From Candidatus Levybacteria bacterium RIFCSPHIGHO2_01_FULL_41_15 (GTDB lineage: Bacteria; Patescibacteriota; Microgenomatia; Levybacterales; UBA12049), in NCBI GenBank assembly GCA_001782165.1, contig MFNV01000005.1, positions 545 to 64,544 on the forward strand: 64,000 nucleotides of DNA, given 5' to 3'. The notes below the pieces were generated by a model, which was not told the DNA's origin, did not search any database, and saw only the letters and a list, made by a program, of their open reading frames with translations. Shown here one piece after another: positions 1 to 64,000 of this stretch. Numbering within the stretch: the stretch's first letter is position 1; each line of letters starts with the position of its first letter. The translations under genes and the position numbers were made by a program.

Positions 1-958
1 GCAGCCACTTCTCTCCTAATACAATAAGAATAATCTCTCTTGGAAAAAGGAATAGTATTGTAGAAAGAATTAGACTTAAAATAGATATTACTCCAATCGT
101 TTTAAAAAACGCTGCTTTTAATCTTTGTTTATCTCCCCCAATAATTGAATAAACAGGAAAAACAACCCTATTAAATACGTCCGAGATCTCAGACAAAGGA
201 ATTATTGAAATTTTATAGGCCATTTGATAAACGCCTAAGATAGGTGCTCCTAAAAGTCTTCCGACCATAATGCTGTCCCCTTCTTGAGCTAAATAATTAA
301 AAACACCATACGCTGTAACCCACTTTCCTTTATGCAGGATTTCTGAAATATAAGCTCTTTGAAAGTTAATCCCGGGAGTTGGTTTGATTATGAAGAAAGA
401 TACTAATACTTCAAGAACCGCCCCGGCCAGAAGTCCCCATATAAGACTGTAAACCGAGTGTGTAAGCAGGGCAAAAATTATTGCGACAGTTGCATCGACT
501 ATAAATATAGACGACCTAAGCCAAAATTCATTTTTAAAATTTAGTTCTTTTTGAAACTTAACTATCATAGGATTTATGAATCCACGAATTAAAGGTACTA
601 AGCTAATTAAAATTAATATAGTAAGAGATTTAGAAGAATTAAAAAAAGATGAAATAAATGGAGAAGAAATTAAAATTAAAAGGGCAATTAGAACACCTCT
701 GGCAATTGAGACCACCCATGCAGAGTCGATATTTTTTTTTATATCTTCTTTTGACTGAATTAAAAAAACATTTACTCCGGTTTCTGTAAGAAGTTCAAGC
801 AGTGCGAGGGTAATTGAAGCTATCCCAAAAATTCCAAAGTCAGACGGACTAAGCACTCTTGCCAATATGGCAATCTTTAAAAAAGAAAATAGCCGAGTTA
901 CAAGTCTAAAGGCAGACATCCAAGACACACCTTTTATTGCTCTTTTCGTGTAGCCCAT
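1..958 (-). CDS. Partial (5' part in window) polysaccharide flippase, Wzx/MOP-PST family; the C-terminus lies beyond the window start
   Basis: The reverse-strand ATG at 958 gives MGYTKRAIKGVSWMSAFRLVTRLFSFLKIAILARVLSPSDFGIFGIASITLALLELLTETGVNVF.... This is an N-terminal motif typical of O-antigen/teichoic-acid flippases. The frame stays open and hydrophobic to position 1. It is absent from the ORF track because no stop codon falls inside the window. Confidence 0.55.
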   Translation of the reverse strand, partial: MGYTKRAIKGVSWMSAFRLVTRLFSFLKIAILARVLSPSDFGIFGIASITLALLELLTETGVNVFLIQSKEDIKKNIDSAWVVSIARGVLIALLILISSPFISSFFNSSKSLTILILISLVPLIRGFINPMIVKFQKELNFKNEFWLRSSIFIVDATVAIIFALLTHSVYSLIWGLLAGAVLEVLVSFFIIKPTPGINFQRAYISEILHKGKWVTAYGVFNYLAQEGDSIMVGRLLGAPILGVYQMAYKISIIPLSEISDVFNRVVFPVYSIIGGDKQRLKAAFFKTIGVISILSLILSTILFLFPREIILIVLGEKWL

Positions 959-1014
959 AAATATTATTGAAATTATATCATCTTTTGATCTATAATTGAT
1001 CAAACTTTTATCTA

Positions 1015-2244
1015 ATGAGTACAGTCAATGTTGCGATTAAAGGATGCAGAGCGTGCTATTCCAAAAGACTACTTAACGTTATTTCATTTGGTAACCTATA
1101 TCTTTCTGATTTTTTGAAAACTAATAAAAAACCGCCAAAGTACCCACTGGCACTGGTTTTATGTCAGAACTGTTCTCTTCTTCAACTTAGACATACAACT
1201 CCACCCTCCCTACTTTATACCGATAATTACGGATACAAATCCGGAATTAACCAAACGATGAAGGATCACCTAAAAGAAATTGTTTTAGTCTCTTTAAGAA
1301 AATTAGGAAAAAGAAAAAATAAAATAATAGCGGTTGATATTGGCGCAAATGATGGAACGCTTGTTTCCTTTTACCCAAAAAATGTTTATAAGATAGGGAT
1401 AGAACCAATTAAAAAACTTGCCAAGGAGTGTAAAGACTATTCGGATATAGTTATAAATGATTATTTTAACTACCCCTCATATAAAAAGTACTTAGGCAAT
1501 AAAAAAGCCAACATTATTACTGCTATTTCCTGTTTTTACGATATAGCTAATCCAAACAAGTTTTTGCACGACATTACAAAAATTCTAAAAGAGGACGGTA
1601 TTTTTGTTATTCAGCAAAATTATTTAAAATCAATGCTTGAGCAAAATGCGTTCGATAATGTTGTTCATGAACATCTTGAATATTATTCTCTGCTGTCACT
1701 TCAAAACTTACTAAAAAAACATAATCTTGAGGTTTTTAATGTGGAAGTAAACGAGATAAATGGAGGAAGCTTTAGAACATACATATGCTTTAGGAAAAAA
1801 AAACCTATTTCAGAATCCGTTAAAAATCTTCTAATGACTGAGAAAAGGCTTAATTTTGATAGAAAAACAATTTATAAAGAGTTTGCAAAGAGGGTGAAGG
1901 AAAATAAAAACATTCTGAAAAAATTTATAAAAACCGAAATCAAGAAGGGAAAGAAAATATATGTTTATGGAGCATCAACAAGAGGAAATACTCTTTTTCA
2001 GTATTTTAAATTAAATAAAAAATTGATTCCTTATGCAGTTGAGAGAAATCCAGAGAAATGGGGTAAAAAAATAGCATCAGTAGGAATCCCCATCATTTCA
2101 GAACAACAGGCAAGAAAAGATAAACCTGATTACATGCTTGTTTTGCCTTGGTTCTTTAAAGAGGAATTTTTAAAAAGGGAAAAAGAATATCTTGAAAAAG
2201 GCGGACATCTTATCTTTCCCTTACCTCAGCTTGAAATCATTTAA
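1015..2244 (+). CDS. SAM-dependent methyltransferase with an N-terminal Cys4 zinc ribbon and a C-terminal C-methyltransferase-like domain (a sugar C-methyltransferase-like architecture)
   Basis: N-terminus has C-R-A-C ... C-Q-N-C. It is followed by a Rossmann-type methyltransferase signature (VDIGANDGTLV) and a C-terminal domain. The architecture resembles TylCIII/NovU-type NDP-sugar C-methyltransferases. Confidence 0.5.
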   Translation: MSTVNVAIKGCRACYSKRLLNVISFGNLYLSDFLKTNKKPPKYPLALVLCQNCSLLQLRHTTPPSLLYTDNYGYKSGINQTMKDHLKEIVLVSLRKLGKRKNKIIAVDIGANDGTLVSFYPKNVYKIGIEPIKKLAKECKDYSDIVINDYFNYPSYKKYLGNKKANIITAISCFYDIANPNKFLHDITKILKEDGIFVIQQNYLKSMLEQNAFDNVVHEHLEYYSLLSLQNLLKKHNLEVFNVEVNEINGGSFRTYICFRKKKPISESVKNLLMTEKRLNFDRKTIYKEFAKRVKENKNILKKFIKTEIKKGKKIYVYGASTRGNTLFQYFKLNKKLIPYAVERNPEKWGKKIASVGIPIISEQQARKDKPDYMLVLPWFFKEEFLKREKEYLEKGGHLIFPLPQLEII

Positions 2245-2963
2245 TTAATAAAACGATTAAATCTTATAGATAAAACAAAAAAGAGCGACCGAAATAGTTC
2301 TTTTATATCAACATTTGACTTACCCTCTTTTTTCACACTGACCGTTATTGGCACTTCTGTTACTCTAAATCCATTCTTATCTAACAGAAAGAGTGTCTCC
2401 GAAAGAGTTATAAAACCATTAGACCTTATTTTACTTTTACATAAAAATTCTGTAGATTTTCTGTTATACATCCTAAATCCTCCGGTAAAATCGCTAAGCT
2501 TGATGTTCAACCAAAATCGTAAAAATAAATTGATTATTCTGCTTAGAATTATTCTGCTTAAAACTATATTTATTGTTTTGCCTCCCTCTATATAACGAGA
2601 CCCTATTACTACATCACATTTCCCCGTCATTATCTTATTTAAAAATCGTGGCATCTGGCTAGGATTATGAGCCAAATCAGAATCAATTTCAAAAAAATAT
2701 TTTATATTTTTATTTTTAAACGCCTCTTTAAACCCTTCCATAACAGCGCTCCCCCTTCCCAATTTTTTAAATCTAAAGATAATTTTTACATTCTTATAAT
2801 TTTTTAATAGAGACTTAATTTTATGTGCTTCTTTTTTGGGAGAATCATCAATGATTATTGTCAATGAGTCTGGAAGAATATTTTTTATTTTCAGTACAAG
2901 AGCCTTAATATTTTTCTCAGATTCCCTATAGGAAGGTACAATTACTGCTGTATTTTTATCCAT
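2241..2963 (-). CDS. GT2 family glycosyltransferase, polyprenol-phosphate sugar transferase-like (DPM1-like)
   Basis: AVIVPSYRE...IIIDDSP...DSD motifs of GT-A fold GT2 enzymes. The short ~240-aa size is typical of Dpm1/GtrB-like proteins. Confidence 0.7.
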   Translation of the reverse strand: MDKNTAVIVPSYRESEKNIKALVLKIKNILPDSLTIIIDDSPKKEAHKIKSLLKNYKNVKIIFRFKKLGRGSAVMEGFKEAFKNKNIKYFFEIDSDLAHNPSQMPRFLNKIMTGKCDVVIGSRYIEGGKTINIVLSRIILSRIINLFLRFWLNIKLSDFTGGFRMYNRKSTEFLCKSKIRSNGFITLSETLFLLDKNGFRVTEVPITVSVKKEGKSNVDIKELFRSLFFVLSIRFNRFIN

Positions 2964-5527
2964 TATTTTTCAATTTTTTCAAAAAAAGAAATATTAGGAA
3001 TAAAGATAAGTCCTGATATATAATAATCGAATTCGCTATTAATTAAATTAAAATATTTAAAATCAGGTTTAAATTCGGCAGCTTCAACATAATTTCTTCC
3101 CATTTTTTCAATAATATCCCTTTTCTCTGATTTCTTAAGATATTTAGCTTCTATTTCGCTATTAGTTAAAACTACAACTTCGGGAAAATTGTCAGTTTGA
3201 GAATTAATAATCTGATAGCTAAAGTTGGTAGCTTGAATATTGTTATATTGAGCTAAGTAAAACTCCCTTAGGACTATATCTGGTAAAAACTGGTATATCG
3301 GTATATTTTCAATTCCAATCGTAACTTTTTTGGGAATATTAGCAATCAGCCATTTTGATGATTCCACTCTTGGATCGGGGTTCAATCTTACCGTTACCCA
3401 AGACAACGATTCAAACATTTGAAACCCCATAAGCAAAATAAAGACTATTAGGATTGGATATTTAAGAAGATGACTTTTTATAAATTTATAAATTCTGACA
3501 TAAACCACTAATTGAATTAAAACAATAAAAGGAAGTAAAACAAGTGTCCTATTTGATGCTGCTCCAATCTTAAGAGGAATAAAACTTAAAGCAAAAAAAA
3601 TAAAAAACAAAAGTGTTAAAATGTTGATTCGATTTTTAAAAATTGACTTAAAATAAAATAAGGTACCTGTAATTAGAGACAACAAGAATCCAAAATATAA
3701 AACGCGCCCAAAAGTTACTGGGTATATTTTATACAAAAGGACTTGGGCATAATTCATCCCAATATTATAAATATCAGAAGTTGTCTCTGGTGTTCGAAAA
3801 AGATTGGACTGAAGATACTCTAAAATGTTTCCCTTACCTAAGATTAAGTCAGGTACACCAAACAATAGAAAGGTAGCTAAAAAAATAAATAATCCCAAGA
3901 AAAGTTGAGAAATATATTTTTTATAATTAGGCGTGAAAATCAAAAAAGTTACTATGTACAAGAGGATAAGTGGGATTGCGCTTAATTTAGTTGAGAGAGA
4001 CAGCCCTGAAAAAAATCCTGCCAGTAAAAAATTGCTCGTGTTTGGATTCACTGTATATCTTAAGAAAAACAAAAATGATAAAAGAACCCAAAACAATAGG
4101 GCTATGTCATATTTAAAATAATTATTTAAAATTAACCAAAGAGGGTTGAAGATAAATAAAAAGGAAACCAAAAAAGGGTTTAGTTTAAAATATTTTTTTG
4201 ACATATAAGCAAGAACTAAGATGCAAAAAACTCCAAATAAAATCGTGTTTGATCTTAAAATAATAAAAAGATTTTCCTGAAGCTCCATATCCGTAACAGA
4301 CGATTTTATGTTAAAGGGATTTATAATTCCCAGTAGATAAAAGGGGATTAGATAAATTCCTGTTAGAAAAAACTGGAATATAGATCCGTTTGCTCCTCCG
4401 GGCATATTAGGTGTTCCATGCCTAAAAAGATTTCTGACAGCCTGGGATTGGTGCCACTCATCCATAAAGTAGGTAAAGGGATGATTTTTGTTTGGAATAC
4501 CAACCGGCATCATCAAAAGTTCGAGAATTATGAAAATGACAAGCAACAAAATTAGAACTTTATTCCTTTTTACTAGAGAAAGAATGTTTATTTGACTTCC
4601 TCTTTTTACAAAACCAGCTGTAGTTCCCGAAATTGCCGCAATATCGGATGTGAATTGAAGCAAAGGAAGATAAGAAAATCCTAAAATGTGCTTAACGTAT
4701 TTATAATTTTTAATTATTGTCCATAAAATGTATGAGATAAATAAAATAATTGAAAAGATTAACAAAGGAGTTGACTTTTCAATAATATTTAAGGGAATCA
4801 AGTAAAGACCTATTAGATATCTTAGGAAAATTAAAAAAACCTTCGGCCTTATAATTTCTGCTTCTATATCACCTAGTGCAAATCTGAAAAACATTACAAA
4901 TGATTCTTTTAAATTTTTTCTTGGAATCCAATTAACTATTGCATTCTTTTGAAATTTGATTTTTGCTCCCAATTTTTTTAACTTAAAAGCGAAATCGTAA
5001 TCTTCATTATGAGATAAATTTTCATTAAATCCTCCAGCTTTCCTCCATACGAACTTCTTAAAAGCCATAGAACGAGTAGTGGGAAGAAAATTTTTAGGAT
5101 CGACTTTATCGGGCATAACCAAAACATAAGGAGTAAGTGATTTTTGAAATATATTTTTATATAAACCCTTGTAGTATCCTGCGACTACATCGACCTTCGG
5201 ATCTAAAAATGGTTGCGTAATATTTCTAATCCAATTTTTATCCAAAGTGCATCCTGAATCTGTCGATAGAATTATACTTCCTGAGGATCTACTTATACCA
5301 AAGTTTCTCCCTGTAGATCTATTTCCCTTTTTTTCAAATAATTTAACATTAAGCTTTTTTTTATATTCAATGATTTTCCCTTTAATTCTTTCTATCGTTC
5401 TGTCTGTACTACCACCGTCAATGATAACTATTTCATCAGGGATTTTTGTTTGTTTAGAGATTGAATCAATTAGCTGTCCACTAGAGTTTTCTTCGTTAAT
5501 AACAGTTATGACAAGAGATGATTTCAT
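2963..5527 (-). CDS. Fusion protein: N-terminal GT2 domain plus a large polytopic GT-C-like (PMT/ArnT-like) membrane domain
   Basis: N-terminus VITVINEENS...VIIDGGSTDRT...DSGC has the GT2 signature. After it come more than 12 predicted TM helices and an MDEWHQ loop motif that resembles the DE-motif loop of GT39/GT83 enzymes. Confidence 0.5.
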   Translation of the reverse strand: MKSSLVITVINEENSSGQLIDSISKQTKIPDEIVIIDGGSTDRTIERIKGKIIEYKKKLNVKLFEKKGNRSTGRNFGISRSSGSIILSTDSGCTLDKNWIRNITQPFLDPKVDVVAGYYKGLYKNIFQKSLTPYVLVMPDKVDPKNFLPTTRSMAFKKFVWRKAGGFNENLSHNEDYDFAFKLKKLGAKIKFQKNAIVNWIPRKNLKESFVMFFRFALGDIEAEIIRPKVFLIFLRYLIGLYLIPLNIIEKSTPLLIFSIILFISYILWTIIKNYKYVKHILGFSYLPLLQFTSDIAAISGTTAGFVKRGSQINILSLVKRNKVLILLLVIFIILELLMMPVGIPNKNHPFTYFMDEWHQSQAVRNLFRHGTPNMPGGANGSIFQFFLTGIYLIPFYLLGIINPFNIKSSVTDMELQENLFIILRSNTILFGVFCILVLAYMSKKYFKLNPFLVSFLFIFNPLWLILNNYFKYDIALLFWVLLSFLFFLRYTVNPNTSNFLLAGFFSGLSLSTKLSAIPLILLYIVTFLIFTPNYKKYISQLFLGLFIFLATFLLFGVPDLILGKGNILEYLQSNLFRTPETTSDIYNIGMNYAQVLLYKIYPVTFGRVLYFGFLLSLITGTLFYFKSIFKNRINILTLLFFIFFALSFIPLKIGAASNRTLVLLPFIVLIQLVVYVRIYKFIKSHLLKYPILIVFILLMGFQMFESLSWVTVRLNPDPRVESSKWLIANIPKKVTIGIENIPIYQFLPDIVLREFYLAQYNNIQATNFSYQIINSQTDNFPEVVVLTNSEIEAKYLKKSEKRDIIEKMGRNYVEAAEFKPDFKYFNLINSEFDYYISGLIFIPNISFFEKIEK

Positions 5528-5574
5528 ATTTGATTGATTGAAATTATAGCATCTTCTGGATTAAAATACTGTCA

Positions 5575-7422
5575 GTGTCCCAATATTTAACTAATATTTA
5601 TACTTCTTTGACTTTTTTAAAAAATGACTTTGTCAGCATTAATTTCGATATTTTAATACTTTATAACTTATTAATTAACATCTTTATATCACTTGGGCTT
5701 ATTGCCGTTTTTTATTTACTCGGATCTAAAATAAAAAACATTATTTTCAAAAAAGAAAATTTTTCAGAACAAAACATCTTTATCAAAATTGCATTCGGAT
5801 ACATATTTATAGGAAGCGGATTGGCAATAATTGGTTTCTTTTCTCTTTTGTATTCTTCGATAATAACCTTATATTTACTATTGTGTGTTTTGTTGGCTCT
5901 TTTACCCATAAATTCCTTTAGAAATAAAGGAATCGAATTAAGCAGATTTGTAAAAGAGTTATATAGAGATTTCAAAATTCACAAATGGATATTTATATGG
6001 ATAACACTATTTATTTTTATAGGCTTTTTAAAACTTCAGTCACCGGAGATTCGAGAAGACCAGTATCACACAGATCTCCCAGTACAATATCTTAAAAACC
6101 ATTCAATAATGCTACCTTCAAAAGAACAAATTATGGTTTCTGCAAGTCCTCAGCTTTCGGAAATGAGCTATTTAATAGCTATATTTTTAGGATCTAAAGA
6201 AGCAGCAAGATATATTCACTTTATTTTTTACATATTAGTCTTGCTGTTATTATATTCACTATCAAAAGATAAAAAATATAAATTTGCGATAATAGCTCCC
6301 TTAATATTTGCAACTGCGCCCGAAGTAATGCGAGAAACTTCATCCCAATATAGTGACTTTCAGTGGATTTTTCTTTTTTTACTCGCGGTATTTATATTAA
6401 TTAAAAACAAATTAAGTATGACTAGCATATTTATTGCTGGAGTTATTATTGGCGCTATGATTTCGACTAAGCTATGGACGATTGCGTTTCTGATTACTCT
6501 AATTTTTTATTTAATTGTTAAAAATTACAAGTCAAAAATTATTCAGATTAAATCAATTCTATTTTTTACTATATCATCTGTCATTATTCCTTCTGTCTGG
6601 TTTCTAAGATCATATATTTTAACCGGTAATCCTGTGTATCCTGCGTTTTCAAATAAGGAGTTGCTGGAGGGATCCATTAACTTTGGGATACTCAATTATT
6701 TTAAGTTTAATTTTGTAATGTTTGGGACCCAAAATTTTAAAGTATTTAGTCCAATATTTTTCTTGGGAATTGTTTTTTTGCTTTATAAATTAAGGGGCAA
6801 TATTAAGGATTTGAAAAAAATGAACTTATCAATTTTTTTTATTTTTTTAGCAATTGAGTATATGTTTATAAATTATCCCTACGGAAGATATCTCTTGGGA
6901 CTTTATTCTGTTGCAATAATAATAGCTTCTATAGGTCTGTACCAATTTGTAGTTAAGCATGTATTTTTAAAATATTTAACATCAATAGTTTTATTTTTAT
7001 TATTTTTGTATTACTTTATAAACAGCTTGCTGGTTTTGCCTTACGGAATCGGAATGGCAGATAAAAATAAATATCTAACAAGAACGCTTTCAAAAGACAA
7101 TTCAAGCTATTATGATTTTGGTAGGCAGTTTGATAAGCATATAAGTAAAGATGATCTCGTGGCAACATACGGAGTATTCGGATATTATTATGCAGATTTT
7201 AATTACATCGATATCAATTACATATTTGACAGAAACAGTAGAGATTTTAATTTATTTAAAAAAAGAGGAGTTACCAAGCTTTTTATCAAAGGGGGGGATA
7301 TAAATTACTTTTGTACAAAAATTAATCTAAGAAATTGTAAACTTGAAAATTATGAACTTTTATCGCATTTCTCGGCAATACCATATTCAGCAGCGCAGTA
7401 TTATCTTTATTCGATAAAATGA
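5575..7422 (+). CDS. Polytopic membrane protein, putative GT-C superfamily glycosyltransferase
   Basis: 615 aa with many hydrophobic helices and large loops. Its context is the glycosylation cluster. No specific family motif was recognised with certainty. Confidence 0.35.
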   Translation: MSQYLTNIYTSLTFLKNDFVSINFDILILYNLLINIFISLGLIAVFYLLGSKIKNIIFKKENFSEQNIFIKIAFGYIFIGSGLAIIGFFSLLYSSIITLYLLLCVLLALLPINSFRNKGIELSRFVKELYRDFKIHKWIFIWITLFIFIGFLKLQSPEIREDQYHTDLPVQYLKNHSIMLPSKEQIMVSASPQLSEMSYLIAIFLGSKEAARYIHFIFYILVLLLLYSLSKDKKYKFAIIAPLIFATAPEVMRETSSQYSDFQWIFLFLLAVFILIKNKLSMTSIFIAGVIIGAMISTKLWTIAFLITLIFYLIVKNYKSKIIQIKSILFFTISSVIIPSVWFLRSYILTGNPVYPAFSNKELLEGSINFGILNYFKFNFVMFGTQNFKVFSPIFFLGIVFLLYKLRGNIKDLKKMNLSIFFIFLAIEYMFINYPYGRYLLGLYSVAIIIASIGLYQFVVKHVFLKYLTSIVLFLLFLYYFINSLLVLPYGIGMADKNKYLTRTLSKDNSSYYDFGRQFDKHISKDDLVATYGVFGYYYADFNYIDINYIFDRNSRDFNLFKKRGVTKLFIKGGDINYFCTKINLRNCKLENYELLSHFSAIPYSAAQYYLYSIK

Positions 7423-7426
7423 ACAT

Positions 7427-9229
7427 ATGATTGATCCTTACAGAATGGTTTTTGTCAACCTTGTCTCTTCTATCCTTCTATTATCAGGGATACTTATTTA
7501 CAGATACATTTACCCAAAAAGAAAGATAAACCTCTTTATTCTTCTAGCTCTGATATCCATTCTTCCTGTTATAAGCATCTTTAGATCCGGAACATACGAA
7601 AGCGGAGATTTTAATATTCACATTTACAGAATAATGTCTTTCTATGATTCCCTCAGAGAGAGGAATTTGATGCCATCCTGGGCATCGGAACTGAATGCTA
7701 CCTATGGAAATCCGCTTTTTATTTTTAATTACAATCTTCCATATTACTTTATTTCTTTTTTTCATTTCTTAGGCTTAAGTTTTATTACAAGCATGAAGAT
7801 TTATCTTGGTTTAGTTTTTTATTTGTCCGGAATAACTATGTATTTCTTAGTCAAGGAGATAACAAATAGTAAGCTTGGGGCATTTGTTAGCAGCATCTTT
7901 TATCTATTTAGCCCCTATCACCTTATTGACGTCCACTTCAGAGCTACCCTTGGAGAATCTACTATATTTTTTTTGGCTCCCGTGCTCTTCTATTTCATTA
8001 TTAAATTTATTAAAGAACAACGCTTTAAATATTTTGTTATTTGTAGTCTGATTATGGGACTATTATTTCTTGCCCATCCCCTTCTTGCTACCGTATTCTT
8101 AGGAATAGGTATTCTATATATTCTGTTCAGGGATTTAAGAAATAAAAGCTATAAATCTACTTTGCTTCAATTACTTGCCCTACTTGTAGGAGCTACTGCT
8201 TCTATTTATGTTTGGATTTCATTTATTTTATACACGCCGTACATGTTTAAGCTCTCTGTATCTACAGCTGTCAGCGACTTACAGTTTTATCCGTTTACAC
8301 AGCTAATCTTTTCCCCCTGGAGGTATGGCTTATTATTTCAAGGCCCTAAAGGAGAATTAGCGCTCATCATGGGTTATGTCCAAATTTTCGTAATAGCAAT
8401 GTCCATAATTATGATTATCCTTAAAAAAATCCCAAAAAAAATACAATCTGATTATATTTTTTGGATATTCTTATGCATATTTTTCATATTTATGATGCAT
8501 CCATTATCAATATTTATATGGAAATATACTAATTATCAGTTTTTCAACATGGTAATTCCGTATGGACGCTTATCATTGGCAATTAGTTTCTGTATTTCCG
8601 TAATTACAGGGTACTTCACGCTAAGTTTTTCAGATTCTAAAATTAAAAAAAAGTTTATTTATATTCTATTAATAATTACAATAGGATCAACTATTTTAAA
8701 TTGGGGACACCGAAGAGTAATACCGCAAATTAACGATAGTGTTTTACGAAAAAATGTTTGGATTAGCACAATTACTGAGGGGACAACGGCATATTTCTTG
8801 AATAATAAATGGGCAGACATAAATAATTTTTGGTTTTCTGCACTACCGGAGAAACATTTGGAAATTATAAATGGATTAGGTACAGTTCAAGAAATTAAAA
8901 GGACTTCCACAAAACATACTTATATAGTAAATGCTCAGACTCCAATTGAAATTCAAGAAAACACACTCTATTTCCCTGGGTGGTCTTTATCGGTCAACAG
9001 TAAAAATAATTTAATATATCCTGGAAAAAGAGGAGTAATTAATGCAAAACTTCCTGCAGGATTACAAAAGGTCGAGCTCTCCTATAATGATATACCAGTA
9101 TATAGATTCACTAAAATCATAAGCGTATCAACCTTTAGTATTCTCTTAATTGCTTTCGTTTTTTCATTATTTCCTAATATTAAAAGACTAACTGTTTTAT
9201 CTTTCAAAAATTTTACTTCCAAACCATAA
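7427..9229 (+). CDS. Polytopic membrane protein, putative GT-C/YfhO-like glycosyltransferase
   Basis: 600 aa, multi-TM. The predicted start lies 5 nt after the stop of the upstream gene, so the two are probably co-transcribed. Confidence 0.35.
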   Translation: MIDPYRMVFVNLVSSILLLSGILIYRYIYPKRKINLFILLALISILPVISIFRSGTYESGDFNIHIYRIMSFYDSLRERNLMPSWASELNATYGNPLFIFNYNLPYYFISFFHFLGLSFITSMKIYLGLVFYLSGITMYFLVKEITNSKLGAFVSSIFYLFSPYHLIDVHFRATLGESTIFFLAPVLFYFIIKFIKEQRFKYFVICSLIMGLLFLAHPLLATVFLGIGILYILFRDLRNKSYKSTLLQLLALLVGATASIYVWISFILYTPYMFKLSVSTAVSDLQFYPFTQLIFSPWRYGLLFQGPKGELALIMGYVQIFVIAMSIIMIILKKIPKKIQSDYIFWIFLCIFFIFMMHPLSIFIWKYTNYQFFNMVIPYGRLSLAISFCISVITGYFTLSFSDSKIKKKFIYILLIITIGSTILNWGHRRVIPQINDSVLRKNVWISTITEGTTAYFLNNKWADINNFWFSALPEKHLEIINGLGTVQEIKRTSTKHTYIVNAQTPIEIQENTLYFPGWSLSVNSKNNLIYPGKRGVINAKLPAGLQKVELSYNDIPVYRFTKIISVSTFSILLIAFVFSLFPNIKRLTVLSFKNFTSKP

Positions 9230-10084
9230 CATTTCACCGGGTATATAAAATGTCCATGTGCGCTTGAATTTAAAAAATGGCCTAATTGTTTTCATAATGA
9301 TTGAGCGTATAGGATACCTACTCAAAGAATTATCTAAGAGACCGTATGTCGCCACAAATGGATAAATTTTAGTAGCTATGTGCTTAAATCCTGAATGCTT
9401 TGCTAAATAATTCAAGCTTTGATGACTAAAATACTGAATATGCTGTCCCTGCCAGTACCACCAGTTTTTTCCTAATATTTTGCTTGGGAAAGAGCTCATA
9501 TCTCCTGTCCAGATAACAAGCAACCCTCCGGGTTTCAAAAGTTTACTAATATGCTTCAACTCCTCAACGGGATTTTCGAAATGCTCTATAACACCGAATA
9601 AAGTAATTACATCGTATCGGCCAGAAATTTTTCTTGCCAACTGCTCCAATCTTTCCCTATAAACTCTTATTCCTTTTCTTTTAACAAAATCTGAAGACCA
9701 CCTAGACAGTTCTAATCCTTCAACAGAATATCCAAAATTTCTTGCCTCTTCCAAGAATTCACCAGTTGCACACCCTACATCTAGAATAATACCTGAGCTT
9801 CTATATTTTTTAATAATAGGCAATATTTTTCGAGCAGATACTTTTATTGACTCTGTATAACGAAGATATTGCTTATCAACTACTTCTTCGTAGTTCTTAT
9901 ATATATTCTTGGGAATAGGAGAACAAAATACGTGTGTACATTTTTTACATTTTACAGTTCGAAAAATTTTTCCCGAACATGGTGTCTTTACATAAGTAAA
10001 AGATAATTTCTCAATCTCTACATTTGCAGGATATAATTCAAAGGTGTCTGTAGATCCACAAACAGTACACTTACTCGATTTCAT
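9197..10084 (-). CDS. Class I SAM-dependent methyltransferase with an N-terminal zinc ribbon
   Basis: CTVCGS...CKKCTH zinc ribbon. The motif LDVGCATGEF is methyltransferase motif I. VIEHFENP and LKPGGLL match Methyltransf_11/23-like signatures. Confidence 0.65.
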   Translation of the reverse strand: MKSSKCTVCGSTDTFELYPANVEIEKLSFTYVKTPCSGKIFRTVKCKKCTHVFCSPIPKNIYKNYEEVVDKQYLRYTESIKVSARKILPIIKKYRSSGIILDVGCATGEFLEEARNFGYSVEGLELSRWSSDFVKRKGIRVYRERLEQLARKISGRYDVITLFGVIEHFENPVEELKHISKLLKPGGLLVIWTGDMSSFPSKILGKNWWYWQGQHIQYFSHQSLNYLAKHSGFKHIATKIYPFVATYGLLDNSLSRYPIRSIIMKTIRPFFKFKRTWTFYIPGEMLWFGSKIFER

Positions 10085-11142
10085 ATTTTGCTCCAGAGAT
10101 CTGAATAAATATCTGTAATATTACTCCAGTTTTGTTTTTTTACCCATCCAAATCCATTCCCTATCAAATCATTACTAGTCTCATTTTCTCTTAAAAAAAA
10201 TTCTATTTGCTTCGCTAGCCCTTGATGGTTTTTGGATATTGAGATAAATTTAGAAAAGGGAGCCATTTCAAGATAATCTTCTTTTATTGGATTATTGTAA
10301 TGGGCAAAAACTAATTTTTTATAAGCTAATGCTTCCAAGATTCCTAAATATCTAGATGTGAATACGAAATCACACACTCGAAAATATTTATCTGTGTTTT
10401 CTACAAATCCTTTAAATTCCGCATTGATTTTATTACTTTTTGAAAAGGTTTCTGCTTTTCTTCTCAATTTCCCATCACCAAGAATCGTTAATTCAAATTT
10501 TGTTCCTATATTTTTGAGCATTAACAGAGCCTTTAGATATTCCATTATCCCCGTCTCCTCCTCTAGCCTTCCAAGAAATAGTATTTTGTATTTGGAATTT
10601 TTTCTTTTAGATTTATTTGTTATTTGTAATTTGTGATTTGGGGTTTCTACGGCACCGTAGGTGATGTAATCCGGTTTTGTTCCATACCATTTTTTAAGAT
10701 AATCTCCAACGCATATATTTCCGTTTGAGAGTTTTTCTGCGATTTTATGCATAAGTTTTGCTTTAAATCCTGGAATTTTGTTTCCTTCATATCCATGGAA
10801 TGTCGTAAATACTTTTTTTGAAGGATGTAAAAATCTGAACGGGAGATACCAAAAAAATACATCGTGAATATGAACTATGTCTACGTCTCTAACTAAATTC
10901 CTTAATTTCCCAACCTGCCACCAAATTCTAAATTTTTTAAACCAATCATCTCTTCCAGGATTGATCCTAACTATGTTAATTCCTTGAGATTTTCCTTTTG
11001 TTTTTAATTCCTTTGAATATTTTTCCGTTAAAACTGTGATGCTATAACCTTTTTTTATTAAAATTTTTGAAATCTCAAGAACATGCTTCTCTACTCCACC
11101 TATATGGGGATAAAACAATCGGGAGAAAAAAAGAATTTTCAT
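10081..11142 (-). CDS. GT4 family (GT-B fold) glycosyltransferase
   Basis: MKILFFSRLFYPHIGGVEKHV is a typical GT4 N-terminus. The internal ATG at 11142 was chosen over the ORF-track start at 11190 because the track start would overlap the tRNA. The E-x7-E region is present near the C-terminus. Confidence 0.7.
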   Translation of the reverse strand: MKILFFSRLFYPHIGGVEKHVLEISKILIKKGYSITVLTEKYSKELKTKGKSQGINIVRINPGRDDWFKKFRIWWQVGKLRNLVRDVDIVHIHDVFFWYLPFRFLHPSKKVFTTFHGYEGNKIPGFKAKLMHKIAEKLSNGNICVGDYLKKWYGTKPDYITYGAVETPNHKLQITNKSKRKNSKYKILFLGRLEEETGIMEYLKALLMLKNIGTKFELTILGDGKLRRKAETFSKSNKINAEFKGFVENTDKYFRVCDFVFTSRYLGILEALAYKKLVFAHYNNPIKEDYLEMAPFSKFISISKNHQGLAKQIEFFLRENETSNDLIGNGFGWVKKQNWSNITDIYSDLWSKI

Positions 11143-11154
11143 AAAAAAGTGGCG

Positions 11155-11228
11155 TGGCCGATGAGGGATTCGAACCCCCGACTTCTTCAATGTGAATGAA
11201 GCGCTCTAACCAGCTGAGCTAATCGGCC
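11155..11228 (-). tRNA. tRNA-Val (anticodon CAC); no CCA is encoded
   Basis: The reverse complement reads GGCCGAT-TA-GCTC-AGCTGGTTA-GAGC-G-CTTCA-TTCACAT-TGAAG-AAGTC-GGGGG-TTCGAAT-CCCTC-ATCGGCC-A. This gives a 7-bp acceptor stem, a D-arm, a 5-bp anticodon stem with a U33-CAC-A37 loop, and a canonical T-arm GGTTCGAATCC. Confidence 0.75.
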
Positions 11229-11322
11229 ATTGCAAGCGGGTTTTACCTTTAAATCATGCACCCACGAGCATATGTTATCACAGAATACTCTCATTGACAA
11301 AGGAAGCTAAATCTAAGACAAT

Positions 11323-11886
11323 GTGAAATACATGGAAATAGTAAAAAAAATATATCTTTTTATCATTGACATTGCCCAAACGCTTCTTCTTGCCGCAGCT
11401 GTATTTCTTGTTGTTTATGTGTTTTTGTTTCGCCCTTTTCAAGTAAATGGGGACTCGATGTACCCAAATTTTACTGACAGAGAGTATGTTCTTACCAATA
11501 TAATAGCTCTTAATTTCGCGCCACCTAAAAAAAATGAGGTTGTTGTTTTTAAGGCACCACCAGATCCTGAGAAAGACTTTATAAAACGGGTCATTGCTAT
11601 CCCTCAAGACAAAATATCAATCAAGGATGGAAGTGTTTTTCTAAATGGGGAAAAGCTTGATGAATCAAAATACCTAAAACCAGATGTATTAACATACGCA
11701 GGATCGTTTCTTAAAGAAGGACAGGAAATAACAGTTCCTGAGAACAACTACTTTGTAATGGGTGACAATCGGAATTTCAGCTCTGATTCAAGAGAATGGG
11801 GATTTGTAAAAAGAGAAGATATTATCGGGAAATCTTTTTTCGTCTATTGGCCACCTGATAAAATAGGGATCGTTAAGATTCCTTAG
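11323..11886 (+). CDS. lepB: Signal peptidase I (S26A)
   Basis: GDSMYP contains the catalytic Ser. KRVIA carries the Lys. VMGDNRNFSSDSREWG is box E. An N-terminal TM anchor is present. Confidence 0.85.
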   Translation: MKYMEIVKKIYLFIIDIAQTLLLAAAVFLVVYVFLFRPFQVNGDSMYPNFTDREYVLTNIIALNFAPPKKNEVVVFKAPPDPEKDFIKRVIAIPQDKISIKDGSVFLNGEKLDESKYLKPDVLTYAGSFLKEGQEITVPENNYFVMGDNRNFSSDSREWGFVKREDIIGKSFFVYWPPDKIGIVKIP

Positions 11887-12709
11887 CTATTTTAAGAAGA
11901 GCTTCGTAAATTTCTCTTATTTTTGGGGTAGTTTCTTCAATGTCTCCTCTTATTGCAATAACGATACGGGCAAGACTTCTTGACTGATATATTGTGACCT
12001 TATCAAGATCAAGCTTCTTTTCAAGATTTTTTGACATTTCATCAAGTTCAGGAACCCAAAGCCTGTCTGTTTGTGTCCGCGGCTCCTTTTTCTCAACCTC
12101 AATTTTCGTACGTCTTGCCATATCTTCAGTTTGACGAACAGTACTGTTTTCTTTTAGAATCTTCTTAAAAAGATCAAGTATCAGCTTCTGATCGCCTATA
12201 GAAACAAGAGGACGGACATGACCTTCTGTTATAACTCCAGCAACCAGAGCATCTTTGATAGCATCAGGAAGAGAAAGAAGTCTCATTGTATTTGAGACAG
12301 TAGGAGCGCTCTTGCCTACTCTTTTGGCAACCTCATTGGTACCCATGCCAAATTCATCTATGAGTCTTCTGTATGCCAAGGCTCTCTCTATGGGATTTAA
12401 ATCTTCTCTTTGAACATTCTCAACAATTGACATTTCAAGCATTTCCTGAGGAGTTGCATCTTTGATAACAACGGGGACCTTAGGAAGTCCTAAGATCTTT
12501 GCAGCCCTCCATCTTCTTTCTCCTGCTATGATCTGGTATCCTGCTGGAGTCTTTGCTACCACCAACGGCTCAAGAATCCCCTGCTCTCTTATTGAGTCCA
12601 CAAGTTCATTTAAAGATTCAGGGGAAATTACACTACGGGGCTGAAGAGGATTTGCCTGAAGGAAATTTACATCAAGCTCAAACACTTTTTCCTGATTTTG
12701 TTCATCCAT
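11873..12709 (-). CDS. parB: ParB/Spo0J family partition protein
   Basis: The GERRWRAAKILGLPKVPVVIKD ParB box and HTH are present. No parA is adjacent. Confidence 0.85.
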   Translation of the reverse strand: MDEQNQEKVFELDVNFLQANPLQPRSVISPESLNELVDSIREQGILEPLVVAKTPAGYQIIAGERRWRAAKILGLPKVPVVIKDATPQEMLEMSIVENVQREDLNPIERALAYRRLIDEFGMGTNEVAKRVGKSAPTVSNTMRLLSLPDAIKDALVAGVITEGHVRPLVSIGDQKLILDLFKKILKENSTVRQTEDMARRTKIEVEKKEPRTQTDRLWVPELDEMSKNLEKKLDLDKVTIYQSRSLARIVIAIRGDIEETTPKIREIYEALLKIAKES

Positions 12710-12711
12710 AA

Positions 12712-12963
12712 TTAAATCTTTAAAACTTCAATAAATTTCTTGCCTTTTAAGATTTTAAAAGAAACCATTCCGGAATCTAAAGCAAATATAGAATGGTCTT
12801 TCCCTATATCAACTCCCGCTCCCGGGAAAAACTTAGTCCCCCTCTGCCTTACTATAATATTGCCTGGCTTAACTTTATGTCCTTGATAAAGCTTAACGCC
12901 CAGCCGCTTTGCCCTAGAATCTCTGTTTCCTCTAACTGCCCCTTGTGCTTTTGTATGTGCCAT
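12712..12963 (-). CDS. rpmA: 50S ribosomal protein L27
   Basis: [24 protein letters not shown]...[12 protein letters not shown] is the canonical bL27 sequence. Confidence 0.9.
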
Positions 12964-13026
12964 ATTAATCTTGTGAAAAATCTACAATCATTTTATTGCC
13001 AGTCTTTGTCTAAGTCAAGAGCTAAT

Positions 13027-13410
13027 TTAAGAAGTTTTTCCTTTCTTGACAATCTTTTTTAATCGAGATTTCTTGTCTGACTTTTCCATCTTTCCTTGCC
13101 AAGTTATATCCTCGATCATAATTTTTGTAAAGTGCGGACGAAAACTCGCACGCCTTCTGTATCTTGATTTTGATTTGAATTTTCCTACTTTTATCTTTTT
13201 CCCTTTTATTTGATCTACTATCTTTGCCCTCACTTGAGCGTTGGCAACATTGGGTTTTCCTATTTTAATCTCTCCATTGTCTACCAAAAGAAGAACATCA
13301 TTGAAAACAAGTTGATTTTCTTTATCTTGCTCTATATTATCAATCTGAATTATCGATCCCTTACTTACTTTGTACTGTTTGCCTCCGGTTCTTATTACGG
13401 CGTACTGCAT
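13027..13410 (-). CDS. rplU: 50S ribosomal protein L21 with a Lys-rich C-terminal extension
   Basis: MQYAVIRTGGKQYKVSKG is the bL21 N-terminus. The ~25-aa K-rich tail is common in reduced genomes. Confidence 0.9.
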   Translation of the reverse strand: MQYAVIRTGGKQYKVSKGSIIQIDNIEQDKENQLVFNDVLLLVDNGEIKIGKPNVANAQVRAKIVDQIKGKKIKVGKFKSKSRYRRRASFRPHFTKIMIEDITWQGKMEKSDKKSRLKKIVKKGKTS

Positions 13411-13433
13411 AGCTTCCGATTATAGCAGACATT

Positions 13434-14513
13434 CTACTTAATTTCCAGAACTTCCTTCCTTTCAAATTTTTTACTTATGGAAGACAAAAAACCTAAGAGA
13501 ATAAAATTTGATAAAAGGGAGCTTCCTCCATATGAAACAAAAGGAAGAGAAACTCCAACAATCGGCATAAGTCCTATATTCATTCCCACATTCGTAAGAA
13601 ACTCAGTTGAAAGGAGAAAAAAAGAACATACCGCAAATATCCTGAGAAACATGTCGTCTGAATCATTTGAGATAACGATAATTCTGTATAAAAGAAACGA
13701 AAAAGTTAAAACTATAATCAATCCCCCTACAAAGCCTAATTCCTCAGACAGAGTAGCAAAAATAAAATCTGTGTGTCTTTCCGGCAAAAATCTTAAAAGA
13801 GACTGGGTACCTTGCCCTAGGCCTTTTCCTAAAAACATTCCTGATCCCACTGCAATAATAGATTGAATAGCATTATAGGAAGAACCAAGAGGGTCCACCC
13901 TAAACTTAAAAAATATCAAAAGCCTCTCTTTTTGGTAATCTTTAAGAAAAGTCCACAGCAGGGGAAAAAACAGAACACTGGTAAGAGCTGAGAAAATAAA
14001 ATATCTTAATGGGAAAGCGAATGCAAACAGAGTTAAGAGTACAGTAAAAAAATAAATAAGGGCATTACCTAAATCAGGCTGAAGAAAAATAAGAAAAAAT
14101 ATTGGGAAAAGCAAAGCAAGAATAGTAAAAAAAATTTTAAAAGACCGACCGCTTTTTTCTGAAATAAAAACTGCTAAAGAAAGCATAAGAAACGGTTTTA
14201 ATATCTCTGAGAATTGAGCCCTAAATCCCAAAAAATCAATCCATCTTACAGAACCTCTGCTTTCTACTCCCAAAAGAATAACTATAAAAAGAATAAGTAT
14301 CGAGCCGATATAAATAGATAGAGAATAATTTTTAAAATTATAGAGGTTCGCCTGCGAGAAAAAAACAAAACCTAAAAGAGAAACTGCAAAAAAGACAACC
14401 TGAGAACGAAACAATGATAAATTTATTGAAAAAATTCCGGAAAGACCCAAAAATACCAACACAATTGCGGGTATCAAAAGCCCCCAGTCGATTTTAAGAA
14501 AAGAACTTCTCAC
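13434..14513 (-). CDS. rodA: SEDS family peptidoglycan glycosyltransferase (RodA/FtsW family), likely RodA
   Basis: Ten TM helices. The C-terminal motif LPFVSYGGSSLL and the GMNIGLMPIVG region are FtsW/RodA signatures. It is a second SEDS copy outside the dcw cluster. Confidence 0.7.
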   Translation of the reverse strand: MRSSFLKIDWGLLIPAIVLVFLGLSGIFSINLSLFRSQVVFFAVSLLGFVFFSQANLYNFKNYSLSIYIGSILILFIVILLGVESRGSVRWIDFLGFRAQFSEILKPFLMLSLAVFISEKSGRSFKIFFTILALLFPIFFLIFLQPDLGNALIYFFTVLLTLFAFAFPLRYFIFSALTSVLFFPLLWTFLKDYQKERLLIFFKFRVDPLGSSYNAIQSIIAVGSGMFLGKGLGQGTQSLLRFLPERHTDFIFATLSEELGFVGGLIIVLTFSFLLYRIIVISNDSDDMFLRIFAVCSFFLLSTEFLTNVGMNIGLMPIVGVSLPFVSYGGSSLLSNFILLGFLSSISKKFERKEVLEIK

Positions 14514-17317
14514 AAAAGGGAAATTTTAAAGCTGTCTCCTTTTTCAACTTTTTCAACAAGAGCCCTTTTCTTAATATAATCTTCAAAATTTTTTGGAAAG
14601 TAAGGCAATACTACATTCACTTTCTGATCAAGCTTGGTTCCAAGTTTTTTTCTCTCCTCCTGAATCATCCGAACTATATCTCTTGCTTGCCCTTCCTCCT
14701 TAAGTTCGGGAGTTATTTCCGTATCAAGATGCACTTCAAGCTTCCCTTTTCCCAAACTCATTTCAATATTTTTAATATTTACTTCATCCCTGATTACCTT
14801 AAGAATTCCCCCCCTAATTTTTAATTCTGAATTCTTAATTTTTAATTCTTTCAAAGGTTGCCTTACTTTAATCCCTGCCTCTTTTCTCCTGGAGAGCGAA
14901 AGCTCAACAATCTGTCTTGCAACATCCATCTCCCTCTCTAAGTTTTCGTCTACTAATCTCTCATTGTATTTTGGCCAGTATTCCAGATGAACTGACTGCC
15001 TATCTGTAAGGTTTCTATAGATCTCCTCGGACAAAAATGGGGCAATGGGAGCAAGTATCTTTGAGAAGACAATTAAAACTTCATAGCAAGTTTTATAAAA
15101 GCTGCTTTTATCTTCCTTGCTTTCTAATAAAATACCTACCCTACTTCTACTTCTTCTTATATACCAGTTAGAAAAATCCTCAACAAATTTATTAAGTTCT
15201 GAAATTGCAGAAACAGTATCGTAGTTATTCAAATTTTCTGTTATTTTCTTTATGACCTTATTGAGACTAGACAAAATCCATCTGTCTAAAACATTATTGG
15301 ACTTGTTATTTTTCTCAGGTGTCCATTTATCCAAAAGTGCATAGCTTATAAAAAAATTATATATATTCCATAAGGTAAGAATTAATCCTTTAAGCTGATT
15401 CCTGTATTGCTCTTCGGATATCAAAATATCTTCTCCATGCATAACCGGACTACCCATAAGATATAGTCTTAAAGCATCTCCCCCATATTCAAGAAGAAGT
15501 TTCTTGGGATCAGGGTAATTGCCATAGTTTTTGCTCATTTTTCTTCCATCTGTCCCTAGGATTACACCCTCGACAACAACATTCTTAAAAGCATTTGATT
15601 TATACAAAGCGCCTCCTATTATATGAAGCACGTAAAACCAGGCCCTTATTTGACCTGTGTATTCTGCAATAAAATCAGGAGGAAAAAAGTCTGAGAGTTT
15701 CTCTTTTTTATTAAATGGATAATGTCTCTCTGCAAACGATGCAGAACCTGCTTCTATCCAGCTATCTAAGACCTCCGAAACCCTATGAGCGTTTCTCCCA
15801 CATTTCCTACATTTAACCGTTATTTCATCAATTAAAGGCTTGTGTAAGTCTTCAATTTTTTTTTCTGATTCATCCTCTAGTTCTTTTATAGACCTAGGCA
15901 CAAACCTTTGCCCGCATTCACATTCCCAAACAGGAACAGGAGATCCCCAGTATCTATTTCTTGAAATATTCCAGTCTGGCGCATTCTCAAGGCTCTTTAA
16001 AAATCTTCCGTATTTAAAATGTTTTGGAAACCAGTTAACTTTTTCGTTGGTTTTTTTAAGAAGGGTTTTTAACCCTTGCACATTAACATACCATGCGTCT
16101 ATGGGAGAATAGTAAAGACGAGTATGGCATCTCCAACAGAGAGCTACACTATGTTTTTCTCTCTTGTCACTATAGATTAAGCCTCTTTTTTTTAAATCTT
16201 CATTGACTGCCTTATTTGCGGCAAGATAATACATTCCGCCGAATTTTGGCACATTAGAAAAAATATTTCCTTCTTCATCTAGATGTTTTTCTATATGAAT
16301 TTTCTGTTCTTGCATCACCTTTAAATCTTCTTCTCCATATACAGCAATTGTTACAGCTCCTGTGCCTTCTTCGGATGACACAAAATTTCCTCCAACTATT
16401 TCAAACATCTTTTCTCCGGGTTCTGCCGGATAGTAATCGTAATGGGGCTCAAACTTCTCTCCCACAAGATCTTTACCCTCAAACTCGCTTATAATCTCGT
16501 AGGGTTTGTTTCCAAGCATTTTAATCCTCGATTTGGCAAGAATAAAGAACTCTCCCTCTTGTTTAACTTTTAAATAGGTGAGCTTGGGATTAACGGCAAG
16601 AGCGGGGGTTACGATTTTATTCCAGGGGGTAGTCGACCAAGCAAGGATAAATGTATTCTCTTCATTTCTAAGTTTATACTTATATACCGTGGTCGGGTCT
16701 TCAACGTCTTTATAGTTATCGGCATCCATAGCAACCTCAAAATTTGAAATTGGCGTTGCGCAATGAGGACAGTAAAGGGTAACCCGAAGCCCTTTATAAA
16801 CATATCCCTTATCATACATTTGTTTGAAGACCCACATAACCGATTCCATGTAATCTTTGTCCCATGTTTTGTAAGCATTTTTAAAATCGACCCACCTGCC
16901 GATATGCTCGACGTACCATTCCCATTCTTCTGATACCTCATTAACATATTTTCTGCATTCATCGATAAATTTTTCAATTCCTATCTTGTCCTCTATGTCT
17001 TTTTTTCTTTTTATATTAAGTTTTTCTTCAACCTTGTTCTCAGTTGGAAGTCCGTGGCCGTCCCATCCCCAAACTCTTCTTACTCTATAGCCCTTCATCG
17101 TCATAAACCTTGCGAAGACATCCTTTGGAATGCTTGAGAGAAGCGAACCATAGTGGGGAACTCCAGTTACAAAGGGAGGGCCATCAAGAAACGTCCACTT
17201 CTTCTCCTCGGGTCTTGATTCTATAGATTTTTCAAATATTTTATTTTTTTTCCAATATTTAAGAATTTCTTCCTCCATTTGGGGAAAATTTACATTGGGA
17301 TTTACGGGTTTAAACAT
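14510..17317 (-). CDS. ileS: Isoleucine--tRNA ligase, type 2 (eukaryote/archaeal-like)
   Basis: PPFVTGVPHYGSLL is a HIGH-region variant of type-2 IleRS. KMSKNYGN is the KMSKS motif. WNISRNRYWGSPVPVW and CP-zinc knuckles (CPHCATP, CWRCHT) are present. Length is 935 aa. Confidence 0.8.
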   Translation of the reverse strand: MFKPVNPNVNFPQMEEEILKYWKKNKIFEKSIESRPEEKKWTFLDGPPFVTGVPHYGSLLSSIPKDVFARFMTMKGYRVRRVWGWDGHGLPTENKVEEKLNIKRKKDIEDKIGIEKFIDECRKYVNEVSEEWEWYVEHIGRWVDFKNAYKTWDKDYMESVMWVFKQMYDKGYVYKGLRVTLYCPHCATPISNFEVAMDADNYKDVEDPTTVYKYKLRNEENTFILAWSTTPWNKIVTPALAVNPKLTYLKVKQEGEFFILAKSRIKMLGNKPYEIISEFEGKDLVGEKFEPHYDYYPAEPGEKMFEIVGGNFVSSEEGTGAVTIAVYGEEDLKVMQEQKIHIEKHLDEEGNIFSNVPKFGGMYYLAANKAVNEDLKKRGLIYSDKREKHSVALCWRCHTRLYYSPIDAWYVNVQGLKTLLKKTNEKVNWFPKHFKYGRFLKSLENAPDWNISRNRYWGSPVPVWECECGQRFVPRSIKELEDESEKKIEDLHKPLIDEITVKCRKCGRNAHRVSEVLDSWIEAGSASFAERHYPFNKKEKLSDFFPPDFIAEYTGQIRAWFYVLHIIGGALYKSNAFKNVVVEGVILGTDGRKMSKNYGNYPDPKKLLLEYGGDALRLYLMGSPVMHGEDILISEEQYRNQLKGLILTLWNIYNFFISYALLDKWTPEKNNKSNNVLDRWILSSLNKVIKKITENLNNYDTVSAISELNKFVEDFSNWYIRRSRSRVGILLESKEDKSSFYKTCYEVLIVFSKILAPIAPFLSEEIYRNLTDRQSVHLEYWPKYNERLVDENLEREMDVARQIVELSLSRRKEAGIKVRQPLKELKIKNSELKIRGGILKVIRDEVNIKNIEMSLGKGKLEVHLDTEITPELKEEGQARDIVRMIQEERKKLGTKLDQKVNVVLPYFPKNFEDYIKKRALVEKVEKGDSFKISLL

Positions 17318-17378
17318 AAAATTAATTCTAGCTTAAAATGGAGTTGACTTCAAGAATACCTAATATTTTAAGAATGAT

Positions 17379-17966
17379 TTAGTGAGTTTGATAATAGAAT
17401 GGTTCATTACCCTTCTTCCACTTAATATTGCATCCTATGCTTGGTTTTTGAATAGGGTTAACTCGTCTATCCTCAAAAATTGAATCTATTGCGGATTTTA
17501 AATCCTTTCCTGTAACAGGTACGCCGTTTCCCGGTCTTGAATCATCAAGTTGCCCTCGGTAAACCAATTTTCTATCTTTATCAAAGAGAAAAAAATCCGG
17601 AGTACACGCGGCAGTATATGCTTTTGCTGTTTTTTGAGACTCATCATAGCAATATGGAAATGCAAAACCTAGATCTTGCGCCATCTCTTTTAAGCTTTCT
17701 GGCGCATCCTCCGGGTACAAACTTGCATCATTTGCGCTTATCGCAACAATTCCTATATCTTTATCTTTATAACCATGTCCAATTTCTGCTATTTCTTCCC
17801 TCACGTGCTGGACATACGGACAATGCCTGGAGATAAACATCACCAAAAATGCCTTTTTGTCTTTAAAAGTTTTAAGAGAAATCAAATTCCCCGATACAAC
17901 ATCTTTTAAACTAAAATCGAAAGCTTTTGTTCCCAACTCAAGCATAGTGGAAGGTGTAACAGCCAT
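17379..17966 (-). CDS. Thioredoxin-fold redoxin (AhpC/TSA-like thiol-disulfide oxidoreductase)
   Basis: FISRHCPYV carries a single active-site Cys in a redoxin-like context. The secondary-structure pattern fits the Trx fold. Confidence 0.6.
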   Translation of the reverse strand: MAVTPSTMLELGTKAFDFSLKDVVSGNLISLKTFKDKKAFLVMFISRHCPYVQHVREEIAEIGHGYKDKDIGIVAISANDASLYPEDAPESLKEMAQDLGFAFPYCYDESQKTAKAYTAACTPDFFLFDKDRKLVYRGQLDDSRPGNGVPVTGKDLKSAIDSIFEDRRVNPIQKPSIGCNIKWKKGNEPFYYQTH

Positions 17967-17974
17967 ATCCCTGA

Positions 17975-18409
17975 TTATATCATTTTGTCTAATTTATGGG
18001 CTTGGTCGAGGCTTTCTTCGTCAAATTTTGTCAAAAACCAGACATCAATTATCTCTTTTGCAACTTGTTCAGAGGTCGCTCTAAGACTCATACATAAAAC
18101 ATTTGCGTCATCCCATTTCCTAGCAAGTCTTGTAGTTTCAGAATCCCAGCACGAAGCTGCCCTAATGCCTTTTACTTTATTTGCCGCCATACAAATCCCT
18201 GTTCCGCTCCAACAAAACAGAATCCCCTGATCAACTTTTGCTTTTGAAACTAATTCAGCAGCTTCTATACCGATATCAACCCATTTCCATTTCTTCCTTT
18301 TATCGATCAGGTCTCCTAAATAAGTAAGCTTATGACCTTTATCTTTAAGATATTTAATAACAAAATCCGTAAGACCTGTTCTCTCATCGCTTGCGACCAC
18401 AATTTTCAT
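17975..18409 (-). CDS. rpiB: Ribose-5-phosphate isomerase B (RpiB/LacAB family)
   Basis: MKIVVASD...ILFCWSGTGICMAANKVKGIRAA is the canonical RpiB core with the catalytic Cys. Confidence 0.8.
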   Translation of the reverse strand: MKIVVASDERTGLTDFVIKYLKDKGHKLTYLGDLIDKRKKWKWVDIGIEAAELVSKAKVDQGILFCWSGTGICMAANKVKGIRAASCWDSETTRLARKWDDANVLCMSLRATSEQVAKEIIDVWFLTKFDEESLDQAHKLDKMI

Positions 18410-18448
18410 AGGAACTTTATTCCAAAACTATAAAAACGTTTAAACCAT

Positions 18449-18874
18449 TTATTTTAATTTCTTCCACATGAAGATATAAGGTTTTTTTCTTGTTTGATAA
18501 CCTCGCTTAAAATAATATTTCTGGAGTTCTTTCTTTTTAGAATCTACGAAAAATCCTATCTCCTTGGCTTTACTTTTGCAGGCACTATCTTCAGCGTACT
18601 CTAGAAGTTTTGTCCCAACACCTTTATTCCTATGATCCTTTCTAACAGCCAGACGAAAAAGTAAGCTAACCTCTGATCCATGAGGAGAAATAATTATGTT
18701 TCCAATAACTTTATTATCAACAACTGCAACCAATATTGATTTTGGATTTTTCTTTATTATTGAATTAAAATTCTCCTTACTGTCCCACAGAGAGTCAAAC
18801 ATATCTGCTTCTTGAAGAATAGATTTAATGAAGGGGTAATCGGACTCTACATAGGGTCTTATTTGAAATTGCAT
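18449..18874 (-). CDS. GNAT family N-acetyltransferase
   Basis: RLAVRKDHRNKGVGTKLLE is the acetyl-CoA binding motif A (R/Q-x-x-G-x-G/A). Confidence 0.75.
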   Translation of the reverse strand: MQFQIRPYVESDYPFIKSILQEADMFDSLWDSKENFNSIIKKNPKSILVAVVDNKVIGNIIISPHGSEVSLLFRLAVRKDHRNKGVGTKLLEYAEDSACKSKAKEIGFFVDSKKKELQKYYFKRGYQTRKKPYIFMWKKLK

Positions 18875-19131
18875 AACCAGATTATATCAAACAAGAGTTT
18901 ATTAATCATTAAAGTTGGAGGTTGTTAAAGTTGGAGGTTGAACCTTGATTATCCTACTGTTGTAATCTAAGCCCTGCTTAGTTTCTCTGTCTTAGGAATG
19001 CGGGGATGTCTAAGTCAAACATTGTTCTCAGCTTCAATTCTTACTAAAAACACCTGATAAGAATATAGACTTTTTAAGATAAAAGGTCAAGAGACTGAAG
19101 AATTTACGTGATTTTGTAAGGTAAATTTACT

Positions 19132-19554
19132 CTAGTAAAGGGAAAAATATAAAAGAGGAAGTCCAACCCAAGGCAAAAAAGATGTTATATAATATAAGGC
19201 GTTCTTTTTCATTAAATCAGGGTCAACTTTTCTACCATGTTTTATTTCCCACAACAAGTCCGGCAACCTTCCTGCCATAATAATTAAAGCTACAGCTAAA
19301 ACACCTATATTCCAAAAGTGAAATAAAGCATAAGAGAAGGCTATAATAAGAACTAGAGCTATAATATTTATAGCTTTATCTGCTTTTTTAGATTTTGCAA
19401 TTTCTTTTTTTAGAAAATCATGCTCTGTTTCTTTTTCAAGTTTATCAAGCTCTGGATTTGTGAACAGTCCCCTAACCAACAGACCCAAAAGGTTTACGCT
19501 TGCATACATCAGTATTAAGAAAAATACGATAGTTATTAAGATGTTAACCAACAT
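19132..19554 (-). CDS. Hypothetical membrane protein (4 TM)
   Basis: ORF with a hydrophobic helix pattern. First gene of the putative integrated element. Confidence 0.3.
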   Translation of the reverse strand: MLVNILITIVFFLILMYASVNLLGLLVRGLFTNPELDKLEKETEHDFLKKEIAKSKKADKAINIIALVLIIAFSYALFHFWNIGVLAVALIIMAGRLPDLLWEIKHGRKVDPDLMKKNALYYITSFLPWVGLPLLYFSLY

Positions 19555-19614
19555 AATTTTTTTATACTCTTTTTATGGTCAAAAAGCAATTTCGGTAAAT
19601 GCTACAATATCAAT

Positions 19615-19998
19615 ATGTCAAAACTTTCGCCGGATGAGAAATGGAAAAGGTTTAATCAAAAACTTGAGGAGTTAATGAAATCTAATGACTTTTATGGGCT
19701 GGGGGTAGTTTATCAAGAGATGGCTAACTTCTTGGATAAAGAAGGTAAAAGTTCAAAAGAAATACGAGATAAAGCCTACAAGATGAAACTTCAGCATCAA
19801 CAAGATTATATTAAAAGTTTAATAAATTCTCAGGTTGCTAAAGGCGTTGAGATACTCTGTGCTGTTGACAGTTGTGAAAGTTGCAAAGCATTAGACGGAA
19901 AAACATTTGATTTCAAGAAAGCTTTAGATAGCTCACCTCTACCAAAAAGAGAGTGTAAACATAAATACGGGTGTAGGTGCACTTATCTTCCTCTGTAG
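19615..19998 (+). CDS. Hypothetical protein with a C-terminal Cys cluster (possible zinc-binding)
   Basis: C-x2-C...C-x5-C-x-C at the C-terminus. No recognised family. Confidence 0.3.
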   Translation: MSKLSPDEKWKRFNQKLEELMKSNDFYGLGVVYQEMANFLDKEGKSSKEIRDKAYKMKLQHQQDYIKSLINSQVAKGVEILCAVDSCESCKALDGKTFDFKKALDSSPLPKRECKHKYGCRCTYLPL

Positions 19999-20016
19999 AA
20001 GTGATATAATATAAGT

Positions 20017-20319
20017 ATGGAATATCTTGAGGTTTTGCAAGAAATAAAAAGAGTTCATCAGGAAGTATCCCATTTATATTCACCGCATCAAATTCCCTCT
20101 TATCATCTACCTCAAGGGGCAGGAACTTATATAGATGCTATTGCAAAAGCTAGAGAGAACGCAAGAACACAAGCAGATATAAACAGATACTTGGTAGCTG
20201 AACTATTCTTTAAGGACTTTATTGACCCGAGAGGAGAATACGAAACAACAAAAGCTTTTAATGCACTTGAAAAGAAGCTAAAAGAAGACTCACTATATCG
20301 CGGTTGGGTCATGATTTAG
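20017..20319 (+). CDS. Hypothetical protein
   Basis: ORF only. Start is 19 nt after the upstream gene. Confidence 0.25.
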   Translation: MEYLEVLQEIKRVHQEVSHLYSPHQIPSYHLPQGAGTYIDAIAKARENARTQADINRYLVAELFFKDFIDPRGEYETTKAFNALEKKLKEDSLYRGWVMI

Positions 20320-20361
20320 TTATATTAATCCATTTTTTTAAGAAGAAAGGTCAAGAAGCAA

Positions 20362-20838
20362 CTATTCTAGTAATTCCTTTATGCGTGATTCTGATAGCTT
20401 CCAAAGTTTCTTGTCAACTAAATAACCTTTTTGAAGTTGGCTCATCTGGTAGTCTTTTAAACCAGTAATAAATACATCACGGAACTTTTTATCGGCATAT
20501 CGTTTCGCAGTCGCTTTCATAGCCTCATCATCTTCTTCATATTGCATAAGCATTGCTTCAGTTGACTCTAGTAATTTTACCCTATCTTGCATGCCCAACT
20601 CGTAATAATAAGCTTCCATTTTATTAAGTGCTCCCTGTAATATCTCAATTGGAAAAGGTAGTATTGATTGAGGTATATCGGTGGCAAAGAGCATTCTGAC
20701 ACCTCCCGAGTGTTCCAAAAATATTCCCCAAATGTTCACAATATTTTGTGCTTCCTCAAGAGTTAATTTTTCAGCTATACCTTTTAGACGCAAGCTGTCA
20801 AGTTTTTCTGCTCTTTTCATTAGGTCAGCCATAGTCAA
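20362..20838 (-). CDS. Hypothetical protein
   Basis: ORF only; charged helical composition. Confidence 0.3.
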   Translation of the reverse strand: MTMADLMKRAEKLDSLRLKGIAEKLTLEEAQNIVNIWGIFLEHSGGVRMLFATDIPQSILPFPIEILQGALNKMEAYYYELGMQDRVKLLESTEAMLMQYEEDDEAMKATAKRYADKKFRDVFITGLKDYQMSQLQKGYLVDKKLWKLSESRIKELLE

Positions 20839-20869
20839 CTTTATACTCCAATTGCTTCAGAAAATCAAT

Positions 20870-21358
20870 TTAGGGAGAGGAGGTTTGTGTATTTATGCCT
20901 CCACCATTTGTATATTCGTCTATTTTCAATTCTCTACCATCACCTAACTTAACCGTATTTTCTTTCGGATTAGGAAGGTCATCTTTTATATGAATTCCAA
21001 AAGATACAAAGTTTAAATCTTCTGCCGTGTCCCAAGGGTATATGTGATGATACTTTTTTTCTTCGTAGTCAAATAGAATCAGCTTTCCATTGAACCATAT
21101 TAGCTCGAACGATTTACCAATGTTTTCCACCGGATATTTATCTTTATAAAATTTAAGTTTCCTTTTAATTTTATATTCTTCTCTTTTTTTAGTCGCCCAA
21201 GGTATTAAAGTGGACAATGCTCCAATCCCTACTAAAAAAGTCCCAATACCTATTCCTAATGATTCAATAATTTCATACCAAGTTGATGAACCTTGATTAA
21301 ATTCTGACGCTAATTCCTTAATCAAGATTGCCGATTCAGTGGACAAATCAATAGTCAT
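20870..21358 (-). CDS. Hypothetical membrane-anchored protein
   Basis: ORF with a central TM segment (GIGIGTFLVGIGALSTLIPW). Confidence 0.3.
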   Translation of the reverse strand: MTIDLSTESAILIKELASEFNQGSSTWYEIIESLGIGIGTFLVGIGALSTLIPWATKKREEYKIKRKLKFYKDKYPVENIGKSFELIWFNGKLILFDYEEKKYHHIYPWDTAEDLNFVSFGIHIKDDLPNPKENTVKLGDGRELKIDEYTNGGGINTQTSSP

Positions 21359-21800
21359 ATCTCGCTTAACAAATTGTATATTAAATTATTGGAACGTTCA
21401 ATGTCGCACAATGATTGTAATACGACATAGGTTTGAGGCTAAATCTTCAACAGAAAAATTGTCTTGAGGCTAAGTGTTCTACTATAAGCTTGGATATCTT
21501 CCGGATAACTTATCCCCTACCCTACAAAAGGAATTTCAAAATTTACAATGGTGGGGACTAGCACTTCTAATTGCGTAAAACACACAGGAGGTATGAGTTA
21601 TTGCCCACATATACTTTGGTGAATATATTACTGAAACACAACTGCAATGTTAGTCCAATGTAAGTGCAATAAGTAAAACGCAACTTAAATATAAGTTAAA
21701 CACAGCTATAGCATAACTATAATATGACTATAGTATGACTATAATATGAATTTTTTAATAAAAGGGGGTATTCCTTATACATATTAAATTAAAATTTCAA

Positions 21801-22382
21801 TTAAAGTGCGTGTTCTTTATCTAGGAGAAATTCCTTATAAACTTCATTGAGGTCTTTCACTTTATCCGGATCAAAGTATTCTTTTGAGTTAAAACCTATT
21901 AAGCAAGTATCACCATCAGGATTCTTCCCCACCCAAGCATAAAAGATTCTGTCCGGCTTATCCTGAAATATAATTTGAATATCTTTTCCGTTCTCTTGAT
22001 TGTCACCAATGGTGGCAACTATAAATTTACTCTTGTAATATTCCTTATCAAAGGCGTCGAGGCCGGTAATAATACCCTCTCTGTGATCCTCTTTGACAGC
22101 TCCTTGCAAGATACAAACTTGTGAACCATCACCAGCTAGATAAGCACTAAGGGCTTTGCGAAGAAAAAGAACATAAGGATTTTTATAGACAGCATAGTAT
22201 TCTTCAATTTCTTTCGGAGTAGATTCAGTTGTCCTATTAAGTTCAGTTGATGTTTGGGGTTGAGGACGACCAAGAAAATAAACAGAAATTAAAAATATGA
22301 TAGCTACAAGAATAAATCCTACCTTTATTCGATGATCCAATAACCTTTTAACGATTCCTTGTATTTTCATCAATATATTCAA
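21801..22382 (-). CDS. Hypothetical signal-anchored protein
   Basis: N-terminal TM (VGFILVAIIFLISVYFLG) followed by a soluble domain. Confidence 0.3.
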   Translation of the reverse strand: MNILMKIQGIVKRLLDHRIKVGFILVAIIFLISVYFLGRPQPQTSTELNRTTESTPKEIEEYYAVYKNPYVLFLRKALSAYLAGDGSQVCILQGAVKEDHREGIITGLDAFDKEYYKSKFIVATIGDNQENGKDIQIIFQDKPDRIFYAWVGKNPDGDTCLIGFNSKEYFDPDKVKDLNEVYKEFLLDKEHAL

Positions 22383-22635
22383 GTAGCTGGGACTGTTTGT
22401 CTATTTTTTCTTCAAGATCAATAATCATTGACTTCAATATCCCAACCTCTAAATCATACTGCAATGGGCCAAATCTTTTGAAATTATTATCTCCTGCTGT
22501 TTCGATTTTATTTTCAATAGTCTTTAGTGAAATCGCAATATAGATAAGAAGAAGAATTACTAAGCCCCATTTTGCAAAATTAACTAATTTTGTTAATTTA
22601 TCCTTTTTCATTTTTTGTGCCTGATACAGCCTCAA
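22348..22635 (-). CDS. Hypothetical small membrane-anchored coiled-coil protein
   Basis: ORF overlapping the downstream gene by 35 nt. Divergent from the XRE gene. Confidence 0.25.
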   Translation of the reverse strand: MRLYQAQKMKKDKLTKLVNFAKWGLVILLLIYIAISLKTIENKIETAGDNNFKRFGPLQYDLEVGILKSMIIDLEEKIDKQSQLLEYIDENTRNR

Positions 22636-22704
22636 AATTTGGCATTCTCGCTACATACAGAGTATGGCACGGAAGCCATACTCAAATCAAGAGGTGAAAA
22701 GAAA

Positions 22705-22914
22705 ATGTCAAATATAACAGGACGGTTTGGAAATCAGGTTAGAAAACTAAGAGAAAAAAAGAAAATGTCTCAACTTGATCTGGCACAACGGGCTAAACTT
22801 GACTTGACTACTGTGAATGAAATAGAAAATGGAAATCGCAGTCCAATGCTTAAAACAATTTGGAGAATAGCCAATGCCCTAGAAGTAAAACTTTCGGAGC
22901 TTTTTAATTTTTAA
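22705..22914 (+). CDS. XRE family helix-turn-helix transcriptional regulator (Cro/CI-like)
   Basis: MSQLDLAQRAKLDLTTVNEIENGNRSP is a canonical HTH_XRE. The SD GAGGTG lies 8 nt upstream of the ATG at 22705. Confidence 0.75.
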   Translation: MSNITGRFGNQVRKLREKKKMSQLDLAQRAKLDLTTVNEIENGNRSPMLKTIWRIANALEVKLSELFNF

Positions 22915-23156
22915 ACCTTCTCACAATTCTCAATCTCCTATAAATTTTTGTGTCAAATAAGGTCAAGTATGGTATTTTATGGAATAATATTGAAAAAAAA
23001 CTTGACAACAAGATTTTAAGGTTTTATATACTTTAATAAAGGCATTTTTATTTTTAAGTTGCCGAGCGACTTGAAAATAGAGATGTCTTTTTTTATTGGT
23101 TTTCGGGTGGATATAAAAGCCCCTGTTGGGATTCCACCCGAGACGGGGGTTTTTAT

Positions 23157-23516
23157 ATGGAACATATTAAGAATACTTTAAAAACAAGAGTTCCTATTAA
23201 CGATAATAACGATAATATAAAAATCGTAGATAACGATACTAACGATAGTCCTTCTAAGGAATACGCTTTAAACAGAAGTAAATTTACACCTAACACCGAA
23301 GAAACTCAATTAGCAGAGAAGATTGCTTTATCGTTTAACGATCTCGAGAACTACGCATTTTATCGGAAAGTGGTAAATAAGTTAGGTATTCAAGGTGCTT
23401 ATTCATTTTGGAAATCTCATAAAGAAGAGGAGGAAGAGAAGAAAGGGGGAAGGTATGAGTTTAGAAATTCTAAGCAATACTTTGCGTGGAAATTTAAGAA
23501 AGGAATTTATTATTAA
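23157..23516 (+). CDS. Hypothetical protein (mobile-element associated)
   Basis: ORF preceded by an inverted-repeat hairpin. No recognised family. Confidence 0.3.
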   Translation: MEHIKNTLKTRVPINDNNDNIKIVDNDTNDSPSKEYALNRSKFTPNTEETQLAEKIALSFNDLENYAFYRKVVNKLGIQGAYSFWKSHKEEEEEKKGGRYEFRNSKQYFAWKFKKGIYY

Positions 23517-23688
23517 GATGAAAAATCGACAAATCGACACAAAATTAACAAAACAGGTAAGGATTGATACCGGACTGCACCAACTGCTCAAAATTAAATC
23601 CGCAAAAGCAGGAGTGCCCATTAAAACGCTTCTAGAGGGATATATCGCAGAGGGTTTAAAAGACGAAACTGCCCAAAATAGTTCTTGA
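23455..23688 (+). CDS. Small DNA-binding protein, ribbon-helix-helix-like (putative)
   Basis: KQVRIDTGLHQLLKIKSAKAGVPIKTLLEGYIAEGL resembles RHH/Arc-type folds. It overlaps the 3' end of the preceding ORF in another frame. Confidence 0.3.
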   Translation: MSLEILSNTLRGNLRKEFIIKMKNRQIDTKLTKQVRIDTGLHQLLKIKSAKAGVPIKTLLEGYIAEGLKDETAQNSS

Positions 23689-23771
23689 TTTTTATGTATC
23701 CGGCATTTAATATAAATAACAGTTCTTCGCATCACCCCCTTCAAACCATCCCCAGTCCCCTACGGGGGACT

Positions 23772-24782
23772 ATGATAGACGAAAAAGATTTTGTCAGTTT
23801 TGTTTCAATAAAAGAAGGACTAGACGATAATAGTGTTGATAACTGCCGTAAAACAATTAGGCTCATAAATCTTTGGTTTGGTGAGAAAAAACTAACAAAA
23901 GAAAATGTTGAGGTATATTTTGGCTACCTGAAAAATGAAAAGAAACTGAAGCCTAATACTCTTAATGCTTACCTATTCGTTTTCCGGCATCTTGTTGCAT
24001 ATTGTAATGACAGAGGATTACCTTATGATTTCCTGCAAGGATTTAAGGCATTTAAGAAAACAAAATCGGATATCATAGTTCTTACAATAAATGAGATTGA
24101 AGCAATACTGGAGACGAAGATAGAATATGGCAAATTTTACGGAAAAGATTGCTCTTTTTTGGATTTCAGAGATAAAACACTAATAAGTTTTTTAGCTTTT
24201 ACCGGTTGCAGATTTTCTGAAGCAAGAGATTTAAAAATAAAACACCTAGATTTATCTGCAGGCAGAGCAATATTGGTAGATACAAAAACTAACGAAAACC
24301 GCAGCGTTTTCTTCGCAGAAGATTTAGCGAATAATTTAAGGGAATTAGTTGGAGAAAGAAATTCTGAAGATTTAGTGTTCATAAACTCATTGGGGAAAAG
24401 AGTATATGAAAGTGATTTTGCATTCCAACTTAAAAAAAGAGCAATTCAAGCAGGAATTACAAAAAGAGTATATCCCCACCTTTTCCGTCATAGCTTTGCC
24501 ACACAACTGTTGATGTCTGGAGTTGATGTTGCAGTAGTATCTAAAATACTTGGACATAAAGATGTTAGAACCACCGTAGATAATTATTTACATCTCGCTG
24601 ACACAACATTAAAAGAAGCAACATTTATGCACCCCCTTATAAGAAAAAATGTTGATCCTAGTTTAATTTTCAGAATGGTTCGCAATGCTTATGAGAGTTT
24701 TCATTTTGAAACAGATAAAAGATTTAAACATAAAATCGCTCAGGACGAAAAGAGTTTCAAATTTGAACTTAAGTTAGCTTGA
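23772..24782 (+). CDS. Tyrosine site-specific recombinase / phage-type integrase
   Basis: Catalytic residues are R (TGCRFSEARDL), HLFRHSFAT (H-x-x-R) and LGHKDVRTTVDNYLHL (the Tyr nucleophile). There is an N-terminal SAM-like core-binding domain. Confidence 0.85.
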   Translation: MIDEKDFVSFVSIKEGLDDNSVDNCRKTIRLINLWFGEKKLTKENVEVYFGYLKNEKKLKPNTLNAYLFVFRHLVAYCNDRGLPYDFLQGFKAFKKTKSDIIVLTINEIEAILETKIEYGKFYGKDCSFLDFRDKTLISFLAFTGCRFSEARDLKIKHLDLSAGRAILVDTKTNENRSVFFAEDLANNLRELVGERNSEDLVFINSLGKRVYESDFAFQLKKRAIQAGITKRVYPHLFRHSFATQLLMSGVDVAVVSKILGHKDVRTTVDNYLHLADTTLKEATFMHPLIRKNVDPSLIFRMVRNAYESFHFETDKRFKHKIAQDEKSFKFELKLA

Positions 24783-24932
24783 TGACTTCATTCGCAGGGA
24801 TTAAGAAATCCTAATCCCCACTTTCAAACCACCAGCCAGTCCCTGTTAGTTCTTCGCAGTTTCTGCTATGATTCAGAGGTAACAAAAAAGCACCTCTCGG
24901 TGCTTATAGCAGGTTATTTAAGCTCACCCCCT

Positions 24933-26051
24933 CTAGTTTTTCTGCCTCAAAAATGCGGGGATTTCGAAGACGTCTTCCTCATCTCCTGCGGGAGTCTCAG
25001 AAGATGCTTCCTCTTGTTGAACCTGAACCTCCTGCATTTTTTTCTCGGGAACCACAAATTCAGAAAGTCTTTGTCTTGTTGAATCAAACCCTGTTGCGAT
25101 AACAGTAATTTTGATTGTATCATGCATGGTTTCATCAATTGTTGCTCCAAATATTATATTTGCGTCAGAGTCTGCGGCAGATGCAATAATCTTTGCCGCT
25201 TCATCAACTTCACTCATCGTTATATCTGGCCCTCCTGTTATGTTAAACAAAACTCCGCGTGCTCCATCCATTGAGATCTCAAGAAGAGGAGATGCAATAG
25301 CTGACCTTGCAGCCGCTTGGGCTCTGTTCTCGCCTACCCCGGTTCCAATACCCATAAGAGCTGATCCTGCCGAGGACATAATAGTTCTTACATCTGCAAA
25401 ATCTACATTTATAAGCCCCGGCATGGTTATAAGATCTGAGATTCCCTGTACTCCCTGGGTCAAAACCGAATCCGCCACCTTAAATGCCTCAAGAAGAGAA
25501 AGTTTTTTATCAACAACATCCAAGATCCTCTGATTAGGAATAATAATAAGGGTATCTACCTTGTCTTTAAGATTTTCTATCCCGTCCTCAGCAGTTACCA
25601 TTCGTCTTGTACCTTCAAAAGCAAATGGCTTAGTAACTACCGCAATAGTTAAAGCACCTACCTCTTTTGCAATTTCAGCAATAATAGGAGATCCTCCGGT
25701 ACCTGTTCCCCCACCCATCCCGGCTGCCAAAAAAACCATATCAGACCCCTCAAGCATATTTTTTATCTTTTCCCGGGACTCTTCTGCTGCCTGTCTCCCA
25801 AGTTCAGGATCTCCTCCAGAACCAAGTCCCTTAGTAAGATTATCCCCTATCTGGACTTTTGTAGTCGCTGCTGATAGAAGAAGAGCTTGTGCATCAGTAT
25901 TTATTGAAACGAAATCAACTCCCTGAATTTGTCCTTGAGTAATCATTGAAGTAAGGGCATTTCCGCCGCCGCCACCGATTCCCAAAACTCTTATCTTGGC
26001 GAAGTTTGCAGTCTGGGGCTTAATAAGCATAAACAAATTCCATGCTATCAA
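24933..26051 (-). CDS. ftsZ: Cell division GTPase FtsZ
   Basis: GIGGGGGNA is the tubulin signature. NTDAQAL and the T7 loop are present. C-terminal peptide: DVFEIPAFLRQ. The true start is possibly the ATG at 26030. Confidence 0.95.
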   Translation of the reverse strand: MIAWNLFMLIKPQTANFAKIRVLGIGGGGGNALTSMITQGQIQGVDFVSINTDAQALLLSAATTKVQIGDNLTKGLGSGGDPELGRQAAEESREKIKNMLEGSDMVFLAAGMGGGTGTGGSPIIAEIAKEVGALTIAVVTKPFAFEGTRRMVTAEDGIENLKDKVDTLIIIPNQRILDVVDKKLSLLEAFKVADSVLTQGVQGISDLITMPGLINVDFADVRTIMSSAGSALMGIGTGVGENRAQAAARSAIASPLLEISMDGARGVLFNITGGPDITMSEVDEAAKIIASAADSDANIIFGATIDETMHDTIKITVIATGFDSTRQRLSEFVVPEKKMQEVQVQQEEASSETPAGDEEDVFEIPAFLRQKN

Positions 26052-26146
26052 ATAAAAAAATATTTTGCAAGCCCCGCAAGAATCGCCCCGTGAGGCGTGT
26101 ACGAATAGTACTGAAAAGCCGAACGGAAAGATTTGCGGGGCAAGCC

Positions 26147-27427
26147 CTAGGGCATAAAGGATTTTATAAAATCAATGACCTTTGAAATCATTTTATTAAA
26201 ACGCAGATTTGGTATCTGAGGAACGGATATGCCAAAAGGAAGACCCTGTCTGGGCTCAATTGTCCCTACATATTTGACAAGTCCGACAGCTGTTGCAAAT
26301 GAGGGATCCTCAACTTCATCTATTATTCCTTTAAGATCCGCAGGATAACCTGCTCTTACAGGCATTGCTAAAGTTCTTTTGGCACTCTCAACTACACCAA
26401 TTGTCTTTGCTCCCCCTCCTGTTATCACTATTCCTGAGGGGGTTTGTCCGCCGAAACCGCTTTTTTTGATTTCAAGACCTACGAATGTAAATATTTCATT
26501 AAGCCTTGGTCTTATAATCCCATCGATCAGCGTTTTTTTTGACACTTTGCTTACCTCCTCAGCCAAATGCAGGACAGACAAATCAATTTCATCTCCTCGG
26601 GGTTTTGTTTCGCCTTCTTCACTTTCTTCTCCTGAAGGTTTCTTTGGACTTGAAAGAAAAACTTTTATCTTCTCAGCACTCTCAAGTGAAATTCTAAGTC
26701 CTATGGCAAGATCATTAGTTATGTGTCTTGCTCCGATTCCTATTACGCAAGAGTAGGCAACAGAACCATCGGTATAGATTGAAATATCAGTAGTTCCTGC
26801 CCCGATATCAACAAGAATCACCCCAAGTTCCCTCTCGGTATCTGATAAAACAGAAAGACTACTTGCATACCCGTTGTAAACAATCTCATCTACATCAACG
26901 CCAACTTCAGAGAGAGTTTTCTCAAGGTTTCTTATAGCAATTGTATTGGCAGATATGATGTGTGTGTCAACTTCAAGTCTTATTCCGCTCATGCCTACAG
27001 GATCCTTAATGCCCTCCTGTCCGTCAACTGCATAGGTTCTCGGGAGAACATGAATTATCTCCCGGGATGAGGGAAGAGAAACAGCTTTTGCAGCATCTAT
27101 TACCCGCAGAACATCGTTTTCTGCAATTTCCCCCTGCGGGTTCGACACCGCAACGACTCCTTTTGAGTTTAGCGATTCTATATGGCTTCCTCCAATTGAT
27201 GCAATTGCATGAGAGGCAGAATAGCCTGCCATTCGTTCTGCTGCCTCCAAGGATGTATTTATGGAATTTACCGCCTCATCTATATCAACTATCTGGCCTT
27301 TTTTTATTCCCGCAGATTTTATCTCGGAAATCCCAAGTACATTTACCGAATCATCAACTTTTGCAATTATTGTGGCGATTTTGGATGTTCCTATATCGAT
27401 CCCTACGACTATTTTCCCCTCATTCAT
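26147..27427 (-). CDS. ftsA: Cell division protein FtsA (actin-like ATPase)
   Basis: VGIDIGTSKI and DIGAGTTD are phosphate-binding motifs. Gene order is ftsA-ftsZ. Confidence 0.9.
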   Translation of the reverse strand: MNEGKIVVGIDIGTSKIATIIAKVDDSVNVLGISEIKSAGIKKGQIVDIDEAVNSINTSLEAAERMAGYSASHAIASIGGSHIESLNSKGVVAVSNPQGEIAENDVLRVIDAAKAVSLPSSREIIHVLPRTYAVDGQEGIKDPVGMSGIRLEVDTHIISANTIAIRNLEKTLSEVGVDVDEIVYNGYASSLSVLSDTERELGVILVDIGAGTTDISIYTDGSVAYSCVIGIGARHITNDLAIGLRISLESAEKIKVFLSSPKKPSGEESEEGETKPRGDEIDLSVLHLAEEVSKVSKKTLIDGIIRPRLNEIFTFVGLEIKKSGFGGQTPSGIVITGGGAKTIGVVESAKRTLAMPVRAGYPADLKGIIDEVEDPSFATAVGLVKYVGTIEPRQGLPFGISVPQIPNLRFNKMISKVIDFIKSFMP

Positions 27428-27436
27428 AAAACTAAA

Positions 27437-27841
27437 TTAAAGCCTCAAGATAGGCCTATCAAATCTGAAATCAACTGTTTTTATTCTTTTCCCCTCTATT
27501 GTAAGCCGATTAAGCATTAATTGTAAAGAGTTTATTTGTTCTTGAATATCTTTTTTTTTGGATATTATAGCTTGTCCTCCATCTCTCAGATCCACCAAGT
27601 ATGAAGAATCCGAAGCCACCGAAACAGAAGAATAAGGAATATTCTCTTTTCTTAAGATTTCCTCAATTGATTTATTCCCTGAGATTTGATCTTTTGCAAG
27701 AGGGCTTATCAAATCCTTTGAAAAAAATGGAAAGCGGTAAAGATTCATGATTAAAAGACCAAAAAATAAAGCCGCAAATAAATAAAATACCAGTATCTTA
27801 AGAAAAATTTTTCCTTTTCTCTTTATTTTTTTTCTATGCAT
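27437..27841 (-). CDS. ftsQ: Short FtsQ/DivIB-like cell division protein
   Basis: N-terminal TM plus a small extracytoplasmic domain. Its position between murG and ftsA is conserved. Confidence 0.5.
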   Translation of the reverse strand: MHRKKIKRKGKIFLKILVFYLFAALFFGLLIMNLYRFPFFSKDLISPLAKDQISGNKSIEEILRKENIPYSSVSVASDSSYLVDLRDGGQAIISKKKDIQEQINSLQLMLNRLTIEGKRIKTVDFRFDRPILRL

Positions 27842-28935
27842 TTCTCGATTATTTTTACAATTTTTTGCGCAGCATGCTCGTCTATAAAACCTCTTGTATT
27901 AGCATTCTTATGTTGATCTATATTCTTAAACATTTCGGTTACTTTTTCAAAAAGAAGTTTTGGAGTAGCTTTTTTTTGCTCAATTATCTCAGAAAGTCCT
28001 ATATCTTTAAGAAACTTGGCATTTTCCATTTGTTCGTTTATTTGGGAAAAGGGAATAGGTATCAGAATGGAAGGTTTTTTAAACAAAATAAGCTCAGAAA
28101 CTGTATTTATTCCGGATCGGGAGATTACTAAATCAGAGTCGAAGAGGTAATCCCCCATCTCCTGAGGGTCTATAAATTTTTTGATAAAATAGTCCTTCCT
28201 AAAACTTTTGGGAAGTTTCGATACAATGGTCTTGAGATTTGCATAATCTCTAAATTCCTCAGAATCTCCTGTTTGATGAATAATTAAGAATTTTTCAAGT
28301 AGTTTTTCCAACGAATCTTCTATAAGTTTGTTTATAAAATGAGACCCTGAGCTTCCGCCTGTTATAAAAATCAAGGGTTTTGTGTTTCCATTTTTCACTT
28401 TTCGTTTTTGACTTTCCGCTTTACTTACGAGCTCCTTTCGAAGAGGAATTCCGGTAAGAATAGTTTTTTGTTTTGGAAAAAAATCAAAAGAGCTCCTCCA
28501 GGATATACAAATCTTTTTGGCAAAAAAAGCGCAAAGTTTATTGGAAAGACCTATTTTTCTAGTCTGTTCATGTAATACAACGGGAATTTTAAGAAAAAAT
28601 GCTGCAAAAACGACTGGTATCTGAACATAACCACCAAAACCCAAAACTGCATCTGGTTTGTGTTCTTTCAAAATTGAATAAGCCTTAAAAAAAGCACCGG
28701 GAAGTTTAAGGAGTGAGGGAATCGTATTTTTTGTAAACTTTCTTTGGAGCCTTCCTGTTAAAATTTCTTCAAAAAGAATTCCAAGGTTTTTTATGGTTTT
28801 ATATTCTGGGGATAAAGTCTTATCTTTTTCAAAAACATATTTTCGGCCGATAAAAATAATTTCCCAGTTCTTGGGAGCTTGTCCAATCAGAGAAAGAGCT
28901 GGAGAAAGGTGTCCTCCTATAAAAGCTATCTTCAT
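27823..28935 (-). CDS. murG: UDP-GlcNAc:undecaprenyl-PP-MurNAc-pentapeptide GlcNAc transferase MurG
   Basis: MKIAFIGGHLSPALSLI and ITGGSSGS are the GT28 signatures. Confidence 0.85.
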   Translation of the reverse strand: MKIAFIGGHLSPALSLIGQAPKNWEIIFIGRKYVFEKDKTLSPEYKTIKNLGILFEEILTGRLQRKFTKNTIPSLLKLPGAFFKAYSILKEHKPDAVLGFGGYVQIPVVFAAFFLKIPVVLHEQTRKIGLSNKLCAFFAKKICISWRSSFDFFPKQKTILTGIPLRKELVSKAESQKRKVKNGNTKPLIFITGGSSGSHFINKLIEDSLEKLLEKFLIIHQTGDSEEFRDYANLKTIVSKLPKSFRKDYFIKKFIDPQEMGDYLFDSDLVISRSGINTVSELILFKKPSILIPIPFSQINEQMENAKFLKDIGLSEIIEQKKATPKLLFEKVTEMFKNIDQHKNANTRGFIDEHAAQKIVKIIEKCIEKK

Positions 28936-30002
28936 AAAGTATGTTTTGAAATATTAAGAAGTATTCCTATTGCCGACAAATCTACTATCAGAGACGATCC
29001 TCCGTAGGAAATAAACGGAAGGGGAATCCCGGTAAGAGGCACCAGGACTGTTTGGGCAGAAAGATTAATTATGGTTTGGACAGAAAGAAAAGTTATTATC
29101 CCGCCTCCCAGAAGTTTTCCAAAATTATCTTTTGTCTTCACCGCTATCAGAAATCCCCTCCACATAACAAAAGCGAAAACAAGAACTATCAAGGTTGCGC
29201 CTATAAAACCGGTTTCCTCGGCAATTATTGCAAAAATTGAGTCTGTGGTTGTTTCGGGAAGATACGCATATTTCTGGATAGAATTGCCAAGACCAACTCC
29301 AAAAAAACCGCCCGAGCCAAGAGCAATAAGAATTTGTTTGACATGATAAGAAGAGGTTTCCGCAGATTGGTTAAAATCCAAAAATGTCTTAAGCCTTTCA
29401 TACCGATAAGGTGATATCTTTATAAAAATAAGAGAAATGATAACAGTAACTGGAATACCTGCAGCAAAATAAAGAAGGTTTCCTCCTGAAAGAAAATAAA
29501 CAATAAGCGCCTCGGAAAGAATTACTAGGGAGGATCCCATATCAGGCTGAAGAATAACAAGAAAGAGAATTAGCCCCACAAGAAGAACAAATGCAGGAAA
29601 CCTCCCTCTTTCTTTATGAGAAAACCAAGAGGCAAGATAGATAGAAAGGGCAAGCTTAGCAAATTCAACCGGCTGGATTATAAAAAGTCTGGCATCTATC
29701 CATCTTTTTGCCCCAAGGGCGTGAACTCCTATTCCCGGAATAAAAACTAAAATAAGAAATACCAAGGCAGAAATAAGAATCGGAAGAGAAAGATTGTAAA
29801 GCTTGCGATAATCAAAATAAGTAAAAAATGTAAGTAAGCCAAATCCGATTGCCACCCAAAAGATCTGTCCTTTTACATAATGAAACTTATCCTGAAAATC
29901 ACGAAAAGCAACATACGAAGAAACATCATATATCATGAAAAGTCCGAAAAGTGTTAAAAATACTACAGAACAAAGAAGGGCAAAGTCGATCTTCCTCATC
30001 TT
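28932..30002 (-). CDS. ftsW: SEDS protein FtsW (lipid II flippase/polymerase family)
   Basis: LPFISYGGSSL and ETTTDSIFAIIAEETGFIGA. dcw context between mraY and murG. Internal ATG start chosen (MRKIDFALL). Confidence 0.8.
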   Translation of the reverse strand, partial: KMRKIDFALLCSVVFLTLFGLFMIYDVSSYVAFRDFQDKFHYVKGQIFWVAIGFGLLTFFTYFDYRKLYNLSLPILISALVFLILVFIPGIGVHALGAKRWIDARLFIIQPVEFAKLALSIYLASWFSHKERGRFPAFVLLVGLILFLVILQPDMGSSLVILSEALIVYFLSGGNLLYFAAGIPVTVIISLIFIKISPYRYERLKTFLDFNQSAETSSYHVKQILIALGSGGFFGVGLGNSIQKYAYLPETTTDSIFAIIAEETGFIGATLIVLVFAFVMWRGFLIAVKTKDNFGKLLGGGIITFLSVQTIINLSAQTVLVPLTGIPLPFISYGGSSLIVDLSAIGILLNISKHTL

Positions 30003-31006
30003 ATGAAGGCGATGTAAAGACCTACAATCGCAAAGAAAAATCCCAAAAGCCATGCTCTCATTACAATCTTGGGCTCATCCCATCCTATTTTTTGAAGATA
30101 AAGATGAAAAGGCGCAACAGGCAGGATTTTTCTGCCAAGAAATCTTTTTCCCAATATCTGAACAAGGGATGACCCTACTTCAATTACAAATACTCCTCCT
30201 ATAAAAGCAAGCACGATAACTTTACCGGTCAAAAGGCCTATTACGGCAAGTCCGGCACCCAAAGAAAGCGACCCAACATCTCCAAGCCAAATCCTTGCCT
30301 TGTAGATATTAAAATAAAGAAAAGAGGCAACGCTCCCCATAAGAACTGCAATAAAAACCCGAAGAGACTGATCAAGCTGATTTTCAGATATTGCCAAAAA
30401 AGCGCCAAGACATATAAGAAGAAGACCCGAGGATAGACCATCCAGACCGTCTGCTATATTAAAAGCATTTGCGAAAGAAACGATAACAAATGCGGCAAAA
30501 GGAATAAAGAGAAGTCCAAGACTAGCCAGTCCTATTCCTCTTATAAAAAGGAAGTCATATCCTAGCTGATAATAAAGAACAGAAGCAATAATAAAGGCAA
30601 GTATCCATTGGATAAGGAATTTGTATCTGAAGCGAAGGCCGAAGAAAGATAATTTCTTGCCGTTCACAAGTTTTTTAAAATCATCATAAAACCCAAGAAG
30701 ACCAAAGGAAATAAAAGTAAAAAGAAGAACAAATACTTCCCATCCGTTGACTTGCGCATTAAAAAGTCCGTAAGCCCAAAGGGAAAGCACAATGGTAACA
30801 ATAACTATCAGAAGTCCCCCTCCAAAGGGAGTCCCCTCCTTCCATGAGTGAAATTTATCAAAATAAGGAGTGGGTTTATCGAAAATATCGACGGTTTTTT
30901 GTTTCTGCCTTCTTATCCTAAGTTTATAAAGAAAATCTATGAAGGGAATTAAAAGTACGAAAGTTATAAACGAGGACAGGATCATAAGCCCTAAGATTTG
31001 TGCCAT
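29996..31006 (-). CDS. mraY: Phospho-N-acetylmuramoyl-pentapeptide transferase MraY
   Basis: FANAFNIADGLDGL and GDVGSLSLG are the PNPT signatures. Confidence 0.85.
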   Translation of the reverse strand: MAQILGLMILSSFITFVLLIPFIDFLYKLRIRRQKQKTVDIFDKPTPYFDKFHSWKEGTPFGGGLLIVIVTIVLSLWAYGLFNAQVNGWEVFVLLFTFISFGLLGFYDDFKKLVNGKKLSFFGLRFRYKFLIQWILAFIIASVLYYQLGYDFLFIRGIGLASLGLLFIPFAAFVIVSFANAFNIADGLDGLSSGLLLICLGAFLAISENQLDQSLRVFIAVLMGSVASFLYFNIYKARIWLGDVGSLSLGAGLAVIGLLTGKVIVLAFIGGVFVIEVGSSLVQILGKRFLGRKILPVAPFHLYLQKIGWDEPKIVMRAWLLGFFFAIVGLYIAFIR

Positions 31007-31325
31007 GGTGTATATTATACAACTCTAAGATAATTTTATCCAAATTTTCATAAGTAGTAGTTTTATCTAGTTTGTCCGTCTTGACACAATAATCCAAATG
31101 CCGTTTAATAGATAAACTGTCGACTGCCCACGACAAAATCTCTGTGTTCTGCCCGCCCGGAGAGATTTTTTAAAAACCAACTTTAAAATACCGGTTTTTG
31201 TAGACAAAGTGTTTCTGACCGCAAACGGAGGAGATATGATTTTCTACTTTACAAATCATTACAAAAATATTCAAAAACCCGCCTAGGTAAATGCGGGTTT
31301 TTTAGTGAAGGGAGGTGAAAATAAA

Positions 31326-32111
31326 ATGTTACATTTAATAAATGGAAAAGTTTTGCTATCAGGAGCAACAATTCTGGCAGCTGCTGCTCTGGTGATCGGC
31401 GCCACATTCGCATTCTTCAGCGATTCCGAAATTTCAGAAGACAACACTTTCATAGCAGGTAGCGTTGATCTAAAAGTTGATGATACAGCATCATATCTTG
31501 GTCAACCAGTTTCGGGAAGCACTTGGAACGAAACAGATTTGACAAATGAAAAGTTTTTTAATTTTAACGACATAAAACCAGGTGATTATGGTGAAAATAC
31601 AATCAGTCTTCATGTAGTTGATAATGATGCATGGGTCTGTGCAACCATTAATAATATGGAGGATGAAGAAAATACATTTCTTCAAACAGAACTCGATACA
31701 CAAAATGACGATGGAGTAGCAAGTGGAGAACTTGCAGAAAACTTAAACTTTTTTGCTTGGGCTGATGATGGTGATAATGTCTGGGAATCAGGCGAATTTC
31801 CATTGTTCTCTAACACAATAGGTCCTGCAAGTGATGTCCTTGATGGGGTAATTTATTCTTTGGCTGACTCAACTACCGATGGTGGGCCATTCATTGAAAG
31901 CCAAACTAAATTCATCGGTTTAGCATGGTGTGCAGGAACTCTGACAAATCCTGGTAACGAATTAGGCAATATGACTGGAAATACTGGCTTGAATTGTGAC
32001 GGTAGCTCTTTGGGGAACGAAGCCCAAACTGATTCTGTTACCGCTGATATTACTTTTACAGCAGTGCAACACAGAAATAACCCAGATTTCAGTTGTCAGT
32101 CACTAGATTAA
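31326..32111 (+). CDS. Secreted TasA/camelysin-like protein with a SipW-cognate class signal peptide
   Basis: N-terminus KVLLSGATILAAAALVIGATFAFFSDSEISEDNTFIAGSVDL matches the SipW-cognate signal consensus (A-x-F-S-D-T/S-E...NTF-T/A-AG-x-x-DL) of TasA/CalY family proteins. It lies immediately upstream of a SipW gene. Confidence 0.6.
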   Translation: MLHLINGKVLLSGATILAAAALVIGATFAFFSDSEISEDNTFIAGSVDLKVDDTASYLGQPVSGSTWNETDLTNEKFFNFNDIKPGDYGENTISLHVVDNDAWVCATINNMEDEENTFLQTELDTQNDDGVASGELAENLNFFAWADDGDNVWESGEFPLFSNTIGPASDVLDGVIYSLADSTTDGGPFIESQTKFIGLAWCAGTLTNPGNELGNMTGNTGLNCDGSSLGNEAQTDSVTADITFTAVQHRNNPDFSCQSLD

Positions 32112-32227
32112 TAGAAAATTTTAAAAGGGTGGGGAAGAAGCGATTTGGAAACTTTCCCGCCCTGGGGACTTAGGCAGATAAAATATTAAATTTTAAAAAT
32201 AAAAAATCAATTCTCTTGGGAGGATTT

Positions 32228-33262
32228 ATGAGGAGTGTATTTAAATTATTAAATATAGTTATAGCAGGAGTGCTCATATTCATAGCGATTGGAGTTGCTT
32301 TTATTGCATTTCCGCAATTTGGAAATCAGGCTTTAATTGTCCGCTCAGGCTCAATGAGTCCCACGATAGATGTTGGATCGGTAGCAGTTATTAAAAAAAC
32401 TGACAGTAATACTTATAAAACAGGAGACGTTATCGCATTCAGATCTGAAAAAAATAAAGAAACAATCACAACTCATAGAGTAGTAGATGCGGTTATTGAA
32501 GGGAATCAAATATTTTATAGAACTCAGGGTGATGCGAATGATGATCCAGATGCAGGACTTGTTAGGCCCGGAAACATTTTGGGAAAAACATACATAGTAA
32601 TTCCTTATGTAGGACAAGTCCTTGCTTTTGCAAAATCAGACATAGGGTTTCCAGCACTCATTATATTTCCGGCAGTTTTTGTAATACTAATTGAAGTTTG
32701 GTCTATCATTAAAGAGGTTCGCAAGAGAAAGGAGCTGAGGGATAGCCTCGGGTTTGTAAATTATGATTTAAAAAGAAGTCATACAAAAAATTTATTTACA
32801 TTAAAATTATTAATTCCCCTTCTTGTTATAAGTCTTTTTATCCCAAGCACATTTGCCTTTTTCAGCGATTCAGAAACATCAACTGGTAACACCTTTACGG
32901 CAGCAGCAAGCTTTCCGCAGACAAGTAACTTATTCGTAAGCAACGGATACACCTGTTCAGGAGGAGCATCAGATACATCTGTCAGCAAAGGTACAGTCAC
33001 AATTGCTAAAACATCCGATCTTAAGATATCCGTTACTTTGGTGGGAACCATTCCAAATACTTCATATGATTTGTGGGTAAACCAAGATCCTGGTGCTTGC
33101 CCACTTTCCTCGCCTACAGTTTCTGGTTTTATCACAACAGATGGAAGCGGAAATGGATCTAATACATTAAATAATCACACGCTAGTTAGTTCTACAATAA
33201 ATTTTTGGGTAAGTATGGTTGGGGGCTCAGATGTATTGCGAAGTGCAGCTGTAAGTTTTTGA
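32228..33262 (+). CDS. sipW: SipW-type (S26B, ER/archaeal-type) signal peptidase I fused to a C-terminal domain that carries its own SipW-cognate signal motif
   Basis: N-terminal half: TM, then SGSMSPTIDVGSVAVIKK...GDVIAF...TTHRVV (catalytic Ser and His of SipW-like peptidases), then a second TM. C-terminal half: LLIPLLVISLFIPSTFAFFSDSETSTGNTFTAAASF, a second copy of the cognate-signal motif, followed by a ~140-aa Ser/Thr/Gly-rich domain. Confidence 0.65.
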   Translation: MRSVFKLLNIVIAGVLIFIAIGVAFIAFPQFGNQALIVRSGSMSPTIDVGSVAVIKKTDSNTYKTGDVIAFRSEKNKETITTHRVVDAVIEGNQIFYRTQGDANDDPDAGLVRPGNILGKTYIVIPYVGQVLAFAKSDIGFPALIIFPAVFVILIEVWSIIKEVRKRKELRDSLGFVNYDLKRSHTKNLFTLKLLIPLLVISLFIPSTFAFFSDSETSTGNTFTAAASFPQTSNLFVSNGYTCSGGASDTSVSKGTVTIAKTSDLKISVTLVGTIPNTSYDLWVNQDPGACPLSSPTVSGFITTDGSGNGSNTLNNHTLVSSTINFWVSMVGGSDVLRSAAVSF

Positions 33263-33263
33263 T

Positions 33264-34322
33264 ATGAAAAAGGGGATTTTGACATTATTATCGTTAATTT
33301 TGATTGTTGCCGTTGTTATCAGTTTCAACGTTTTGGGTTTGTTTGAAAAAAAAACAGTTTATGCCGTAGGAGACTTAACTGTTATTTGGCAGACTGATCC
33401 TTTGTTTAATGAAAGCAATATTCTTCCTGGATTTTCGCAAACTAAAACAGTAAATGTTGCAAATGGCGCTCCAACGCAACGCCCTATTGGTGCTCGCGGA
33501 GATCTTACGTCAGATCCGGGAAACATGGACAGTGTTTTGAATATAGAAATTAAGGAAGGCGCGACTGTTTTATATTCCAATACTCTTGAGAATTTTTTCC
33601 TAGATTCCGCAGGCCCCGATGGCATTCCCCTATCGACTTTAGGATCAGGAGCAAATACCACTTATGATTTCACTGTTACATTTGATGAGGCTTCGGGGAA
33701 TGAGTTTCAAAATCAGACAATAATATTTGATCTTACGATTGGTATTTCTTTTGTTCTGCCAACAACCTGCGAAAATATTAACTTTCCAAATCCACCCATT
33801 TTTGGAACGGCAGGAAACGATAATATTTCAGGAACCGTACGAAACGATTTGATAATCACTTTTGAAGGAGTCGATAGGATTTCATCTGGAGTTGGAAATG
33901 ATTGTATTGTTACCTCTGGCGGAGGAAATGACAAGGTCACAACAGGGGTTGGAAATGACGTAGTTGTAACAACAGATGGAGATGATGATATAAATTCCGG
34001 AGTTGGAAATGACACTATTGATGCAGGAAATGGAAATAATAAAGTTAACGCAGGAGTTGGAAATGACAAGGTCACAACAGGGTCCGGCAGTGATGATATT
34101 CATCTGGGAGTGGGAAACGACAGCGCAAGCGCCGGCGGAGGAAATGACAAAGTGGTGGGAGGAACCGGCAATGACATAGTTGATGGAGAAGAAGGAGATG
34201 ATGATCTTGCGGGAGGGGTAGGAAACGATAATTTAGTGGGAGGATTAGGAGTGGATAAGGTAAATGGAAATATAGGAATAGATACTTGCGATGCCGAATC
34301 GGAAACAAATTGTGAAATATGA
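33264..34322 (+). CDS. Secreted/signal-anchored protein with ~13 tandem RTX-like nonapeptide (beta-roll, Ca-binding type) repeats
   Basis: N-terminal hydrophobic anchor. The C-terminal region is SGVGNDCIV-TSGGGNDKV-TTGVGNDVV... (x-G-x-G-N-D-x-U-x repeated about 13 times). This matches the GGXGXDXUX hemolysin-type calcium-binding repeat. Confidence 0.55.
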   Translation: MKKGILTLLSLILIVAVVISFNVLGLFEKKTVYAVGDLTVIWQTDPLFNESNILPGFSQTKTVNVANGAPTQRPIGARGDLTSDPGNMDSVLNIEIKEGATVLYSNTLENFFLDSAGPDGIPLSTLGSGANTTYDFTVTFDEASGNEFQNQTIIFDLTIGISFVLPTTCENINFPNPPIFGTAGNDNISGTVRNDLIITFEGVDRISSGVGNDCIVTSGGGNDKVTTGVGNDVVVTTDGDDDINSGVGNDTIDAGNGNNKVNAGVGNDKVTTGSGSDDIHLGVGNDSASAGGGNDKVVGGTGNDIVDGEEGDDDLAGGVGNDNLVGGLGVDKVNGNIGIDTCDAESETNCEI

Positions 34323-34390
34323 TTTTAATTAAATGTAAAAGTGGAACCATCCTTCACTAAAGTTTTTGATGGCGAAGGGAGGTGAAAAAA

Positions 34391-34744
34391 ATGGAGGTTA
34401 AAAAGAAAATTGCAGCTGCCATAATTTCAGGTTCTCTTATTGCAGGAGCAATTCTGCCTGTTGCTGCTTTTGCAGATCAGACGTGCACTATAAGAAATAA
34501 CGGCAACAACTCAACAAATAGATGCAGAATAAAGGTTGAAAGAAGAGTTACGGTAGATCAGAGAAATACTGCTACGGTGAGAACCAGAGTTATAGTTGTT
34601 CAAAATACAGGTTTAAATGATGCGAACAACAATACGACAAACGGCGGAGATGTCACTGTTGACACGGGAAACACAACTTCTACAATCACGATAACCGTTT
34701 CCGGAAACACCAATACTGCGGTTCCGCCTGATCCAGGTCCATAG
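34391..34744 (+). CDS. Small secreted Asn/Thr-rich protein carrying one copy of the N/D-rich repeat module
   Basis: Signal peptide (KIAAAIISGSLIAGAILPVAAFA). NNNTTNGGDVTVDTGNTTS matches the NTGGD...TGN core shared with the 35329-39980 proteins. The SD GGGAGGTG precedes the ATG at 34391. Confidence 0.4.
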   Translation: MEVKKKIAAAIISGSLIAGAILPVAAFADQTCTIRNNGNNSTNRCRIKVERRVTVDQRNTATVRTRVIVVQNTGLNDANNNTTNGGDVTVDTGNTTSTITITVSGNTNTAVPPDPGP

Positions 34745-34769
34745 AATAGGATTTAAAGCTGTTCTAAAA

Positions 34770-34795
34770 CTGCCCCGCTTTTTGCGGGGTAGTTT
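34770..34795. terminator. Bidirectional rho-independent terminator-like hairpin between convergent genes
   Basis: CCCCGC-TTTTT-GCGGGG hairpin with T/A-rich flanks. It is placed between the stop of the 34391 gene (+) and the stop of the sortase gene (-). Confidence 0.45.
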
Positions 34796-35342
34796 ATTCT
34801 GTGGGTTTGGCAAAGACAAGAAGTCTTTGAAGAGATGTTCCTATGGGAACACAGGTCTGAAGTATTAACTGATCTTTCTTATTGTCTAATAAATAATCAA
34901 CCTCATTGGGCCAAACAGTTTTGGTTTCAAAAACCTCATATTGAAAACTTTTGCCGTTTCTTACTATATTAATCCTATCTCCTTTTCTAAGCTCTGGTAA
35001 TCTAAAAAATGCCTTATTATACCTTGTTATTCTCCAGGGAAGATCAGATGAGTGAGCAAATAGAAAGCTCGTTCCTTTTTCTCCCGGCAAAGATGTACCT
35101 TTTGCATGGGCGATCCCTTTCTCGAGTTTTTTCCTGTATTCTTTTTCATTAAATGGATCAACATTCTCCAAAACATTGTATCTGGCTTTGATTTGGGGAA
35201 TTTCGATGTAAAAAGAACTTACTGTTTTTGTTTCATAAGAAGGACTAAGATATAAAGCGATAATCGGATAATAAATGAATGCCAGTAATAAAAGAGAAAA
35301 CGCCATTAAGGCGTTTCCAATAAACTTTCTATATGGTTGCAT
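34794..35342 (-). CDS. Sortase family transpeptidase
   Basis: N-terminal TM anchor. FLFAHSS carries the catalytic His. DQLILQTCVP is the TLxTC catalytic Cys motif, followed by the conserved Arg region. It sits immediately downstream of an LPVTG protein. Confidence 0.7.
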   Translation of the reverse strand: MQPYRKFIGNALMAFSLLLLAFIYYPIIALYLSPSYETKTVSSFYIEIPQIKARYNVLENVDPFNEKEYRKKLEKGIAHAKGTSLPGEKGTSFLFAHSSDLPWRITRYNKAFFRLPELRKGDRINIVRNGKSFQYEVFETKTVWPNEVDYLLDNKKDQLILQTCVPIGTSLQRLLVFAKPTE

Positions 35343-36465
35343 AAAGAGGTGGGGATGGATCTGAACCAAAGCGCAAATACCATCCCGCAAGAAGCATTGT
35401 AAGACACAAAAGTGTCATTAGCAACAGCCAGTAATTACCTGTTACAGGGAGAACTCCTCCGATTGCCGCTCCCAAAACTTGTCCTGCTCCCTCAGAAACT
35501 TTGCCATCTCCGCCTCCTGAAGGAGACGGGGCACCTGGCGGCTGTACCGAAGGTCCTGGCGGACCTCCTGGTCCCGGTCCTGGCCCTCCCCCCGGAGGTG
35601 GAACAATCTCTTTCTCGCAACATAATTTAGCAAAAGATCCGTTAATATCTTCATTACCTATCTCTATGACACTTACAATATCCCCCGTAACAATAAGAAC
35701 TGCTCCGTTATTACCGTCTGCAGTATTTCTTCCCGTATTTGCGTTATTGACAGCATTATTATATATATAGGCAAAATTATTGTTATCATAATTCAAGTTG
35801 TTATCAAGCGAGAAATTGACAGAGTTTATTGACCCGTCGGCATTATTTAAAATACTAATATTTGTAGAATTCTGAGGGAATCCGTATTCAGCAAAACCAA
35901 AATTTATTTTTTTGTTTTTTATTATAGTTGCCAAAGTTATATTTCCGGTATCAATAGCAACATCTCCATTGTTATTGTTAGCCTGATTCTCTCCGGTGTT
36001 TGCATTGTTATATGCATTATTAACAATTACTGCCGAGTTGGACTGCGTAACATCAACATCATTTAAAATATCCAGATTAATACTGTTCGTTGAATCCGAA
36101 CCATTATTTTTTATATCAACAGACGTCTGGGATTCGCATTGCCCGCAAGGATCTTGCGCAAAGTTTGTATTAATATTTTCATTTGTAATTGAAGAGGTGC
36201 TTTCTATGTTTCCTGTGGTAATGTTTGCATCGCCGTTGTTTGAAGAAGTGGAATTTTCTCCCGTATTTGCATTTGTTTCTACATTATTATCTATTTCGGC
36301 ATTATTTGTCTGCTCAACAGTTGATGAAGAAGTATTGTTAATCTGAACATTGTTACTCGATCCTGCGCCGTTATTTGATACGGTAATGTCTTCTGCGAAA
36401 ACACCGGATACTGCAAACAGACCGGCCATCAAAAGTATCAAGGATGAAAATATTTTCCTTATCAT
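35329..36465 (-). CDS. Secreted Asn-rich repeat protein with a Pro/Gly-rich stalk and a C-terminal LPVTG sortase sorting signal
   Basis: Signal peptide MIRKIFSSLILLMAGLFAVSGVFA, with SD GGGGAGGA upstream of the ATG at 36465. Repeat modules as in the neighbouring genes. The C-terminus is PPPGGGPGPGPGGPPGP...GGVLPVTGNYWLLLMTLLCLTMLLAGWYLRFG. This is LPXTG plus a hydrophobic segment plus a basic residue. Confidence 0.6.
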   Translation of the reverse strand: MIRKIFSSLILLMAGLFAVSGVFAEDITVSNNGAGSSNNVQINNTSSSTVEQTNNAEIDNNVETNANTGENSTSSNNGDANITTGNIESTSSITNENINTNFAQDPCGQCESQTSVDIKNNGSDSTNSINLDILNDVDVTQSNSAVIVNNAYNNANTGENQANNNNGDVAIDTGNITLATIIKNKKINFGFAEYGFPQNSTNISILNNADGSINSVNFSLDNNLNYDNNNFAYIYNNAVNNANTGRNTADGNNGAVLIVTGDIVSVIEIGNEDINGSFAKLCCEKEIVPPPGGGPGPGPGGPPGPSVQPPGAPSPSGGGDGKVSEGAGQVLGAAIGGVLPVTGNYWLLLMTLLCLTMLLAGWYLRFGSDPSPPLYATI

Positions 36466-38618
36466 TTGATAATCCTCCCCATAAGTATTAATGCTTTTTT
36501 TCTTAAAATAAATCCTATTCCTAAGACCGGCAGTGCCAAAAACGCCCACGCCAGATTGATATCCACTTTCTTTTTAGAATTATCTTTCTCGGAACTATTT
36601 ACGCCTAACGTTTGGGTGTCTTGAGAATCTTGAGATGGTCCCGAAGCAGCTGCAAAAAGATTTCCGGCAGTCGCACCGGCCAAAACTCCGCCGACAAACG
36701 GAACTGAGTTTCCTGAAATTGCGGAATTTCCCGATCCTCCTCCCCCACCCGGAGAAGAAGATGGAGGATTAGAATCATTGCTTGGTAAACTTTCCGACTG
36801 AGGTGGCCCTCCTACCCCCGCTATATTATCATCATTGTCTTTTTGTGCTCCGGGTGTTACAAAATCCCCCATCCAGCTTCCGAAAACATTTACGAAAGTA
36901 ACGAGAAGTCTTCCTCCTACAATATTGTTGTTTACAAAATTAACTAAGTTTACAATTACTTTTGCATCCCCTGTTGTAATGTAACTGTCTCCTCCAGTAT
37001 TGTCATTTGCCGAATTTTTCCCTGTATTTGCTGATAAATATATATTGTTATTTACATCTGCATTATTTGTCTGATCTATGTGCTCTTTTGTACTTTGATA
37101 AACTTTTGCATCGTTGGTTGACTCGGAACCATTATTTGAATTAATTGCCGTTATTTCTCCATTTTCATCAACTGCAAATTCTGTTCCCTGTGATCCTGCA
37201 AACATTGCACCCTGTGGCGCTCCTACAATCTGCCCTATCCACTGCCCAGCTCTATTTATAATTACAAGCCACCAATTCCCGCCGACTATATTATTGTTTA
37301 CTATGTTTAATACCTGCGCAGTTACATCGGCATTCCCCGTTGTTATATAACTATCCCCGCCTGTATTTCCGGATGCTGAGTTTCCGCCCGTGTTTGCGGT
37401 CAATATCAGATTATTATCTATATCCGCAACATTTACTTGGTTAATTGTATCTATAACTATTTGATCCGAAGAAACATTATTGTCAGAATTTGAACCGTTT
37501 CCAGAGTTTATCAAAGTAGTGTCCCCTCCGCATGTCGCGCAAGCAAATGCAGATAGAGCCGACTCAGAAAGAATAATGTCTCCAATTAAGTCTCCGAAGA
37601 TATTAACAACCCCAAGTATTACATTTCCGGCAAGGTTATTATTTAAAAGTGTCAGAACATTTCCTGTAACTGATGCATCACCTGTTGTGACATATGAATC
37701 CCCACCTGTGTTACCTGACGCAGCGTTGTCTCCCGAGTCAGCCGTTAAGTAAAGATCATTGTTAACTGTACCATTATTAGCTTGATTCGTTGTGTTAGTG
37801 GTGTCTGAGTTTATAGTGGCATCATTATCAGAATTAGAACCATTATTGGAGTTTTGAGCAAGACCTGTAAATCCGTCGCATCCCGATACGCAACCGGCTC
37901 CAAAATCAAGTATGTAATCACCGGTGTGATCATCTACTATGTTAAACTCCGCGACTGTAACCCCATCGATGTTCGTATTGGCGGAGGTTATTATAGTCCC
38001 CGTTGTTGAAGCATCTCCCGTATTGATAAAGGAATCCCCTACATTATCAGACGCTGAATTTTGCCCTGAAACACTTGCTCCCGTAAGTCCATTTTGAATA
38101 CCCGCACTGTTTGATTGATCAGTTGTGCTGGTATCGGTAACTGTTGCAGAACTAGTGTTCGTGGATCCCGAACCATTTCCATCATTTACTATTCCGATTC
38201 CACCACTGGCGCAGCAGTCATCATTCCCTGCAAGATTTGAATTAGCAGTGGTGAAAATATTTCCATCACTATTTGCATCTCCGGTATCTATAAATGTGTC
38301 TCCAACATTACCATCTGATGATGTACCCCTGGAAACATCTGCCTCAGGATTACCTTCAGTGGATACGACGGGGTCATCCGGATTGCTATCGCTTTCCGGA
38401 ATTTCAGGAATTTCTTCCACCTCATTATTGCTACTGTTTTCCTCGGGTTGTTGCGGAGCTTCCTCAGGCACAGTTGCTGGGATTTCTTCGGTTTCATTTA
38501 TCTCCTCAACCTCCGCCGCTTCCGGGGCTTCAGAAGCCTCTGCAAAAACAGAAGAAGCTCCACCTAAGACAAGGTACAGTACCAAAAATATTGCCAGTAG
38601 TTTCCTTAAATTACTCAT
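36462..38618 (-). CDS. Large secreted protein (718 aa) built from repeated N/D/G/S-rich modules, with a C-terminal hydrophobic segment
   Basis: Signal peptide, then an acidic Glu/Pro-rich linker. Then come about 5 modules of type NGSNSDN...V.Q.N.A.V.N...L.A.TG.N.A.GNTGGDSY.TTG.A.V, each followed by a short hydrophobic stretch. The end is LAWAFLALPVLGIGFILRKKA. Confidence 0.55.
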   Translation of the reverse strand: MSNLRKLLAIFLVLYLVLGGASSVFAEASEAPEAAEVEEINETEEIPATVPEEAPQQPEENSSNNEVEEIPEIPESDSNPDDPVVSTEGNPEADVSRGTSSDGNVGDTFIDTGDANSDGNIFTTANSNLAGNDDCCASGGIGIVNDGNGSGSTNTSSATVTDTSTTDQSNSAGIQNGLTGASVSGQNSASDNVGDSFINTGDASTTGTIITSANTNIDGVTVAEFNIVDDHTGDYILDFGAGCVSGCDGFTGLAQNSNNGSNSDNDATINSDTTNTTNQANNGTVNNDLYLTADSGDNAASGNTGGDSYVTTGDASVTGNVLTLLNNNLAGNVILGVVNIFGDLIGDIILSESALSAFACATCGGDTTLINSGNGSNSDNNVSSDQIVIDTINQVNVADIDNNLILTANTGGNSASGNTGGDSYITTGNADVTAQVLNIVNNNIVGGNWWLVIINRAGQWIGQIVGAPQGAMFAGSQGTEFAVDENGEITAINSNNGSESTNDAKVYQSTKEHIDQTNNADVNNNIYLSANTGKNSANDNTGGDSYITTGDAKVIVNLVNFVNNNIVGGRLLVTFVNVFGSWMGDFVTPGAQKDNDDNIAGVGGPPQSESLPSNDSNPPSSSPGGGGGSGNSAISGNSVPFVGGVLAGATAGNLFAAASGPSQDSQDTQTLGVNSSEKDNSKKKVDINLAWAFLALPVLGIGFILRKKALILMGRIIK

Positions 38619-38744
38619 AATTTCTAAAGTTTAAAATCTGCTATTTAACTTTTTAAATCTCAAATTTTAAATTTCGGTGCTTCTGTTTTGTAGGGTATCC
38701 TCCCGAAGTGCCAGGGAGGACTACCCTACAAACAGAATTACATT

Positions 38745-39980
38745 CTAAAGTAGAGCATCCAACAGATCTTCAAGATCGAATGAGAAACTAAAGTCAAAAT
38801 CGAAATCAAAGTCCGGGAAGTCTATTTCGGAATCGCTGCCAAAACTGTTAACATTTCCTGATGTGGAAACATCAACGTTTGATTCGGCATCTCCGGTTGT
38901 GACAGATGGATCTCCGTCTCCACCAGATGTATTACCATTGGCGTCGTTGTCTCCGGTTTCAACGTCTTCAACTTCGACCTCATTATCAACATCTGCATCA
39001 TTGTCCTGATCAACATTTAGATCAGAATCAACTTCGACATTGACATTGTTGTCTGAGTTTGCGCCGTTTCCGTCAACTTTAACGGTCAAATCACCGAACA
39101 CACATCCGCAATCAGTTTCTGCGTGGTTGAAGTTAACCATTGTATCAACTTCAACGTCTGATGTAGCATTTCCGGTGTCGATCATAACATCACCGTCTCC
39201 GGTGTTGTTGTTTGCATCGTTATCGCCTGTATCGGCATTAACCTCTACATCGTTATCAACGTCTGCATAATTATCCTGATCAACATCCAGATCGCTATTA
39301 ATATCTGCGGTTATATCATTATCGGAGTTTGAGCCGTTATCGGTTATCCAAAGGCTCAATGATTTCCCATCTTCATCGCCTCCTCCAACTACTGCTGAGT
39401 TGAGGTTAGCTGCTGTTGAGAGTGAAACATTGCCCTTGGCATTTCCGGTTGTTATAGAGACTCCTCCGTCTCCGGTATTACCGTTTGCGTCGTTGTCTCC
39501 TGTGTCAGCGTTGACATCAATCCAGTTATTAACATCAGCATCATTATCCTGATCGACATTTACGTCGTTCTTCACTTTAAGATCTACATCATTATTGGAT
39601 TCAGATCCGTTATTGCTGATTTTAACTGTGGAGTCTCCGGCGTTGCAACAATTAACATTTGCCGAGTTGGCATTAAGTGAATTTGTCACATTAACGTTTC
39701 CTTCAGCATTTCCGGTGTCGATTGAAACATCTCCTCCGGTGTTATTGTTTGCATCGTTGTCTCCTGTGTCAGCATTGACTTCTACATCATTGTTGACATC
39801 TGCATCGTTATTTTGAGTAACAGTTGTTGTCTGATTCAAAGTAACGGTGGCGTCATTGTCGGAATTTGATCCGTTACCGTTTATGGTGATCGTTGTATCT
39901 GCGAACGCGAGTGGTGCAAATGCATTAAGTATTAGCGCTCCGGTTGCAATTGCTACTCCTATTTTTCTTTTGTAGTCCAT
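38745..39980 (-). CDS. Secreted protein consisting of 4 tandem ~88-aa Asn/Asp-rich repeats plus an acidic (DF)n tail; candidate major subunit
   Basis: Signal peptide. The repeats are clearly periodic: NGSNSDNDATV...VTQNNDADVNNDVEVNADTGDNDANNNTGGDVSIDTGNAEGNV, four times. The C-terminus is DFPDFDFDFDFSFSFDLEDLLDALL. A strong SD AGGAGGTG is present. The gene is followed by a stable intercistronic hairpin. Confidence 0.6.
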   Translation of the reverse strand: MDYKRKIGVAIATGALILNAFAPLAFADTTITINGNGSNSDNDATVTLNQTTTVTQNNDADVNNDVEVNADTGDNDANNNTGGDVSIDTGNAEGNVNVTNSLNANSANVNCCNAGDSTVKISNNGSESNNDVDLKVKNDVNVDQDNDADVNNWIDVNADTGDNDANGNTGDGGVSITTGNAKGNVSLSTAANLNSAVVGGGDEDGKSLSLWITDNGSNSDNDITADINSDLDVDQDNYADVDNDVEVNADTGDNDANNNTGDGDVMIDTGNATSDVEVDTMVNFNHAETDCGCVFGDLTVKVDGNGANSDNNVNVEVDSDLNVDQDNDADVDNEVEVEDVETGDNDANGNTSGGDGDPSVTTGDAESNVDVSTSGNVNSFGSDSEIDFPDFDFDFDFSFSFDLEDLLDALL

Positions 39981-40157
39981 TTATGTTGTCACCTCCTCTC
40001 CTTTTTAGATTTCCTTTCCCCCCTCTTTTTTGAAAAAAAGGGAGAGGTTGCACTTTCTAATCCGTTTTTGTTTGAAACAAAAACGGAGGCTCCTTCATCC
40101 GATCCACCAATTAGCAGATCCGGTGAAAAAGCCTCCGTTTGCGGTCAGCTTGTTATA

Positions 40158-40397
40158 TTAGTCTATATTTGTAAGTATATTTGTGTGTTTTCGATTTGTC
40201 AATACCTGTTTTTCATTCTTACTATTTTCTAACCGTTTACTTTCATCTCTTGTTGAAACTCTGGTCTTCTTGATATTCTTAACTGTAATCTGAGTAACTA
40301 CATTATCCTGAACATAGATCTCAACACTTCCCCACATCAGATCTTTCAAAGCCGAGTTTATTTCATCTACAAGTTGCGCCGTTGCCTTCTTGTTCAT
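40158..40397 (-). CDS. YezD/DUF2292-like small protein
   Basis: WGSVEIYVQDNVVTQITVKNIKKTR resembles the DUF2292 core (G-x-V-x-I-x-V-Q-D-G-x-V-x-Q-I-x-x-x-E-K). Confidence 0.4.
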   Translation of the reverse strand: MNKKATAQLVDEINSALKDLMWGSVEIYVQDNVVTQITVKNIKKTRVSTRDESKRLENSKNEKQVLTNRKHTNILTNID

Positions 40398-40398
40398 G

Positions 40399-41103
40399 TT
40401 AAAATTTTATGCTAATTTCTTCTTTCTTACCGGAGATTTCGCCTACCCGTAATTTTAGATTCCTATCCGTTTCGTTTATGGCAAACCCTACTCTTGTATA
40501 CTTTGTTGAAATTGGTTGTACCGAAACGGGGTCATTGTGGATATCAGGCGCTAGGAATTCATTTTTATTATTTACAGAAAGTCTTACATAATCAGATGTT
40601 TTTATTTCTATTGCCTGTGTGTATTGATTTATTAATTTAAGATCTAGAACAAGAAAAGTTCTACCCCGTACGGCTCTTGCCCGCTGACCCTTTACGATTA
40701 TAGAGTCATAAAGCCCTACCGTTTCTATCTTATACTTAAGAGTGCTTACCACATTTCCCTTATTATCCTTTATAGGAAACTCCATTTCTTTGTTTATGAT
40801 TTTTGTTGCTTTTGCCACTGATGGTGCAGGTTTTTCGTTTTCGTTTCCAACTATATTTACTACTTTTCTTCCAAAGAATAAAAATCCACCTAGAATTAAA
40901 ATTACAATAATAATAAAAGCAACCGGGAGTATTAAATTTCGATTCTTAAAATTTCTGAATAGATTAGAACTGAGAACCTTACTCAAGAGTACCTTGGTTT
41001 TTTCTTTTATATTCTGGGCTGGGTTTAAAGTTGAAAAGAAATTTCCAAAATTTCGAGGATTCAAAAGACGAGCGCGTCTTGAGGGTAAAGTGTTTTCTTC
41101 CAT
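40399..41103 (-). CDS. Signal-anchored protein with a DUF4352-like beta-sandwich domain
   Basis: N-terminal TM. RAVRGRTFLVLDLKLINQYTQAIEIKTSDYVRLSV resembles the DUF4352 consensus. Confidence 0.4.
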   Translation of the reverse strand: MEENTLPSRRARLLNPRNFGNFFSTLNPAQNIKEKTKVLLSKVLSSNLFRNFKNRNLILPVAFIIIVILILGGFLFFGRKVVNIVGNENEKPAPSVAKATKIINKEMEFPIKDNKGNVVSTLKYKIETVGLYDSIIVKGQRARAVRGRTFLVLDLKLINQYTQAIEIKTSDYVRLSVNNKNEFLAPDIHNDPVSVQPISTKYTRVGFAINETDRNLKLRVGEISGKKEEISIKF

Positions 41104-41117
41104 AATTATTATTAAGT

Positions 41118-41142
41118 AAAAAAAAGCCCCTTTTACGGGGCA
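41118..41142 (-). terminator. Rho-independent terminator (minus strand)
   Basis: On the minus strand this reads GCCCC-GTAAAA-GGGGC followed by a U-tract (plus strand AAAAAAGCCCCTTTTACGGGGC). It lies 60 nt downstream of the 41205-41717 gene. Confidence 0.5.
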
Positions 41143-41204
41143 GGCTGCTCTTGGTAGCTCGGACTATAACAAAAGGAGAATCCCTTGTCAATACCCAACA
41201 AGTT

Positions 41205-41717
41205 TTACTTTTCAAGATAAACTGTTATTTCTGTTTTTGAATCGGAATTTTTTTTGGAAATCTCCACATTGACTTTGAGCAAACTGTTTGCTCCTGCTAA
41301 TTTATTTAAGATATTTCTGTTTGAGGAAGTCTGGACGAAAGATTTAGCCTTCATGTTTAAACTTGTTATTTTTTCTTTATACCAGTCTGTTATCCTAGAT
41401 GAATCATCAAAACTCTGAAGACTAAGCTTATCCTCTGTTTGAAAAGAGACCGCGGATCCCGGATATATAAAAGATCCTACACTATACATAGTATTGTTGG
41501 CAGAACTTACGGGAGATGGAGTACTTTGAACTGTTGAATTATTTTTTGTCTGGTTAACAACAGTTGAAGTAGGCGTTAATGTCGGCGATGGGTAAGAGGT
41601 TGGGTTAGGAGTTGTCTGTTTTTTAACTTCCTCTGATTTATTAAAAAATGATTCCTGAGAGAAAGTAGCCAGTGCCAAAATAACAATAAGTATTATAAGA
41701 AGATTTAGGTTTTTCAT
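41205..41717 (-). CDS. Secreted Ser/Thr/Pro-rich protein
   Basis: Signal peptide. TPNPTSYPSPTLTPTSTVVNQTKNNSTVQSTPSPVSS is a low-complexity stalk, likely O-glycosylated or a linker. A C-terminal domain follows. Confidence 0.35.
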   Translation of the reverse strand: MKNLNLLIILIVILALATFSQESFFNKSEEVKKQTTPNPTSYPSPTLTPTSTVVNQTKNNSTVQSTPSPVSSANNTMYSVGSFIYPGSAVSFQTEDKLSLQSFDDSSRITDWYKEKITSLNMKAKSFVQTSSNRNILNKLAGANSLLKVNVEISKKNSDSKTEITVYLEK

Positions 41718-41806
41718 GTTGCGTATACTATTATATATGTCCTGTCAAGGAAATATGAATTGAATACTGGACTGATTGGTAGTATAATCTCAAACCACAG
41801 TTTAAA

Positions 41807-43243
41807 ATGAAAAATTTAATAAGCTTTGTTATTTACCTATCTGTTTTCTTATCGTCTTTTTATTTACCTACTGACCCCGATCTTGGATGGCATTTGAAAT
41901 ATGGGGAATACTTTTTCAAAACAGGAAGGGTCCTCAGAGAAAATATATTTTCATCAATGATGCCCGATTATAAATGGGTAAACCATTCATGGGCATCTGA
42001 TCTTTTGGTTTACTTTTCTTTTAACAAGCTGGGATTTTTTGGGGTAAGTTTACTTGGAGCACTTGTTGTAACGCTAACTTTTATTTTTCTTACTAAAGCT
42101 TTCAAACTTTCTTTTTGGGACAAGGTAATTCTTGTTCCTATTGTTCTGTATTTAGTTAGTAATGTAAATGCGGTATCTTTCAGAACGCAACTGATTTCAT
42201 ATTTTTTTACCGGAGTACTTTTCTACATTATCTTTCTTTATAACAAAAATCCTAAAAATCTCTTGTGGGCAATACCTCTTTTCTTAATTTGGGCGAACTT
42301 TCATGGAGGCTTTATTATGGGAATAATACTTCTTGTCGGTTATCTTACAATAAAAAAGACTATTGAGGCTAAGGGTAATTTTAATATTAAATTTTTGCTT
42401 AGATTGGTTAAATTTGAAATACTTGTCCTTTTAGGAATTGTACTGGCGTCGCTACTTAATCCTTTTGGATACGGAGTTTACCTTGAGTCTTTAAATCATT
42501 TTGGAAATCCATGGCTTAAGTATGTTTCCGAATGGTCTCCTTTTTCCGATCAATCCTCCCAGTGGTGGAATCTTATAATTTTTATGATTTTATATATGGT
42601 CGGCGTTGCGATTCTTTTCTTAACAGGGAAATTAAATGAAAAACTTCCGATTGCTCTTTTGATACTTCCTTTTATCGCCTTGTCATTTTATGAACGAAGA
42701 TATGCTTGGTCAATGTACTATATTTCTTTTCCTGTTCTTTTGGGAATTTCTGATTTTTTCAAACCAAATTCAAAATCAAATCAAATTATTGCTGCCGGTA
42801 TAATTTCTATCATTACTTTAGTCTTTATTCTAAGCTCTAAAGTTCCCTTTGAAAGATATCTGACCATGAACTGGAAAGAATTTTGTTTGGCTGCGGCAAA
42901 CCAGTGCTCCTTTGGAACGCTTGAATTTATTTCGGAAAATCAACTTTCAAGCAATTTATCTACTCCCTATAGCTGGGGTGGCTGGATGATTTGGAACTTT
43001 CCTGATGTTAAACCGAGTATAGATGGCAGAATGCACCTCTGGGAAGACGATAAGGGCTACAGTGCTTTTGAAGAATACTACACCAATGTTCAGAACTGGG
43101 AAAGCATTGATAAATCTAAATATGACAGGGTCCTAGTCCTCAGATCAAAACCTATGTACGGAAGGCTTATTAAACTAACAAAAGAAGGAAAATGGAGATT
43201 GGTATATGGAGATAATGTTTCGGCAGTATTTGTAAGAAGATAG
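41807..43243 (+). CDS. Polytopic membrane protein, putative GT-C (PMT/ArnT-like) glycosyltransferase
   Basis: The first loop, PTDPDLGWHLKYGEYFFKTG, resembles the D-E/D-x-W-H loop motif seen in the GT-C domain of the 2963-5527 fusion. More than 10 TM helices. Confidence 0.4.
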   Translation: MKNLISFVIYLSVFLSSFYLPTDPDLGWHLKYGEYFFKTGRVLRENIFSSMMPDYKWVNHSWASDLLVYFSFNKLGFFGVSLLGALVVTLTFIFLTKAFKLSFWDKVILVPIVLYLVSNVNAVSFRTQLISYFFTGVLFYIIFLYNKNPKNLLWAIPLFLIWANFHGGFIMGIILLVGYLTIKKTIEAKGNFNIKFLLRLVKFEILVLLGIVLASLLNPFGYGVYLESLNHFGNPWLKYVSEWSPFSDQSSQWWNLIIFMILYMVGVAILFLTGKLNEKLPIALLILPFIALSFYERRYAWSMYYISFPVLLGISDFFKPNSKSNQIIAAGIISIITLVFILSSKVPFERYLTMNWKEFCLAAANQCSFGTLEFISENQLSSNLSTPYSWGGWMIWNFPDVKPSIDGRMHLWEDDKGYSAFEEYYTNVQNWESIDKSKYDRVLVLRSKPMYGRLIKLTKEGKWRLVYGDNVSAVFVRR

Positions 43244-44449
43244 CTATCCGATCCAATACCAGTTGATAAAAAATAGGGAAACTATAAATAGTCCTGCAAT
43301 AAATACAGCGAAAACCGCCTGATAGACAGGTCCTTTTAAAACCATTGATAAATATAAAAAAAGAGGAAAAGAAACCGTTTGATGTCGTGTGAAGGACATA
43401 AGATCGGAAAACATAAGAGGTGTTAACCAAAGGGAAAAAGATACAAGCCATAACTTCAAGGGAATTTTTTTTCTTCCCAGTAAAAGAAGCTGCAATGTTA
43501 TTAAAACAACCAGTGCATCGATTTTAGAGTTATGAAACAAATGTAATGGTAGCTTTAAGAAAGAAAGAATAGATAGAAAATTGTGGAGTAGTCTTAGAAG
43601 AGGAAATTCATTTGGAACCCAACTATCTCTTATTTCAATAAGATATGACAAGCTTCCTGTCTGAAAATAAATATAAATTAGAAAAACGATAAAAGGAGTA
43701 AAAGCAAAAACGGATTTTAAAATAATCTCCTTAATTTGGTAGAAATTCTTTTTACCTTTTAAAAATTTTGTTAAATAGTAGAAGAAAACCAAATTCAGTA
43801 ATATTCCATTACCCTTCGTAATATTTAGAAGCCCCAATAATAACGATGATAAAAAATATCTATTCAGAACCAGAAAGTAAGAAAACCAAGTGATAATTAA
43901 AAGAAGCATTCCTTCCGTAAAGTAACTTCTGTAGAAAATGCTGAATGGGAAAAAGAATAAAAGAAAAATGGTTTTTATTGCCAGTTCCTCTGAGAATAAT
44001 TTCTTGATTACGAAAAAAAGACTAAAAAAATTTAAGATAAGTAAAATATTTGTTAATACGAACGCGCTTAGCTCTATGTTTTTTAAAATGATGTTGAATA
44101 CAGATATGGCAAGCGGATAAAAGGGAAAAAATGCATAGGAAAGTCCACTAAGAACTGTTTTATTCTCGGTATCAATTATTGAGGACTTTCTAGGATACCC
44201 TACGTCCGCGATTCCTAAATACCACTGAGAGTCGTATTGCCCTAATGCATTTATAAACTTGAATTTTTTTAGTATAACCCGACTATCTTGGATATAATGA
44301 TGGGCATTATTAATATAATTATTGTTATTAAAAGGTACTTTGCTGTTAAATAGGAAAATAAATAAATATAGAGCTAAATTTAAGAAAACGAAAGCCATGA
44401 GGGATAAAATAAAATTTTTACTTTTCATTTCGCTTAGGATAAATCTCAT
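43244..44449 (-). CDS. Polytopic membrane protein, putative GT-C family glycosyltransferase (PMT_2/DUF2029-like)
   Basis: GQYDSQWYLGIADVGY is an early-loop motif typical of the PMT_2-like mannosyltransferase family. Multi-TM. Confidence 0.35.
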   Translation of the reverse strand: MRFILSEMKSKNFILSLMAFVFLNLALYLFIFLFNSKVPFNNNNYINNAHHYIQDSRVILKKFKFINALGQYDSQWYLGIADVGYPRKSSIIDTENKTVLSGLSYAFFPFYPLAISVFNIILKNIELSAFVLTNILLILNFFSLFFVIKKLFSEELAIKTIFLLFFFPFSIFYRSYFTEGMLLLIITWFSYFLVLNRYFLSSLLLGLLNITKGNGILLNLVFFYYLTKFLKGKKNFYQIKEIILKSVFAFTPFIVFLIYIYFQTGSLSYLIEIRDSWVPNEFPLLRLLHNFLSILSFLKLPLHLFHNSKIDALVVLITLQLLLLGRKKIPLKLWLVSFSLWLTPLMFSDLMSFTRHQTVSFPLFLYLSMVLKGPVYQAVFAVFIAGLFIVSLFFINWYWIG

Positions 44450-44509
44450 ATGTTACTGTTATTGAACCGTGACGCTTTTGACAAGAGGCATCCGTTAGAG
44501 ACTAAACTT

Positions 44510-47500
44510 TTAAAGTCCTTCTTTCTTATGTCTTCTTCTGAGGAACCAAAAGAGGAAAATAGCAAAAATAATTACAAGTGCTGTTGCTGTCATTTTTTTC
44601 CATCCAAAACCTTTGTTTATTGTAATTAACGGTTTTTCTTCGGGCGCATTCTTTTCTTCTCCTAAAACTCCCTGGGTTGGCACCGGAGAAAGCTGCGCTT
44701 CAGGAGTTGTCTCTCCCAAAACTTCAGGCGCAAATCCGGTCGCAAGGGGCGAAATTAAAGCTCCCAAGACTTGGGGCACTCCGACAACATTTCCTGAACA
44801 ATCTTTAGATCCGCAACCCAAACCGTCCGATTGGCCATCTCCTCCGCCGCCTCCGCTAGTAGTAGCAGGACTGGTAGTCGTAACGCTCTTCTCATCGCCG
44901 ACTGCTTCAGGCGATCCATGGGAAACTGTTCTGTAAAAGTAAGTAGTTCCTGAGGTAAGTCCCGAAATATCAACCGAGTGAGAAGTAACCTTGGGATCGG
45001 CGTCTTCCTCGTCGGTTGAGTTGGCATATCCGTAATTTGGCGCTCCACCAAGTGATGGATGCGAAACAGAATCATATAGAACTCTTGAAGTAGCAGGGTC
45101 ATCTGTAATCCAGGTTATTGTGACTGATGTATCCGTCACAGAGCCTGATGTTTCATCGGATATCACCGGCGCAATGCCATACTCGGCCGTCAAGACGTCG
45201 CTGGGATTACCGGCGTTATCATAGGCAATTGCCTTAAGAGTCGTATCAACACCAATAGCAATTGGATCTGTGTATGGGGTTGATGAATTATCAGGTGTTG
45301 ATCCGTCTGTCGTGTAATAGATTCCTTCTAATCCTGTTCCACCGTCATCGTTGCTGGTTAGTGTTACTGATTGGTCGCTAAAGTAGTCGCCAGCTGCCGG
45401 ATCGGCAACAGGTATTAATGGGGGTGCCCCATCTGAGGTGGACCATTCTCCGTCTTCTAGTTCATTGCCGACCGCATCGTGAGTGCTTCTCGGGTCCAGG
45501 TCCCCACCACCTGAAGGAGTATAGGTAACAGTTGGAGTCGCTCCCGTATCAAAAGACTCCCCTTCGCTGAAGGTTAAAAGCAGTATGTTGTCATTCTCGC
45601 CTTCGCCTGTACCAATTGCCTCACCGCTGTAGGGATCGTCGACATCCCAGCCGTCAGGATTACCGGGATCTAACCTTGAATCGTCAATGTTTTCGGAGAA
45701 GGTTAGTTTGATAGCATCAATCTTGCCATTTCCATTTGTATCCTGAGTTTCGGCTGATTCCAGCGTCGGTGCGGTTGTATCGACTGTAAAGGGCGCCGAA
45801 TTAGAACCGAAATTGCCAGCCGCATCAAAGGCACCGACATAAAGTGTATGTTCCCCTTCACCGGGATAATCCATACCATTGGTAAACTCTGGCCCAAATA
45901 GGGTTTCGGCTAAAGAGTCGAAAAAGCCGTCGAGCGCCTCCAAGGGCTTGGCAAAGATAAAGTCTGGGTCGTCAACCGAAAAGATTGCCGAAACTATATT
46001 GGAAATGGCATCTACAGCATCTGCCAGAATCTGCGGCGGATGATTGGTTGGATCGGGTGATGCCGAAGGAGTGGAGACAAGCGGCGCGCTCACATCATAA
46101 GTGACGTACTCAACAACCGGGCTGTTTTCGGTGTTACCAGCCATGTCTGTCGCCTCAGCTTTAATGTCAAATGTTCCTTCGGTATCCGGAGTCCAGTTAA
46201 AAGACCACTCAAATGGATCGTTGTTCTGTTGAGAATCTGGAATTTCAATCCAGGGATTTTCTTCCTCCCCGGAAGTTCGGTAATAAAAATTGACATAATC
46301 AACGGTTGTAGCTGGTTCGTCTGTTGAGCTTCCGGAAATTTCAATTGGGATGTTCCAGAAACTTCCTTCTTCGGGAGAGTCAATTGTCGAAACTGGCGGG
46401 GTCGTGTCCGCTGTGTAATAAACCCGAACCGGAATCCAGTCAAGGAAAAAGTCGCGGCCGGCATTGGTCGAGTTCATCGTTGCCCGGACACGGAAATTTT
46501 CATTAGTGAACTCGTCCGCTGTCCATTCTCTATCCCAAGTATCTGCGGCACCTCCCAAAGAAGCCACGTGTTCCTTATTGGTTTCGGTAATGTCAGATTT
46601 TGCGCCAGTCCAATCGTCTCCACCGTTCCAAGACAGTTCAACATCCAAACTATTCTCCCCGCCTGTGGCGTCCAGACGCCAATCGGTCCTGACCTCAATG
46701 CCTCTAATTGTAGAGCCATCCGGAATCTCAAAGGGATTATAGTTATAGAAAATATGACTTTCGCCCGCTGCATTATTGGTGTGACTCGCTACAGAGCCTC
46801 CATCATCAAACGCACCTTCAGGATTATTTTCAAGGCCGTTACCACCGCTGGCTTCCTCTGCAATTGGGGATTTGTAATCGGTAGGCTGGTCGGAAGGCGC
46901 CGCAAAATCAACTATCAGCTGTGGACGTCTCAGCTCATTTCCCTGATCGCTTGATCTAAATTTACCTAATTTAGCAGTACCTGAATCCTCCGCTGAATCC
47001 CGAATTGCCCAGCCGTAATTTGCTAATTCATCGTTGACAAAAGCTTGGACATCGCCTGTGACATCCCACTGGCGCCAGACATTGTTTGAAGTACCGGTTG
47101 AAGTGGTGTCTGTGGCCGCGCCTGTATCAGCCGGCTGACTATTCCAGGCTAAGGTATCCTCATCCCATCCCTCAACGACTAGGCGGGCTTCATAATCTCT
47201 CGATGATGGAGGGGCATCGAACATAAACAGCCGCAAAGTCGCCTTGGTGATTTCAGAGCCGGCAGGAATCGCTGAAGTGTCAAATTTCACGAATGTCCGC
47301 TTGTTCTCATCTGTTTTACTTCTAACATGCAGCTCATCGCCGCCGCCCTTATTGGCATCGGCATTATTCTGTTCAGCCCAAGTGTCATCAATTGCCACAA
47401 GAACACCGTTTGCAATATCATCAGTGGCATCGACGGCGTTGTCGCCGTTGACATCGTTAACCAAAACGAAAACGGTGAAATGAGTAAGTCCTTTGATCGT

Positions 47501-48259
47501 TATGGTGTCAGTTGCAACTTCTTTTGGCTCGCCTAGCGTTTGGGCATTGCCAAGATCTTCTGTCGACTCGGCACTCTTTACAACTACCTCATCCTTATTA
47601 ACATTGGCAGGTACAGGCAAAGTCAGATTATACGCAAATGTGCCGTCTGCCATCGGCGAAGTGAATTCGTAAGCCGTGTCGGAAACTGCCGAAAGCTCTT
47701 CCTGTTGTTCGCTAGATAACTTGACTTCACTGACAATCAGTTTGTCCGAGGGGTCGGGTAATTTAGTAAAAGTAATTTTTACCTTATCGTTTTGAGGAGC
47801 ACTATAAGTCTGGCCTAAGACTACATTATTTATAGTAGTCGCCTTGCCGTCATCTGCTGTTTGCCATACTGCTGGAGCCAGTTGGGCGCTTACTGCTGAC
47901 TCCGGAGAATTCTCAATTGCACTTGGGGGAGAAAGATTATCAACTGTTGCCGGAGTTGGTGAGATAGCATCTTCAGAAATATCTGATGGAGGCTGCGAAA
48001 CTTCCTCTTTGGGCATTACCAAAACTTCCGGAGTTGCAACAGTAGAATCTTGTGCTGGTATTGGTGTTATATCCGAGGATGTAGGGCTTGCCGTCGGAGC
48101 TTCGGTAAGGACTGGACTATCCTGTACAACAGTTGGGACAGGAGATACTTCATCCTCAGCGAAAGCTTTCGGAGAAACAAAAAAATTAGCTCCTGTCGAT
48201 TGGATTATAATCGACAAAAGAGTAACTCCTACTAAAAATTTTTTGATTTTGGACTGCAT
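44510..48259 (-). CDS. Giant (1249 aa) secreted cell-surface protein with Ig-like/cadherin-like beta-sandwich repeats and a C-terminal TM anchor; adhesin-like
   Basis: Signal peptide. Repeated D-x-AGN-x-S motifs (TDMAGNTENSP, FDAAGNFGSNSAPFTVDTTAPT, YDNAGNPSDV). A dockerin/EF-hand-like segment DVNGDNAVDATDD. C-terminus: KGFGWKKMTATALVIIFAIFLFWFLRRRHKKEGL. GC content is visibly higher than the surrounding DNA. Confidence 0.55.
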   Translation of the reverse strand: MQSKIKKFLVGVTLLSIIIQSTGANFFVSPKAFAEDEVSPVPTVVQDSPVLTEAPTASPTSSDITPIPAQDSTVATPEVLVMPKEEVSQPPSDISEDAISPTPATVDNLSPPSAIENSPESAVSAQLAPAVWQTADDGKATTINNVVLGQTYSAPQNDKVKITFTKLPDPSDKLIVSEVKLSSEQQEELSAVSDTAYEFTSPMADGTFAYNLTLPVPANVNKDEVVVKSAESTEDLGNAQTLGEPKEVATDTITIKGLTHFTVFVLVNDVNGDNAVDATDDIANGVLVAIDDTWAEQNNADANKGGGDELHVRSKTDENKRTFVKFDTSAIPAGSEITKATLRLFMFDAPPSSRDYEARLVVEGWDEDTLAWNSQPADTGAATDTTSTGTSNNVWRQWDVTGDVQAFVNDELANYGWAIRDSAEDSGTAKLGKFRSSDQGNELRRPQLIVDFAAPSDQPTDYKSPIAEEASGGNGLENNPEGAFDDGGSVASHTNNAAGESHIFYNYNPFEIPDGSTIRGIEVRTDWRLDATGGENSLDVELSWNGGDDWTGAKSDITETNKEHVASLGGAADTWDREWTADEFTNENFRVRATMNSTNAGRDFFLDWIPVRVYYTADTTPPVSTIDSPEEGSFWNIPIEISGSSTDEPATTVDYVNFYYRTSGEEENPWIEIPDSQQNNDPFEWSFNWTPDTEGTFDIKAEATDMAGNTENSPVVEYVTYDVSAPLVSTPSASPDPTNHPPQILADAVDAISNIVSAIFSVDDPDFIFAKPLEALDGFFDSLAETLFGPEFTNGMDYPGEGEHTLYVGAFDAAGNFGSNSAPFTVDTTAPTLESAETQDTNGNGKIDAIKLTFSENIDDSRLDPGNPDGWDVDDPYSGEAIGTGEGENDNILLLTFSEGESFDTGATPTVTYTPSGGGDLDPRSTHDAVGNELEDGEWSTSDGAPPLIPVADPAAGDYFSDQSVTLTSNDDGGTGLEGIYYTTDGSTPDNSSTPYTDPIAIGVDTTLKAIAYDNAGNPSDVLTAEYGIAPVISDETSGSVTDTSVTITWITDDPATSRVLYDSVSHPSLGGAPNYGYANSTDEEDADPKVTSHSVDISGLTSGTTYFYRTVSHGSPEAVGDEKSVTTTSPATTSGGGGGDGQSDGLGCGSKDCSGNVVGVPQVLGALISPLATGFAPEVLGETTPEAQLSPVPTQGVLGEEKNAPEEKPLITINKGFGWKKMTATALVIIFAIFLFWFLRRRHKKEGL

Positions 48260-48360
48260 ATTAGGGCTATTTTAAACTTATAGCCTTTCCTTTGCTCGGT
48301 ATAGTACTATAAGATAAATAAAAAGTCAATAGGTAATACTATTGCTTAAGAAATCAAAAT

Positions 48361-50154
48361 TTATTTAACAGTAACGCTTTTGGCGAGATTGCGGGGTTTG
48401 TCCGGATCCTCAACTCCGCGTTCAAGCGCAAGAAAATAGGCAAGAAGCTGAGCAACTACAATCTGGGAAATCATTGTTGCCTCACCCAAGTCCCCTGTTG
48501 AAAGAAATTCCTCAAAAACCTCGTTGTTCCTAGGCCCTATTCCTATAATATACCCTCCCCTTGCTTTTACTTCCTGTGCGTTTGAAATTATCTCATCGTA
48601 TGTTTCATCATTTGGCGCAAAAACCATACATGGTGTTTTCTTATCAATAAGAGCGATTACTCCGTGCTTTAACTCTCCTGCGGCAAATCCTTCTGCATGA
48701 ATATAGGTAGCCTCCTTAATCTTCAAAGTTGCCTCAAGAGCAGTCGCATATGAAAGACCTCTTCCAATTACGTAAATATGCTCGTGGTCTTTTAACTTTC
48801 TGGCAATTTTTTTTATCTTGCCCACATATTCATCCTTTAGAATTTCTCCTACATTCCTAGACGATTTCAAGATTAGGGTCCGACCCTCTCTTAATTTATT
48901 TACTAGAGAATAGGCAATAAGCATCATGGTAGCTATCATTGCTGTTAAACTTTTGGTGGCAACTACTGCTTTTTCTGGACCGGCATTAAGAAGTATTTTG
49001 TAATCCGAAATTCTATACAAAGTTGATCCGAGGACGTTTACAATTCCGATAATCTTAGCTCCTTTTTTCTTTGCGCGAGTAACAGGTTCAATAACATCAA
49101 CAGATTCCCCGCTCTGGGAAATCGGTATTACAAGTGTTCCTTTTTCAATATAGTCCTCAAGATAATTAAATTCCGAACCTATAGCAAAATTTACATGTTT
49201 TTTGGCAATCTTTGAAAAGAGATAAGTCCCTGCAAGTGCTGAATAAGAGGCAGACCCGCATGCTATGAAAAACGTTCCAAAAGCATTTCTCACCAAATCT
49301 GAAATCTTTTTTATTTGGCTTGAGTTTGTAGCAATACCTTCTAAAACTTTTGGCTGTTCGTATATTTCTTTAAGAAAAAAGTGTTTAAACTTTCCTTTTT
49401 CTGCATCCTCAAATTTCCATGTTAAATTGCTAACTTTTGGTCTTATCTCTGAACCATTTGGCAAAATAATTAACTTAATTTTCTGTCCTAAAATTGCCAT
49501 TTGATTGTCTTCAAGAAAAATAACTTTACGGGTATGTTTTACAATTCCCGTTGCGTCTGAGGATACATATAGTCCATCTTTACTGACTCCGATTACAAGA
49601 GGGGAACCGTTTTTGGCGGCAATAATCTCGCTTGATTTTGCGTTTGCGACAACTATTGCATTTAATCCCTTGAGTTTATTAAAAGCATCACGAACAGAAG
49701 ATGCAAATCCCCGCCTTTTTAAAAATTCTTCTATCAAATGTGGAATCACTTCTGTATCTGTATCCGATACAAACCGGTGACCCTTCTTTATAAGATCATC
49801 CTTCAGCTCTTGAAAATTCTCAACAATTCCGTTGTGAACAACCGCAATACTTTTTGTACAATCTAAATGAGGGTGAGCGTTTATATCAGTAACTCCTCCG
49901 TGAGTTGCCCAACGGGTATGACCGATAGATAGCTCAGAGCTAAGAGTTGAGAGCTGAGAGTTGAGAGTTACATCGCCAATCTTTCCAACATGTTTCTCGA
50001 TAATAAATTTCGAATTTCTAATTTCTAATTTCGAAATTGGCTTTGCCCCTATCCCCCAACTATCATATCCTCTGTATTCCAGAAGCTTTAGACCCTGAAG
50101 AACTAACTTAGGAGCATTAGTTTTTTTACCGACGTAACCAAAAATACCACACAT
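48361..50154 (-). CDS. glmS: Glutamine--fructose-6-phosphate aminotransferase (isomerizing)
   Basis: MCGIFGYVG carries the N-terminal nucleophile Cys. Two SIS domains are present. The C-terminus is ...KSVTVK. Confidence 0.9.
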   Translation of the reverse strand: MCGIFGYVGKKTNAPKLVLQGLKLLEYRGYDSWGIGAKPISKLEIRNSKFIIEKHVGKIGDVTLNSQLSTLSSELSIGHTRWATHGGVTDINAHPHLDCTKSIAVVHNGIVENFQELKDDLIKKGHRFVSDTDTEVIPHLIEEFLKRRGFASSVRDAFNKLKGLNAIVVANAKSSEIIAAKNGSPLVIGVSKDGLYVSSDATGIVKHTRKVIFLEDNQMAILGQKIKLIILPNGSEIRPKVSNLTWKFEDAEKGKFKHFFLKEIYEQPKVLEGIATNSSQIKKISDLVRNAFGTFFIACGSASYSALAGTYLFSKIAKKHVNFAIGSEFNYLEDYIEKGTLVIPISQSGESVDVIEPVTRAKKKGAKIIGIVNVLGSTLYRISDYKILLNAGPEKAVVATKSLTAMIATMMLIAYSLVNKLREGRTLILKSSRNVGEILKDEYVGKIKKIARKLKDHEHIYVIGRGLSYATALEATLKIKEATYIHAEGFAAGELKHGVIALIDKKTPCMVFAPNDETYDEIISNAQEVKARGGYIIGIGPRNNEVFEEFLSTGDLGEATMISQIVVAQLLAYFLALERGVEDPDKPRNLAKSVTVK

Positions 50155-50192
50155 AGATTAGAATATAAGACTTAAGATATAAGACTTAGGAC

Positions 50193-50669
50193 TTAAGAAT
50201 TAAGTATAATTGGGATAATTTCTTTTAAATTCTCCACTTCTGTATCCGGCTTAAACTCTGGGATTGGTTTTTGATTTTTTGCATACATACCTCGCTTCAC
50301 CCAAATTGCAAAAAGGGAAGGAGAAATAGTTTTTGCCAAATGTAATATTGACAGTTTATCATCAATAAGAAAGACTTTCTTGTCTTTATATTTTCGTAAA
50401 ACTTTTTTTAATATTTTTTCTTTTTTTTCGGTAATATGCATATGGGCTTTAAGAAAATGCTTTTGAATATCTGTTCTAAAAAGTTTGTTTTTTTGAAATT
50501 CTAAATCTCCTTCCGAGAATATACCTAAAATCCCGACTTTTCCAAGCTCTTTCAAAACATTATTTACTTCATCATAAACAGAATGTTTTTTAAGATCGGT
50601 TTGTTTAAAAACATCAGTATTAAATAACGTGTAATCAATATCAAAGAGAATAATTTTTTGATATTTCAT
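50193..50669 (-). CDS. HAD superfamily hydrolase (small)
   Basis: ILFDIDYTL contains the DxD catalytic motif I. FLIDDK is a motif IV-like sequence. Confidence 0.6.
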   Translation of the reverse strand: MKYQKIILFDIDYTLFNTDVFKQTDLKKHSVYDEVNNVLKELGKVGILGIFSEGDLEFQKNKLFRTDIQKHFLKAHMHITEKKEKILKKVLRKYKDKKVFLIDDKLSILHLAKTISPSLFAIWVKRGMYAKNQKPIPEFKPDTEVENLKEIIPIILNS

Positions 50670-50735
50670 ATTTCGGTTGGTTCGACTATGCTCACCACAA
50701 GTTCACTCAATATGATCCTGAGCCTGCCGAATGGG

Positions 50736-51989
50736 TCATTTCTTCTCAATCACTTCCTGAAACTTTGTGTAATACTTTGTAGAATCCGGGACATTCTTTA
50801 AGACGACGGTCGATGGCCCAATAAGAGAATTATTTCCAATAATTACTCCAGGCATTGTTGAGGATTTAATGCCTATCCTTCCGTTGTTTCCTGTAATTAC
50901 TCCCAAACGCCTAAGTCCAGTTTTGACTTCTTCCTCATTTACCTTTACCTTGATTTTGCCTCTATCGAGTCTTACATTTGCTGTTGAGAAATCCGCCCCA
51001 ATCCTGCAATTTTGCCCCACAATGGAGTCGCCAATGTAACCTGAATGGGTTTTTGTTCCCGACATAATAAGGCTATTTTTAATCTCCATATTTGCTCCTA
51101 TTACACAGTTCTCTTCAATATCTGTTCCACCTCTCAAAACTACATTATTCCCGATTATTGAATTTCTCCCTATGAAGCAGGGTCCTTTGATTTTGGCTCC
51201 CTCCATTACAATCGCACCGTCTTCTATGACTGCGTTTCCTGCAATTTCTGCGCTTTCTGCAATCTTAGCGCTCCTTTTTATGGATTTTTTTGCAATTTTA
51301 AAAAGAGCATTTTTCATCTCAAGCAAATCCCAGGAGTATTTTAAGGAGGGGACCTCGTTTTGAGTTTCTACAAAGCTAACAAGAAAATCACCGCACAACC
51401 TGTCTATCGCCTTCTCAAGTCTATAGTGATCTCTCCCGGTTTCCTTAAGAATCTTCAGAAAATCTTTTGAGAAAAGATATATTCCTATTAGCCTTAAACT
51501 TGATGGTTCTTTACCTTTTTGGGGTTTTTCAACAAGACCCAAAACCCTGTCTTTTTCTACTTTTAACACTCCGTATTTTTCTAAATTGTCTTGTTTTCTT
51601 GCAAGAAGAACAGCTTTTGTTTCTTCTGTTTTTTTTCTGCCCATCAAATTTTTATAATCAGAAAAGTCAATTCTTGAAGCGTTAAGAAGAAAAAAATCTC
51701 CTTTTATGAGCTTCTCACAAAGAAGAAGCCCGTCACCTGCTCCGGAAGGCTTATCCTGTACTGCATATTGAATATTAACTCCGAAATTTTTTCCATTTCC
51801 AAAGATTCTTTTTATCTCAGAATCCCCGGAAACAACTAGAATGACTTCTTTTATTCCTGAGCTCCTTACGGACTCTAATGTATGGAGAACAATGGGTTTT
51901 CCAAAAATTTTTATTAAAGATTTGTGATGATATTGCGTATACGGATAAAACCGGCTTGAAATTCCCGCCGCAAGTATTACTGCCTGCAT
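50736..51989 (-). CDS. glmU: GlmU-like bifunctional sugar-1-phosphate nucleotidyltransferase / left-handed beta-helix acyltransferase
   Basis: N-terminus MQAVILAAGISSRFYP is the G-x-G-T-R-like NTP-transferase motif. The C-terminal third has hexapeptide repeats (IGNNVVLRGGTDIEENCVIGANMEI...). It sits between murA and glmS. Confidence 0.6.
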   Translation of the reverse strand: MQAVILAAGISSRFYPYTQYHHKSLIKIFGKPIVLHTLESVRSSGIKEVILVVSGDSEIKRIFGNGKNFGVNIQYAVQDKPSGAGDGLLLCEKLIKGDFFLLNASRIDFSDYKNLMGRKKTEETKAVLLARKQDNLEKYGVLKVEKDRVLGLVEKPQKGKEPSSLRLIGIYLFSKDFLKILKETGRDHYRLEKAIDRLCGDFLVSFVETQNEVPSLKYSWDLLEMKNALFKIAKKSIKRSAKIAESAEIAGNAVIEDGAIVMEGAKIKGPCFIGRNSIIGNNVVLRGGTDIEENCVIGANMEIKNSLIMSGTKTHSGYIGDSIVGQNCRIGADFSTANVRLDRGKIKVKVNEEEVKTGLRRLGVITGNNGRIGIKSSTMPGVIIGNNSLIGPSTVVLKNVPDSTKYYTKFQEVIEKK

Positions 51990-51990
51990 A

Positions 51991-53319
51991 TTAGTCCTTC
52001 ACCCTTCTTATATCAGCGCCTAACAAATTTAGTCTTTTTTCAAATTGCTCATAACCTCTATCAAGATGCTCAACTCCAAATATTATACTTTTCCCTCTTG
52101 CTGCCAAAGATGCTAAAACCAGCGTTGCTCCTGCTCTAAGGTCTGAAATATTTATTGCAGCATTATGAAGTTTTATTGGGCCTATTATTTTTGCAGCATG
52201 TTTATATTCAGGCCTATTATCTTCATAGTTAAAGTTATAAAATTTTTCAGGATTTTTTACTTTGGGGTTAAAAAGCTCAATTTTAGAACCCATCTTTTGA
52301 AGTTCTTGAATATAGGAGAATCTGTTCTCGTAGACTGTTTCGTGAATAATGGATGTCCCTTCAGTCTGGGTCATAAGAATAAGCCACGGTCCCTGCCAAT
52401 CAGTCATAAAACCTGGATAGAAAGACGTAGTAATATTGGTAGGCTTTAACCGATTTTTATAAAAAAACCTTATTCCGTTTTTTTGTATTTCTATTCCTCC
52501 CCCTGCTTTCAAAAGCATTTTTAAAAACTCATCAAGACCTCTTGTGGTAATATCTTTTATTTTAACATCCCCCTTGGTAATTATTGCCGCAACAGCAAGG
52601 GTAACTGTCTCATTTCTGTCAGGCGGAATAGCAAATTTAACTCCGTGAAGCTTCTTAACTCCGTTTATTACAATCTCCCTTTTTGAAACTCTTTTTATCG
52701 AAGCTCCCATTTTGTTAAGAAGGTTTATAAGATCATCTATTTCAGGTTCTTCCGCAGCATTCTTAAGAACTGTTTTTCCTTTTACCAAAACTGAGGAAAG
52801 CATTAATGTTTCCGTACCGGTGTGGGTATTCTTGTCAAACTTATAAACTATCGGCCGGAGTTTATTTTTTACTCTAAAATAGAAATACCCATCGTCGCTA
52901 TCATAAACTGCATTTGTTCCCATTTTTTCAATTCCTTTAATAATTCTATCTATTGGTCTTGCTCCGATTCTGCAGCCTCCTGGATTTGGAATTTCTGCTT
53001 TTCCAACTCTTGAAAGAAGAGGAGCCATAAATAGAAAAGAGGTGCGAACAAGGACAGCTTTATCCAAAAGAACCCTGGTCTTTTTTATTTTATCTACCTT
53101 TATAATTACCCTGTGATCTTCGATTTTTACTTTTCCCCCAAGATCTTTAATAATATCAGCCATAACATAAAGATCTGAAATAAGAGGTATATTTTCTATT
53201 ACGACCTCCTCATCTGTAAGACAGGCAGCAACAAAAGCCTTAAGAGCCATATTTTTAGAGCCTGACACTTTTATTTCGCCTTTTAATGTTTTTCCTCCTG
53301 TCACAATAAATTGCTCCAT
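51991..53319 (-). CDS. murA: UDP-N-acetylglucosamine 1-carboxyvinyltransferase
   Basis: KVSGSKNMALKAFVAACL is the EPT N-terminus. PGGCRIGARPIDRIIKG carries the active-site Cys. Confidence 0.9.
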   Translation of the reverse strand: MEQFIVTGGKTLKGEIKVSGSKNMALKAFVAACLTDEEVVIENIPLISDLYVMADIIKDLGGKVKIEDHRVIIKVDKIKKTRVLLDKAVLVRTSFLFMAPLLSRVGKAEIPNPGGCRIGARPIDRIIKGIEKMGTNAVYDSDDGYFYFRVKNKLRPIVYKFDKNTHTGTETLMLSSVLVKGKTVLKNAAEEPEIDDLINLLNKMGASIKRVSKREIVINGVKKLHGVKFAIPPDRNETVTLAVAAIITKGDVKIKDITTRGLDEFLKMLLKAGGGIEIQKNGIRFFYKNRLKPTNITTSFYPGFMTDWQGPWLILMTQTEGTSIIHETVYENRFSYIQELQKMGSKIELFNPKVKNPEKFYNFNYEDNRPEYKHAAKIIGPIKLHNAAINISDLRAGATLVLASLAARGKSIIFGVEHLDRGYEQFEKRLNLLGADIRRVKD

Positions 53320-53320
53320 A

Positions 53321-53360
53321 TGGTTTCTAGTCTTTAGTCTTTAGTCTTTAGTCTTTAGTC
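53321..53360. repeat. 7-bp tandem repeat (AGTCTTT x ~5.5) spanning the murC stop codon
   Basis: The sequence tagtctttagtctttagtctttagtctttagtctttcgc is directly visible. On the minus strand it encodes the MurC C-terminus RLKTKD* followed by RLKTKD*. Confidence 0.8.
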
Positions 53361-54769
53361 TTTAGTCTTTCGCTTATTTTATACACGTCTCCTGCTCCCA
53401 TCGTAATAACAATAAACCTCTCATCAAACTCTTTTTTATCGATATATTCTACCACAGAAGAAAGTTTAGGAAAAAAGAGAACATTGTTATGAATAAGGCT
53501 GATTTTTTTAGAAAGCAAATCTGAGGAAATAGTTTTGTCAGGTTCTTCCCGGGAAGAAGGATATATATCAGTAAGTACAACATAATCAGCATCTGAAAAA
53601 GAACTGACAAATTCTGAAAAAAACGTTTTGGTTCGGGAATAAGTATGAGGCTGAAATATGCATACGATTCTTTTTCCCGGGTAACTCTGCCGCAGGGCCT
53701 TTAGGGTTTTTCTTATTTCTGTAGGATGATGGGCATAATCATCAAATAAAAGAGCGCCGGATTCCAATCTTCCCATAAACTCAAACCTCCTTTTTGACCC
53801 TTTATAGCTGCTAATTGCCTTTTTGATTTTTTCTGAAGAAAAACCAAGCTCAATACAGGAAGCTACAGCTCCTAATCCATTTAAGGCATTAAATTCTCCC
53901 ATAACTTTAAGAGAAAATTCCCCCAGAGAGGTTCCCTTAAAACTTGCCCAAAAATAAACTTCTTTTTCCCGTACATGTACCTTATCAATAACATAATCGT
54001 TTAAAGGGGAGAAGCCATAAGTAACCTTGTTTCCTGAAAATTCCTGAATAAGTTTTTTGTTTTGTGGGTCATCTCTAGATAAAACAAGCACTCGGTCTTT
54101 AGGAAGCTGGTCTGCAAAGGCCAAAAAATTATTTCTCAATTGATTCTGATCTTTATAAATATCAGGGTGGTCAAATTCTATGTTTGTAAAAACTGCAAGC
54201 TGAGGGTGCTGCCATAAAAACTTGGGAGTTTGATCAAACTCAGGATCAGTAGCATATTCATCTGCCTCTGAAACAAAAAAATTTCCTTTTCCAAAATGAC
54301 CAGGAAGCCCAAGAGAAGGAATACTGCCTGTACCTATAATATATGAGGGATCGGCTGAAAGTTCATTTAAAATTGTCGCAATCATTGCTGTAACCGTAGT
54401 CTTGCCGTGAGACCCGGCTACAGAAACTCCCAGAAACTTCCTTTCGAAAATCTCTCCCTTCATAAATTCTCCCACTGCCTGTCCCTGCGTCCATACTTCT
54501 ATACCTTTTTTTCTCGCCTTTATAACTTCTGCATTCTTAAACCCTCCATGTGCTCCTGTTGCTATAACAAGATCAGGATCCTGAATATTTTTTTCGGAAA
54601 ATCTCTCAAAAACCCGTATACCTGATTCCTCAAGAGCATCATCTGTTATAAAAACTTGCGGAATGTCCGATCCCGTAACTTCGAATCCTCCCTCTTTTGA
54701 GATTATCGCAAGGGGGGTCATACCAACTCCCTTAATTCCGACAAAATGGATTTTTTTAATTTTTTTCAT
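53348..54769 (-). CDS. murC: UDP-N-acetylmuramate--L-alanine ligase
   Basis: IHFVGIKGVGMTPLA is the MurC N-terminal Rossmann motif. GSHGKTTVTAMIA is the P-loop. C-terminus: ITMGAGDVYKI. Confidence 0.8.
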   Translation of the reverse strand: MKKIKKIHFVGIKGVGMTPLAIISKEGGFEVTGSDIPQVFITDDALEESGIRVFERFSEKNIQDPDLVIATGAHGGFKNAEVIKARKKGIEVWTQGQAVGEFMKGEIFERKFLGVSVAGSHGKTTVTAMIATILNELSADPSYIIGTGSIPSLGLPGHFGKGNFFVSEADEYATDPEFDQTPKFLWQHPQLAVFTNIEFDHPDIYKDQNQLRNNFLAFADQLPKDRVLVLSRDDPQNKKLIQEFSGNKVTYGFSPLNDYVIDKVHVREKEVYFWASFKGTSLGEFSLKVMGEFNALNGLGAVASCIELGFSSEKIKKAISSYKGSKRRFEFMGRLESGALLFDDYAHHPTEIRKTLKALRQSYPGKRIVCIFQPHTYSRTKTFFSEFVSSFSDADYVVLTDIYPSSREEPDKTISSDLLSKKISLIHNNVLFFPKLSSVVEYIDKKEFDERFIVITMGAGDVYKISERLKTKD

Positions 54770-56048
54770 CTAATCTTGCCTCTATGGCTTTTTTTACTGC
54801 TTTATATTCATCCCAAGGCTCTTCTCCGCGTCCATAGTTCATTGACTTCTCATGGGCCTTTCCGGTAATTATTACCAAATCTCCTTTCTTTGTCATTGCA
54901 ATTGCTGTATTGATTGCCTCTTGTCTATCTGGAATTTTGATTAATGTTTTATTCTGTATTCTGTATTCTGAATTCTGAATTCCAGAAGTTATGTCATTCA
55001 TAATGTTTTCAATGTTTTCCGATCGGGGATCTTCTGCGGTAACTATAACAATATCGCTAAGTCGACTTGAAATTTTACCCATCTTGGGTCTTTTCAATTT
55101 ATCTCTTTCCCCTGCGCAGCCGAATACATGAATAATCCTTCCTCTTATCTGCCCCCTTAAATAACTTAAGACTTGTTTAAACGAGTTTGGTGTATGCGCA
55201 AAATCTATCATAACCCTAAAACCTTTGTTATATACAAGATCCTGTCTTCCCAGAGGCGGTTCAAAAGATTCAACAGCCCTTTTTATAAGACTGTCTTTTA
55301 TCCCGAGTAATTTTGAAACTGTAACAGAGGCAAGTATGTTGTACCTGTTAAACTGACCTGCAATCTGGGACTCCATTTGAAAATTTTCCGGATTAACATC
55401 CGAGGCTTTTGACATTCCGTAAGTCACAGTCCTTCGAAATCCTGAAGCAGTTTTTTTAAGCTCCGATTTGACTAATGGGTAAGATTGATCATCTTTATTA
55501 ACCACGGCATTTGTAGAATTTCTAAGAAGTTTAAGTTTTGCCAAAACATAATTCTCGTAGGTCTTGTGATAATCAAGATGTTCCCATGTTACATTTGTTA
55601 TTACTCCGATATCAAAACTTATTCCAAAAACTCTGAATTGATCAAGAGAATGGGAAGTTACCTCCAAAACCAAGTATTTTTTCTTTCCTTTATTTTTCCC
55701 ATTTGCCCTGCCTGCCGCCCGCCTGCTCGCCCCGGTTCGTCGAAGCGGGCCGGACGGGAAGGGCAGGCAGGCCATTTTAATAAATTTCTGAAGAGCAAAA
55801 GGAGAAGGAGTTGTAACATGGAAAGGAAGAGGGTAGTTTTTTCCGTTTATCGAAGCTCCCACAGAGGAAATCATAGAAACATCTTTCCCACTGGTTCTAA
55901 GAATATGATAAATCAGAGAAACCGTAGTTGTTTTCCCATCGGTTCCGGTTACTCCGATAGCAGTCAGGTTTCTTGAGGGAAAACCATACCGTATATTGGC
56001 CGCAATTGCCATAATAAGATGATACAAATTCTTTATTCTTTGCCACAT
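54756..56048 (-). CDS. murE: Mur ligase family protein, MurE-like, lacking the usual N-terminal domain
   Basis: IGVTGTDGKTTT is the P-loop. LEVTSHSLDQ matches the MurE EVSSH motif. C-terminus ITGKAHE is the GKGHE motif. Only ~30 aa precede the P-loop. The gene contains an in-frame GC-rich insertion (element A). Confidence 0.6.
   Translation of the reverse strand: MWQRIKNLYHLIMAIAANIRYGFPSRNLTAIGVTGTDGKTTTVSLIYHILRTSGKDVSMISSVGASINGKNYPLPFHVTTPSPFALQKFIKMACLPFPSGPLRRTGASRRAAGRANGKNKGKKKYLVLEVTSHSLDQFRVFGISFDIGVITNVTWEHLDYHKTYENYVLAKLKLLRNSTNAVVNKDDQSYPLVKSELKKTASGFRRTVTYGMSKASDVNPENFQMESQIAGQFNRYNILASVTVSKLLGIKDSLIKRAVESFEPPLGRQDLVYNKGFRVMIDFAHTPNSFKQVLSYLRGQIRGRIIHVFGCAGERDKLKRPKMGKISSRLSDIVIVTAEDPRSENIENIMNDITSGIQNSEYRIQNKTLIKIPDRQEAINTAIAMTKKGDLVIITGKAHEKSMNYGRGEEPWDEYKAVKKAIEARLDEKN
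55699..55778. repeat. GC-rich palindromic mini-element, copy A, inserted in frame inside the murE-like gene
   Basis: ccatttGCCCTGCCTGCCGCCCGCCTGCTCGCCCCGGTTCGTCGAAGCGGGCCGGACGGGAAGGGCAGGCAGGCCatttt. It is about 80% GC in a ~30% GC gene. Terminal inverted repeats are CCTGCCTGCC and GGCAGGCAGG. It is flanked by a CCATTT direct repeat. It translates as ...SGPLRRTGASRRAAGRANGK... Confidence 0.7.
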
Positions 56049-56082
56049 AGGTTCGTATTATACCTTTTTTTTGTATTCTTAT

Positions 56083-57765
56083 CTATTCACCGGAGGGAGA
56101 AATACCATAATACAGAAGAAGATCCCTTGCGATATCAAAAAAAACTGGAGCTGCTGTTTCGGATCCGTAAATAGAAGTCGTCGGTTTATCTAATATTACA
56201 ATCAGTGCAAATTTTGGATTATCGGCGGGAGCAAAACCGATGAAAGATGCAATAGTTTTGTGGGGATCATAGTGTCCTTCAATAGGTATTGAGGCAGTTC
56301 CCGTTTTGCCCGCAATTCTATAACCTTTAAGTCTTGTCCAGGATGCCTCGCCTTTGTTAACTGCGTTGACTAATATTTCGGTCATAATCTTTGCTGTCTG
56401 TGAAGATACTGTTCTTCCCAGTGTCTTCAGAGGAATTTTTGCACCCTCACCATCGGGAGACTGAACTCTGGCAACCACATGCGGCTCCATTCTCACTCCC
56501 TTATTGGCAACTGCAGAGAAAGCGCCAAGAAGCTGAATTGCCGTAACACTAATCCCTTGACCAAAACCTTTAGTAGCAAGATCAACCGGATACCATAAAT
56601 TTTCTTCAGGAAGAGGTTTTGAAACTTCTCCCTGAAGATCTATCCCGGTCGGTTCTCCAATTCCAAATTTTCCTAAATACTTTATCATATTATCTGTCCC
56701 AAGCCTTTGAGCTACATATACCATTCCGACATTATCAGAGTACCTTATTATATCAACCATATTGATATCCTCATGGTATTTGTTGTTCCATGTATGGATC
56801 TCATAGCCTCCAATAGAAACTGGCCCACCACATATAAGGCACTTCATTGAGGGTGTAACAAGTTTTAAATCTAAGGCCGAGGACATGACAACGGGCTTGA
56901 AGGTAGATCCAGGCTCGTACAAACTTGATATAAAAGGATTCTTATATAGTTCGGGTTCAAAATCCTTGTAATTATCTGGCGAATAAGATGGAAAAGAAGA
57001 TATGGCAAGAATATTTCCGGTTGACGGTTCCATCACTCCTGCCATTCCGCCTGAAGCTCCGTAGAATTCAATTGCCTTCTTTAATTTTTCCTCAACTATA
57101 AACTGAATGGTTCTATTTATATTTAAGACAAGCGTGCTTCCTTTTGTATTCTCGGTATCTTTATTTACCCTAGAAAGAATAGGCCTTCCCAGAGCGTCAA
57201 TCACCTCAACCGTTATTTCTTCCTTGCCGCGCAATAATCTGTCATAATATCCTTCGAGACCAAAATATCCTTGATCTTCTCCAGTCTCGGTTTTCCCTAC
57301 AAAACCCAAAAGATGCGAAGACAACGAGGCCTCCGGATAATATCTTTCAAATCTTTTCTCAAATCCAAGCCCAGGAATTTTTAGCTTTTCAATTTCTCTT
57401 TTTTTCTCAGGATCAACGCCGCTCTTTAAAGGAACCCAGAATTTATCAAGAGATAGCTGCGAGCTCACCGAAGCGTGGGAAATTTGAAGTTTTGAAGATA
57501 AAATTTCTGAAATTTTTTCTCTGTCTTTTATTTCTTTTGGATTTGCATATACGAGGTAGGAAATTTTATTCGTTGCGACAGGGAAGCCGTCGGATGTTTT
57601 TATCTCTCCCCTTTCAGGTAAATTCTTAATCACACTTGCGTATTGAGATTTTCCAAGAAGAGAAAGTTCCTGACCTTTTACTGCCTGCCAGTAAAAAAGC
57701 CTTGCAATTATTGCAGCAAAAAACAGAATTACAATTAATAAAATCAGACGATATCTCCATATCAT
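56083..57765 (-). CDS. ftsI: Penicillin-binding protein 2B/FtsI-type transpeptidase
   Basis: STFKP is the SxxK motif. YSDN is the SxN motif. KTGTA is the KTG motif. N-terminal TM plus a dimerisation domain. Confidence 0.85.
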   Translation of the reverse strand: MIWRYRLILLIVILFFAAIIARLFYWQAVKGQELSLLGKSQYASVIKNLPERGEIKTSDGFPVATNKISYLVYANPKEIKDREKISEILSSKLQISHASVSSQLSLDKFWVPLKSGVDPEKKREIEKLKIPGLGFEKRFERYYPEASLSSHLLGFVGKTETGEDQGYFGLEGYYDRLLRGKEEITVEVIDALGRPILSRVNKDTENTKGSTLVLNINRTIQFIVEEKLKKAIEFYGASGGMAGVMEPSTGNILAISSFPSYSPDNYKDFEPELYKNPFISSLYEPGSTFKPVVMSSALDLKLVTPSMKCLICGGPVSIGGYEIHTWNNKYHEDINMVDIIRYSDNVGMVYVAQRLGTDNMIKYLGKFGIGEPTGIDLQGEVSKPLPEENLWYPVDLATKGFGQGISVTAIQLLGAFSAVANKGVRMEPHVVARVQSPDGEGAKIPLKTLGRTVSSQTAKIMTEILVNAVNKGEASWTRLKGYRIAGKTGTASIPIEGHYDPHKTIASFIGFAPADNPKFALIVILDKPTTSIYGSETAAPVFFDIARDLLLYYGISPSGE

Positions 57766-57808
57766 ACATTCGATAAACTCAATATGATCCTGAGCTTACG
57801 TCGAAGGG

Positions 57809-58093
57809 TCATTGTTTAATTGCAAGGGGAATAGGCTTGTTAAAAGTGAAATTTCCTTTCCCTTCAACAAAACCCAAGAGCGAGGCTTGCGAGGAAATAT
57901 AATTTAAAGAAGAAAGTTTAAGAAGTTCTTTCTTAAGTCTTGAGTTTTCCAATCGAACAGAATCAAGTTCAGTTTGAATTTTACCAAGCTTAAGCCCTGC
58001 AATTGAGAGATTATTTAAGACAGCAGTCCTTGTCACGATAAGCCCCATGACTGATAAAATTATTAACGCTATAAGAATTTGATGTTTTTTCAT
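57809..58093 (-). CDS. ftsL: Cell division protein FtsL-like (single-TM, coiled coil)
   Basis: 94 aa with an N-terminal TM and a leucine-zipper-like segment. It sits between rsmH and ftsI. Confidence 0.55.
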   Translation of the reverse strand: MKKHQILIALIILSVMGLIVTRTAVLNNLSIAGLKLGKIQTELDSVRLENSRLKKELLKLSSLNYISSQASLLGFVEGKGNFTFNKPIPLAIKQ

Positions 58094-58095
58094 AG

Positions 58096-58992
58096 TTATA
58101 ACCTTTCAAAAACTCTAAGCTTAGCACTTCTACTTCTTTTATTTTGTTTTACTTCTTCAAACGTAGGCAAAACAGGTTTTTTGGTTATTATTCTTCCCAT
58201 ATTTTTATTTTCAAAATCTTCAAAACTGTCTTTTACAATTCTGTCCTCCAAGGAATGAAAACTTATTACTTCAAGTCTTCCCCCTTTTTTTAAAAGTCTT
58301 AAGGTTTTGGGAAGAGCTCCCTTAAGATTGTTTAATTCATCATTTACAGCAATTCTTAAGGCCTGAAAAACTCTTTTGCCTATAAGCGCCCTCTTAAAGG
58401 CAGACAACCTCTGATTTTTGCCGGATAATTCCTCCAATGTCTTCATTAAATCATCGGTCGTCTCGATTCTCTTTATTCTACGGGCCCTGACAATACGACC
58501 AGAAACGACCCGAGCAAAACGCTCCTGACCCAATTTAGAAAATAATTCATAAAGTTCATTTTTTGATAAAACACTTATTAGATCTGCTGCTTTAACTGAC
58601 AGGGATTTTCCCATCCTCATATCAAGCGGACCTTTTTTTTGATAACTAAAACCCCTTTGTGATTGATCTATCTGAAAACTTGAAACTCCAAGATCAAATA
58701 TTATTCCCGAAACTTTGTCAAAATTATTTAAATGTGCAATTCTGTCAATGTCCTTAAAATTTCCGAGAACAGGTACTAATTTAAAATTAAAAATTTCAAA
58801 TTTAAAATTTTCTTTGATAAACCGTATTGCTTCTTCATCTATATCTATTCCCAAAACTCTTCCGCCCAACTTGAGTATTTCCTTTGTATGCCCTCCTCCG
58901 CCAAGCGTCGCATCTATATACTTCTTTCCTTTTCCAACATTAAGAAACTCTAAGATCTCTTTTAAAAGAACAGGCGTATGGAATCGATTCAT
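58096..58992 (-). CDS. rsmH: 16S rRNA (cytosine1402-N4)-methyltransferase RsmH/MraW
   Basis: HTPVLLKEILEFL...YIDATLGGGGHT is the canonical RsmH N-terminus. Confidence 0.9.
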   Translation of the reverse strand: MNRFHTPVLLKEILEFLNVGKGKKYIDATLGGGGHTKEILKLGGRVLGIDIDEEAIRFIKENFKFEIFNFKLVPVLGNFKDIDRIAHLNNFDKVSGIIFDLGVSSFQIDQSQRGFSYQKKGPLDMRMGKSLSVKAADLISVLSKNELYELFSKLGQERFARVVSGRIVRARRIKRIETTDDLMKTLEELSGKNQRLSAFKRALIGKRVFQALRIAVNDELNNLKGALPKTLRLLKKGGRLEVISFHSLEDRIVKDSFEDFENKNMGRIITKKPVLPTFEEVKQNKRSRSAKLRVFERL

Positions 58993-58994
58993 TG

Positions 58995-59068
58995 CCCTTA
59001 CTCTTTCTTCCCTGCCTTGTCGGCAGGCAGGCCTGCCTTGCTCGACTCGCTGCGAAGTGGGCCCAAAG
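58995..59068. repeat. GC-rich palindromic mini-element, copy B, forming the 3' end of mraZ
   Basis: CCCTGCCTTGTCGGCAGGCAGGCCTGCCTTGCTCGACTCGCTGCGAAGTGGGCC shares the GGCAGGCAGGCC and CTGCTCG..CG..GCGAAG.GGGCC blocks with copy A. It encodes the MraZ tail ...SLGPLRSESSKAGLPADKAGKKE. Confidence 0.65.
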
Positions 59069-59501
59069 AATGGTCATCTTTTTCAATAAGTCTTTGTGAT
59101 ATTCTGTCAATATTCTTCTCAAGATTCTCTCTATATTCAATCCATCTCTTTTTATCCCAAATCTCAACGTATCGCGAAAGCCCTAGGAATATAATCTCGT
59201 CTTCAATTTTTGCAAATTCTCGTAGGTAAGAAGGTATAACAAACCTTCCTTTATTATCGAGCGCAACATTGCTTGCTCCTCCGAGGAGAAATCGCTGGGT
59301 TTCCCGTGTTTCCGACTGGATAAAGGGTTTACCCTCTGTTCCTTCCAGAAGCTGCTTCCAGTTTTTTTCCGATACGACAATGAGCGAGTTTTCATACCCT
59401 AAAGTTATAATTAGCTTGTCACCTAAGACTTCCCTAAATTTTTTAGGGAAGGCGATTCTGTTTTTTGCGCCGATTCTACCTTCGTATTGACCGATAAGCA
59501 T
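58998..59501 (-). CDS. mraZ: Transcriptional regulator MraZ
   Basis: MLIGQYEGRIGAKNRIAFPKKFRE is the first SpoVT/AbrB-like repeat. NVALDNKGRFVIPSYLRE is the second. First gene of the dcw operon. Confidence 0.85.
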   Translation of the reverse strand: MLIGQYEGRIGAKNRIAFPKKFREVLGDKLIITLGYENSLIVVSEKNWKQLLEGTEGKPFIQSETRETQRFLLGGASNVALDNKGRFVIPSYLREFAKIEDEIIFLGLSRYVEIWDKKRWIEYRENLEKNIDRISQRLIEKDDHSLGPLRSESSKAGLPADKAGKKE

Positions 59502-59544
59502 ATTCCTGCCCCCTTTGTTAATATTGATTTAGCTTGCACTGAGC

Positions 59545-59585
59545 AAAGCGAAGTGTCCCACTTTGTTCCACTTTTTCCCACTTTA
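59545..59585 (-). promoter_or_regulatory. MraZ operator: three to four direct GTGGG/GTGGA repeats at 10-bp phasing upstream of mraZ
   Basis: On the minus strand: AAAGTGGGA-N4-GTGGAA-N4-GTGGGA (plus-strand CCCAC/TCCAC at 59548, 59558 and 59568; a degenerate CCAT at 59578). It lies 45-85 nt upstream of the mraZ ATG. Confidence 0.6.
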
Positions 59586-59695
59586 TTCCATTTTGAGACT
59601 TTTCCAAAGGTCTGTCAAGGGGTAAAATAACCAAAATAGTGTAGATTCACAGTCTAAAACACAATATATAGGAGGAACTTGGGGAAATTATACAG

Positions 59696-60151
59696 TTACT
59701 CTTCTAAAGCCTTCTCTACTTGATAAACCTTGCCGTCTATTTTCGTAACCTTAATAATTATTTTTATATCGCTTACATCCTCATCGTAATGACAAACATC
59801 AGAACAAGTACCAAGAACTATTTCTTTTTTAATAGATCTTCCTTTTGCCTCAACCATACCTATTACACCCCTTGGGATATCACCTTCAGAGGTGTAAGAA
59901 AGCTGATATTCAACTTCCTCTATGTCTTCAATTTTTGATATTTCCATTATCACCCTTCTGCCATCCTCCCCCATTGCAATAGAAAGGCCAATTTCATCAG
60001 AGGAAAGCTTGGGAATTTCCTGCTGTTCTCCTGCGGCAGTATTCTCGGGTTTTACTTGTTTTTTAGAAACAAGAAAAAAAATCCCGCCAAGAATGACAAG
60101 AACCAAAATTAAAGCTCCAATCACTATCTTTTTGTCTTTTAAAAAATCCAT
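59696..60151 (-). CDS. Hypothetical signal-anchored protein
   Basis: N-terminal TM (IVIGALILVLVILGGIFFLV) plus a soluble domain. Confidence 0.3.
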   Translation of the reverse strand: MDFLKDKKIVIGALILVLVILGGIFFLVSKKQVKPENTAAGEQQEIPKLSSDEIGLSIAMGEDGRRVIMEISKIEDIEEVEYQLSYTSEGDIPRGVIGMVEAKGRSIKKEIVLGTCSDVCHYDEDVSDIKIIIKVTKIDGKVYQVEKALEE

Positions 60152-60171
60152 ATTATTATTTATACAGATAA

Positions 60172-61698
60172 TTAAGTGGGTGTCAACTGTCTTGCTGTAT
60201 ATATTAAATCTTTTTGCTCTCCCATTCCATCTATAGGGTGTTCTCTAGCCAGACAATTTATGCAGAATTCATTTCTTTTTCCGCCTATAGCTCTTATTAA
60301 TCCCTCAAGGCTTAAGAAATGAATACTATTAGCCCCTATCTCAGTTGCCATTTCTTCATCAGGTTTCACGTCATAATCCTGTCCGCCATTCTTTCTTAGG
60401 GCTTTAAGCTCCATTAGGGTTGCTATATCTACTCCCAAGTCGCATACGTTGATAAATTTAGGGGATGCAGAAACAACATAAACTTCTAAGGCGCCTCTTT
60501 CCAAAAGACTCTTTACAAGTTTTTCTGTCGTTTTTCCTCGAATAACAGAATCGTCAACAATTACAAGCCTTTTCCCGACCACATCATCGGATATCGTGAA
60601 TTTTAACTCTAAAGTTTTATCTCTCCTGTGACTTGAGTCACTTATAAAGGACCTTCCTGGTCTGTAACGGTCTTTTTTAATTAAATTATCCGTAGTTCTT
60701 CCAAGCGCCCTTGCGTATCCCTCTGCTATCTCTATTCCTGAATCGGGGACACCTATGATTACATAGTCCGGAGGAAATTGGATCTCGGAAGCCAATTCTT
60801 CGCCCATTCTTTCACGTATTGACCTCACCTGTCTTTCTCCTTCAAGTGAATAGGGGTGTTTAAGATAAATTGGCTCCACTAAACAACGAGCAGTATTAGT
60901 TTGGGGAAAAATTTGATCAACGGAAATCTCTCCGTTTCTTCTTATATGAACCAATTGACCAGCTCCTACTTCTTTTTTTTCTTCTACCCCTGCTATGTAT
61001 TCCAGTCCTCTGCTTTCAGAAACCAAAACCGCTACGCTTTGTGTTCTTGCCAAAACTAAAGGACGAATTCCAAGCGGATCTTTAACTCCAAACAAATCGC
61101 CATCATCTGTTGCAATAACAAATGAGTAGGCCCCTACCACTCCGTTTAATCCATTAATAACTTTTTCCCGCCATGAGTCACCATCTGCGAAAAGTATTCT
61201 CCAGGCGACTATTTCGCTGTCGGTGTCTGATTGAAAAGGAATACCGGGTGGCAACTCACTTCTTAAACTCTCTAAATATCTTTCCGGGATATTACCGTTA
61301 TGAGCAAGTGCTAAAGAATTTCTATCGTGACTTACTACGTAGGGCTGAAGACATCTTCTTTTCCTATCAGGGTCTTCGTCTTTTCTTCCGGATGTTGCAT
61401 ATCTATTATGACCAATCGCAACTGAACCAGAAATTTCATGCTCTTCTAGCTTTCCGTCGGGAAAAGCTCCCTCTAGAACCAAACCCAGGCCTTTGAAGAC
61501 CCTGAAGGTACCTGAATATCCGTCATACGCAGCAATTCCTGAACCATCTTCACCGCGATTTTGCTGAGCATGTAAGGCAAATCTTACTAGAGAAGCTACA
61601 TCCTGAAAGTCAGAAGATCTTATTCCAACAACAGCACAATGATCTCGAGGTTTATCTAGTTCTTTAGATTCGGAGTGATTAATTACTTTCTCGTGCAT
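60172..61698 (-). CDS. purF: Amidophosphoribosyltransferase-like protein (class II glutamine amidotransferase plus PRTase domain)
   Basis: The Cys nucleophile sits in DHCAVVGI after a propeptide. GHNRYATSG is the Ntn-GATase core. VIVDDSVIRGKTTEKL is the PRPP-binding PRTase motif. Confidence 0.7.
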   Translation of the reverse strand: MHEKVINHSESKELDKPRDHCAVVGIRSSDFQDVASLVRFALHAQQNRGEDGSGIAAYDGYSGTFRVFKGLGLVLEGAFPDGKLEEHEISGSVAIGHNRYATSGRKDEDPDRKRRCLQPYVVSHDRNSLALAHNGNIPERYLESLRSELPPGIPFQSDTDSEIVAWRILFADGDSWREKVINGLNGVVGAYSFVIATDDGDLFGVKDPLGIRPLVLARTQSVAVLVSESRGLEYIAGVEEKKEVGAGQLVHIRRNGEISVDQIFPQTNTARCLVEPIYLKHPYSLEGERQVRSIRERMGEELASEIQFPPDYVIIGVPDSGIEIAEGYARALGRTTDNLIKKDRYRPGRSFISDSSHRRDKTLELKFTISDDVVGKRLVIVDDSVIRGKTTEKLVKSLLERGALEVYVVSASPKFINVCDLGVDIATLMELKALRKNGGQDYDVKPDEEMATEIGANSIHFLSLEGLIRAIGGKRNEFCINCLAREHPIDGMGEQKDLIYTARQLTPT

Positions 61699-61701
61699 CC
61701 G

Positions 61702-63033
61702 TTATTCCTGCCGTATAAAGGATGATAATTTATCTATTCTTACCCTTTCCTGTTTCATTGTGTCTCGGTCTCTTACCGTAACTGTCTGGTCTTCAAGGCT
61801 TTGAAAATCAACTGTTACGCAATAAGGTGTTCCGATTTCGTCCTGGTAAAAATATCTCTTTCCTATATTGCCTCTATCATCAAAGGCAATACTTCCAAAC
61901 TCGCTCTTTAAGTTATCATAAATATTTCTTGCAAGTTTTACAAGGTCCATTTTGTTGGCAAGAAGCGGAAATACGGCAGCTTTTATTGGGGACAATTTAG
62001 GATGAAGTTTCAAAACTACCCGATTACCTCCTTCACTATAAGCATCTATAAGAAAAGCCAGCATCATACGTCCTACCCCCACAGATGGCTCAATGACATA
62101 TGGCACATATCTTTTCTTTTTATCATCGTCAAAATAGGAAAGATCACGGCCGGAATATTTACTTTGTTGTTTCAAATCGTAATCTCCTCGATTAGCTACT
62201 CCTTCAAGCTCCCCAAAATCCTCTGCTATAAATGGCCAGTTGTACCAGATCTCAGTTGTTCCTTTGGAATAATGAGCTATGTCTTCTTTTGGTAAATCAA
62301 CAAGTTTAATATTTTCTTTTTTAATTCCTAAATCCAAATACCATTTAAGTCTTTCTTGCCTCCAGTAATCAAACCATTTCTTCGAGGTATCCGGTTCTAC
62401 GAAGTACTCAAGTTCCATCATCTCAAACTCCCGGACCCTGAAAAGAAAATTTCCCGTAGTAATTTCATTCCTGAATCCCTTACCAATTTGCGCTATTCCA
62501 AATGGGATTTTTACGCGCGTTGTAGAAAGAACATTTTCAAAATTAATAAAAATCCCCTGCGCAGTTTCAGGTCTTAAGTAGGTTTTATTTTCTTCATTAT
62601 CAAGGGGCCCCACGAAGGTTTTAAACATTAGATTAAACTTTTTTACATCTGTCCAAGCAACTTGCCTTGAGCCCGTCGAAGGGTGTGTCTTGGCATGCTC
62701 TTCGATTTCTTTCTTAAGATCTGCTTTGAATCTTTCGTGGCAAATTTTGCACTCAATAAGAGGATCTGTAAAAGAAGCTATATGGCCGGATGCCTCCCAG
62801 ACTCTTCGATGAGAAAGAATTGAGGAGTCTAAGCCTACTACGTCATCGCGGGACAAAACCACAGAGTTCCACCACTCCCTTTTTATATTATTTGCAAGTA
62901 AGACTCCCAAAGGTCCGAGATCCCAAACTCCGTTTAGCCCTCCATAAATTTCAGAATTCTGAAAAACAAAACCCCGCCTCTTACACAAAGCAACTATTTT
63001 CTCCATAAGATTCAGACCATTTTCTTGTTTCAT
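61702..63033 (-). CDS. glyQS: Glycine--tRNA ligase, dimeric alpha2 (eukaryote/archaeal) type
   Basis: N-terminus KRRGFVFQNSEIYGGLNGVWDLGPLGVLLANNIKREWW is the canonical alpha2-GlyRS sequence. Class II motifs and an anticodon-binding domain are present. Confidence 0.9.
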   Translation of the reverse strand: MKQENGLNLMEKIVALCKRRGFVFQNSEIYGGLNGVWDLGPLGVLLANNIKREWWNSVVLSRDDVVGLDSSILSHRRVWEASGHIASFTDPLIECKICHERFKADLKKEIEEHAKTHPSTGSRQVAWTDVKKFNLMFKTFVGPLDNEENKTYLRPETAQGIFINFENVLSTTRVKIPFGIAQIGKGFRNEITTGNFLFRVREFEMMELEYFVEPDTSKKWFDYWRQERLKWYLDLGIKKENIKLVDLPKEDIAHYSKGTTEIWYNWPFIAEDFGELEGVANRGDYDLKQQSKYSGRDLSYFDDDKKKRYVPYVIEPSVGVGRMMLAFLIDAYSEGGNRVVLKLHPKLSPIKAAVFPLLANKMDLVKLARNIYDNLKSEFGSIAFDDRGNIGKRYFYQDEIGTPYCVTVDFQSLEDQTVTVRDRDTMKQERVRIDKLSSFIRQE

Positions 63034-63454
63034 TCTCTAAAATTAAAAAGCGACGGGGGCCACAACCTTCCTACTGACAGGCAAGTCTTTTCCATCGCGT
63101 CTGACGCGACCATTAAATTCTCCGCCACAATTGTATGATAGCAAAAAAGGGATATAAAGTGAATTGAGAATTATTTTCCGCTTTGAGGATCGCGCCGCAT
63201 ACTTCTTCTTATTATCCATGCAAGTTCACGTGGTACTATATTGACAGAAGAATACATTCTTCTCATACCATTCCAATGATCATGTCTTGCTCTATGCCCA
63301 CCTTTGTCAGAGTAGTGATTTTCTACTTCTCCTTGTCTTAGTAATCTAAAGCGTTCTTGCACCTAATCTTAGGTTAACAAACTAAAGTAAATCAGTCAAT
63401 AACTCAAACTTGACTTTTGAGGAGTTATTTTGATATGTTTGGTAATATATAGGT

Positions 63455-63931
63455 ATGTCAAACAGAATCAACTTTTACGCGAGGGCTCTTCAAGCAGTCT
63501 ATGTCTTTTTATTTATCATATTCCTGTTAAACGCTTTTACCGTGGACGTTCTCTTTGCTCCTCCTGCTTTGGCAATTTTAAGGGTTCCAAGCAATATAAG
63601 AGGGATAGGAGAGATAATAAATGCTCCGTGGATGCAAAGCCTTCGAGTCTACCATGTATTTCTTTTAATTATAGCTGTTCTTGGATCCTTAAACCTGATA
63701 GGTCTTACAAGACTTGAATCAAGAATCTGGAAAGGAGTTCTAAGATTCTCCTCTTTTCTTGGAATTTTGATTCTATGGTCTTTGATTTTATTTTTCTTTC
63801 TCCCCTTTTTAATACAAGGAAACTACAGTCCCGTCTACCTTAAAACATCTATCATTTATTTGGGTATAACTTTCATAATTTTCCTCGTTAATCTCGCAAC
63901 ATTTACCGTAGCCATTCAGGGACGAAATTAA
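63455..63931 (+). CDS. Hypothetical polytopic membrane protein
   Basis: 158 aa with 4-5 hydrophobic helices. Confidence 0.3.
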   Translation: MSNRINFYARALQAVYVFLFIIFLLNAFTVDVLFAPPALAILRVPSNIRGIGEIINAPWMQSLRVYHVFLLIIAVLGSLNLIGLTRLESRIWKGVLRFSSFLGILILWSLILFFFLPFLIQGNYSPVYLKTSIIYLGITFIIFLVNLATFTVAIQGRN

Positions 63932-64000
63932 CTTATAAGAAGAGGGAGAATATCCTTAGTCCGCATTTTCTTTTCTATAATATTTTCTATAAAATTCTGT

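Follow-up and report, generated by a model that had tools for sequence, protein, structure and literature searches.

A mosaic island of cell-surface genes within the dcw cluster of a Levybacteria genome, including a repeat-protein/sortase cassette conserved across Microgenomates

The 17 kb region described here, located within a 64,000-nucleotide stretch of DNA (the window), is a genuine patchwork of cell-surface genes inserted into the dcw (cell-division) cluster of a Levybacteria genome from the candidate phyla radiation (CPR). In this Microgenomates genome it forms, at the murA|mraY junction, a mosaic envelope island of three separable parts: a core cassette encoding repeat (Rep) proteins and a sortase (part A), an operon encoding a TasA-like protein, a SipW-type peptidase, an RTX protein and a small Rep protein (part B), and lineage-specific add-ons (part C). 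The Rep/sortase cassette is an uncharacterised operon of three related repeat proteins and a sortase that is conserved across Microgenomates, and its probable product is a surface layer or fibre anchored to the wall. The explanation that we favour overall, at slightly better than an even chance, combines the mosaic island with a cassette that forms a co-assembling wall-attached layer or fibre, an accessory TasA/SipW operon and the lineage add-ons.

The island is bordered on one side by mraY, the first gene of the distal dcw half (mraY-ftsW-murG-ftsQ-ftsA-ftsZ, with ftsQ as a questionable call), and on the other by glmS together with a HAD-like gene and glmU, after which murA-murC-murE-ftsI-ftsL-rsmH-mraZ follow:

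29996..31006, minus strand: mraY (TIGR00445, E 4e-55)
48361..50154, minus strand: glmS
50193-50669: HAD-like gene, weak call
50736-51989: glmU

An earlier sequence-only reading of this DNA had described a dcw cluster split by the locus. All of its open reading frames are present where it placed them, and its dcw identities agree with the model searches on one side (ftsZ, ftsA, murG, ftsW, mraY) and on the other (glmS, glmU, murA, murC, murE, ftsI, rsmH, mraZ); its HAD gene beside glmS and glmU is a weak call only. Equivalog-level matches above the cutoffs were obtained for ftsZ, ftsA, ftsW, murA and murC, and murE exceeded its subfamily cutoff. Both mraY and murG fell just under their equivalog cutoffs, ftsI gave family-level matches only, and rsmH and mraZ were identified by Pfam match. 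The split itself is real: murA adjoins mraY directly in relatives with 54-74% MraY identity, and the order mraZ-rsmH-ftsI-murE-murC-murA-mraY-ftsW-murG-ftsA-ftsZ is contiguous in relatives. A cluster similarly split without the locus is therefore not a feature of all relatives, as murA and mraY are contiguous in the more distant ones. The junction forms a series among relatives, comprising murA-mraY, murA-HAD-mraY, murA-glmU-HAD-glmS-mraY, and the cassette with or without the TasA trio, and in L103 this site is occupied by other surface cargo.

The core cassette spans 34.4-41.7 kb and encodes, in order, p170, a DUF4352 protein, YezD, Rep-free (411 aa), Rep-TM (718 aa), Rep-LPXTG (378 aa) and the sortase, plus the small Rep protein. 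Its features, including two RNA hairpins, are as follows:

41205..41717, minus strand: p170, a signal/anchor with a Ser/Thr/Pro linker and a small domain
40399..41103, minus strand: p234, a basic, N-terminally membrane-anchored DUF4352-family protein of 234 aa with one TM segment
40158..40397, minus strand: YezD-like small protein (DUF2292) without a signal peptide (PF10055, 27.9 bits against a gathering score of 22)
40040..40157, minus strand: terminator-like hairpin with a U-run between yezD and Rep-free (MFE -43.6 kcal/mol, z -5.6)
38745..39980, minus strand: Rep-free, with a Sec signal, 4 Rep modules, no anchor and a conserved C-terminal FSFDLxxLL tail
38676..38739, minus strand: conserved RNA hairpin with a ~14-bp stem (consensus model) and a GCACUUC loop, immediately 3' of the Rep-free stop codon
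36462..38618, minus strand: Rep-TM, with a Sec signal, an acidic/Pro-rich N-terminal spacer, and 4 full and 1 partial Rep modules
35329..36465, minus strand: Rep-LPXTG, with a Sec signal, 3 Rep modules, a Pro/Gly stalk, and LPVTG followed by a hydrophobic segment and a basic tail
34794..35306, minus strand: sortase with an N-terminal TM anchor (PF04203, E 1e-24; TIGR01076, 62.6 bits, cutoff 39.35)
34382..34744, plus strand: small Rep protein of 120 aa, secreted and basic (pI 10), with a single Rep module (i-E 9e-29)

This gene order recurs in ~80 species-level Microgenomates genomes, in 83 loci from Levy-, Gottesman-, Davies-, Woese-, Curtiss- and Chisholmbacteria. The closest relative (L009), whose Rep-free is 76% identical, retains the cassette within dcw and has no TasA/SipW/RTX trio. 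Homologues of p234 were observed in 81 of the 83 loci, YezD in 67 and p170 in 36. The two accessory proteins predicted earlier are supported by different evidence: the window YezD-like protein itself matches DUF2292 above the gathering score, while the DUF4352 family is supported through 15 of 40 p234 orthologues (best E 3.2e-8), the window copy being below threshold. The start of yezD lies directly beside the stop of the upstream gene. For p170, Pfam and NCBIfam model searches found no family.

The shared repeat module, which had been estimated at ~85 aa, is real; it is 84 aa long, Asn/Asp-rich and confined to four genes, with 12 full copies and 1 partial copy in the window (per-copy i-Evalues 4e-21 to 3e-32). 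The proposal of one operon of four repeat proteins holds for the shared module and not for the operon, since three of the genes share the minus strand with the sortase gene and the 120-aa one is on the plus strand. No Pfam or NCBIfam model represents the module; the three large proteins had no Pfam match at E <= 0.01, and a Pfam rescan of Rep-free and the 120-aa protein at E <= 5 gave no family match. In a representative library of 50% identity clusters, the module matches 3,338 clusters at E <= 1e-3 and 822 at E <= 1e-30. Its AF2 model is all-beta (pLDDT 73), with weak beta-solenoid/beta-roll matches. Because no ~20-aa rung periodicity was found inside the module, the modules may form a classical solenoid, stack on one another in register or fold as separate domains. 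Its conserved Gly/Asp/Asn-rich loops and extreme acidity resemble RTX beta-roll proteins and S-layers (CyaA RTX blocks, RsaA). The loops, together with the RTX-like fold matches, suggest that Rep modules may bind Ca2+. In contrast to RTX beta-roll proteins, the module has no HemolysinCabind match and the Rep proteins carry an N-terminal Sec signal.

Rep-free, Rep-TM and Rep-LPXTG are three old paralogues sharing this module, each with an ordinary AxA Sec signal, and the FFSD/SipW-cognate motif is absent from the Rep proteins. Rep-free, a candidate for the major subunit, contains 88 Asp and Glu against 9 Lys and Arg residues, is preceded by a strong Shine-Dalgarno sequence and lacks a sorting signal in every locus. 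In Rep-TM, a hydrophobic hairpin follows each module, and a Gly/Ser/Pro stalk, an INLAW motif, a C-terminal TM segment and a Lys/Arg tail complete the protein; [ILV]NLAW was observed in 57 orthologues, and other lineages have variant C-terminal signals at the same position. The sorting signal of Rep-LPXTG is LPVTGNYWLLLMTLLCLTMLLAGWYLR, in agreement with the LPVTG end assigned earlier to one repeat protein. Of the 40 Rep-LPXTG orthologues that the motif search picked up, an LPxTG-type motif is present in 38 (LPVTG 15, LPATG 13, LPITG 3, LPMTG 2, LPISG 2, LPSTG 2, LPLTG 1). The broader suggestion that the repeat proteins are sortase-attached thus applies to one substrate candidate and not to the other three, as a sorting signal is present in 1 of 4.

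The sortase assignment is firm on its PF04203 match. Public gene calls place its start at 35306 or 35342, and the open reading frame reaches 35390. No class-specific model reached its cutoff, the best being class C (70 bits against 160). This best match, and an operon in which several related secreted proteins, at least one with an LPXTG signal, precede a membrane sortase, recall the Gram-positive sortase pili (SpaA/B/C-SrtC). The cassette might accordingly encode a sortase-polymerised covalent pilus of the SpaABC/SrtC type with Rep proteins as pilins, and the two LPXTG Rep proteins of some lineages (e.g., L004, L039, L041, L045) would suit such a pilus. We nevertheless regard this as very improbable: the putative major subunit has no LPXTG signal, the class C score is far below its cutoff, and the Rep fold is not the Ig-like CnaA/CnaB pilin fold. 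In addition, the 40 Rep-LPXTG orthologues share no invariant lysine, no Lys column reaching 85% conservation, and hence offer no pilin-motif candidate.

Directly after Rep-free, the GCACUUC hairpin stands out both thermodynamically (MFE -47.6 kcal/mol, z -7.5) and in its conservation. Folds with z <= -3 occur at this position in 96% of 80 loci, compared with 0/50 for the control region after Rep-TM, and covariation is 0.498 against 0.213 in shuffles (0/500). The covariance model of the hairpin finds a single match in the window and a single one in each locus, always directly after Rep-free. The hairpin probably sets subunit dosage, although it may instead serve simply for processing or termination, or act at the level of DNA.

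This hairpin also bears on whether the Rep proteins act together. They could be independent adhesins for host cells or minerals that share the module by duplication only, without co-assembly; one published account describes all cultivated Patescibacteria as existing as obligate episymbionts (PMC11623550), and a CBM96 giant surface protein is encoded nearby. We consider this unlikely, since the anchorless Rep-free would be lost unless docked on something, and since Rep architecture and length are fixed, with ~50% identity across class-level divergence, which is not the pattern of adhesins under diversifying selection. The strictly kept gene order and, following the first Rep gene, the dosage-type hairpin also suit a multi-subunit structure. 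What suggests co-assembly of the three paralogues instead is their common module, the ways in which they are anchored and the order of their genes.

Under this favoured co-assembly reading, the sortase would cleave LPVTG and attach Rep-LPXTG to lipid II, and through it to peptidoglycan, and Rep-TM would remain in the membrane. Rep-free, whose gene is bounded by the terminator-like hairpin upstream and the conserved covarying hairpin downstream, would be made in excess. This very acidic, unanchored protein would be held by module-to-module co-assembly on both anchored paralogues, probably with Ca2+ bridges, and the outcome would be a wall-attached surface layer or fibre.

Two known systems share this logic. 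In Streptomyces, which has the sortase SrtE, the long chaplins ChpA-C are sortase-anchored and the short ChpD-H are secreted. As proposed here for the Rep module, one self-associating domain is shared by sortase-anchored and unanchored secreted proteins, and a polymer of the free forms would be held to the wall of a monoderm cell by the anchored ones. The resemblance is in logic only: the Rep proteins have no chaplin domain (PF03777), no sequence relationship to chaplins and no Pfam match at all, and the 84-aa, Asn/Asp-rich and very acidic module contrasts with a ~40-aa hydrophobic chaplin domain. The cassette also has a third, membrane-anchored paralogue as well as DUF4352 and YezD partners. 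In curli, CsgA is the major subunit and CsgB the surface nucleator, and FapC is another beta-solenoid functional amyloid. The CsgB/CsgA pair parallels the anchored and free subunits proposed for the Rep proteins, but these lack the curlin repeat (PF07012), their module profile matches E. coli CsgA with an hhalign probability of 0.1%, their 84-aa repeat has no ~20-aa sub-period, and their export is of the monoderm Sec/sortase kind and not through CsgG.

A bolder version of the co-assembly reading, which we hold possible but rather doubtful, is that the Rep cassette encodes the main, hitherto unrecognised surface polymer of Microgenomates. This would be a self-templating, Ca2+-dependent cross-beta/beta-solenoid with one 84-aa module per layer, nucleated on the sortase-linked and membrane-anchored paralogues and extended by the free acidic 4-module subunit, with stoichiometry set by a dedicated, hitherto undescribed RNA hairpin, the one with the GCACUUC loop, possibly read by YezD/DUF2292. 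Sortase has been reported as near-ubiquitous in Microgenomates, a CPR class (PMC6744442). If true, the bolder version would account for this, and would introduce a domain family and a cis-regulatory RNA that are both new, and possibly also a new sorting motif at the C-terminus (INLAW, or ILGLS[AD][TA]S).

Part B forms a plus-strand unit in which the small Rep gene described above is the last, after three others:

31305..32111, plus strand: TasA-like secreted protein with a SipW-cognate signal, start likely ATG 31326 (TIGR04088, 23.3 bits, cutoff 19)
32216..33262, plus strand: SipW-type signal peptidase fused to a second cargo domain (TIGR02228, 109 bits, cutoff 51.85)
33264..34322, plus strand: secreted RTX protein, its N-terminal domain conserved and its C-terminal part made of RTX nonapeptide repeats (HemolysinCabind, E 7e-22, 7 stretches)

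These three identifications had been made from the sequence and stand. The proteins at 31326 and 32228 are not unrelated to TasA and SipW families, as TIGR04088 and TIGR02228 are above their cutoffs, and the HemolysinCabind match supports the RTX-like beta-roll protein. The TasA-like protein has 936 homologues, many named SipW-dependent or TasA family. A PDB profile search with it found nothing; for its AF2 model (pLDDT 79.7), the top two Foldseek PDB hits are the TasA fibre 8AUR (E 7.8e-4, prob 1.0) and then TasA 5OF1. The SipW fusion, with 3 TM-like segments, comprises a peptidase (aa ~1-185), the third TM segment and a domain of ~130 aa whose own signal, STFAFFSDSE, lies at aa ~212 and gives a second TIGR04088 match at aa 204-230 (22.8 bits, cutoff 19). 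Compared with the TasA-like profile, this C-terminal domain reaches 96.6% in hhalign, in the signal region only. The fusion also occurs in L011, L071, L076, L083 and L086, and L098 has two separate genes. The SipW-cognate motif is present in the locus only in the TasA-like and SipW fusion open reading frames, and the dedicated SipW would process such AFFSD-type-signal cargo, including the domain fused to itself. The window peptidase scores 114.6 bits with the Bacillus SipW equivalog NF046067, under the cutoff of 190, and is therefore SipW-type rather than a Bacillus orthologue. The N-terminal domain of the RTX protein is conserved in 13 loci and is not detectably TasA-like (hhalign 5%).

The operon resembles Bacillus tapA-sipW-tasA and B. 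cereus sipW-tasA-calY in placing a dedicated SipW-type peptidase beside TIGR04088-signal cargo, and TasA fibre and monomer are the best PDB matches of the cargo model. It differs in the fusion of SipW to a second cargo domain and in being completed by an RTX-repeat and a Rep-module protein; no TapA homologue was identified in the locus. The PF12389 match of the cargo is limited to its N-terminal 40 aa (aa 22-62), with TM-scores of 0.39-0.44 to TasA, and the TasA/SipW part is accessory to a conserved cassette, not its axis. Homologues of PF12389 have already been reported as widespread in Patescibacteria (PMC9245690). The operon is a known kind of system, accessory and dispensable, that joined the cassette repeatedly.

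Part C comprises three further genes:

41807..43243, plus strand: orphan polytopic membrane protein of 478 aa with ~9 TM-like segments and an invariant PTDPDLGWHLKYGEY loop
43244..44449, minus strand: polytopic membrane protein of 401 aa, PIG-V/PMT_2-like (GT-C) family, with a conserved DSQWYLGIADVGY motif
44510..48259, minus strand: giant surface protein of 1249 aa with CBM96, an Ig-like region, Fn3_assoc/CHB_HEX_C_1, an fn3-like domain and a C-terminal TM segment

Two GT-C-like glycosyltransferases had been proposed here. The 401-aa protein has family-level support through its homologues, of which 3 of 5 match PF04188 (PIG-V, best E 1.3e-7) and 2 of 5 match PMT_2, the window copy being below threshold. 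The 478-aa protein has no detectable family: neither its 16 orthologues nor their profile gave a Pfam or PDB match, and its 430 homologues are all hypothetical. Its gene adjoins the cassette in 16 of the 83 loci.

The sequence-only reading had joined all three parts in a single machine, in which sortase-attached repeat proteins decorate or anchor a SipW-processed TasA-like fibre axis and GT-C enzymes glycosylate the cargo. All of these parts are adjacent in the window, a one-module Rep protein ends the TasA-like/SipW/RTX unit, each Rep protein has 10-12 NxS/T sequons, and the trio adjoins the cassette, on either side, in 14 of the 83 loci. Adjacency at this rate seems higher than expected by chance, which leaves room for some functional coupling, and the small Rep protein may dock the TasA-like/SipW system onto the Rep assembly; a small Rep protein (<230 aa) on the strand opposite to the sortase operon was observed in 26 of the 83 loci. 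Most cassette loci, however, have no TasA/SipW within 10 kb. TasA/SipW is near the cassette in 8 of the 46 loci having at least 4 kb beyond the sortase, and the trio is absent not only from L009 but also from L091 and L092. Together with the AxA signals of the Rep proteins and the 478-aa protein without a glycosyltransferase signature, this distribution makes a single TasA/SipW-axis system improbable. The 401-aa GT-C-like gene occurs in 4 of the 83 loci and a homologue of the giant protein in L009 alone; because both are limited to the nearest relatives, glycosylation of the cargo is speculation.

The giant protein, previously described as Ig/cadherin-like with a TM anchor, does have the C-terminal TM segment. 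The Pfam search returned no cadherin family, and its Ig-like Big_13 matches include no single stretch that passes alone. CBM96, Fn3_assoc, CHB_HEX_C_1 and the fn3-like Pur_ac_phosph_N are above the Pfam cutoffs, and the GC content of the gene is 0.44-0.49, compared with ~0.35 for the window.

The open reading frames of the region lie where the sequence-only reading, which had proposed a cell-surface fibre or matrix system, had placed them. Its features, with the family assignments obtained in our searches, are as follows:

31305-32111 (+), TasA-like protein (TIGR04088, 23.3 bits against a cutoff of 19; PF12389 over aa 22-62 only)
32216-33262 (+), SipW-type peptidase (TIGR02228, 109 bits against a cutoff of 51.85), fused to a second TIGR04088 signal at aa 204-230
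33264-34322 (+), RTX-repeat protein (E 7e-22)
34382-34744 (+), small repeat protein of 120 aa (small Rep)
34794-35390, sortase (E 1e-24; the family-level model passes and the class-specific models all fall below cutoff)
35329-36465 (-), Rep-LPXTG, repeat protein of 378 aa
36462-38618 (-), Rep-TM, repeat protein of 718 aa
38676-38739 (-), RNA hairpin with the loop GCACUUC, just past the stop codon of Rep-free and at the same position in loci L004-L088
38745-39980 (-), Rep-free, repeat protein of 411 aa
Within the cassette, YezD, 79 aa (DUF2292, 27.9 bits against a gathering score of 22)
Within the cassette, a 234-aa protein (p234; DUF4352 in 15 of 40 orthologues)
41807-43243 (+), 478-aa membrane protein
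43244-44449 (-), 401-aa membrane protein (homologues match PIG-V in 3 of 5 cases and PMT_2 in 2 of 5)
44510-48259 (-), 1249-aa protein (CBM96, Fn3_assoc, CHB_HEX_C_1, an fn3-like domain and a C-terminal TM segment)

We assembled 83 loci from the context of three homologues and from a scan of species-representative genomes with a 10-sequence alignment, and compared them with the window proteins by BLASTP. The gene order is nearly universal: (p170), the DUF4352 protein, YezD, Rep-free, Rep-TM, a Rep protein with a sorting signal, and the sortase. Most gaps in this order are explained by the end of a contig. Across loci, Rep-free measures about 415 aa, Rep-TM about 730 aa and the Rep protein with the sorting signal about 370-390 aa. 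A small Rep protein (<230 aa), transcribed in the opposite direction to the sortase operon, is present in 26 of the 83 loci. TasA-like/SipW genes occur near the cassette in 14 (8 of the 46 that extend 4 kb or more past the sortase), while the 478-aa, 401-aa and 1249-aa proteins adjoin it in 16, 4 and 1, respectively. The TasA-like, SipW and RTX genes are found on either side of the cassette and are missing from L009, the closest relative. It is the sortase/Rep cassette that is conserved as a unit; the TasA-like/SipW/RTX operon is its accessory neighbour. The observation made from the sequence was largely right, and the integrated reading, in which TasA-like and SipW proteins formed the axis of the structure, only partly so: both proteins are present, but as accessories.

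Within the candidate phyla radiation (CPR), Microgenomates form a large branch without cultivated members, and to our knowledge almost nothing has been described of their envelope or of the structures by which they contact hosts. The literature on sortases, LPXTG motifs and S-layers in Microgenomates, CPR and Patescibacteria yielded no earlier account of a sortase substrate or of the cassette; the sole observation it turned up was that sortase is near-ubiquitous in Microgenomates, reported without a substrate (PMC6744442). The cassette provides a conserved presumptive sortase substrate with two paralogous partners. It also brings a conserved RNA hairpin and a large domain family, of 3,338 clusters, that Pfam and NCBIfam lack. 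The module, the sortase substrate and the hairpin offer entry points for metaproteomics, for labelling in cryo-ET and for rebuilding a CPR surface structure in a heterologous host. What makes the locus interesting is a conserved but uncharacterised cassette, the new family to which its repeat domain belongs, the unusual signals that anchor its proteins and the RNA hairpin dedicated to it. The same locus is present on groundwater contigs (JGI 3300002502, ENA ERZ28563625).

The four repeat proteins are built from an 84-aa module, present in 12 full copies and one partial copy with per-copy i-Evalues of 4e-21 to 3e-32. Invariant Asn, Ser, Gly and Thr positions are shared by all 12 copies in the window, and the consensus reads roughly I-x-NNG-x-x-S-x-N … Q-x-N-x-A-x-V-x-N … TG-x-N-x-A-x-x-N-x-GGD-x-x-I-x-TG-x-A … N-x-N. 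The module matched no Pfam or NCBIfam model. Searched against 1.84 billion representatives, the 12-copy profile reached E <= 1e-3 with the 3,338 clusters (50% identity) and E <= 1e-30 with 822 of them; the named members seen were all "hypothetical" and came from Microgenomates or unclassified Patescibacteria. The AF2 model of Rep-free (45-sequence alignment) is all-beta, with a pLDDT of 73 and a pTM of 0.64. Foldseek found nothing significant for it in the PDB, and the proteins in its list were almost all beta-solenoids. A curlin repeat was rejected, with an hhalign probability of 0.1% between the module profile and E. coli CsgA. A division into four rungs of about 21 aa was also rejected, as neither the quarters nor the halves of an alignment of 168 modules reached 10% in any comparison; hhalign found no internal period of about 20 aa. 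Module junctions carry CC, CxC or CxxC motifs in Rep-free (aa 111-112 and 291-293; at least 90% conserved), Rep-LPXTG and Rep-TM, and locus L004 carries a DsbA/thioredoxin-like gene just upstream of the cassette. Together, these sequence features suggest disulfide or metal sites.

All four repeat proteins carry ordinary AxA Sec signals, and the three large ones differ at their C-termini. Rep-LPXTG has a Pro/Gly stalk followed by LPVTG, and LPxTG-type motifs were found in 38 orthologues; no invariant lysine was observed among 40 aligned orthologues. In Rep-TM, a Gly/Ser/Pro stalk is followed by [ILV]NLAW, a TM segment and a basic tail, and the motif is present in 57 orthologues. In the window (36462-36560), it sits at the outer edge of the TM anchor with the Lys/Arg tail behind. 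In having these three parts the C-terminus resembles a sorting signal and may be one. Rep-free has no anchor, ends in a conserved FSFDLxxLL tail and is strongly acidic (88 acidic vs 9 basic residues). Loci of the Woese- and Gottesmanbacteria type (L018, L020, L023, L026, L037 and L042, with the gene at about 13.5-14.9 kb in each) have a third Rep protein whose C-terminus consists of [IV][LIM]GLS[AD][TA]S, a TM segment and a basic tail rather than LPxTG; this motif may be a variant sortase recognition motif.

We propose that the cassette would build a wall-attached surface assembly. The sortase would join Rep-LPXTG to peptidoglycan, and Rep-TM would be held in the membrane. Rep-free, over-produced and unanchored, would co-assemble on both anchored paralogues via the common module, probably with Ca2+. 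The logic of such an assembly matches that of chaplins and curli, although the cassette belongs to neither family.

The 126 nt past the Rep-free stop codon, which include the conserved hairpin, have a folding energy of -47.6 kcal/mol (z -7.5). For the first 110 nt of this stretch, the median z over 80 loci is -5.8, with z <= -3 in 96%, whereas the 110 nt after Rep-TM, used as a control, have a median of -0.1 and reach z <= -3 in 0 of 50. A GCACUUC-type loop is present in 70 of 82 loci. In a MAFFT alignment of 56 hairpins, compensatory changes were observed at all 14 stem pairs, and the covariation score was 0.498, compared with 0.213 for shuffled alignments (0 of 500 reached it) and 0.13-0.25 for slid-partner controls. 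A covariance model gave a single significant match in the 64-kb window (43.7 bits) and 60 in 1.45 Mb of loci, all at the post-Rep-free position, with none elsewhere in either search. Since the hairpins were picked by their loop motif and most also built the model, the meaningful results are this absence of matches elsewhere and the motif-independent z-scores. Rfam assigned no family over the locus. We regard the hairpin as a candidate for a new RNA motif with a role in cis-regulation or processing; that YezD, a small co-encoded protein, might be its reader is speculative. A terminator-like hairpin with a U-run also lies between yezD and the Rep-free gene (z -5.6). A consensus scan for sigma-70 promoters and terminators gave counts near those of shuffled sequence, about 1.5 sd (promoter-like) and 1.2 sd (terminator-like) above the mean. 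Near-consensus sigma-70-like sites (11/12) were seen at 40174-40202 (-), in the 3' end of yezD, and at 41126-41191 (-), upstream of the DUF4352 gene, the latter with a GC-rich hairpin and T-run immediately after it.

The region is flanked by true dcw genes: ftsZ, ftsA, murG, ftsW and mraY on one side, and glmS, a weak HAD-like gene, glmU, murA, murC, murE, ftsI, rsmH and mraZ on the other. The split of the dcw cluster proposed from the sequence is real. The finding that would have spoken against the sequence-only reading, a cluster split in all relatives even where this locus is absent, was not obtained. By an MraY-based metagenome scan and synteny analysis, relatives at 54-74% MraY identity have a contiguous mraZ-rsmH-ftsI-murE-murC-murA-mraY-ftsW-murG-ftsA-ftsZ cluster. 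Those at 67-70% have murA-HAD-mraY or murA-glmU-HAD-glmS-mraY, and those at 82-85% have glmS, the cassette (with or without the small Rep and the TasA-like/SipW/RTX trio) and mraY. Two close relatives carry other envelope cargo at the same site, upstream of mraY: an alginate lyase, a UDP-glucose dehydrogenase, a GT2-beta-helix protein, an fn3 protein, a second sortase and a subtilase in one (L103:1-10000), and DegT and FemAB genes in the other (L107:1-3000). Given this graded series and the differing cargo, the insertion is real and lineage-specific, and the murA|mraY junction of Levybacteria looks like a hotspot gathering envelope genes. The contiguous order in this lineage, ftsI-murE-murC-murA-mraY-ftsW-murG, is itself non-canonical, and the window (52-59.5 kb and 25-31 kb) has neither murF nor murD in the interval from murE to ftsW. 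Some relatives (L109, L112, L129) have extra Mur-ligase genes beside mraY, murC-like between murA and mraY and/or murE-like after mraY.

Among the accessory genes, the TasA-like protein has 936 homologues, many of them annotated across Patescibacteria as SipW-dependent or TasA-family, and it is 100% identical to a protein of Candidatus Levybacteria bacterium RIFCSPHIGHO2_01. The two best PDB matches of its AF2 model (pLDDT 79.7) are the TasA fibre 8AUR and TasA 5OF1. Neither the TasA-like protein, as a single sequence or as a profile, nor the p234 profile gave anything useful in sequence searches of the PDB. This type of system is already known in Patescibacteria (PMC9245690). The SipW fusion has three TM-like segments by hydropathy, a layout that would fit an enzyme followed by its own substrate. 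The fusion recurs in five loci (L011, L071, L076, L083, L086) and is split into two adjacent genes in L098; its architecture implies cleavage by itself or by another copy. The locus comparison shows CPR TasA-like/SipW systems, including the peptidase-cargo fusion, to be mobile accessories and not core. A TasA-like or TapA-like domain at the N-terminus of the RTX protein was unsupported (hhalign 5%).

The 478-aa and 401-aa membrane proteins are recent additions. Both had been read as GT-C-like glycosyltransferases, a reading that has family-level support for the 401-aa protein through its homologues. For the 478-aa protein, no family was found when the window copy and 16 orthologues were run against Pfam, in profile searches of the PDB (E <= 10) or in a profile search of 5.8 billion proteins. 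The 1249-aa protein had been read as Ig/cadherin-like with a C-terminal TM anchor; the anchor stood, but the Ig-like Big_13 match had no stretch passing alone and cadherin gave no match. Its gene has a GC content of 0.44-0.49 vs about 0.35 for the AT-rich window, its only homologue among the 83 loci is in L009, and it may be a recent acquisition. Among the MAG records with the cassette (L009, L013, L014, L020 and others; L086), many are titled "uncultured Gammaproteobacteria" and one "Nanoarchaeia archaeon"; these titles are evidently placeholders or wrong taxonomic labels.

What the first reader, a model, noticed from the sequence alone, without database searches (positions are those of the whole stretch)
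32228..33262. SipW signal peptidase fused in one ORF to a domain carrying its own SipW-cognate signal motif
The N-terminal half has the S26B SipW hallmarks: SGSMSPT, GDVIAF, THRVV, and TM helices at both ends. After the second TM the same ORF continues into ...IPSTFAFFSDSETSTGNTFTAAASF.... This is a near-copy of the cognate-signal/cleavage region of the upstream TasA-like gene (ATFAFFSDSEISEDNTFIAGS).

This suggests a peptidase physically linked to a substrate-like domain. It might self-process in cis. In that case the released C-terminal domain could be a minor fibre subunit or cap. Alternatively the fusion may serve as an assembly platform. No ATG/GTG/TTG start is visible at the junction, so a simple mis-merge of two genes looks unlikely.
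Basis: seen in the sequence. Interest (0 to 1): 0.7.

Follow-up and report, generated by a model that had tools for sequence, protein, structure and literature searches.

The report
Signal peptidase fused to its substrate
A Levybacteria (candidate phyla radiation, CPR) gene joins a SipW-type signal peptidase to a protein carrying the very signal peptide and fibre "donor strand" that this peptidase processes; the fusion is conserved across Patescibacteria and probably releases a primer or tip piece for a TasA-like surface fibre.

Summary
ORF 32228-33262 (344 aa) is one uninterrupted gene. Its N-terminal half is an ER/archaeal-type (SipW/SEC11-like) signal peptidase with a conserved Ser42-His83-Asp108. 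After the second membrane helix come a basic loop, a third hydrophobic helix, a conserved T-x-A cleavage site, and a near copy of the donor-strand motif of the upstream TasA homologue.

It is not an assembly error. At least 113 of the 120 best database homologues, and all 27 complete Patescibacteria loci examined, share the architecture. Split versions also exist: a 188-190 aa sipW overlapping by ATGA a separate gene for signal, donor strand and the same domain.

The cargo after the donor strand varies. It is a lamin-tail domain in 71 of 120, RTX repeats, only a Pro/Thr tail, or (here) an unannotated Cu/Zn-SOD-like/Ig-like sandwich. That sandwich is not TasA-like.

The operon order is conserved: TasA-like subunit, fusion, then a TasA-like core without a donor strand.

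Best reading, inferred and not shown: the peptidase cuts its own tail at A210|F211. This releases a TapA-like initiator or tip module for a TasA-type fibre. I found no published description. I rate it a new variant of a known system, of moderate to high interest.

The parts
32228..33262 (+). Whole fused ORF (344 aa plus stop): SipW-type peptidase, internal signal peptide, donor-strand motif, beta-sandwich cargo
   Evidence: The GGAGG ribosome-binding site lies at 32219-32223.
32240..32308 (+). TM1 (residues 5-27), N-terminal membrane anchor of the peptidase
   Evidence: Hydropathy. AF2 predicts a helix at residues 2-27.
32309..32638 (+). Extracytoplasmic catalytic domain (residues 28-137). Ser42 is at 32351-32353, His83 at 32474-32476, Asp102 at 32531-32533 and Asp108 at 32549-32551.
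32645..32719 (+). TM2 (residues 140-164), the C-terminal anchor of a normal SipW
   Evidence: Hydropathy. AF2 predicts a helix at residues 140-172.
32720..32791 (+). Basic cytoplasmic loop (residues 165-188, RKRKELRDSLGFVNYDLKRSHTKN). It doubles as the n-region of the internal signal peptide.
   Evidence: The stretch EVRKRKELRDSLGFVNYDLKRSHTKNLF (residues 163-190), which contains this loop, has 8 K/R against 4 D/E. AF2 confidence is low here. Loop length varies in homologues.
32792..32857 (+). Internal SipW-type signal peptide, h- and c-regions (residues 189-210, LFTLKLLIPLLVISLFIPSTFA). The predicted cleavage is after Ala210 (T-F-A|F-F).
   Evidence: TIGR04088 matches residues 200-226. Family logo over 113 fusions: position -1 is A in 102 and S in 9; position -3 is T/A/S/G in 111; P or G is common at -5; Pro never occurs at P1'.
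32858..32914 (+). Donor-strand-like motif (residues 211-229, FFSDSETSTGNTFTAAASF), a near copy of the mature N-terminus of the upstream TasA homologue
   Evidence: The motif is disordered in the AF2 monomer (pLDDT below 50 at 214-224), as is the equivalent stretch of the TasA homologue.
32915..33259 (+). C-terminal cargo domain (residues 230-344): 8-strand beta-sandwich with two conserved Cys, an unannotated family
31305..32111 (+). Upstream TasA homologue (268 aa) with an N-terminal SipW-cognate signal. Its predicted mature N-terminus is FFSDSEISEDNTF..., starting at nt 31413.
   Evidence: TIGR04088 and the PF12389 N-terminus match. The family profile hits only TasA (5of1, 8aur) in the PDB, E = 2.5e-5. 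For the AF2 model, the only significant Foldseek PDB hit is the TasA fibre 8aur, E = 1.3e-4.
33264..34322 (+). Downstream gene X (352 aa): signal or anchor helix, a TasA-like core that lacks the donor strand, and RTX calcium-binding repeats. It starts 1 nt after the fusion's stop codon.
   Evidence: HemolysinCabind matches with 7 stretches. hhalign of the N-domain family against the TasA-like family gives probability 95%, E = 3.5e-8. The gene sits directly downstream of the fusion in at least 22 loci.

Best explanation
The gene encodes a dedicated SipW/SEC11-type signal peptidase that is translated as one chain with one of its own substrates.

Topology, inferred from hydropathy and charge:
- TM1 runs in to out, and the catalytic domain lies outside.
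- TM2 runs out to in and is followed by a basic cytoplasmic loop.
- The third hydrophobic helix runs in to out. It is the substrate's SipW-type signal peptide.

Proposed mechanism (inferred):
1. The peptidase, acting on its own chain or on a neighbouring copy, cuts after Thr-Phe-Ala210.
2. This leaves a membrane-bound enzyme with three TM helices. It also releases a secreted module whose new N-terminus, FFSDSETSTGNTF, copies the donor strand of the upstream TasA homologue.
3. By analogy with B. subtilis TapA, this module has a donor strand but no acceptor groove. It inserts its strand into the first TasA-like subunit. That nucleates a donor-strand-exchange fibre and leaves the module at the fibre's starting (probably distal) end.
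4. The variable cargo would then sit at that end. The cargo here is an Ig/SOD-like sandwich; elsewhere it is a lamin-tail domain, RTX repeats, or only a Pro/Thr tail.
5. The downstream TasA-like protein has a groove but no donor strand. It would end or anchor the fibre.

The fusion probably arose by loss of the ATGA stop/start overlap seen in split relatives. It is tolerated because signal-peptide cleavage regenerates the two proteins. It also fixes a 1:1 ratio and co-location of enzyme and primer.

Shown here: architecture, catalytic residues, conservation, operon order, split relatives, folds.
Inferred: cleavage, cis versus trans action, fibre formation, and the primer or tip role.
For: - Peptidase identity and catalytic residues.
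- The internal signal peptide looks cleavable and is under selection across sequences only 32-67% identical to the query. Ala or Ser occupies -1 in 111 of 113. A small residue occupies -3 in 111 of 113. Pro or Gly is common at -5. Pro never occurs at P1' although it occurs 10 times at P2'. Aromatic residues occupy P2 and P2', as in TasA's TWA|AF.
- The motif after the site matches that of the stand-alone neighbours through position +14 and then diverges. The fusions continue AAxxFP, whereas the TasA-likes continue AGxIDLxI, the first core strand. Only the donor strand is shared, as for TapA (AFHDI) versus TasA (AFNDI).
- About 20% of the fusions end after the donor strand plus a 20-60 aa Pro/Thr tail. 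These have real stop codons inside long contigs (L005, L006, L008, L011). This parallels the finding that TapA residues 44-57 suffice for biofilm formation.
- Split relatives encode the same module as an ordinary secreted protein with an N-terminal SipW-type signal, directly after an unfused sipW.
- The upstream gene is a TasA homologue by profile and by fold.
- The operon order TasA-like, fusion, X is conserved.
- A separate LepB-type peptidase is present for general secretion.
Against: - No experiment or proteomic data were available, so cleavage is only predicted.
- AF2 models the third hydrophobic segment as a 24-residue helix (190-213). It could therefore be a stable TM anchor.
- The P1' and P2' residues are more variable in the fusions (FP, LQ, VM, QY) than in the stand-alone TasA-likes (almost always FF). 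This may mean weaker or different constraints.
- Covariation between each fusion's donor motif and that of its neighbouring TasA-like is weak. The mean is 10.9 against 10.4 identities out of 21, and 366 of 5000 permutations reach the observed value.
- No one has shown that Patescibacteria TasA homologues form fibres.
- The C-terminal domain shows no detectable homology to TapA.
Confidence: 0.55

Rival explanations
1. Uncleaved anchor or assembly platform. The third helix is a permanent TM segment. The donor strand stays tethered at the membrane surface and captures the first (or last) TasA-like subunit. The fibre is thereby tied to the cell and to the peptidase that processes incoming subunits. 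The cargo domain is displayed on a Pro/Thr stalk.
For: AF2 models a continuous helix at 190-213. Many family members have a Pro/Thr-rich linker after the motif, as is typical of wall-spanning stalks. TapA is reported to co-localise with the membrane and has been called an anchoring protein.
Against: The -3/-1/-5 signal-peptidase rules and the exclusion of Pro at P1' are conserved as strongly as in true secreted neighbours. The hydrophobic core is only about 12-15 residues and is interrupted by Lys and Pro (LFTLKLLIPLLVISLFIP). This resembles a signal h-region more than a TM span. Split relatives carry the same segment as an ordinary N-terminal signal peptide. A donor strand starting flush with the membrane would be sterically hard to insert into a subunit.
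Confidence: 0.25
2. Neutral fusion. The join has no function of its own. A point or frameshift change removed the ATGA overlap between sipW and the next gene. Cleavage restores the two normal products, so nothing is gained beyond translational coupling.
For: Split forms with a 4-nt ATGA overlap and the same gene order exist. The loop between TM2 and the signal is poorly conserved and varies in length from about 10 to more than 100 aa.
Against: The fused state is retained in all 27 complete Patescibacteria loci examined and in at least 113 of 120 homologues. These span several candidate phyla and peptidase identities down to about 32%. The fused state also persists while the cargo is swapped. 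Both points suggest that the linkage itself is maintained by selection.
Confidence: 0.15
3. Zymogen or pseudo-substrate. The internal signal peptide occupies the active site and keeps the peptidase inactive until a first self-cleavage. The cargo is incidental.
Against: Nothing specific supports inhibition. The donor-strand residues after the cut are conserved (+3 D, +7 S, +10 N, +12 F, +14 A, +18 F), and a mere plug would not need them.
Confidence: 0.04
4. Artefact. A sequencing frameshift or mis-assembly merged two genes.
For: None was found. Split relatives show that the two states differ by a small change.
Against: The same continuous ORF occurs in independent assemblies from JGI, ENA, NCBI and Logan. 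The identical protein P0001 lies on a 355 kb contig.
Confidence: 0.01

Closest known systems
Bacillus subtilis tapA-sipW-tasA operon (TapA initiator, SipW peptidase, TasA fibre subunit)
   Same: The locus has an ER-type Ser-His signal peptidase dedicated to substrates with a TIGR04088-type signal and aromatic residues around the cut. It has a TasA-homologous major subunit. It has a minor protein that shares only the N-terminal donor strand with the major subunit and carries a complete non-TasA beta-sandwich. All are encoded together.
   Different: Here the TapA-like module is translated as part of the peptidase, behind a third membrane helix. Its folded domain is unrelated to TapA by sequence and varies or is absent between relatives. 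A third, donor-less TasA-like protein with RTX repeats follows. The peptidase scores below the SipW equivalog cutoff (114 against 190 bits).
Split sipW plus substrate pairs in uncultured low-GC contigs (L067/L068, L069) and Actinomycetota loci
   Same: The gene order is the same: TasA-like, sipW, then signal, donor strand and cargo, then X. The cargo domain is the same one, at 51-66% identity. In Actinomycetota a motif-bearing gene directly follows an unfused sipW.
   Different: These are two genes with a 4-nt ATGA overlap. The peptidase ends after TM2.
Streptococcus pyogenes SipA/LepA (PDB 4n31), a signal-peptidase homologue needed for pilus polymerisation
   Different: By the title of PDB entry 4n31, SipA is a signal-peptidase homologue essential for pilus polymerisation. 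To my knowledge (not tested here) it lacks the catalytic residues and serves sortase-built pili. The present protein keeps Ser, His and Asp and sits in a TasA-type locus.
Archaeal bundling pili AbpA/AbpB (Pyrobaculum calidifontis)
   Same: AbpA is a TasA-like subunit assembled by donor strands. AbpB is a proposed initiator that supplies the first strand and may carry adhesin domains (PMC9245690).
   Different: No dedicated peptidase is encoded there and there is no fusion. The same paper notes TasA homologues in Patescibacteria but does not describe this architecture.
Chaperone-usher pili (FimH tip adhesin, PapH terminator)
   Same: The logic is the same: a polar donor-strand fibre with one special start subunit and one special end subunit, one of which carries an adhesin domain.
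   Different: The proteins are unrelated. The polarity is opposite, because in chaperone-usher pili the tip subunit has the groove and lacks the strand. Those pili also need a chaperone and an usher.

Membership tests
ER/archaeal-type signal peptidase I (S26B; TIGR02228) | Family HMM score above the curated cutoff | tested here: met
   The score is 108.9 bits against 51.85, over residues 11-157.
ER/archaeal-type signal peptidase I (S26B; TIGR02228) | Catalytic Ser-His(-Asp) rather than the Ser-Lys dyad of LepB-type enzymes | tested here: met
   S42, H83 and D108 align to SGSM, HRV and GDNN..DD of SEC11A/C. They are conserved in the 60-sequence alignment.
ER/archaeal-type signal peptidase I (S26B; TIGR02228) | N-terminal and C-terminal membrane anchors flanking the catalytic domain | tested here: met
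   Hydropathy and AF2 helices at 2-27 and 140-172 support both anchors.
ER/archaeal-type signal peptidase I (S26B; TIGR02228) | Signal-peptide cleavage activity | not testable with these tools
   This requires an expression or in vitro assay.
SipW of Bacillus (NF046067 equivalog) | Equivalog HMM score above the cutoff | tested here: not met
   The score is 114.4 bits against a cutoff of 190. The protein is SipW-like, not an equivalog.
SipW-cognate signal peptide proteins (TIGR04088) | HMM score above the cutoff | tested here: met
   The score is 22.8 bits against 19, at residues 200-226.
SipW-cognate signal peptide proteins (TIGR04088) | Motif located at the N-terminus of the precursor | tested here: not met
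   The motif is internal, about 190 residues from the start. It is N-terminal only in the split relatives.
SipW-cognate signal peptide proteins (TIGR04088) | Encoded next to a SipW-type peptidase | tested here: met
   It lies in the same polypeptide.
TasA/camelysin (PF12389), asked of the C-terminal domain | TasA jelly-roll core by sequence or fold | tested here: not met
TasA/camelysin (PF12389), asked of the upstream gene 31305-32111 | TasA core by profile and fold, plus a donor strand after a SipW-type signal | tested here: met
   The family profile hits only 5of1 and 8aur, E = 2.5e-5. Foldseek gives 8aur at E = 1.3e-4 as the sole significant hit. TIGR04088 is met. The TM-scores are modest (0.39 and 0.43).
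TapA-like initiator (functional class) | Shares the donor strand with the major subunit but has a complete non-TasA fold that cannot accept a strand | tested here: met
   The logo is identical through +14 and then diverges. The cargo is a separate, complete sandwich or is absent.
TapA-like initiator (functional class) | Sequence or fold homology to B. subtilis TapA | tested here: inconclusive
TapA-like initiator (functional class) | Accelerates or nucleates polymerisation of the major subunit | not testable with these tools
   This requires biochemistry.

The most novel reading that the evidence does not exclude
The protein is a self-priming fibre machine. Each peptidase molecule carries exactly one copy of its first substrate. 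A single in-cis cut both matures the enzyme and releases a donor-strand primer at the site where TasA-like subunits emerge. One fibre would therefore be nucleated per enzyme. Its tip would bear a swappable cargo cassette (lamin-tail, RTX, Ig-like or none) that Patescibacteria exchange between lineages, possibly to attach to different hosts or surfaces. The donor-less TasA-like/RTX protein would close and anchor the fibre.
Probability: 0.25. Interest if true: 0.8.

Novelty: new variant of a known kind. Interest (0 to 1): 0.62.

Why it matters
A signal peptidase covalently joined to its own substrate is an unusual way to couple an enzyme to an assembly primer. I found no description of it in 8 million full-text papers searched. 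Public databases simply name these proteins 'signal peptidase I'.

It would matter for three reasons:
- It gives a concrete, testable model of how TasA-type donor-strand fibres start and stop. That remains an open point even in B. subtilis.
- It points to a conserved surface-fibre operon in Patescibacteria, whose cell-surface biology and host attachment are largely unknown.
- The cargo position behind the donor strand behaves like an exchangeable cassette. This could explain surface diversity and could be exploited for display.

The protein is small and self-contained, so cleavage can be tested in E. coli or B. subtilis.

Tried and rejected
- **Frameshift or mis-assembly.** Rejected, because many independent assemblies share the continuous ORF.
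- **Cleavage after AFFSDSE.** Rejected in favour of A210|F211, on the logo and the TasA precedent.
- **Covariation between each fusion's donor motif and that of its neighbouring TasA-like.** A permutation test over 29 pairs was inconclusive, with 366 of 5000 permutations reaching the observed value.
- **Structure prediction of the TasA-like family using locus-derived sequences.** It was redone with database homologues.
- **PDB sequence search with the upstream protein alone.** It found nothing. Only the family profile reached TasA.
- **Profile of gene X against the PDB.** No significant hit. Its TasA relationship came from profile-profile comparison.
- **Rfam, tRNA, promoter and terminator scans.** They added nothing to the finding.
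- **Linked-chain AF2 model of donor peptide plus TasA-like.** Considered but not run. The near identity of the two donor strands would also make the result uninformative.
Full report
**What is at the coordinates**

The window holds one open reading frame on the + strand. It runs from ATG 32228 to the stop at 33260-33262 (344 aa), with a GGAGG ribosome-binding site 5 nt upstream.
- NCBIfam places residues 11-157 in the archaeal/ER-type signal peptidase family TIGR02228, at 108.9 bits against a cutoff of 51.85.
- NCBIfam also places residues 200-226 in TIGR04088, the SipW-cognate signal-peptide domain, at 22.8 bits against a cutoff of 19.
- The upstream gene (31305-32111) has the same TIGR04088 motif at its N-terminus. 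The two motifs share 14 of 21 positions.
- No in-frame ATG, GTG or TTG lies between residues 118 and 271.

**The peptidase half**

- A sequence search against solved structures aligns the protein to human SEC11A and SEC11C across SGSM, HRV and the GDxN..D segment.
- In an alignment with 59 homologues, His83, Asp102 and Asp108 are invariant. Ser42 is conserved in at least 90% of sequences; the exceptions are N-terminally truncated gene calls.
- The score against the Bacillus SipW equivalog model is below its cutoff (114 against 190 bits). The protein is SipW-like rather than SipW proper.
- The same window also encodes an ordinary LepB-type signal peptidase at 11323-11886 (TIGR02227, 164.5 bits). 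The SipW-like enzyme is thus an additional, presumably dedicated, peptidase.

**The junction**

Hydropathy analysis and the AF2 model agree on three hydrophobic helices, at about residues 5-27, 140-164 and 189-210.
- Between the second and third lies a basic loop. The stretch EVRKRKELRDSLGFVNYDLKRSHTKNLF (residues 163-190) contains it and has 8 K/R against 4 D/E.
- With the catalytic domain outside, the loop is cytoplasmic. The third helix then crosses from inside to outside, which is the orientation of a signal peptide.
- The third helix ends in P-S-T-F-A(210), followed by FFSDSETSTGNTFTAAASF.

Across 113 fused homologues:
- Position -1 is Ala in 102 and Ser in 9.
- Position -3 is Thr, Ala, Ser or Gly in 111.
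- Position -5 is Pro or Gly in 82.
- Pro never occupies P1', although it occurs 10 times at P2'.
- P2 and P2' are mostly aromatic, as in TasA (TWA|AF). That feature makes TasA a poor LepB substrate and a SipW substrate.

These are the rules of a cleaved signal peptide. They are kept in sequences that are only 32-67% identical to the query.

**The fusion is a conserved family, not an artefact**

- The database search returned 252 relatives. Among the best 120, all but three (P0069, P0119, P0120, about 190 aa) show the peptidase followed by the third helix and the motif. A few that seemed to lack the catalytic Ser are gene calls truncated at contig ends.
- Close relatives from independent assemblies (P0002-P0009, 52-66% identity) cover 100% of the query.
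- A scan of species-representative genomes found 28 Patescibacteria loci. They are labelled Levybacteria, Curtissbacteria, Microgenomates, Andersenbacteria, Saccharibacteria or Patescibacteria. Several TPA bins are titled 'Gammaproteobacteria'.
- All 27 loci whose gene is complete are fused.
- The Actinomycetota loci from the same scan have an unfused peptidase ORF. In eight of them a motif-bearing gene is a separate ORF just downstream.
- The upstream protein is 100% identical to a protein of a Candidatus Levybacteria MAG (P0201). This names the source organism.

**Split relatives**

A search with the C-terminal domain alone found 82 representative clusters. Seventeen are peptidase fusions. 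Most of the others are proteins of about 150 aa with ordinary signal peptides. Two (P0127, P0121) are the split form of the present gene.
- On L067/L068 and L069, a 188-190 aa SipW-like gene is followed by a 164-182 aa gene, with a 4-nt ATGA overlap.
- That second gene encodes an N-terminal SipW-type signal, the donor motif and the same domain, at 51-66% identity.
- A TasA-like gene lies upstream. On L069, an RTX gene like X lies downstream; on L067, the downstream gene pairs an X-like N-terminal region with a lamin-tail domain.
- The L067 arrangement recurs in a second sample.

Both states exist, they differ by a small change at the overlap, and in the split state the module is plainly a secreted SipW substrate.

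**The cargo**

- No TasA entry appears among those matches. The domain has no Pfam model and only one His, so it is not a dismutase. It is not TasA-like.

Across the family the region after the donor motif varies:
- a lamin-tail domain (PF00932) in 71 of the 120 listed relatives;
- RTX repeats in three;
- other domains in a few;
- only a 20-60 aa Pro/Thr-rich tail in about a fifth, with genuine stop codons inside long contigs.

Cargo and peptidase histories disagree.
- The query's peptidase is closest (70%) to P0010 and P0014, which carry lamin-tail cargo.
- The relative with the most similar cargo (P0002, 82%) is only 63% identical in the peptidase.
- The split L069 module is 66% identical in the cargo, next to a peptidase that is 40% identical.

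The position behind the donor strand thus behaves as an exchangeable cassette. The constant part is peptidase, signal and donor strand.

**The neighbours**

- The family profile of the upstream protein hits only TasA (5of1, and the fibre 8aur) in the PDB, at E = 2.5e-5.
- The AF2 model of the upstream protein (pLDDT 84.9) has the TasA fibre as its only significant Foldseek match, at E = 1.3e-4 with modest TM-scores.
- Its donor-motif stretch is disordered in the monomer model, as is the copy in the fusion.
- The stand-alone TasA-likes continue after the shared motif with AGxIDLxI, the first core strand. The fusions diverge exactly there.
- The gene 1 nt downstream (33264-34322) is found directly after the fusion in at least 22 loci.
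- Its N-terminal domain aligns to the TasA-like core with 95% hhalign probability (E = 3.5e-8). The alignment begins after the donor-strand region, and RTX repeats follow. It is a TasA-like acceptor without a donor strand.

**Mechanism**

In B. subtilis, TasA polymerises by inserting its mature N-terminal strand into the next subunit.
- TapA shares only that strand (AFHDI against AFNDI) and has a complete Ig fold that cannot accept a strand.
- TapA is thought to sit at the start of the filament and to supply the first strand.
- TapA residues 44-57 suffice for biofilm formation (PMC9674648 and PMC10151520).

The present module has the same logic. It has a SipW-type signal, a donor strand copied from the local TasA homologue, and then an unrelated complete domain or almost nothing.

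My best explanation (confidence 0.55) is as follows:
- The peptidase cuts its own tail at A210|F211, in cis or in trans.
- This releases a TapA-like initiator that nucleates a TasA-type fibre and carries the variable cargo at the fibre's starting end.
- The donor-less X ends or anchors the fibre.
- The fusion is topologically harmless, because the cut restores two proteins. It also fixes enzyme and primer at 1:1 in one place.

None of the steps after translation is shown here.

**Rival explanations**

- An uncleaved third helix would make the protein a membrane anchor or platform (0.25). The long AF2 helix and the Pro/Thr stalks favour this. The conserved cleavage rules, the short and interrupted hydrophobic core, and the split relatives count against it.
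- A purely neutral fusion (0.15) fits the ATGA overlap. It fits poorly with retention across several candidate phyla while the cargo is swapped.
- A zymogen or pseudo-substrate role (0.04) has no specific support.
- An artefact (0.01) is contradicted by the independent assemblies.
- A permutation test for covariation between fusion and neighbour donor motifs was inconclusive.

**Comparison and novelty**

- The system works like tapA-sipW-tasA, with the TapA-like part fused to the peptidase.
- It is a member of the ER-type signal peptidase family, but not of the Bacillus SipW equivalog.
- The cargo is not a member of the TasA or TapA families.
- Full-text searches for SipW with Patescibacteria, lamin-tail domain, fusion or CPR found no description of this architecture. 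The one relevant paper only notes that TasA homologues occur in Patescibacteria.
- Databases name these proteins 'signal peptidase I'.

I rate it a new variant of a known kind, with interest 0.62.

Noticed in passing
window 33264-34322 (+): Gene X has a signal or anchor helix, a TasA-like core that starts where the donor strand would end (YA|VGDLTV, compared with FIAGSVDLKV in the TasA homologue), and RTX calcium-binding repeats. It lies directly downstream of the fusion in at least 22 Patescibacteria loci. It may be an acceptor-only fibre terminator or anchor.
   Followed up: partly
L067 3438-4495, L068 975-2032, L069 815-1932: These are split versions of the fusion. A 188-190 aa SipW-like gene overlaps by ATGA a 164-182 aa gene for signal, donor strand and the same beta-sandwich. 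The gene order matches the window.
   Followed up: yes
window 32915-33259 (+) and proteins P0121-P0200: The cargo domain belongs to an unannotated family with no Pfam model, comprising 82 representative clusters. Most members are secreted proteins of about 150 aa with ordinary signal peptides, apparently from diverse sources (taxonomy not checked). One (P0139) gives a weak, sub-threshold camelysin (PF12389) match at its N-terminus, and the TasA-like gene on L067 (2390-3355) shows weak similarity to the domain. The fold is Cu/Zn-SOD-like/Ig-like, without the metal-binding histidines.
   Followed up: partly
proteins P0002, P0010, P0014; locus L069: Cargo and peptidase phylogenies disagree. The nearest peptidase relatives (70%) carry lamin-tail cargo, while the same cargo (66-82%) occurs with peptidases that are 40-63% identical. 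This suggests cassette exchange just after the donor strand.
   Followed up: partly
window 34794-38618 (-): This stretch holds a sortase (198 aa), a 406-aa protein ending in LPVTG plus a TM helix, and a 718-aa protein. Both large proteins are built of Asn/Thr/Gly-rich repeats with no family match. Homologues of the 406-aa and 718-aa repeat proteins lie near the fusion operon in L002, L004 and L005, with a sortase homologue also in L002 and L005. A 120-aa protein at 34382-34744 (+) resembles one repeat unit. The fusions P0074 and P0076 carry Asn/Thr-rich cargo that looks similar by eye.
   Followed up: partly
window 11323-11886 (+): An ordinary LepB-type signal peptidase I (TIGR02227, 164.5 bits) is present, so the genome has both a general and a SipW-like peptidase.
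   Followed up: yes
window 32126-32163 (+): A 12-bp GC-rich stem-loop (GGGUGGGGAAGA...UUUCCCGCCC) lies just after the stop of the TasA-like gene and has no U-tract. It might lower read-through from the major-subunit gene into the fusion. The folding z-score of the whole spacer is only -1.46.
   Followed up: partly
window 32228-32272 (+): The public JGI gene call for this protein (P0001, 330 aa) starts at GTG codon 15. Homologues place SGSM at residue 40 and a ribosome-binding site precedes ATG 32228, so the longer start is more likely.
   Followed up: yes
window 26147-31006 (-): A division and cell-wall cluster (ftsA, a 134-aa unmatched ORF, murG, ftsW, mraY) lies immediately upstream of the fibre operon on the opposite strand.
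   Followed up: yes
loci L003, L007, L009, L010, L013-L015, L017, L019-L021: Several TPA metagenome bins carrying this Patescibacteria-type operon are titled 'uncultured Gammaproteobacteria'. These labels are probably wrong.
   Followed up: no
L053, L056, L057, L059, L064 (Actinomycetota): The SipW-like domain sits at the C-terminal end of stop-to-stop ORFs of about 680-770 aa. This could reflect long stop-free stretches in high-GC DNA, or a different N-terminal fusion.
   Followed up: no

Follow-up and report, generated by a model that had tools for sequence, protein, structure and literature searches.

The locus and its GC-rich islands

The window, that is, the whole 64-kb stretch of DNA analyzed here, comes from a Levybacteria-like member of the Patescibacteria and has an average GC content of 36.5%, rather than the ~30% background assumed in an earlier, sequence-only reading of it. 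The host is a small-genome, groundwater-type bacterium. Three islands in all passed a cut-off of ≥65% GC in 60-nt windows across the 64 kb, two of them within the dcw cluster, in a murE-like gene and in mraZ. Both of these host genes are essential and act in cell wall formation or division. The GC scan and an alignment with orthologues confirmed the two GC-rich segments that had been noticed in these genes and showed that the inserts, designated copy A and copy B, are exactly 63 nt, or 21 codons, apiece. The features are:

35483-35621: GC island 3, a Gly/Pro-coding tract unrelated to the other two
54756..56048, minus strand: murE-like Mur ligase gene, 430 aa (ORF, Pfam and structure matches)
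55690-55782: GC island 1, peak 80% GC, in the murE-like gene
55706..55716, no strand assigned: copy A outer left arm, CCCTGCCTGCC on the plus strand (inverted repeat I2 and motif search)
55708..55770, minus strand: copy A, 63-nt in-frame insertion encoding the peptide CLPFPSGPLRRTGASRRAAGR (orthologue gap, GC peak and hairpin)
55717..55762, minus strand: copy A inner unit with diverged arms CCTTCCCGTCC / GGCGGGC (match to model R1)
55762..55772, no strand assigned: copy A outer right arm, GGCAGGCAGGC on the plus strand (inverted repeat and motif search)
58998..59501, minus strand: mraZ, 167 aa (ORF and Pfam MraZ match ending at residue 139)
59003-59073: GC island 2, peak 67% GC, in the mraZ tail
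59010..59030, minus strand: copy B part 2, 21-nt arms-only mini-palindrome CTGCCTGCCGACAAGGCAGGG, encoding LPADKAG (orthologue comparison)
59031..59072, minus strand: copy B part 1, decayed 42-nt family element encoding HSLGPLRSESSKAG (absent from L001; match to model R1)

The motif GGCAGGCAGGCC and its complement are present at copy A and copy B and nowhere else in the window. No transposase was found among the ten window proteins scanned, and the single match of the window to Rfam 15 was a tRNA, with neither dcw island matching.

The insertion in the murE-like gene

The MurE-like protein contains Pfam Mur_ligase_M in two stretches together with Mur_ligase_C, and its top solved-structure matches are MurE enzymes. 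Its ~100 homologues, from Levybacteria and other Patescibacteria, are mostly 399-409 aa, and the nearest are 408-409 aa compared with 430 aa here. Against the orthologues L001 and L003, both of which lack the insert, copy A is a gap-free insertion of 63 nt with an ambiguity of ~2 nt at its ends. The insert splits Mur_ligase_M and lies inside the middle domain of the ligase, not in an inter-domain region as had been proposed. In a structure model of this MurE, where pLDDT values below 50 are restricted to residues 99-120 and 399-409, the insert sits between helix 83-94 and strand 124-129, and its peptide is predicted to be a disordered surface loop (residues 99-120). A CCATTT repeat flanking copy A had been read as a target-site duplication, and this is unsupported because the orthologues have AAAACG or other sequence in place of the left repeat. 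The protein alignment fits best a 21-codon insert without flank duplication.

Copy A has zero stops in all six frames and folds into a strong hairpin (−46.3 kcal/mol on the plus strand and −50.9 on the minus strand; z = −3.6 and −4.9). Its inner unit matches positions 1-46 of R1, a covariance model built from 78 metagenome copies alone and leaving out those of the window, with 44.1 bits (E = 4e-9). The outer arms form an inverted repeat (I2) that is 92% complementary and are the arms of a widespread 20-21-nt mini-palindrome. Copy A has a nested structure in which a 21-nt arms-only palindrome encloses a family element of ~42-46 nt, and the tetranucleotide CGTC occurs in copy A in the loop only.

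The insertion in the mraZ tail and its kinship to copy A

The mraZ orthologues are 146-155 aa, compared with 167 aa here, and copy B (59010-59072, minus strand) provides, in frame, the last 21 codons of the gene, extending the MraZ tail beyond the last domain. Copy B is composite and decayed and is not a full palindrome. Its part 1 has lost the left arm and has two mismatches in the inner stem, and is matched by R1 with 20.4 bits at 59032-59073 (E = 0.0066). Part 2, the sole CCTGCC..GGCAGG hairpin of the window, is present at the same mraZ site in L001 and absent in L003. Relatives show three other states of this site, an intact element (57 bits in L163), the mini-palindrome alone, or nothing. 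The unit in murE is nested in a mini-palindrome, and the mraZ tail contains an older, mutated unit beside one. The description of both copies as palindromes with terminal inverted repeats stands for copy A, for which folding gave the strong hairpin, but not for copy B, which does not fold well as one palindrome (z = −1.3 and −0.9).

The two copies are related, as had been claimed from their shared core. The core is identical at 20 of 28 positions, a value matched in 50 of 5000 shuffles, the 12-mer they have in common was matched in 6 of 2000 shuffles, and R1 recognizes both (E = 4e-9 and E = 0.007), with no further convincing hit across the 64 kb. Their reading frame is the same and the related peptides that they encode have GPLR in common, and both inserts are lineage-specific, with L001 and L003 lacking that in murE and the mraZ site varying among relatives.

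A family of elements in metagenomes

Further copies are present at many unrelated loci and in many unrelated genes. In a metagenome scan, one family was represented by at least 78 distinct copies, and its unit of 42-48 nt is organized as CCTGCCTGCC-GGCCCGCTTCG-(loop of 3, 6, or 9 nt)-CGAGGCGAGCA-GGCAGG. The aligned copies have the ends CCTGCC...GGCAGG, the left arm is conserved even though the search pattern excluded it, and the flanks, on contigs of 33-50% GC, are entirely different from each other. The consensus folds with approximately −29 to −33 kcal/mol, about equally on both strands. Hosts include Levybacteria, Berkelbacteria, another Patescibacteria bacterium, Melioribacteraceae, and a Margulisbacteria/Saganbacteria-like organism, such that near-identical sequence is found inside genes of at least three phyla with the reading frames kept. 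Full units are sparse, since 541 kb around 87 loci contained the seed copies and only one further, partial one, and the window contains two by model R1. Near-identity across phyla despite low copy number counts against an interpretation as mobile elements. The family has no Rfam entry and we found no published description of it; ten consensus-copy loci searched against Rfam 15 gave a single hit, to a microRNA, which scored well under the cut-off and is attributable to chance. Searches for a carrier among phages, plasmids, and IMG/VR were negative.

The family arms also stand alone as a mini-palindrome of 20-21 nt, CCTGCCTGCC|GGCAGGCAGG, with ~20 more occurrences in 620 kb of the same loci (~one per 30 kb) where none is expected. 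The flanks form strong hairpins around the element in 14 of the 78 copies, and the same MurE and GlmS loops house other palindromes in relatives.

Library artefacts can generate hairpins, and the occurrence of near-identical sequence in many projects might be taken to indicate a chimera of sequencing or assembly. The probability of this is close to negligible, given that the same loci recur in independent samples (e.g., L135/L227/L207, L146/L228, and L178/L183), that insert-bearing host proteins are encoded in NCBI MAGs of different studies, that every insert in a gene consists of whole codons, and that a mutated copy B, loop variants, and several states of one site across relatives exist.

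Insertion into genes

Long ORFs contain 24 of 81 copies (~30%), 11 in sense and 13 in antisense orientation, and the genes affected include those for SecA, DnaG, topoisomerase I, GlmS, RpoN, MurE, MiaA, Tgt, and RecR. The inserts that were measured are 21, 42, 42, 45, and 63 nt, all whole codons, and 52 of the 78 copies are free of stops in all six frames, compared with 28% of shuffles. The element inserts into genes in both orientations, adding whole codons, and these stop-free inserts suggest that the added codons are translated.

Orientation bears on whether the hairpins could be cis-acting structures that the dcw operon has recruited for regulation through RNA or DNA, for example by attenuating or terminating transcription within the operon, by affecting RNase action or stability, or by binding protein as a cruciform. 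In-frame coding would then be a mere side constraint. Copies A and B are both sense and lie 3.3 kb apart in one operon, T runs follow several intergenic copies, and other dcw clusters have copies too (the mraZ tail of L163, murE of L192, and downstream of ftsI in L153). This is nonetheless unlikely, as antisense copies are represented equally in unrelated genes, the two strands fold about equally well, neither A nor B is followed by a T run, copy B has lost its stem, the nearest relatives live without the murE insert, and there is no Rfam match.

It is very unlikely that selection acts on the peptide itself, as an Arg/Gly/Pro-rich linear motif with a function in MurE and MraZ. While A and B share frame and GPLR and the peptide is basic and, by the structure model, exposed, several frames of both strands are in use elsewhere and give unrelated peptides (LPAGPLRR.., PACRPASP.., CLPARFA.., LPARLDSAKR.., and PACSPRGEAG..), many copies are intergenic, and copy B is drifting from the consensus.

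The mode of insertion is apparent from two pairs of filled and empty sites. Comparison of L155 with L248, whose host proteins are 87% identical, shows a precise 42-nt insert, and that of L136 with L249 (90% identical) shows exactly 45 nt, CCTGCC...GGCAGG, between GAAAA|ATGG. Target-site duplication is absent from both pairs, and the element enters exactly at the palindrome ends without one. No fixed-length flank repeat occurs across the 78 copies. Direct repeats of ≥5 nt were found near the ends of 19 of them compared with 6 of 78 in the control, which is a poor fit to a strictly duplication-free mechanism. The flanks contain no conserved target sequence beside the insertions, and genes within 3 kb of the copies include no recurring gene family and no RAYT gene.

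Such sharp-ended presence or absence between close relatives is difficult to reconcile with immobile segments that arose in place, whether these were lineage-specific linkers of low complexity or palindromes generated through GC-biased repair or local template switching. Orthologues do differ in how long their MurE loop and MraZ tail are, and the 64 kb contain just two copies. However, the same 42-48-nt sequence is present at at least 78 unrelated loci in several phyla, and a model made without the window matches copy A (E = 4e-9). An origin in place is extremely unlikely and has largely been refuted already.

Comparison with known systems

In behavior the elements resemble the Rickettsia palindromic elements, RPE-1 to RPE-10, palindromic repeats of ~100-150 bp that are restricted to Rickettsia, number tens of copies in a genome, and are inserted in frame in housekeeping genes (Ogata et al., 2000, 2002, summarized in PMC10969869 and PMC3733652). 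As with RPEs, which are considered selfish elements of a reduced genome, the elements here are non-coding of themselves, form a stable hairpin, and are found in frame in unrelated genes at sites that the protein fold tolerates as well as between genes. The RPE-like behavior claimed earlier is borne out by the further in-frame copies and the precise filled and empty pairs, and the resemblance is supported as a functional one, by analogy of behavior and not of sequence. The units here are smaller (42-48 nt, 21 nt in the mini form, and 63 nt in the window composites), almost the same in sequence across three or more phyla, and GC-rich in AT-rich hosts, and full units are sparse in all the stretches sampled, unlike the bursts of classical REPs or RPEs.

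Intragenic REPs and REPINs, tagged by GTAG/CGTC and mobilized by RAYT tyrosine (HUH/Y1) transposases (Di Nocera et al., 2013, PMC3733652), are likewise short GC-rich stem-loops, often dimeric or nested, some of which encode 20-30 amino acids within genes. The GTAG/CGTC tag is missing here, where the ends are CCTGCC/GGCAGG, and REPs are mostly extragenic, high-copy, and usually species-specific, whereas this element is common to several phyla with ~30% of copies in ORFs. The RAYT/HUH-type mechanism is a precedent for insertion without target duplication and would fit its absence here. IS200/IS605-type (PATE-like) derivatives also insert without duplication, immediately 3' of a conserved target of 4-5 nt. 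The absence of duplication here agrees with transposition of this type, and the lack of a conserved target in the flanks of the 78 copies does not.

Bacterial MITEs such as Correia/NEMIS, ERIC, RUP, and BOX (reviewed in PMC10969869) are non-autonomous, have terminal inverted repeats, and can form in-frame fusions with host ORFs. They are, however, 70-300 bp in length, compared with 42-48 nt here, originate from DDE insertion sequences, and duplicate their target site on insertion. The elements here do not match a DDE-derived MITE, the inverted ends being present without duplication at L155/L248 or L136/L249. PARCELs, described in 2010, consist of a 25-residue domain repeated in tandem within ORFs whose function is unknown (PMC2996958). 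They are also coding DNA with dyad symmetry and are patchy in distant microbes, which is ascribed to horizontal transfer, and they differ from the single small insertions into conserved enzymes seen here.

Mobile GC clusters, double-hairpin, and "byp" elements of fungal mitochondria are short GC-rich palindromes in a compact AT-rich genome that encode no enzyme and are sometimes within coding sequence, although they are organellar and lineage-restricted. The ribosome skips byp elements without translating them, whereas the whole-codon inserts here would, judging from their sequence, be translated.

Probable mobility and persistence in compact genomes

Both dcw islands are probably insertions of one family of tiny, GC-rich, imperfectly palindromic mobile DNA that is non-coding of itself. 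Like Rickettsia RPEs and intragenic REPs, they can be called "protein-coding palindromes." The mobilizing enzyme would act in trans, with the element probably moved as a single-stranded hairpin. By analogy, the enzyme could possibly, if rather doubtfully, be an HUH/Y1 (RAYT or IS200/IS605-like) transposase, which is proposed because it is the nearest precedent for duplication-free insertion. The tips of existing palindromes may be favored as insertion sites. In compact genomes, the copies that survive would be only those that are in frame and tolerated, and these would then decay through AT-biased mutation, with the host probably gaining no benefit from them.

Genomic setting of the two inserts

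The dcw cluster occupies 51.9-59.5 kb of the window on the minus strand and, according to ORFs, Pfam and fold matches, contains the following genes.

Genes of the dcw cluster (coordinates, strand, gene)
51991-53319, minus, murA
53348-54769, minus, murC
54756-56048, minus, murE-like
56083-57765, minus, ftsI
57809-58093, minus, ftsL-like
58096-58992, minus, rsmH
58998-59501, minus, mraZ

The nearest MurE homologues are named Levybacteria or Patescibacteria, and the syntenic relatives used for comparison were L001-L004, L125, L126 and L163 (loci of relatives or metagenome contigs). The window has a mean GC content of 36.5%, and across the whole 64 kb only three islands reach at least 65% GC (60-nt windows), two of which are the insert in the murE-like gene (copy A) and that in the tail of mraZ (copy B), each 63 nt in total. 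Neither the arm motif GGCAGGCAGGCC nor its complement was found in the 64-kb window outside these two islands.

The third island (35483-35621, up to 75% GC) is neither palindromic nor related to the element described below, and by eye is Gly/Pro-rich low-complexity coding sequence within an ORF (35329-36549, minus) that has no Pfam match and adjoins a sortase gene (34794-35390, minus). A 1249-aa ORF at 44510-48259 (minus), with CBM96, Fn3-associated, CHB_HEX_C and Ig-like domains, is a compositional outlier at 48-49% GC versus 36.5% for the window, and is possibly a surface protein acquired horizontally. An inverted repeat at 40081-40140 (24-nt arms, 83% complementary), also unrelated to the element, lies between two minus-strand ORFs and looks like a terminator.

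A family of GC-rich hairpin elements in metagenome contigs

Metagenome contigs were scanned with a pattern made of the positions common to copies A and B (GGCCCRCTTCG..CGAGCA..GGCAGG), which returned at least 119 stretches. Matches in GC-rich contigs look like chance, and at least roughly 85 matches in contigs of 33-50% GC represent one coherent element, with the structure CCTGCCTGCC-GGCCCGCTTCG-(CCG, CAG, CCGAAT, ACTCAG and others)-CGAGGCGAGCA(A)-GGCAGG, the left arm of which is conserved in the low-GC matches even though it lies outside the scan pattern, and the ends of which are sharp and bordered by unrelated flanks. The expectation from the sequence-only reading that further copies exist was thus borne out beyond the window, with at least 78 distinct copies at unrelated loci in metagenome contigs. 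When a covariance model of 78 distinct copies, built with the window left out (R1), was run unfiltered over the 64 kb, it gave, beyond copies A and B, weak hits (E ≥2.4) and, within the two islands themselves, matches at the level of the arms, with no other convincing copy.

Among 81 low-GC copies, 24 lie within long open frames (at least 120 nt open on each side), about 40 look intergenic and the remainder are near gene ends. The host proteins are ordinary conserved proteins, and include SecA, DnaG, topoisomerase I, GlmS, sigma-54, MurE, MiaA, GalE, Tgt, RluD, IF2, RecR and a P-type ATPase. The in-gene copies are predicted to be read in several frames of both strands, yielding unrelated peptides. 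Exact host-protein look-up and homologue names placed the host organisms in Levybacteria (GW2011_GWA2_40_16), Berkelbacteria, another Patescibacteria bacterium, a Melioribacteraceae MAG, and an organism with a GlmS at ~80% identity to Margulisbacteria/Saganbacteria proteins.

The alignment had raised the suspicion of strand-specific folding, with G-U wobble pairs on one strand. This was rejected, as the two strands fold equally well (sense mean −26.9, antisense −28.3 kcal/mol). Taken with the equal use of in-gene orientations (11 sense, 13 antisense), this result argues against a strand-specific RNA role for the hairpin.

Three of about 80 loci elsewhere carry family copies in dcw clusters, in addition to the two in the window, and the recurrence may exceed chance.

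Family copies in dcw clusters elsewhere (coordinates, position)
L163:11000-11043, mraZ tail
L192:5031-5076, murE, at a different site
L153:2985-3030, downstream of ftsI

Copy A is a nested unit in a loop of the MurE middle domain

Alignment to the orthologues in L001 and L003 shows copy A as one insertion of 63 nt without gaps (55708-55770), and the MurE-like protein therefore has 430 aa versus 408-409 aa in its nearest homologues; with the insert, the expected junction-spanning peptide would be ..KMACLPFPSGPLR... The hairpin proposed for the element is strong in copy A on both strands (−46.3 and −50.9 kcal/mol; z = −3.6 and −4.9). R1 matched its inner part (55717-55762, minus; 44.1 bits, E = 4e-9), which identifies copy A as a family unit with diverged arms that is nested in an outer arm pair, CCTGCCTGCC/GGCAGGCAGG.

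The best fold matches of an AlphaFold model of the window MurE (mean pLDDT 83) are solved MurE structures, and confidence is low only at residues 99-120, which are the insert, and 399-409. The insert, located between helix 83-94 and strand 124-129, is predicted to lie in a loop. The Pfam domain Mur_ligase_M is broken into two stretches around it, hence the loop is within the middle domain and is not a linker in the interdomain region, where the sequence-only reading had placed it. Homologue alignment revealed many Levybacteria MurE proteins with other, unrelated inserts at this loop and at three further sites, and the loop is a recurrent acceptor of inserts. In this lineage the MurE-like ligase is short (~400-409 aa), and Pfam recognizes just its middle and C-terminal domains; the N-terminal Mur_ligase domain has no Pfam hit, whereas the neighboring MurC has one. 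In L125, another Levybacteria-like contig, MurE (L125:9158-10669) has a different insert at the same loop, at 45% GC, which as extracted is a 180-nt tract forming an almost perfect nested palindrome (−78 kcal/mol), and the C-terminus of this protein has a further 87-nt hairpin-coding extension (−41 kcal/mol).

The CCATTT pair flanking copy A had been proposed as a target-site duplication. This was rejected because the left copy is missing from the orthologues, and the protein alignment (KMA/21 aa/ANGKNKGKK versus KMAAKRSNSNGKK) fits a plain 21-codon insertion without a duplicated flank. Clean filled and empty site pairs elsewhere also lack a duplication.

Four states of one mraZ site

Copy B follows the last Pfam domain of MraZ and lengthens its tail. 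The site is empty in the DNA of L003, in L001 it contains a 21-nt hairpin, CTGCCTGCCGGCAAGGCAGGG, and in the window an L001-type hairpin (59010-59030) is accompanied by 42 more bases upstream of the hairpin (59031-59072). Both window insertions are therefore lineage-specific, as had been supposed, since copy A is absent from L001 and L003 and the mraZ site is empty in L003. In L163 an intact unit (57 bits), encoding DLPAGPLRSEASKAGKKGDE*, is exactly at the mraZ-tail site, and the DNA there is ~80% identical to that of L001 and differs from it by the 21-nt core. R1 detected copy B at 59032-59073 (minus; 20.4 bits, E = 0.007), as a unit that lacks the left arm and two stem pairs and adjoins an arms-only hairpin. 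Comparison of L003, L001, L163 and the window therefore gives four states at a single mraZ site, which may be empty or contain the mini-palindrome (the 20-21-nt arms-only form), a full unit, or a decayed unit together with the mini-palindrome. The site has thus been hit, or remodeled, repeatedly.

The direct similarity of the two window copies is modest, with a shared 12-mer reached in 6 of 2000 shuffles and a core in which 20 of 28 positions match reached in 50 of 5000. The claim that they are two related palindromic copies holds as to relatedness, since R1 finds both, and as to palindromy for copy A, while copy B alone was an unconvincing palindrome in the folding test. That the inserts are an artefact is unlikely, in that independent samples yield identical loci, the inserts are found in proteins deposited from MAGs, one copy is decayed, and several states occur at one site among relatives.

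Insertion is precise and fits the codon frame

Two clean pairs of filled and empty sites define the ends of the insertion. GlmS of L155 has 14 more residues than an 87%-identical homologue, corresponding in the DNA to a 42-nt insertion whose flank is not repeated (L155/L248). A Melioribacteraceae hydrolase differs by 15 residues at the element site from a 90%-identical homologue (L136/L249), the empty site being GAAAA/ATGG and the filled site GAAAA/CCTGCC...45 nt...GGCAGG/ATGG. In both pairs the insertion ends are the palindrome ends, with zero duplication. The flanks of the 78 copies yielded neither a conserved motif nor a fixed-length repeat. Short direct repeats (5-14 nt) near the ends are in weak excess (19/78 copies versus 6/78 in a chimeric control), which stands against the absence of duplication in the clean pairs; at L192 the flanking repeat is 12 nt, TTGCGGATTTCG.

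Insert lengths relative to empty sites are all multiples of three (21, 42, 42, 45, and 63 nt), and loop variants of the family differ by steps of three. Both window inserts and 52 of the 78 copies are stop-free in all six frames, compared with 28% of same-composition shuffles and <1% of random window 44-mers. This openness is partly due to shared ancestry, but still lets the element persist in gene-dense genomes.

Full units (42-48 nt) are sparse, as 541 kb around 87 copies contained one further partial match, and the window contains two. The arms-only form CCTGCCTGCCGGCAGGCAGG is commoner, with ~20 further copies across 620 kb from these loci, against an expectation of none. An arms-only scan of reference genomes, informative for the mini form only, showed that simple CCTGCCTGCCGGCAGGCAGG palindromes are numerous across many phyla, most of them outside genes and hardly any with the core. 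In 14 of 78 full units the flanks themselves form strong hairpins, and this, together with the nesting of copy A, suggests that palindrome tips are favored entry points.

Other enzyme-borne elements were also seen. In L148 (Tgt) and L235 (RluD) a family unit is nested in another palindromic insert that differs from it, and the peptides on either side read, for example, ..SRGSASDRSDL..[unit]..GRDCFAPQSKARNDN... Another GC-rich palindrome is in frame in glmS of L001 (L001:16397-16440), in the same GlmS loop as the family copy of L155, and two tandem ~60-nt copies of yet another palindromic insert are in frame in a different GlmS region of L125 (L125:16893-17013).

Relation to known elements

The element has no match among Rfam families, and phage records searched for a carrier gave no match either; plasmid matches and two IMG/VR matches were rejected as carriers, being attributable to chance in GC-rich DNA. 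Neither a recurrent gene nor a linked transposase was found in the vicinity of the copies, and ten scanned window proteins include no transposase. A concatenated peptide query of the protein database, a form of query unsuited to counting in-frame copies, returned nothing at E ≤10. Lacking the GTAG/CGTC tag and target duplication, the element cannot be classed as a tagged REP or as a DDE-type MITE. A full-text literature search found no account of the family element or of in-frame palindromes in CPR.

The same in-gene palindrome behavior is known from the RPEs (Rickettsia palindromic elements) and from some REPs in Opitutus, Thauera and others (PMC10969869; PMC3733652). In function the family element resembles RPEs and intragenic REPs, and the RPE-like behavior initially proposed gains support from in-frame insertion into unrelated genes. 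The element differs from these families in the size and tag that define them and, in the stretches sampled, in copy number.

Discussion

In distant bacteria, a conserved hairpin sequence has entered unrelated genes and intergenic spacers precisely, without duplication and in whole codons. In the window its inserts occupy a disordered loop of MurE and a tail of MraZ, and the older of the two copies has decayed. The element would be moved in trans as single-stranded hairpin DNA, a selective filter would keep in-frame, stop-free copies at tolerant positions, and the copies, presumably neutral for the host, would then erode toward AT. An HUH/Y1 enzyme such as RAYT or IS200/IS605 TnpA is the best precedent for duplication-free insertion, but as the mobilizer it is a rather unlikely candidate because neither a conserved target nor a linked gene was seen. 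That a low-copy sequence is nearly identical across phyla implies that it is either often delivered horizontally or drawn from a common source.

We tentatively propose, as a possibility less likely than not, that the element represents a kind of "micro-transposon" not described before, 42-48 nt long and reduced to 21 nt in its minimal form. It would be adapted to in-gene life in compact genomes by whole-codon lengths, 3-nt loop steps and six stop-free frames, would spread horizontally among Patescibacteria, Margulisbacteriota and Ignavibacteriota, and would enter precisely and without duplication, preferably at palindrome tips, the driving enzyme or vector being unlinked to the copies. Any account of the element has to explain how a nearly invariant 45-nt sequence, low in copy number and lacking a linked enzyme, enters essential genes in lineages so distant from one another.

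For metagenome-assembled genomes, such inserts mean inflated and distorted protein alignments, domain calls and orthologue lengths. They also flag surface loops and tails of conserved enzymes that tolerate insertion, serve as recent presence/absence markers for population genomics, and are a tractable case for hairpin DNA mobilization without target duplication. In-frame selfish palindromes are best known from Rickettsia, with intragenic REPs as a sparser second source, and these findings would widen their range to the Candidate Phyla Radiation and to uncultivated bacteria of at least two further phyla.
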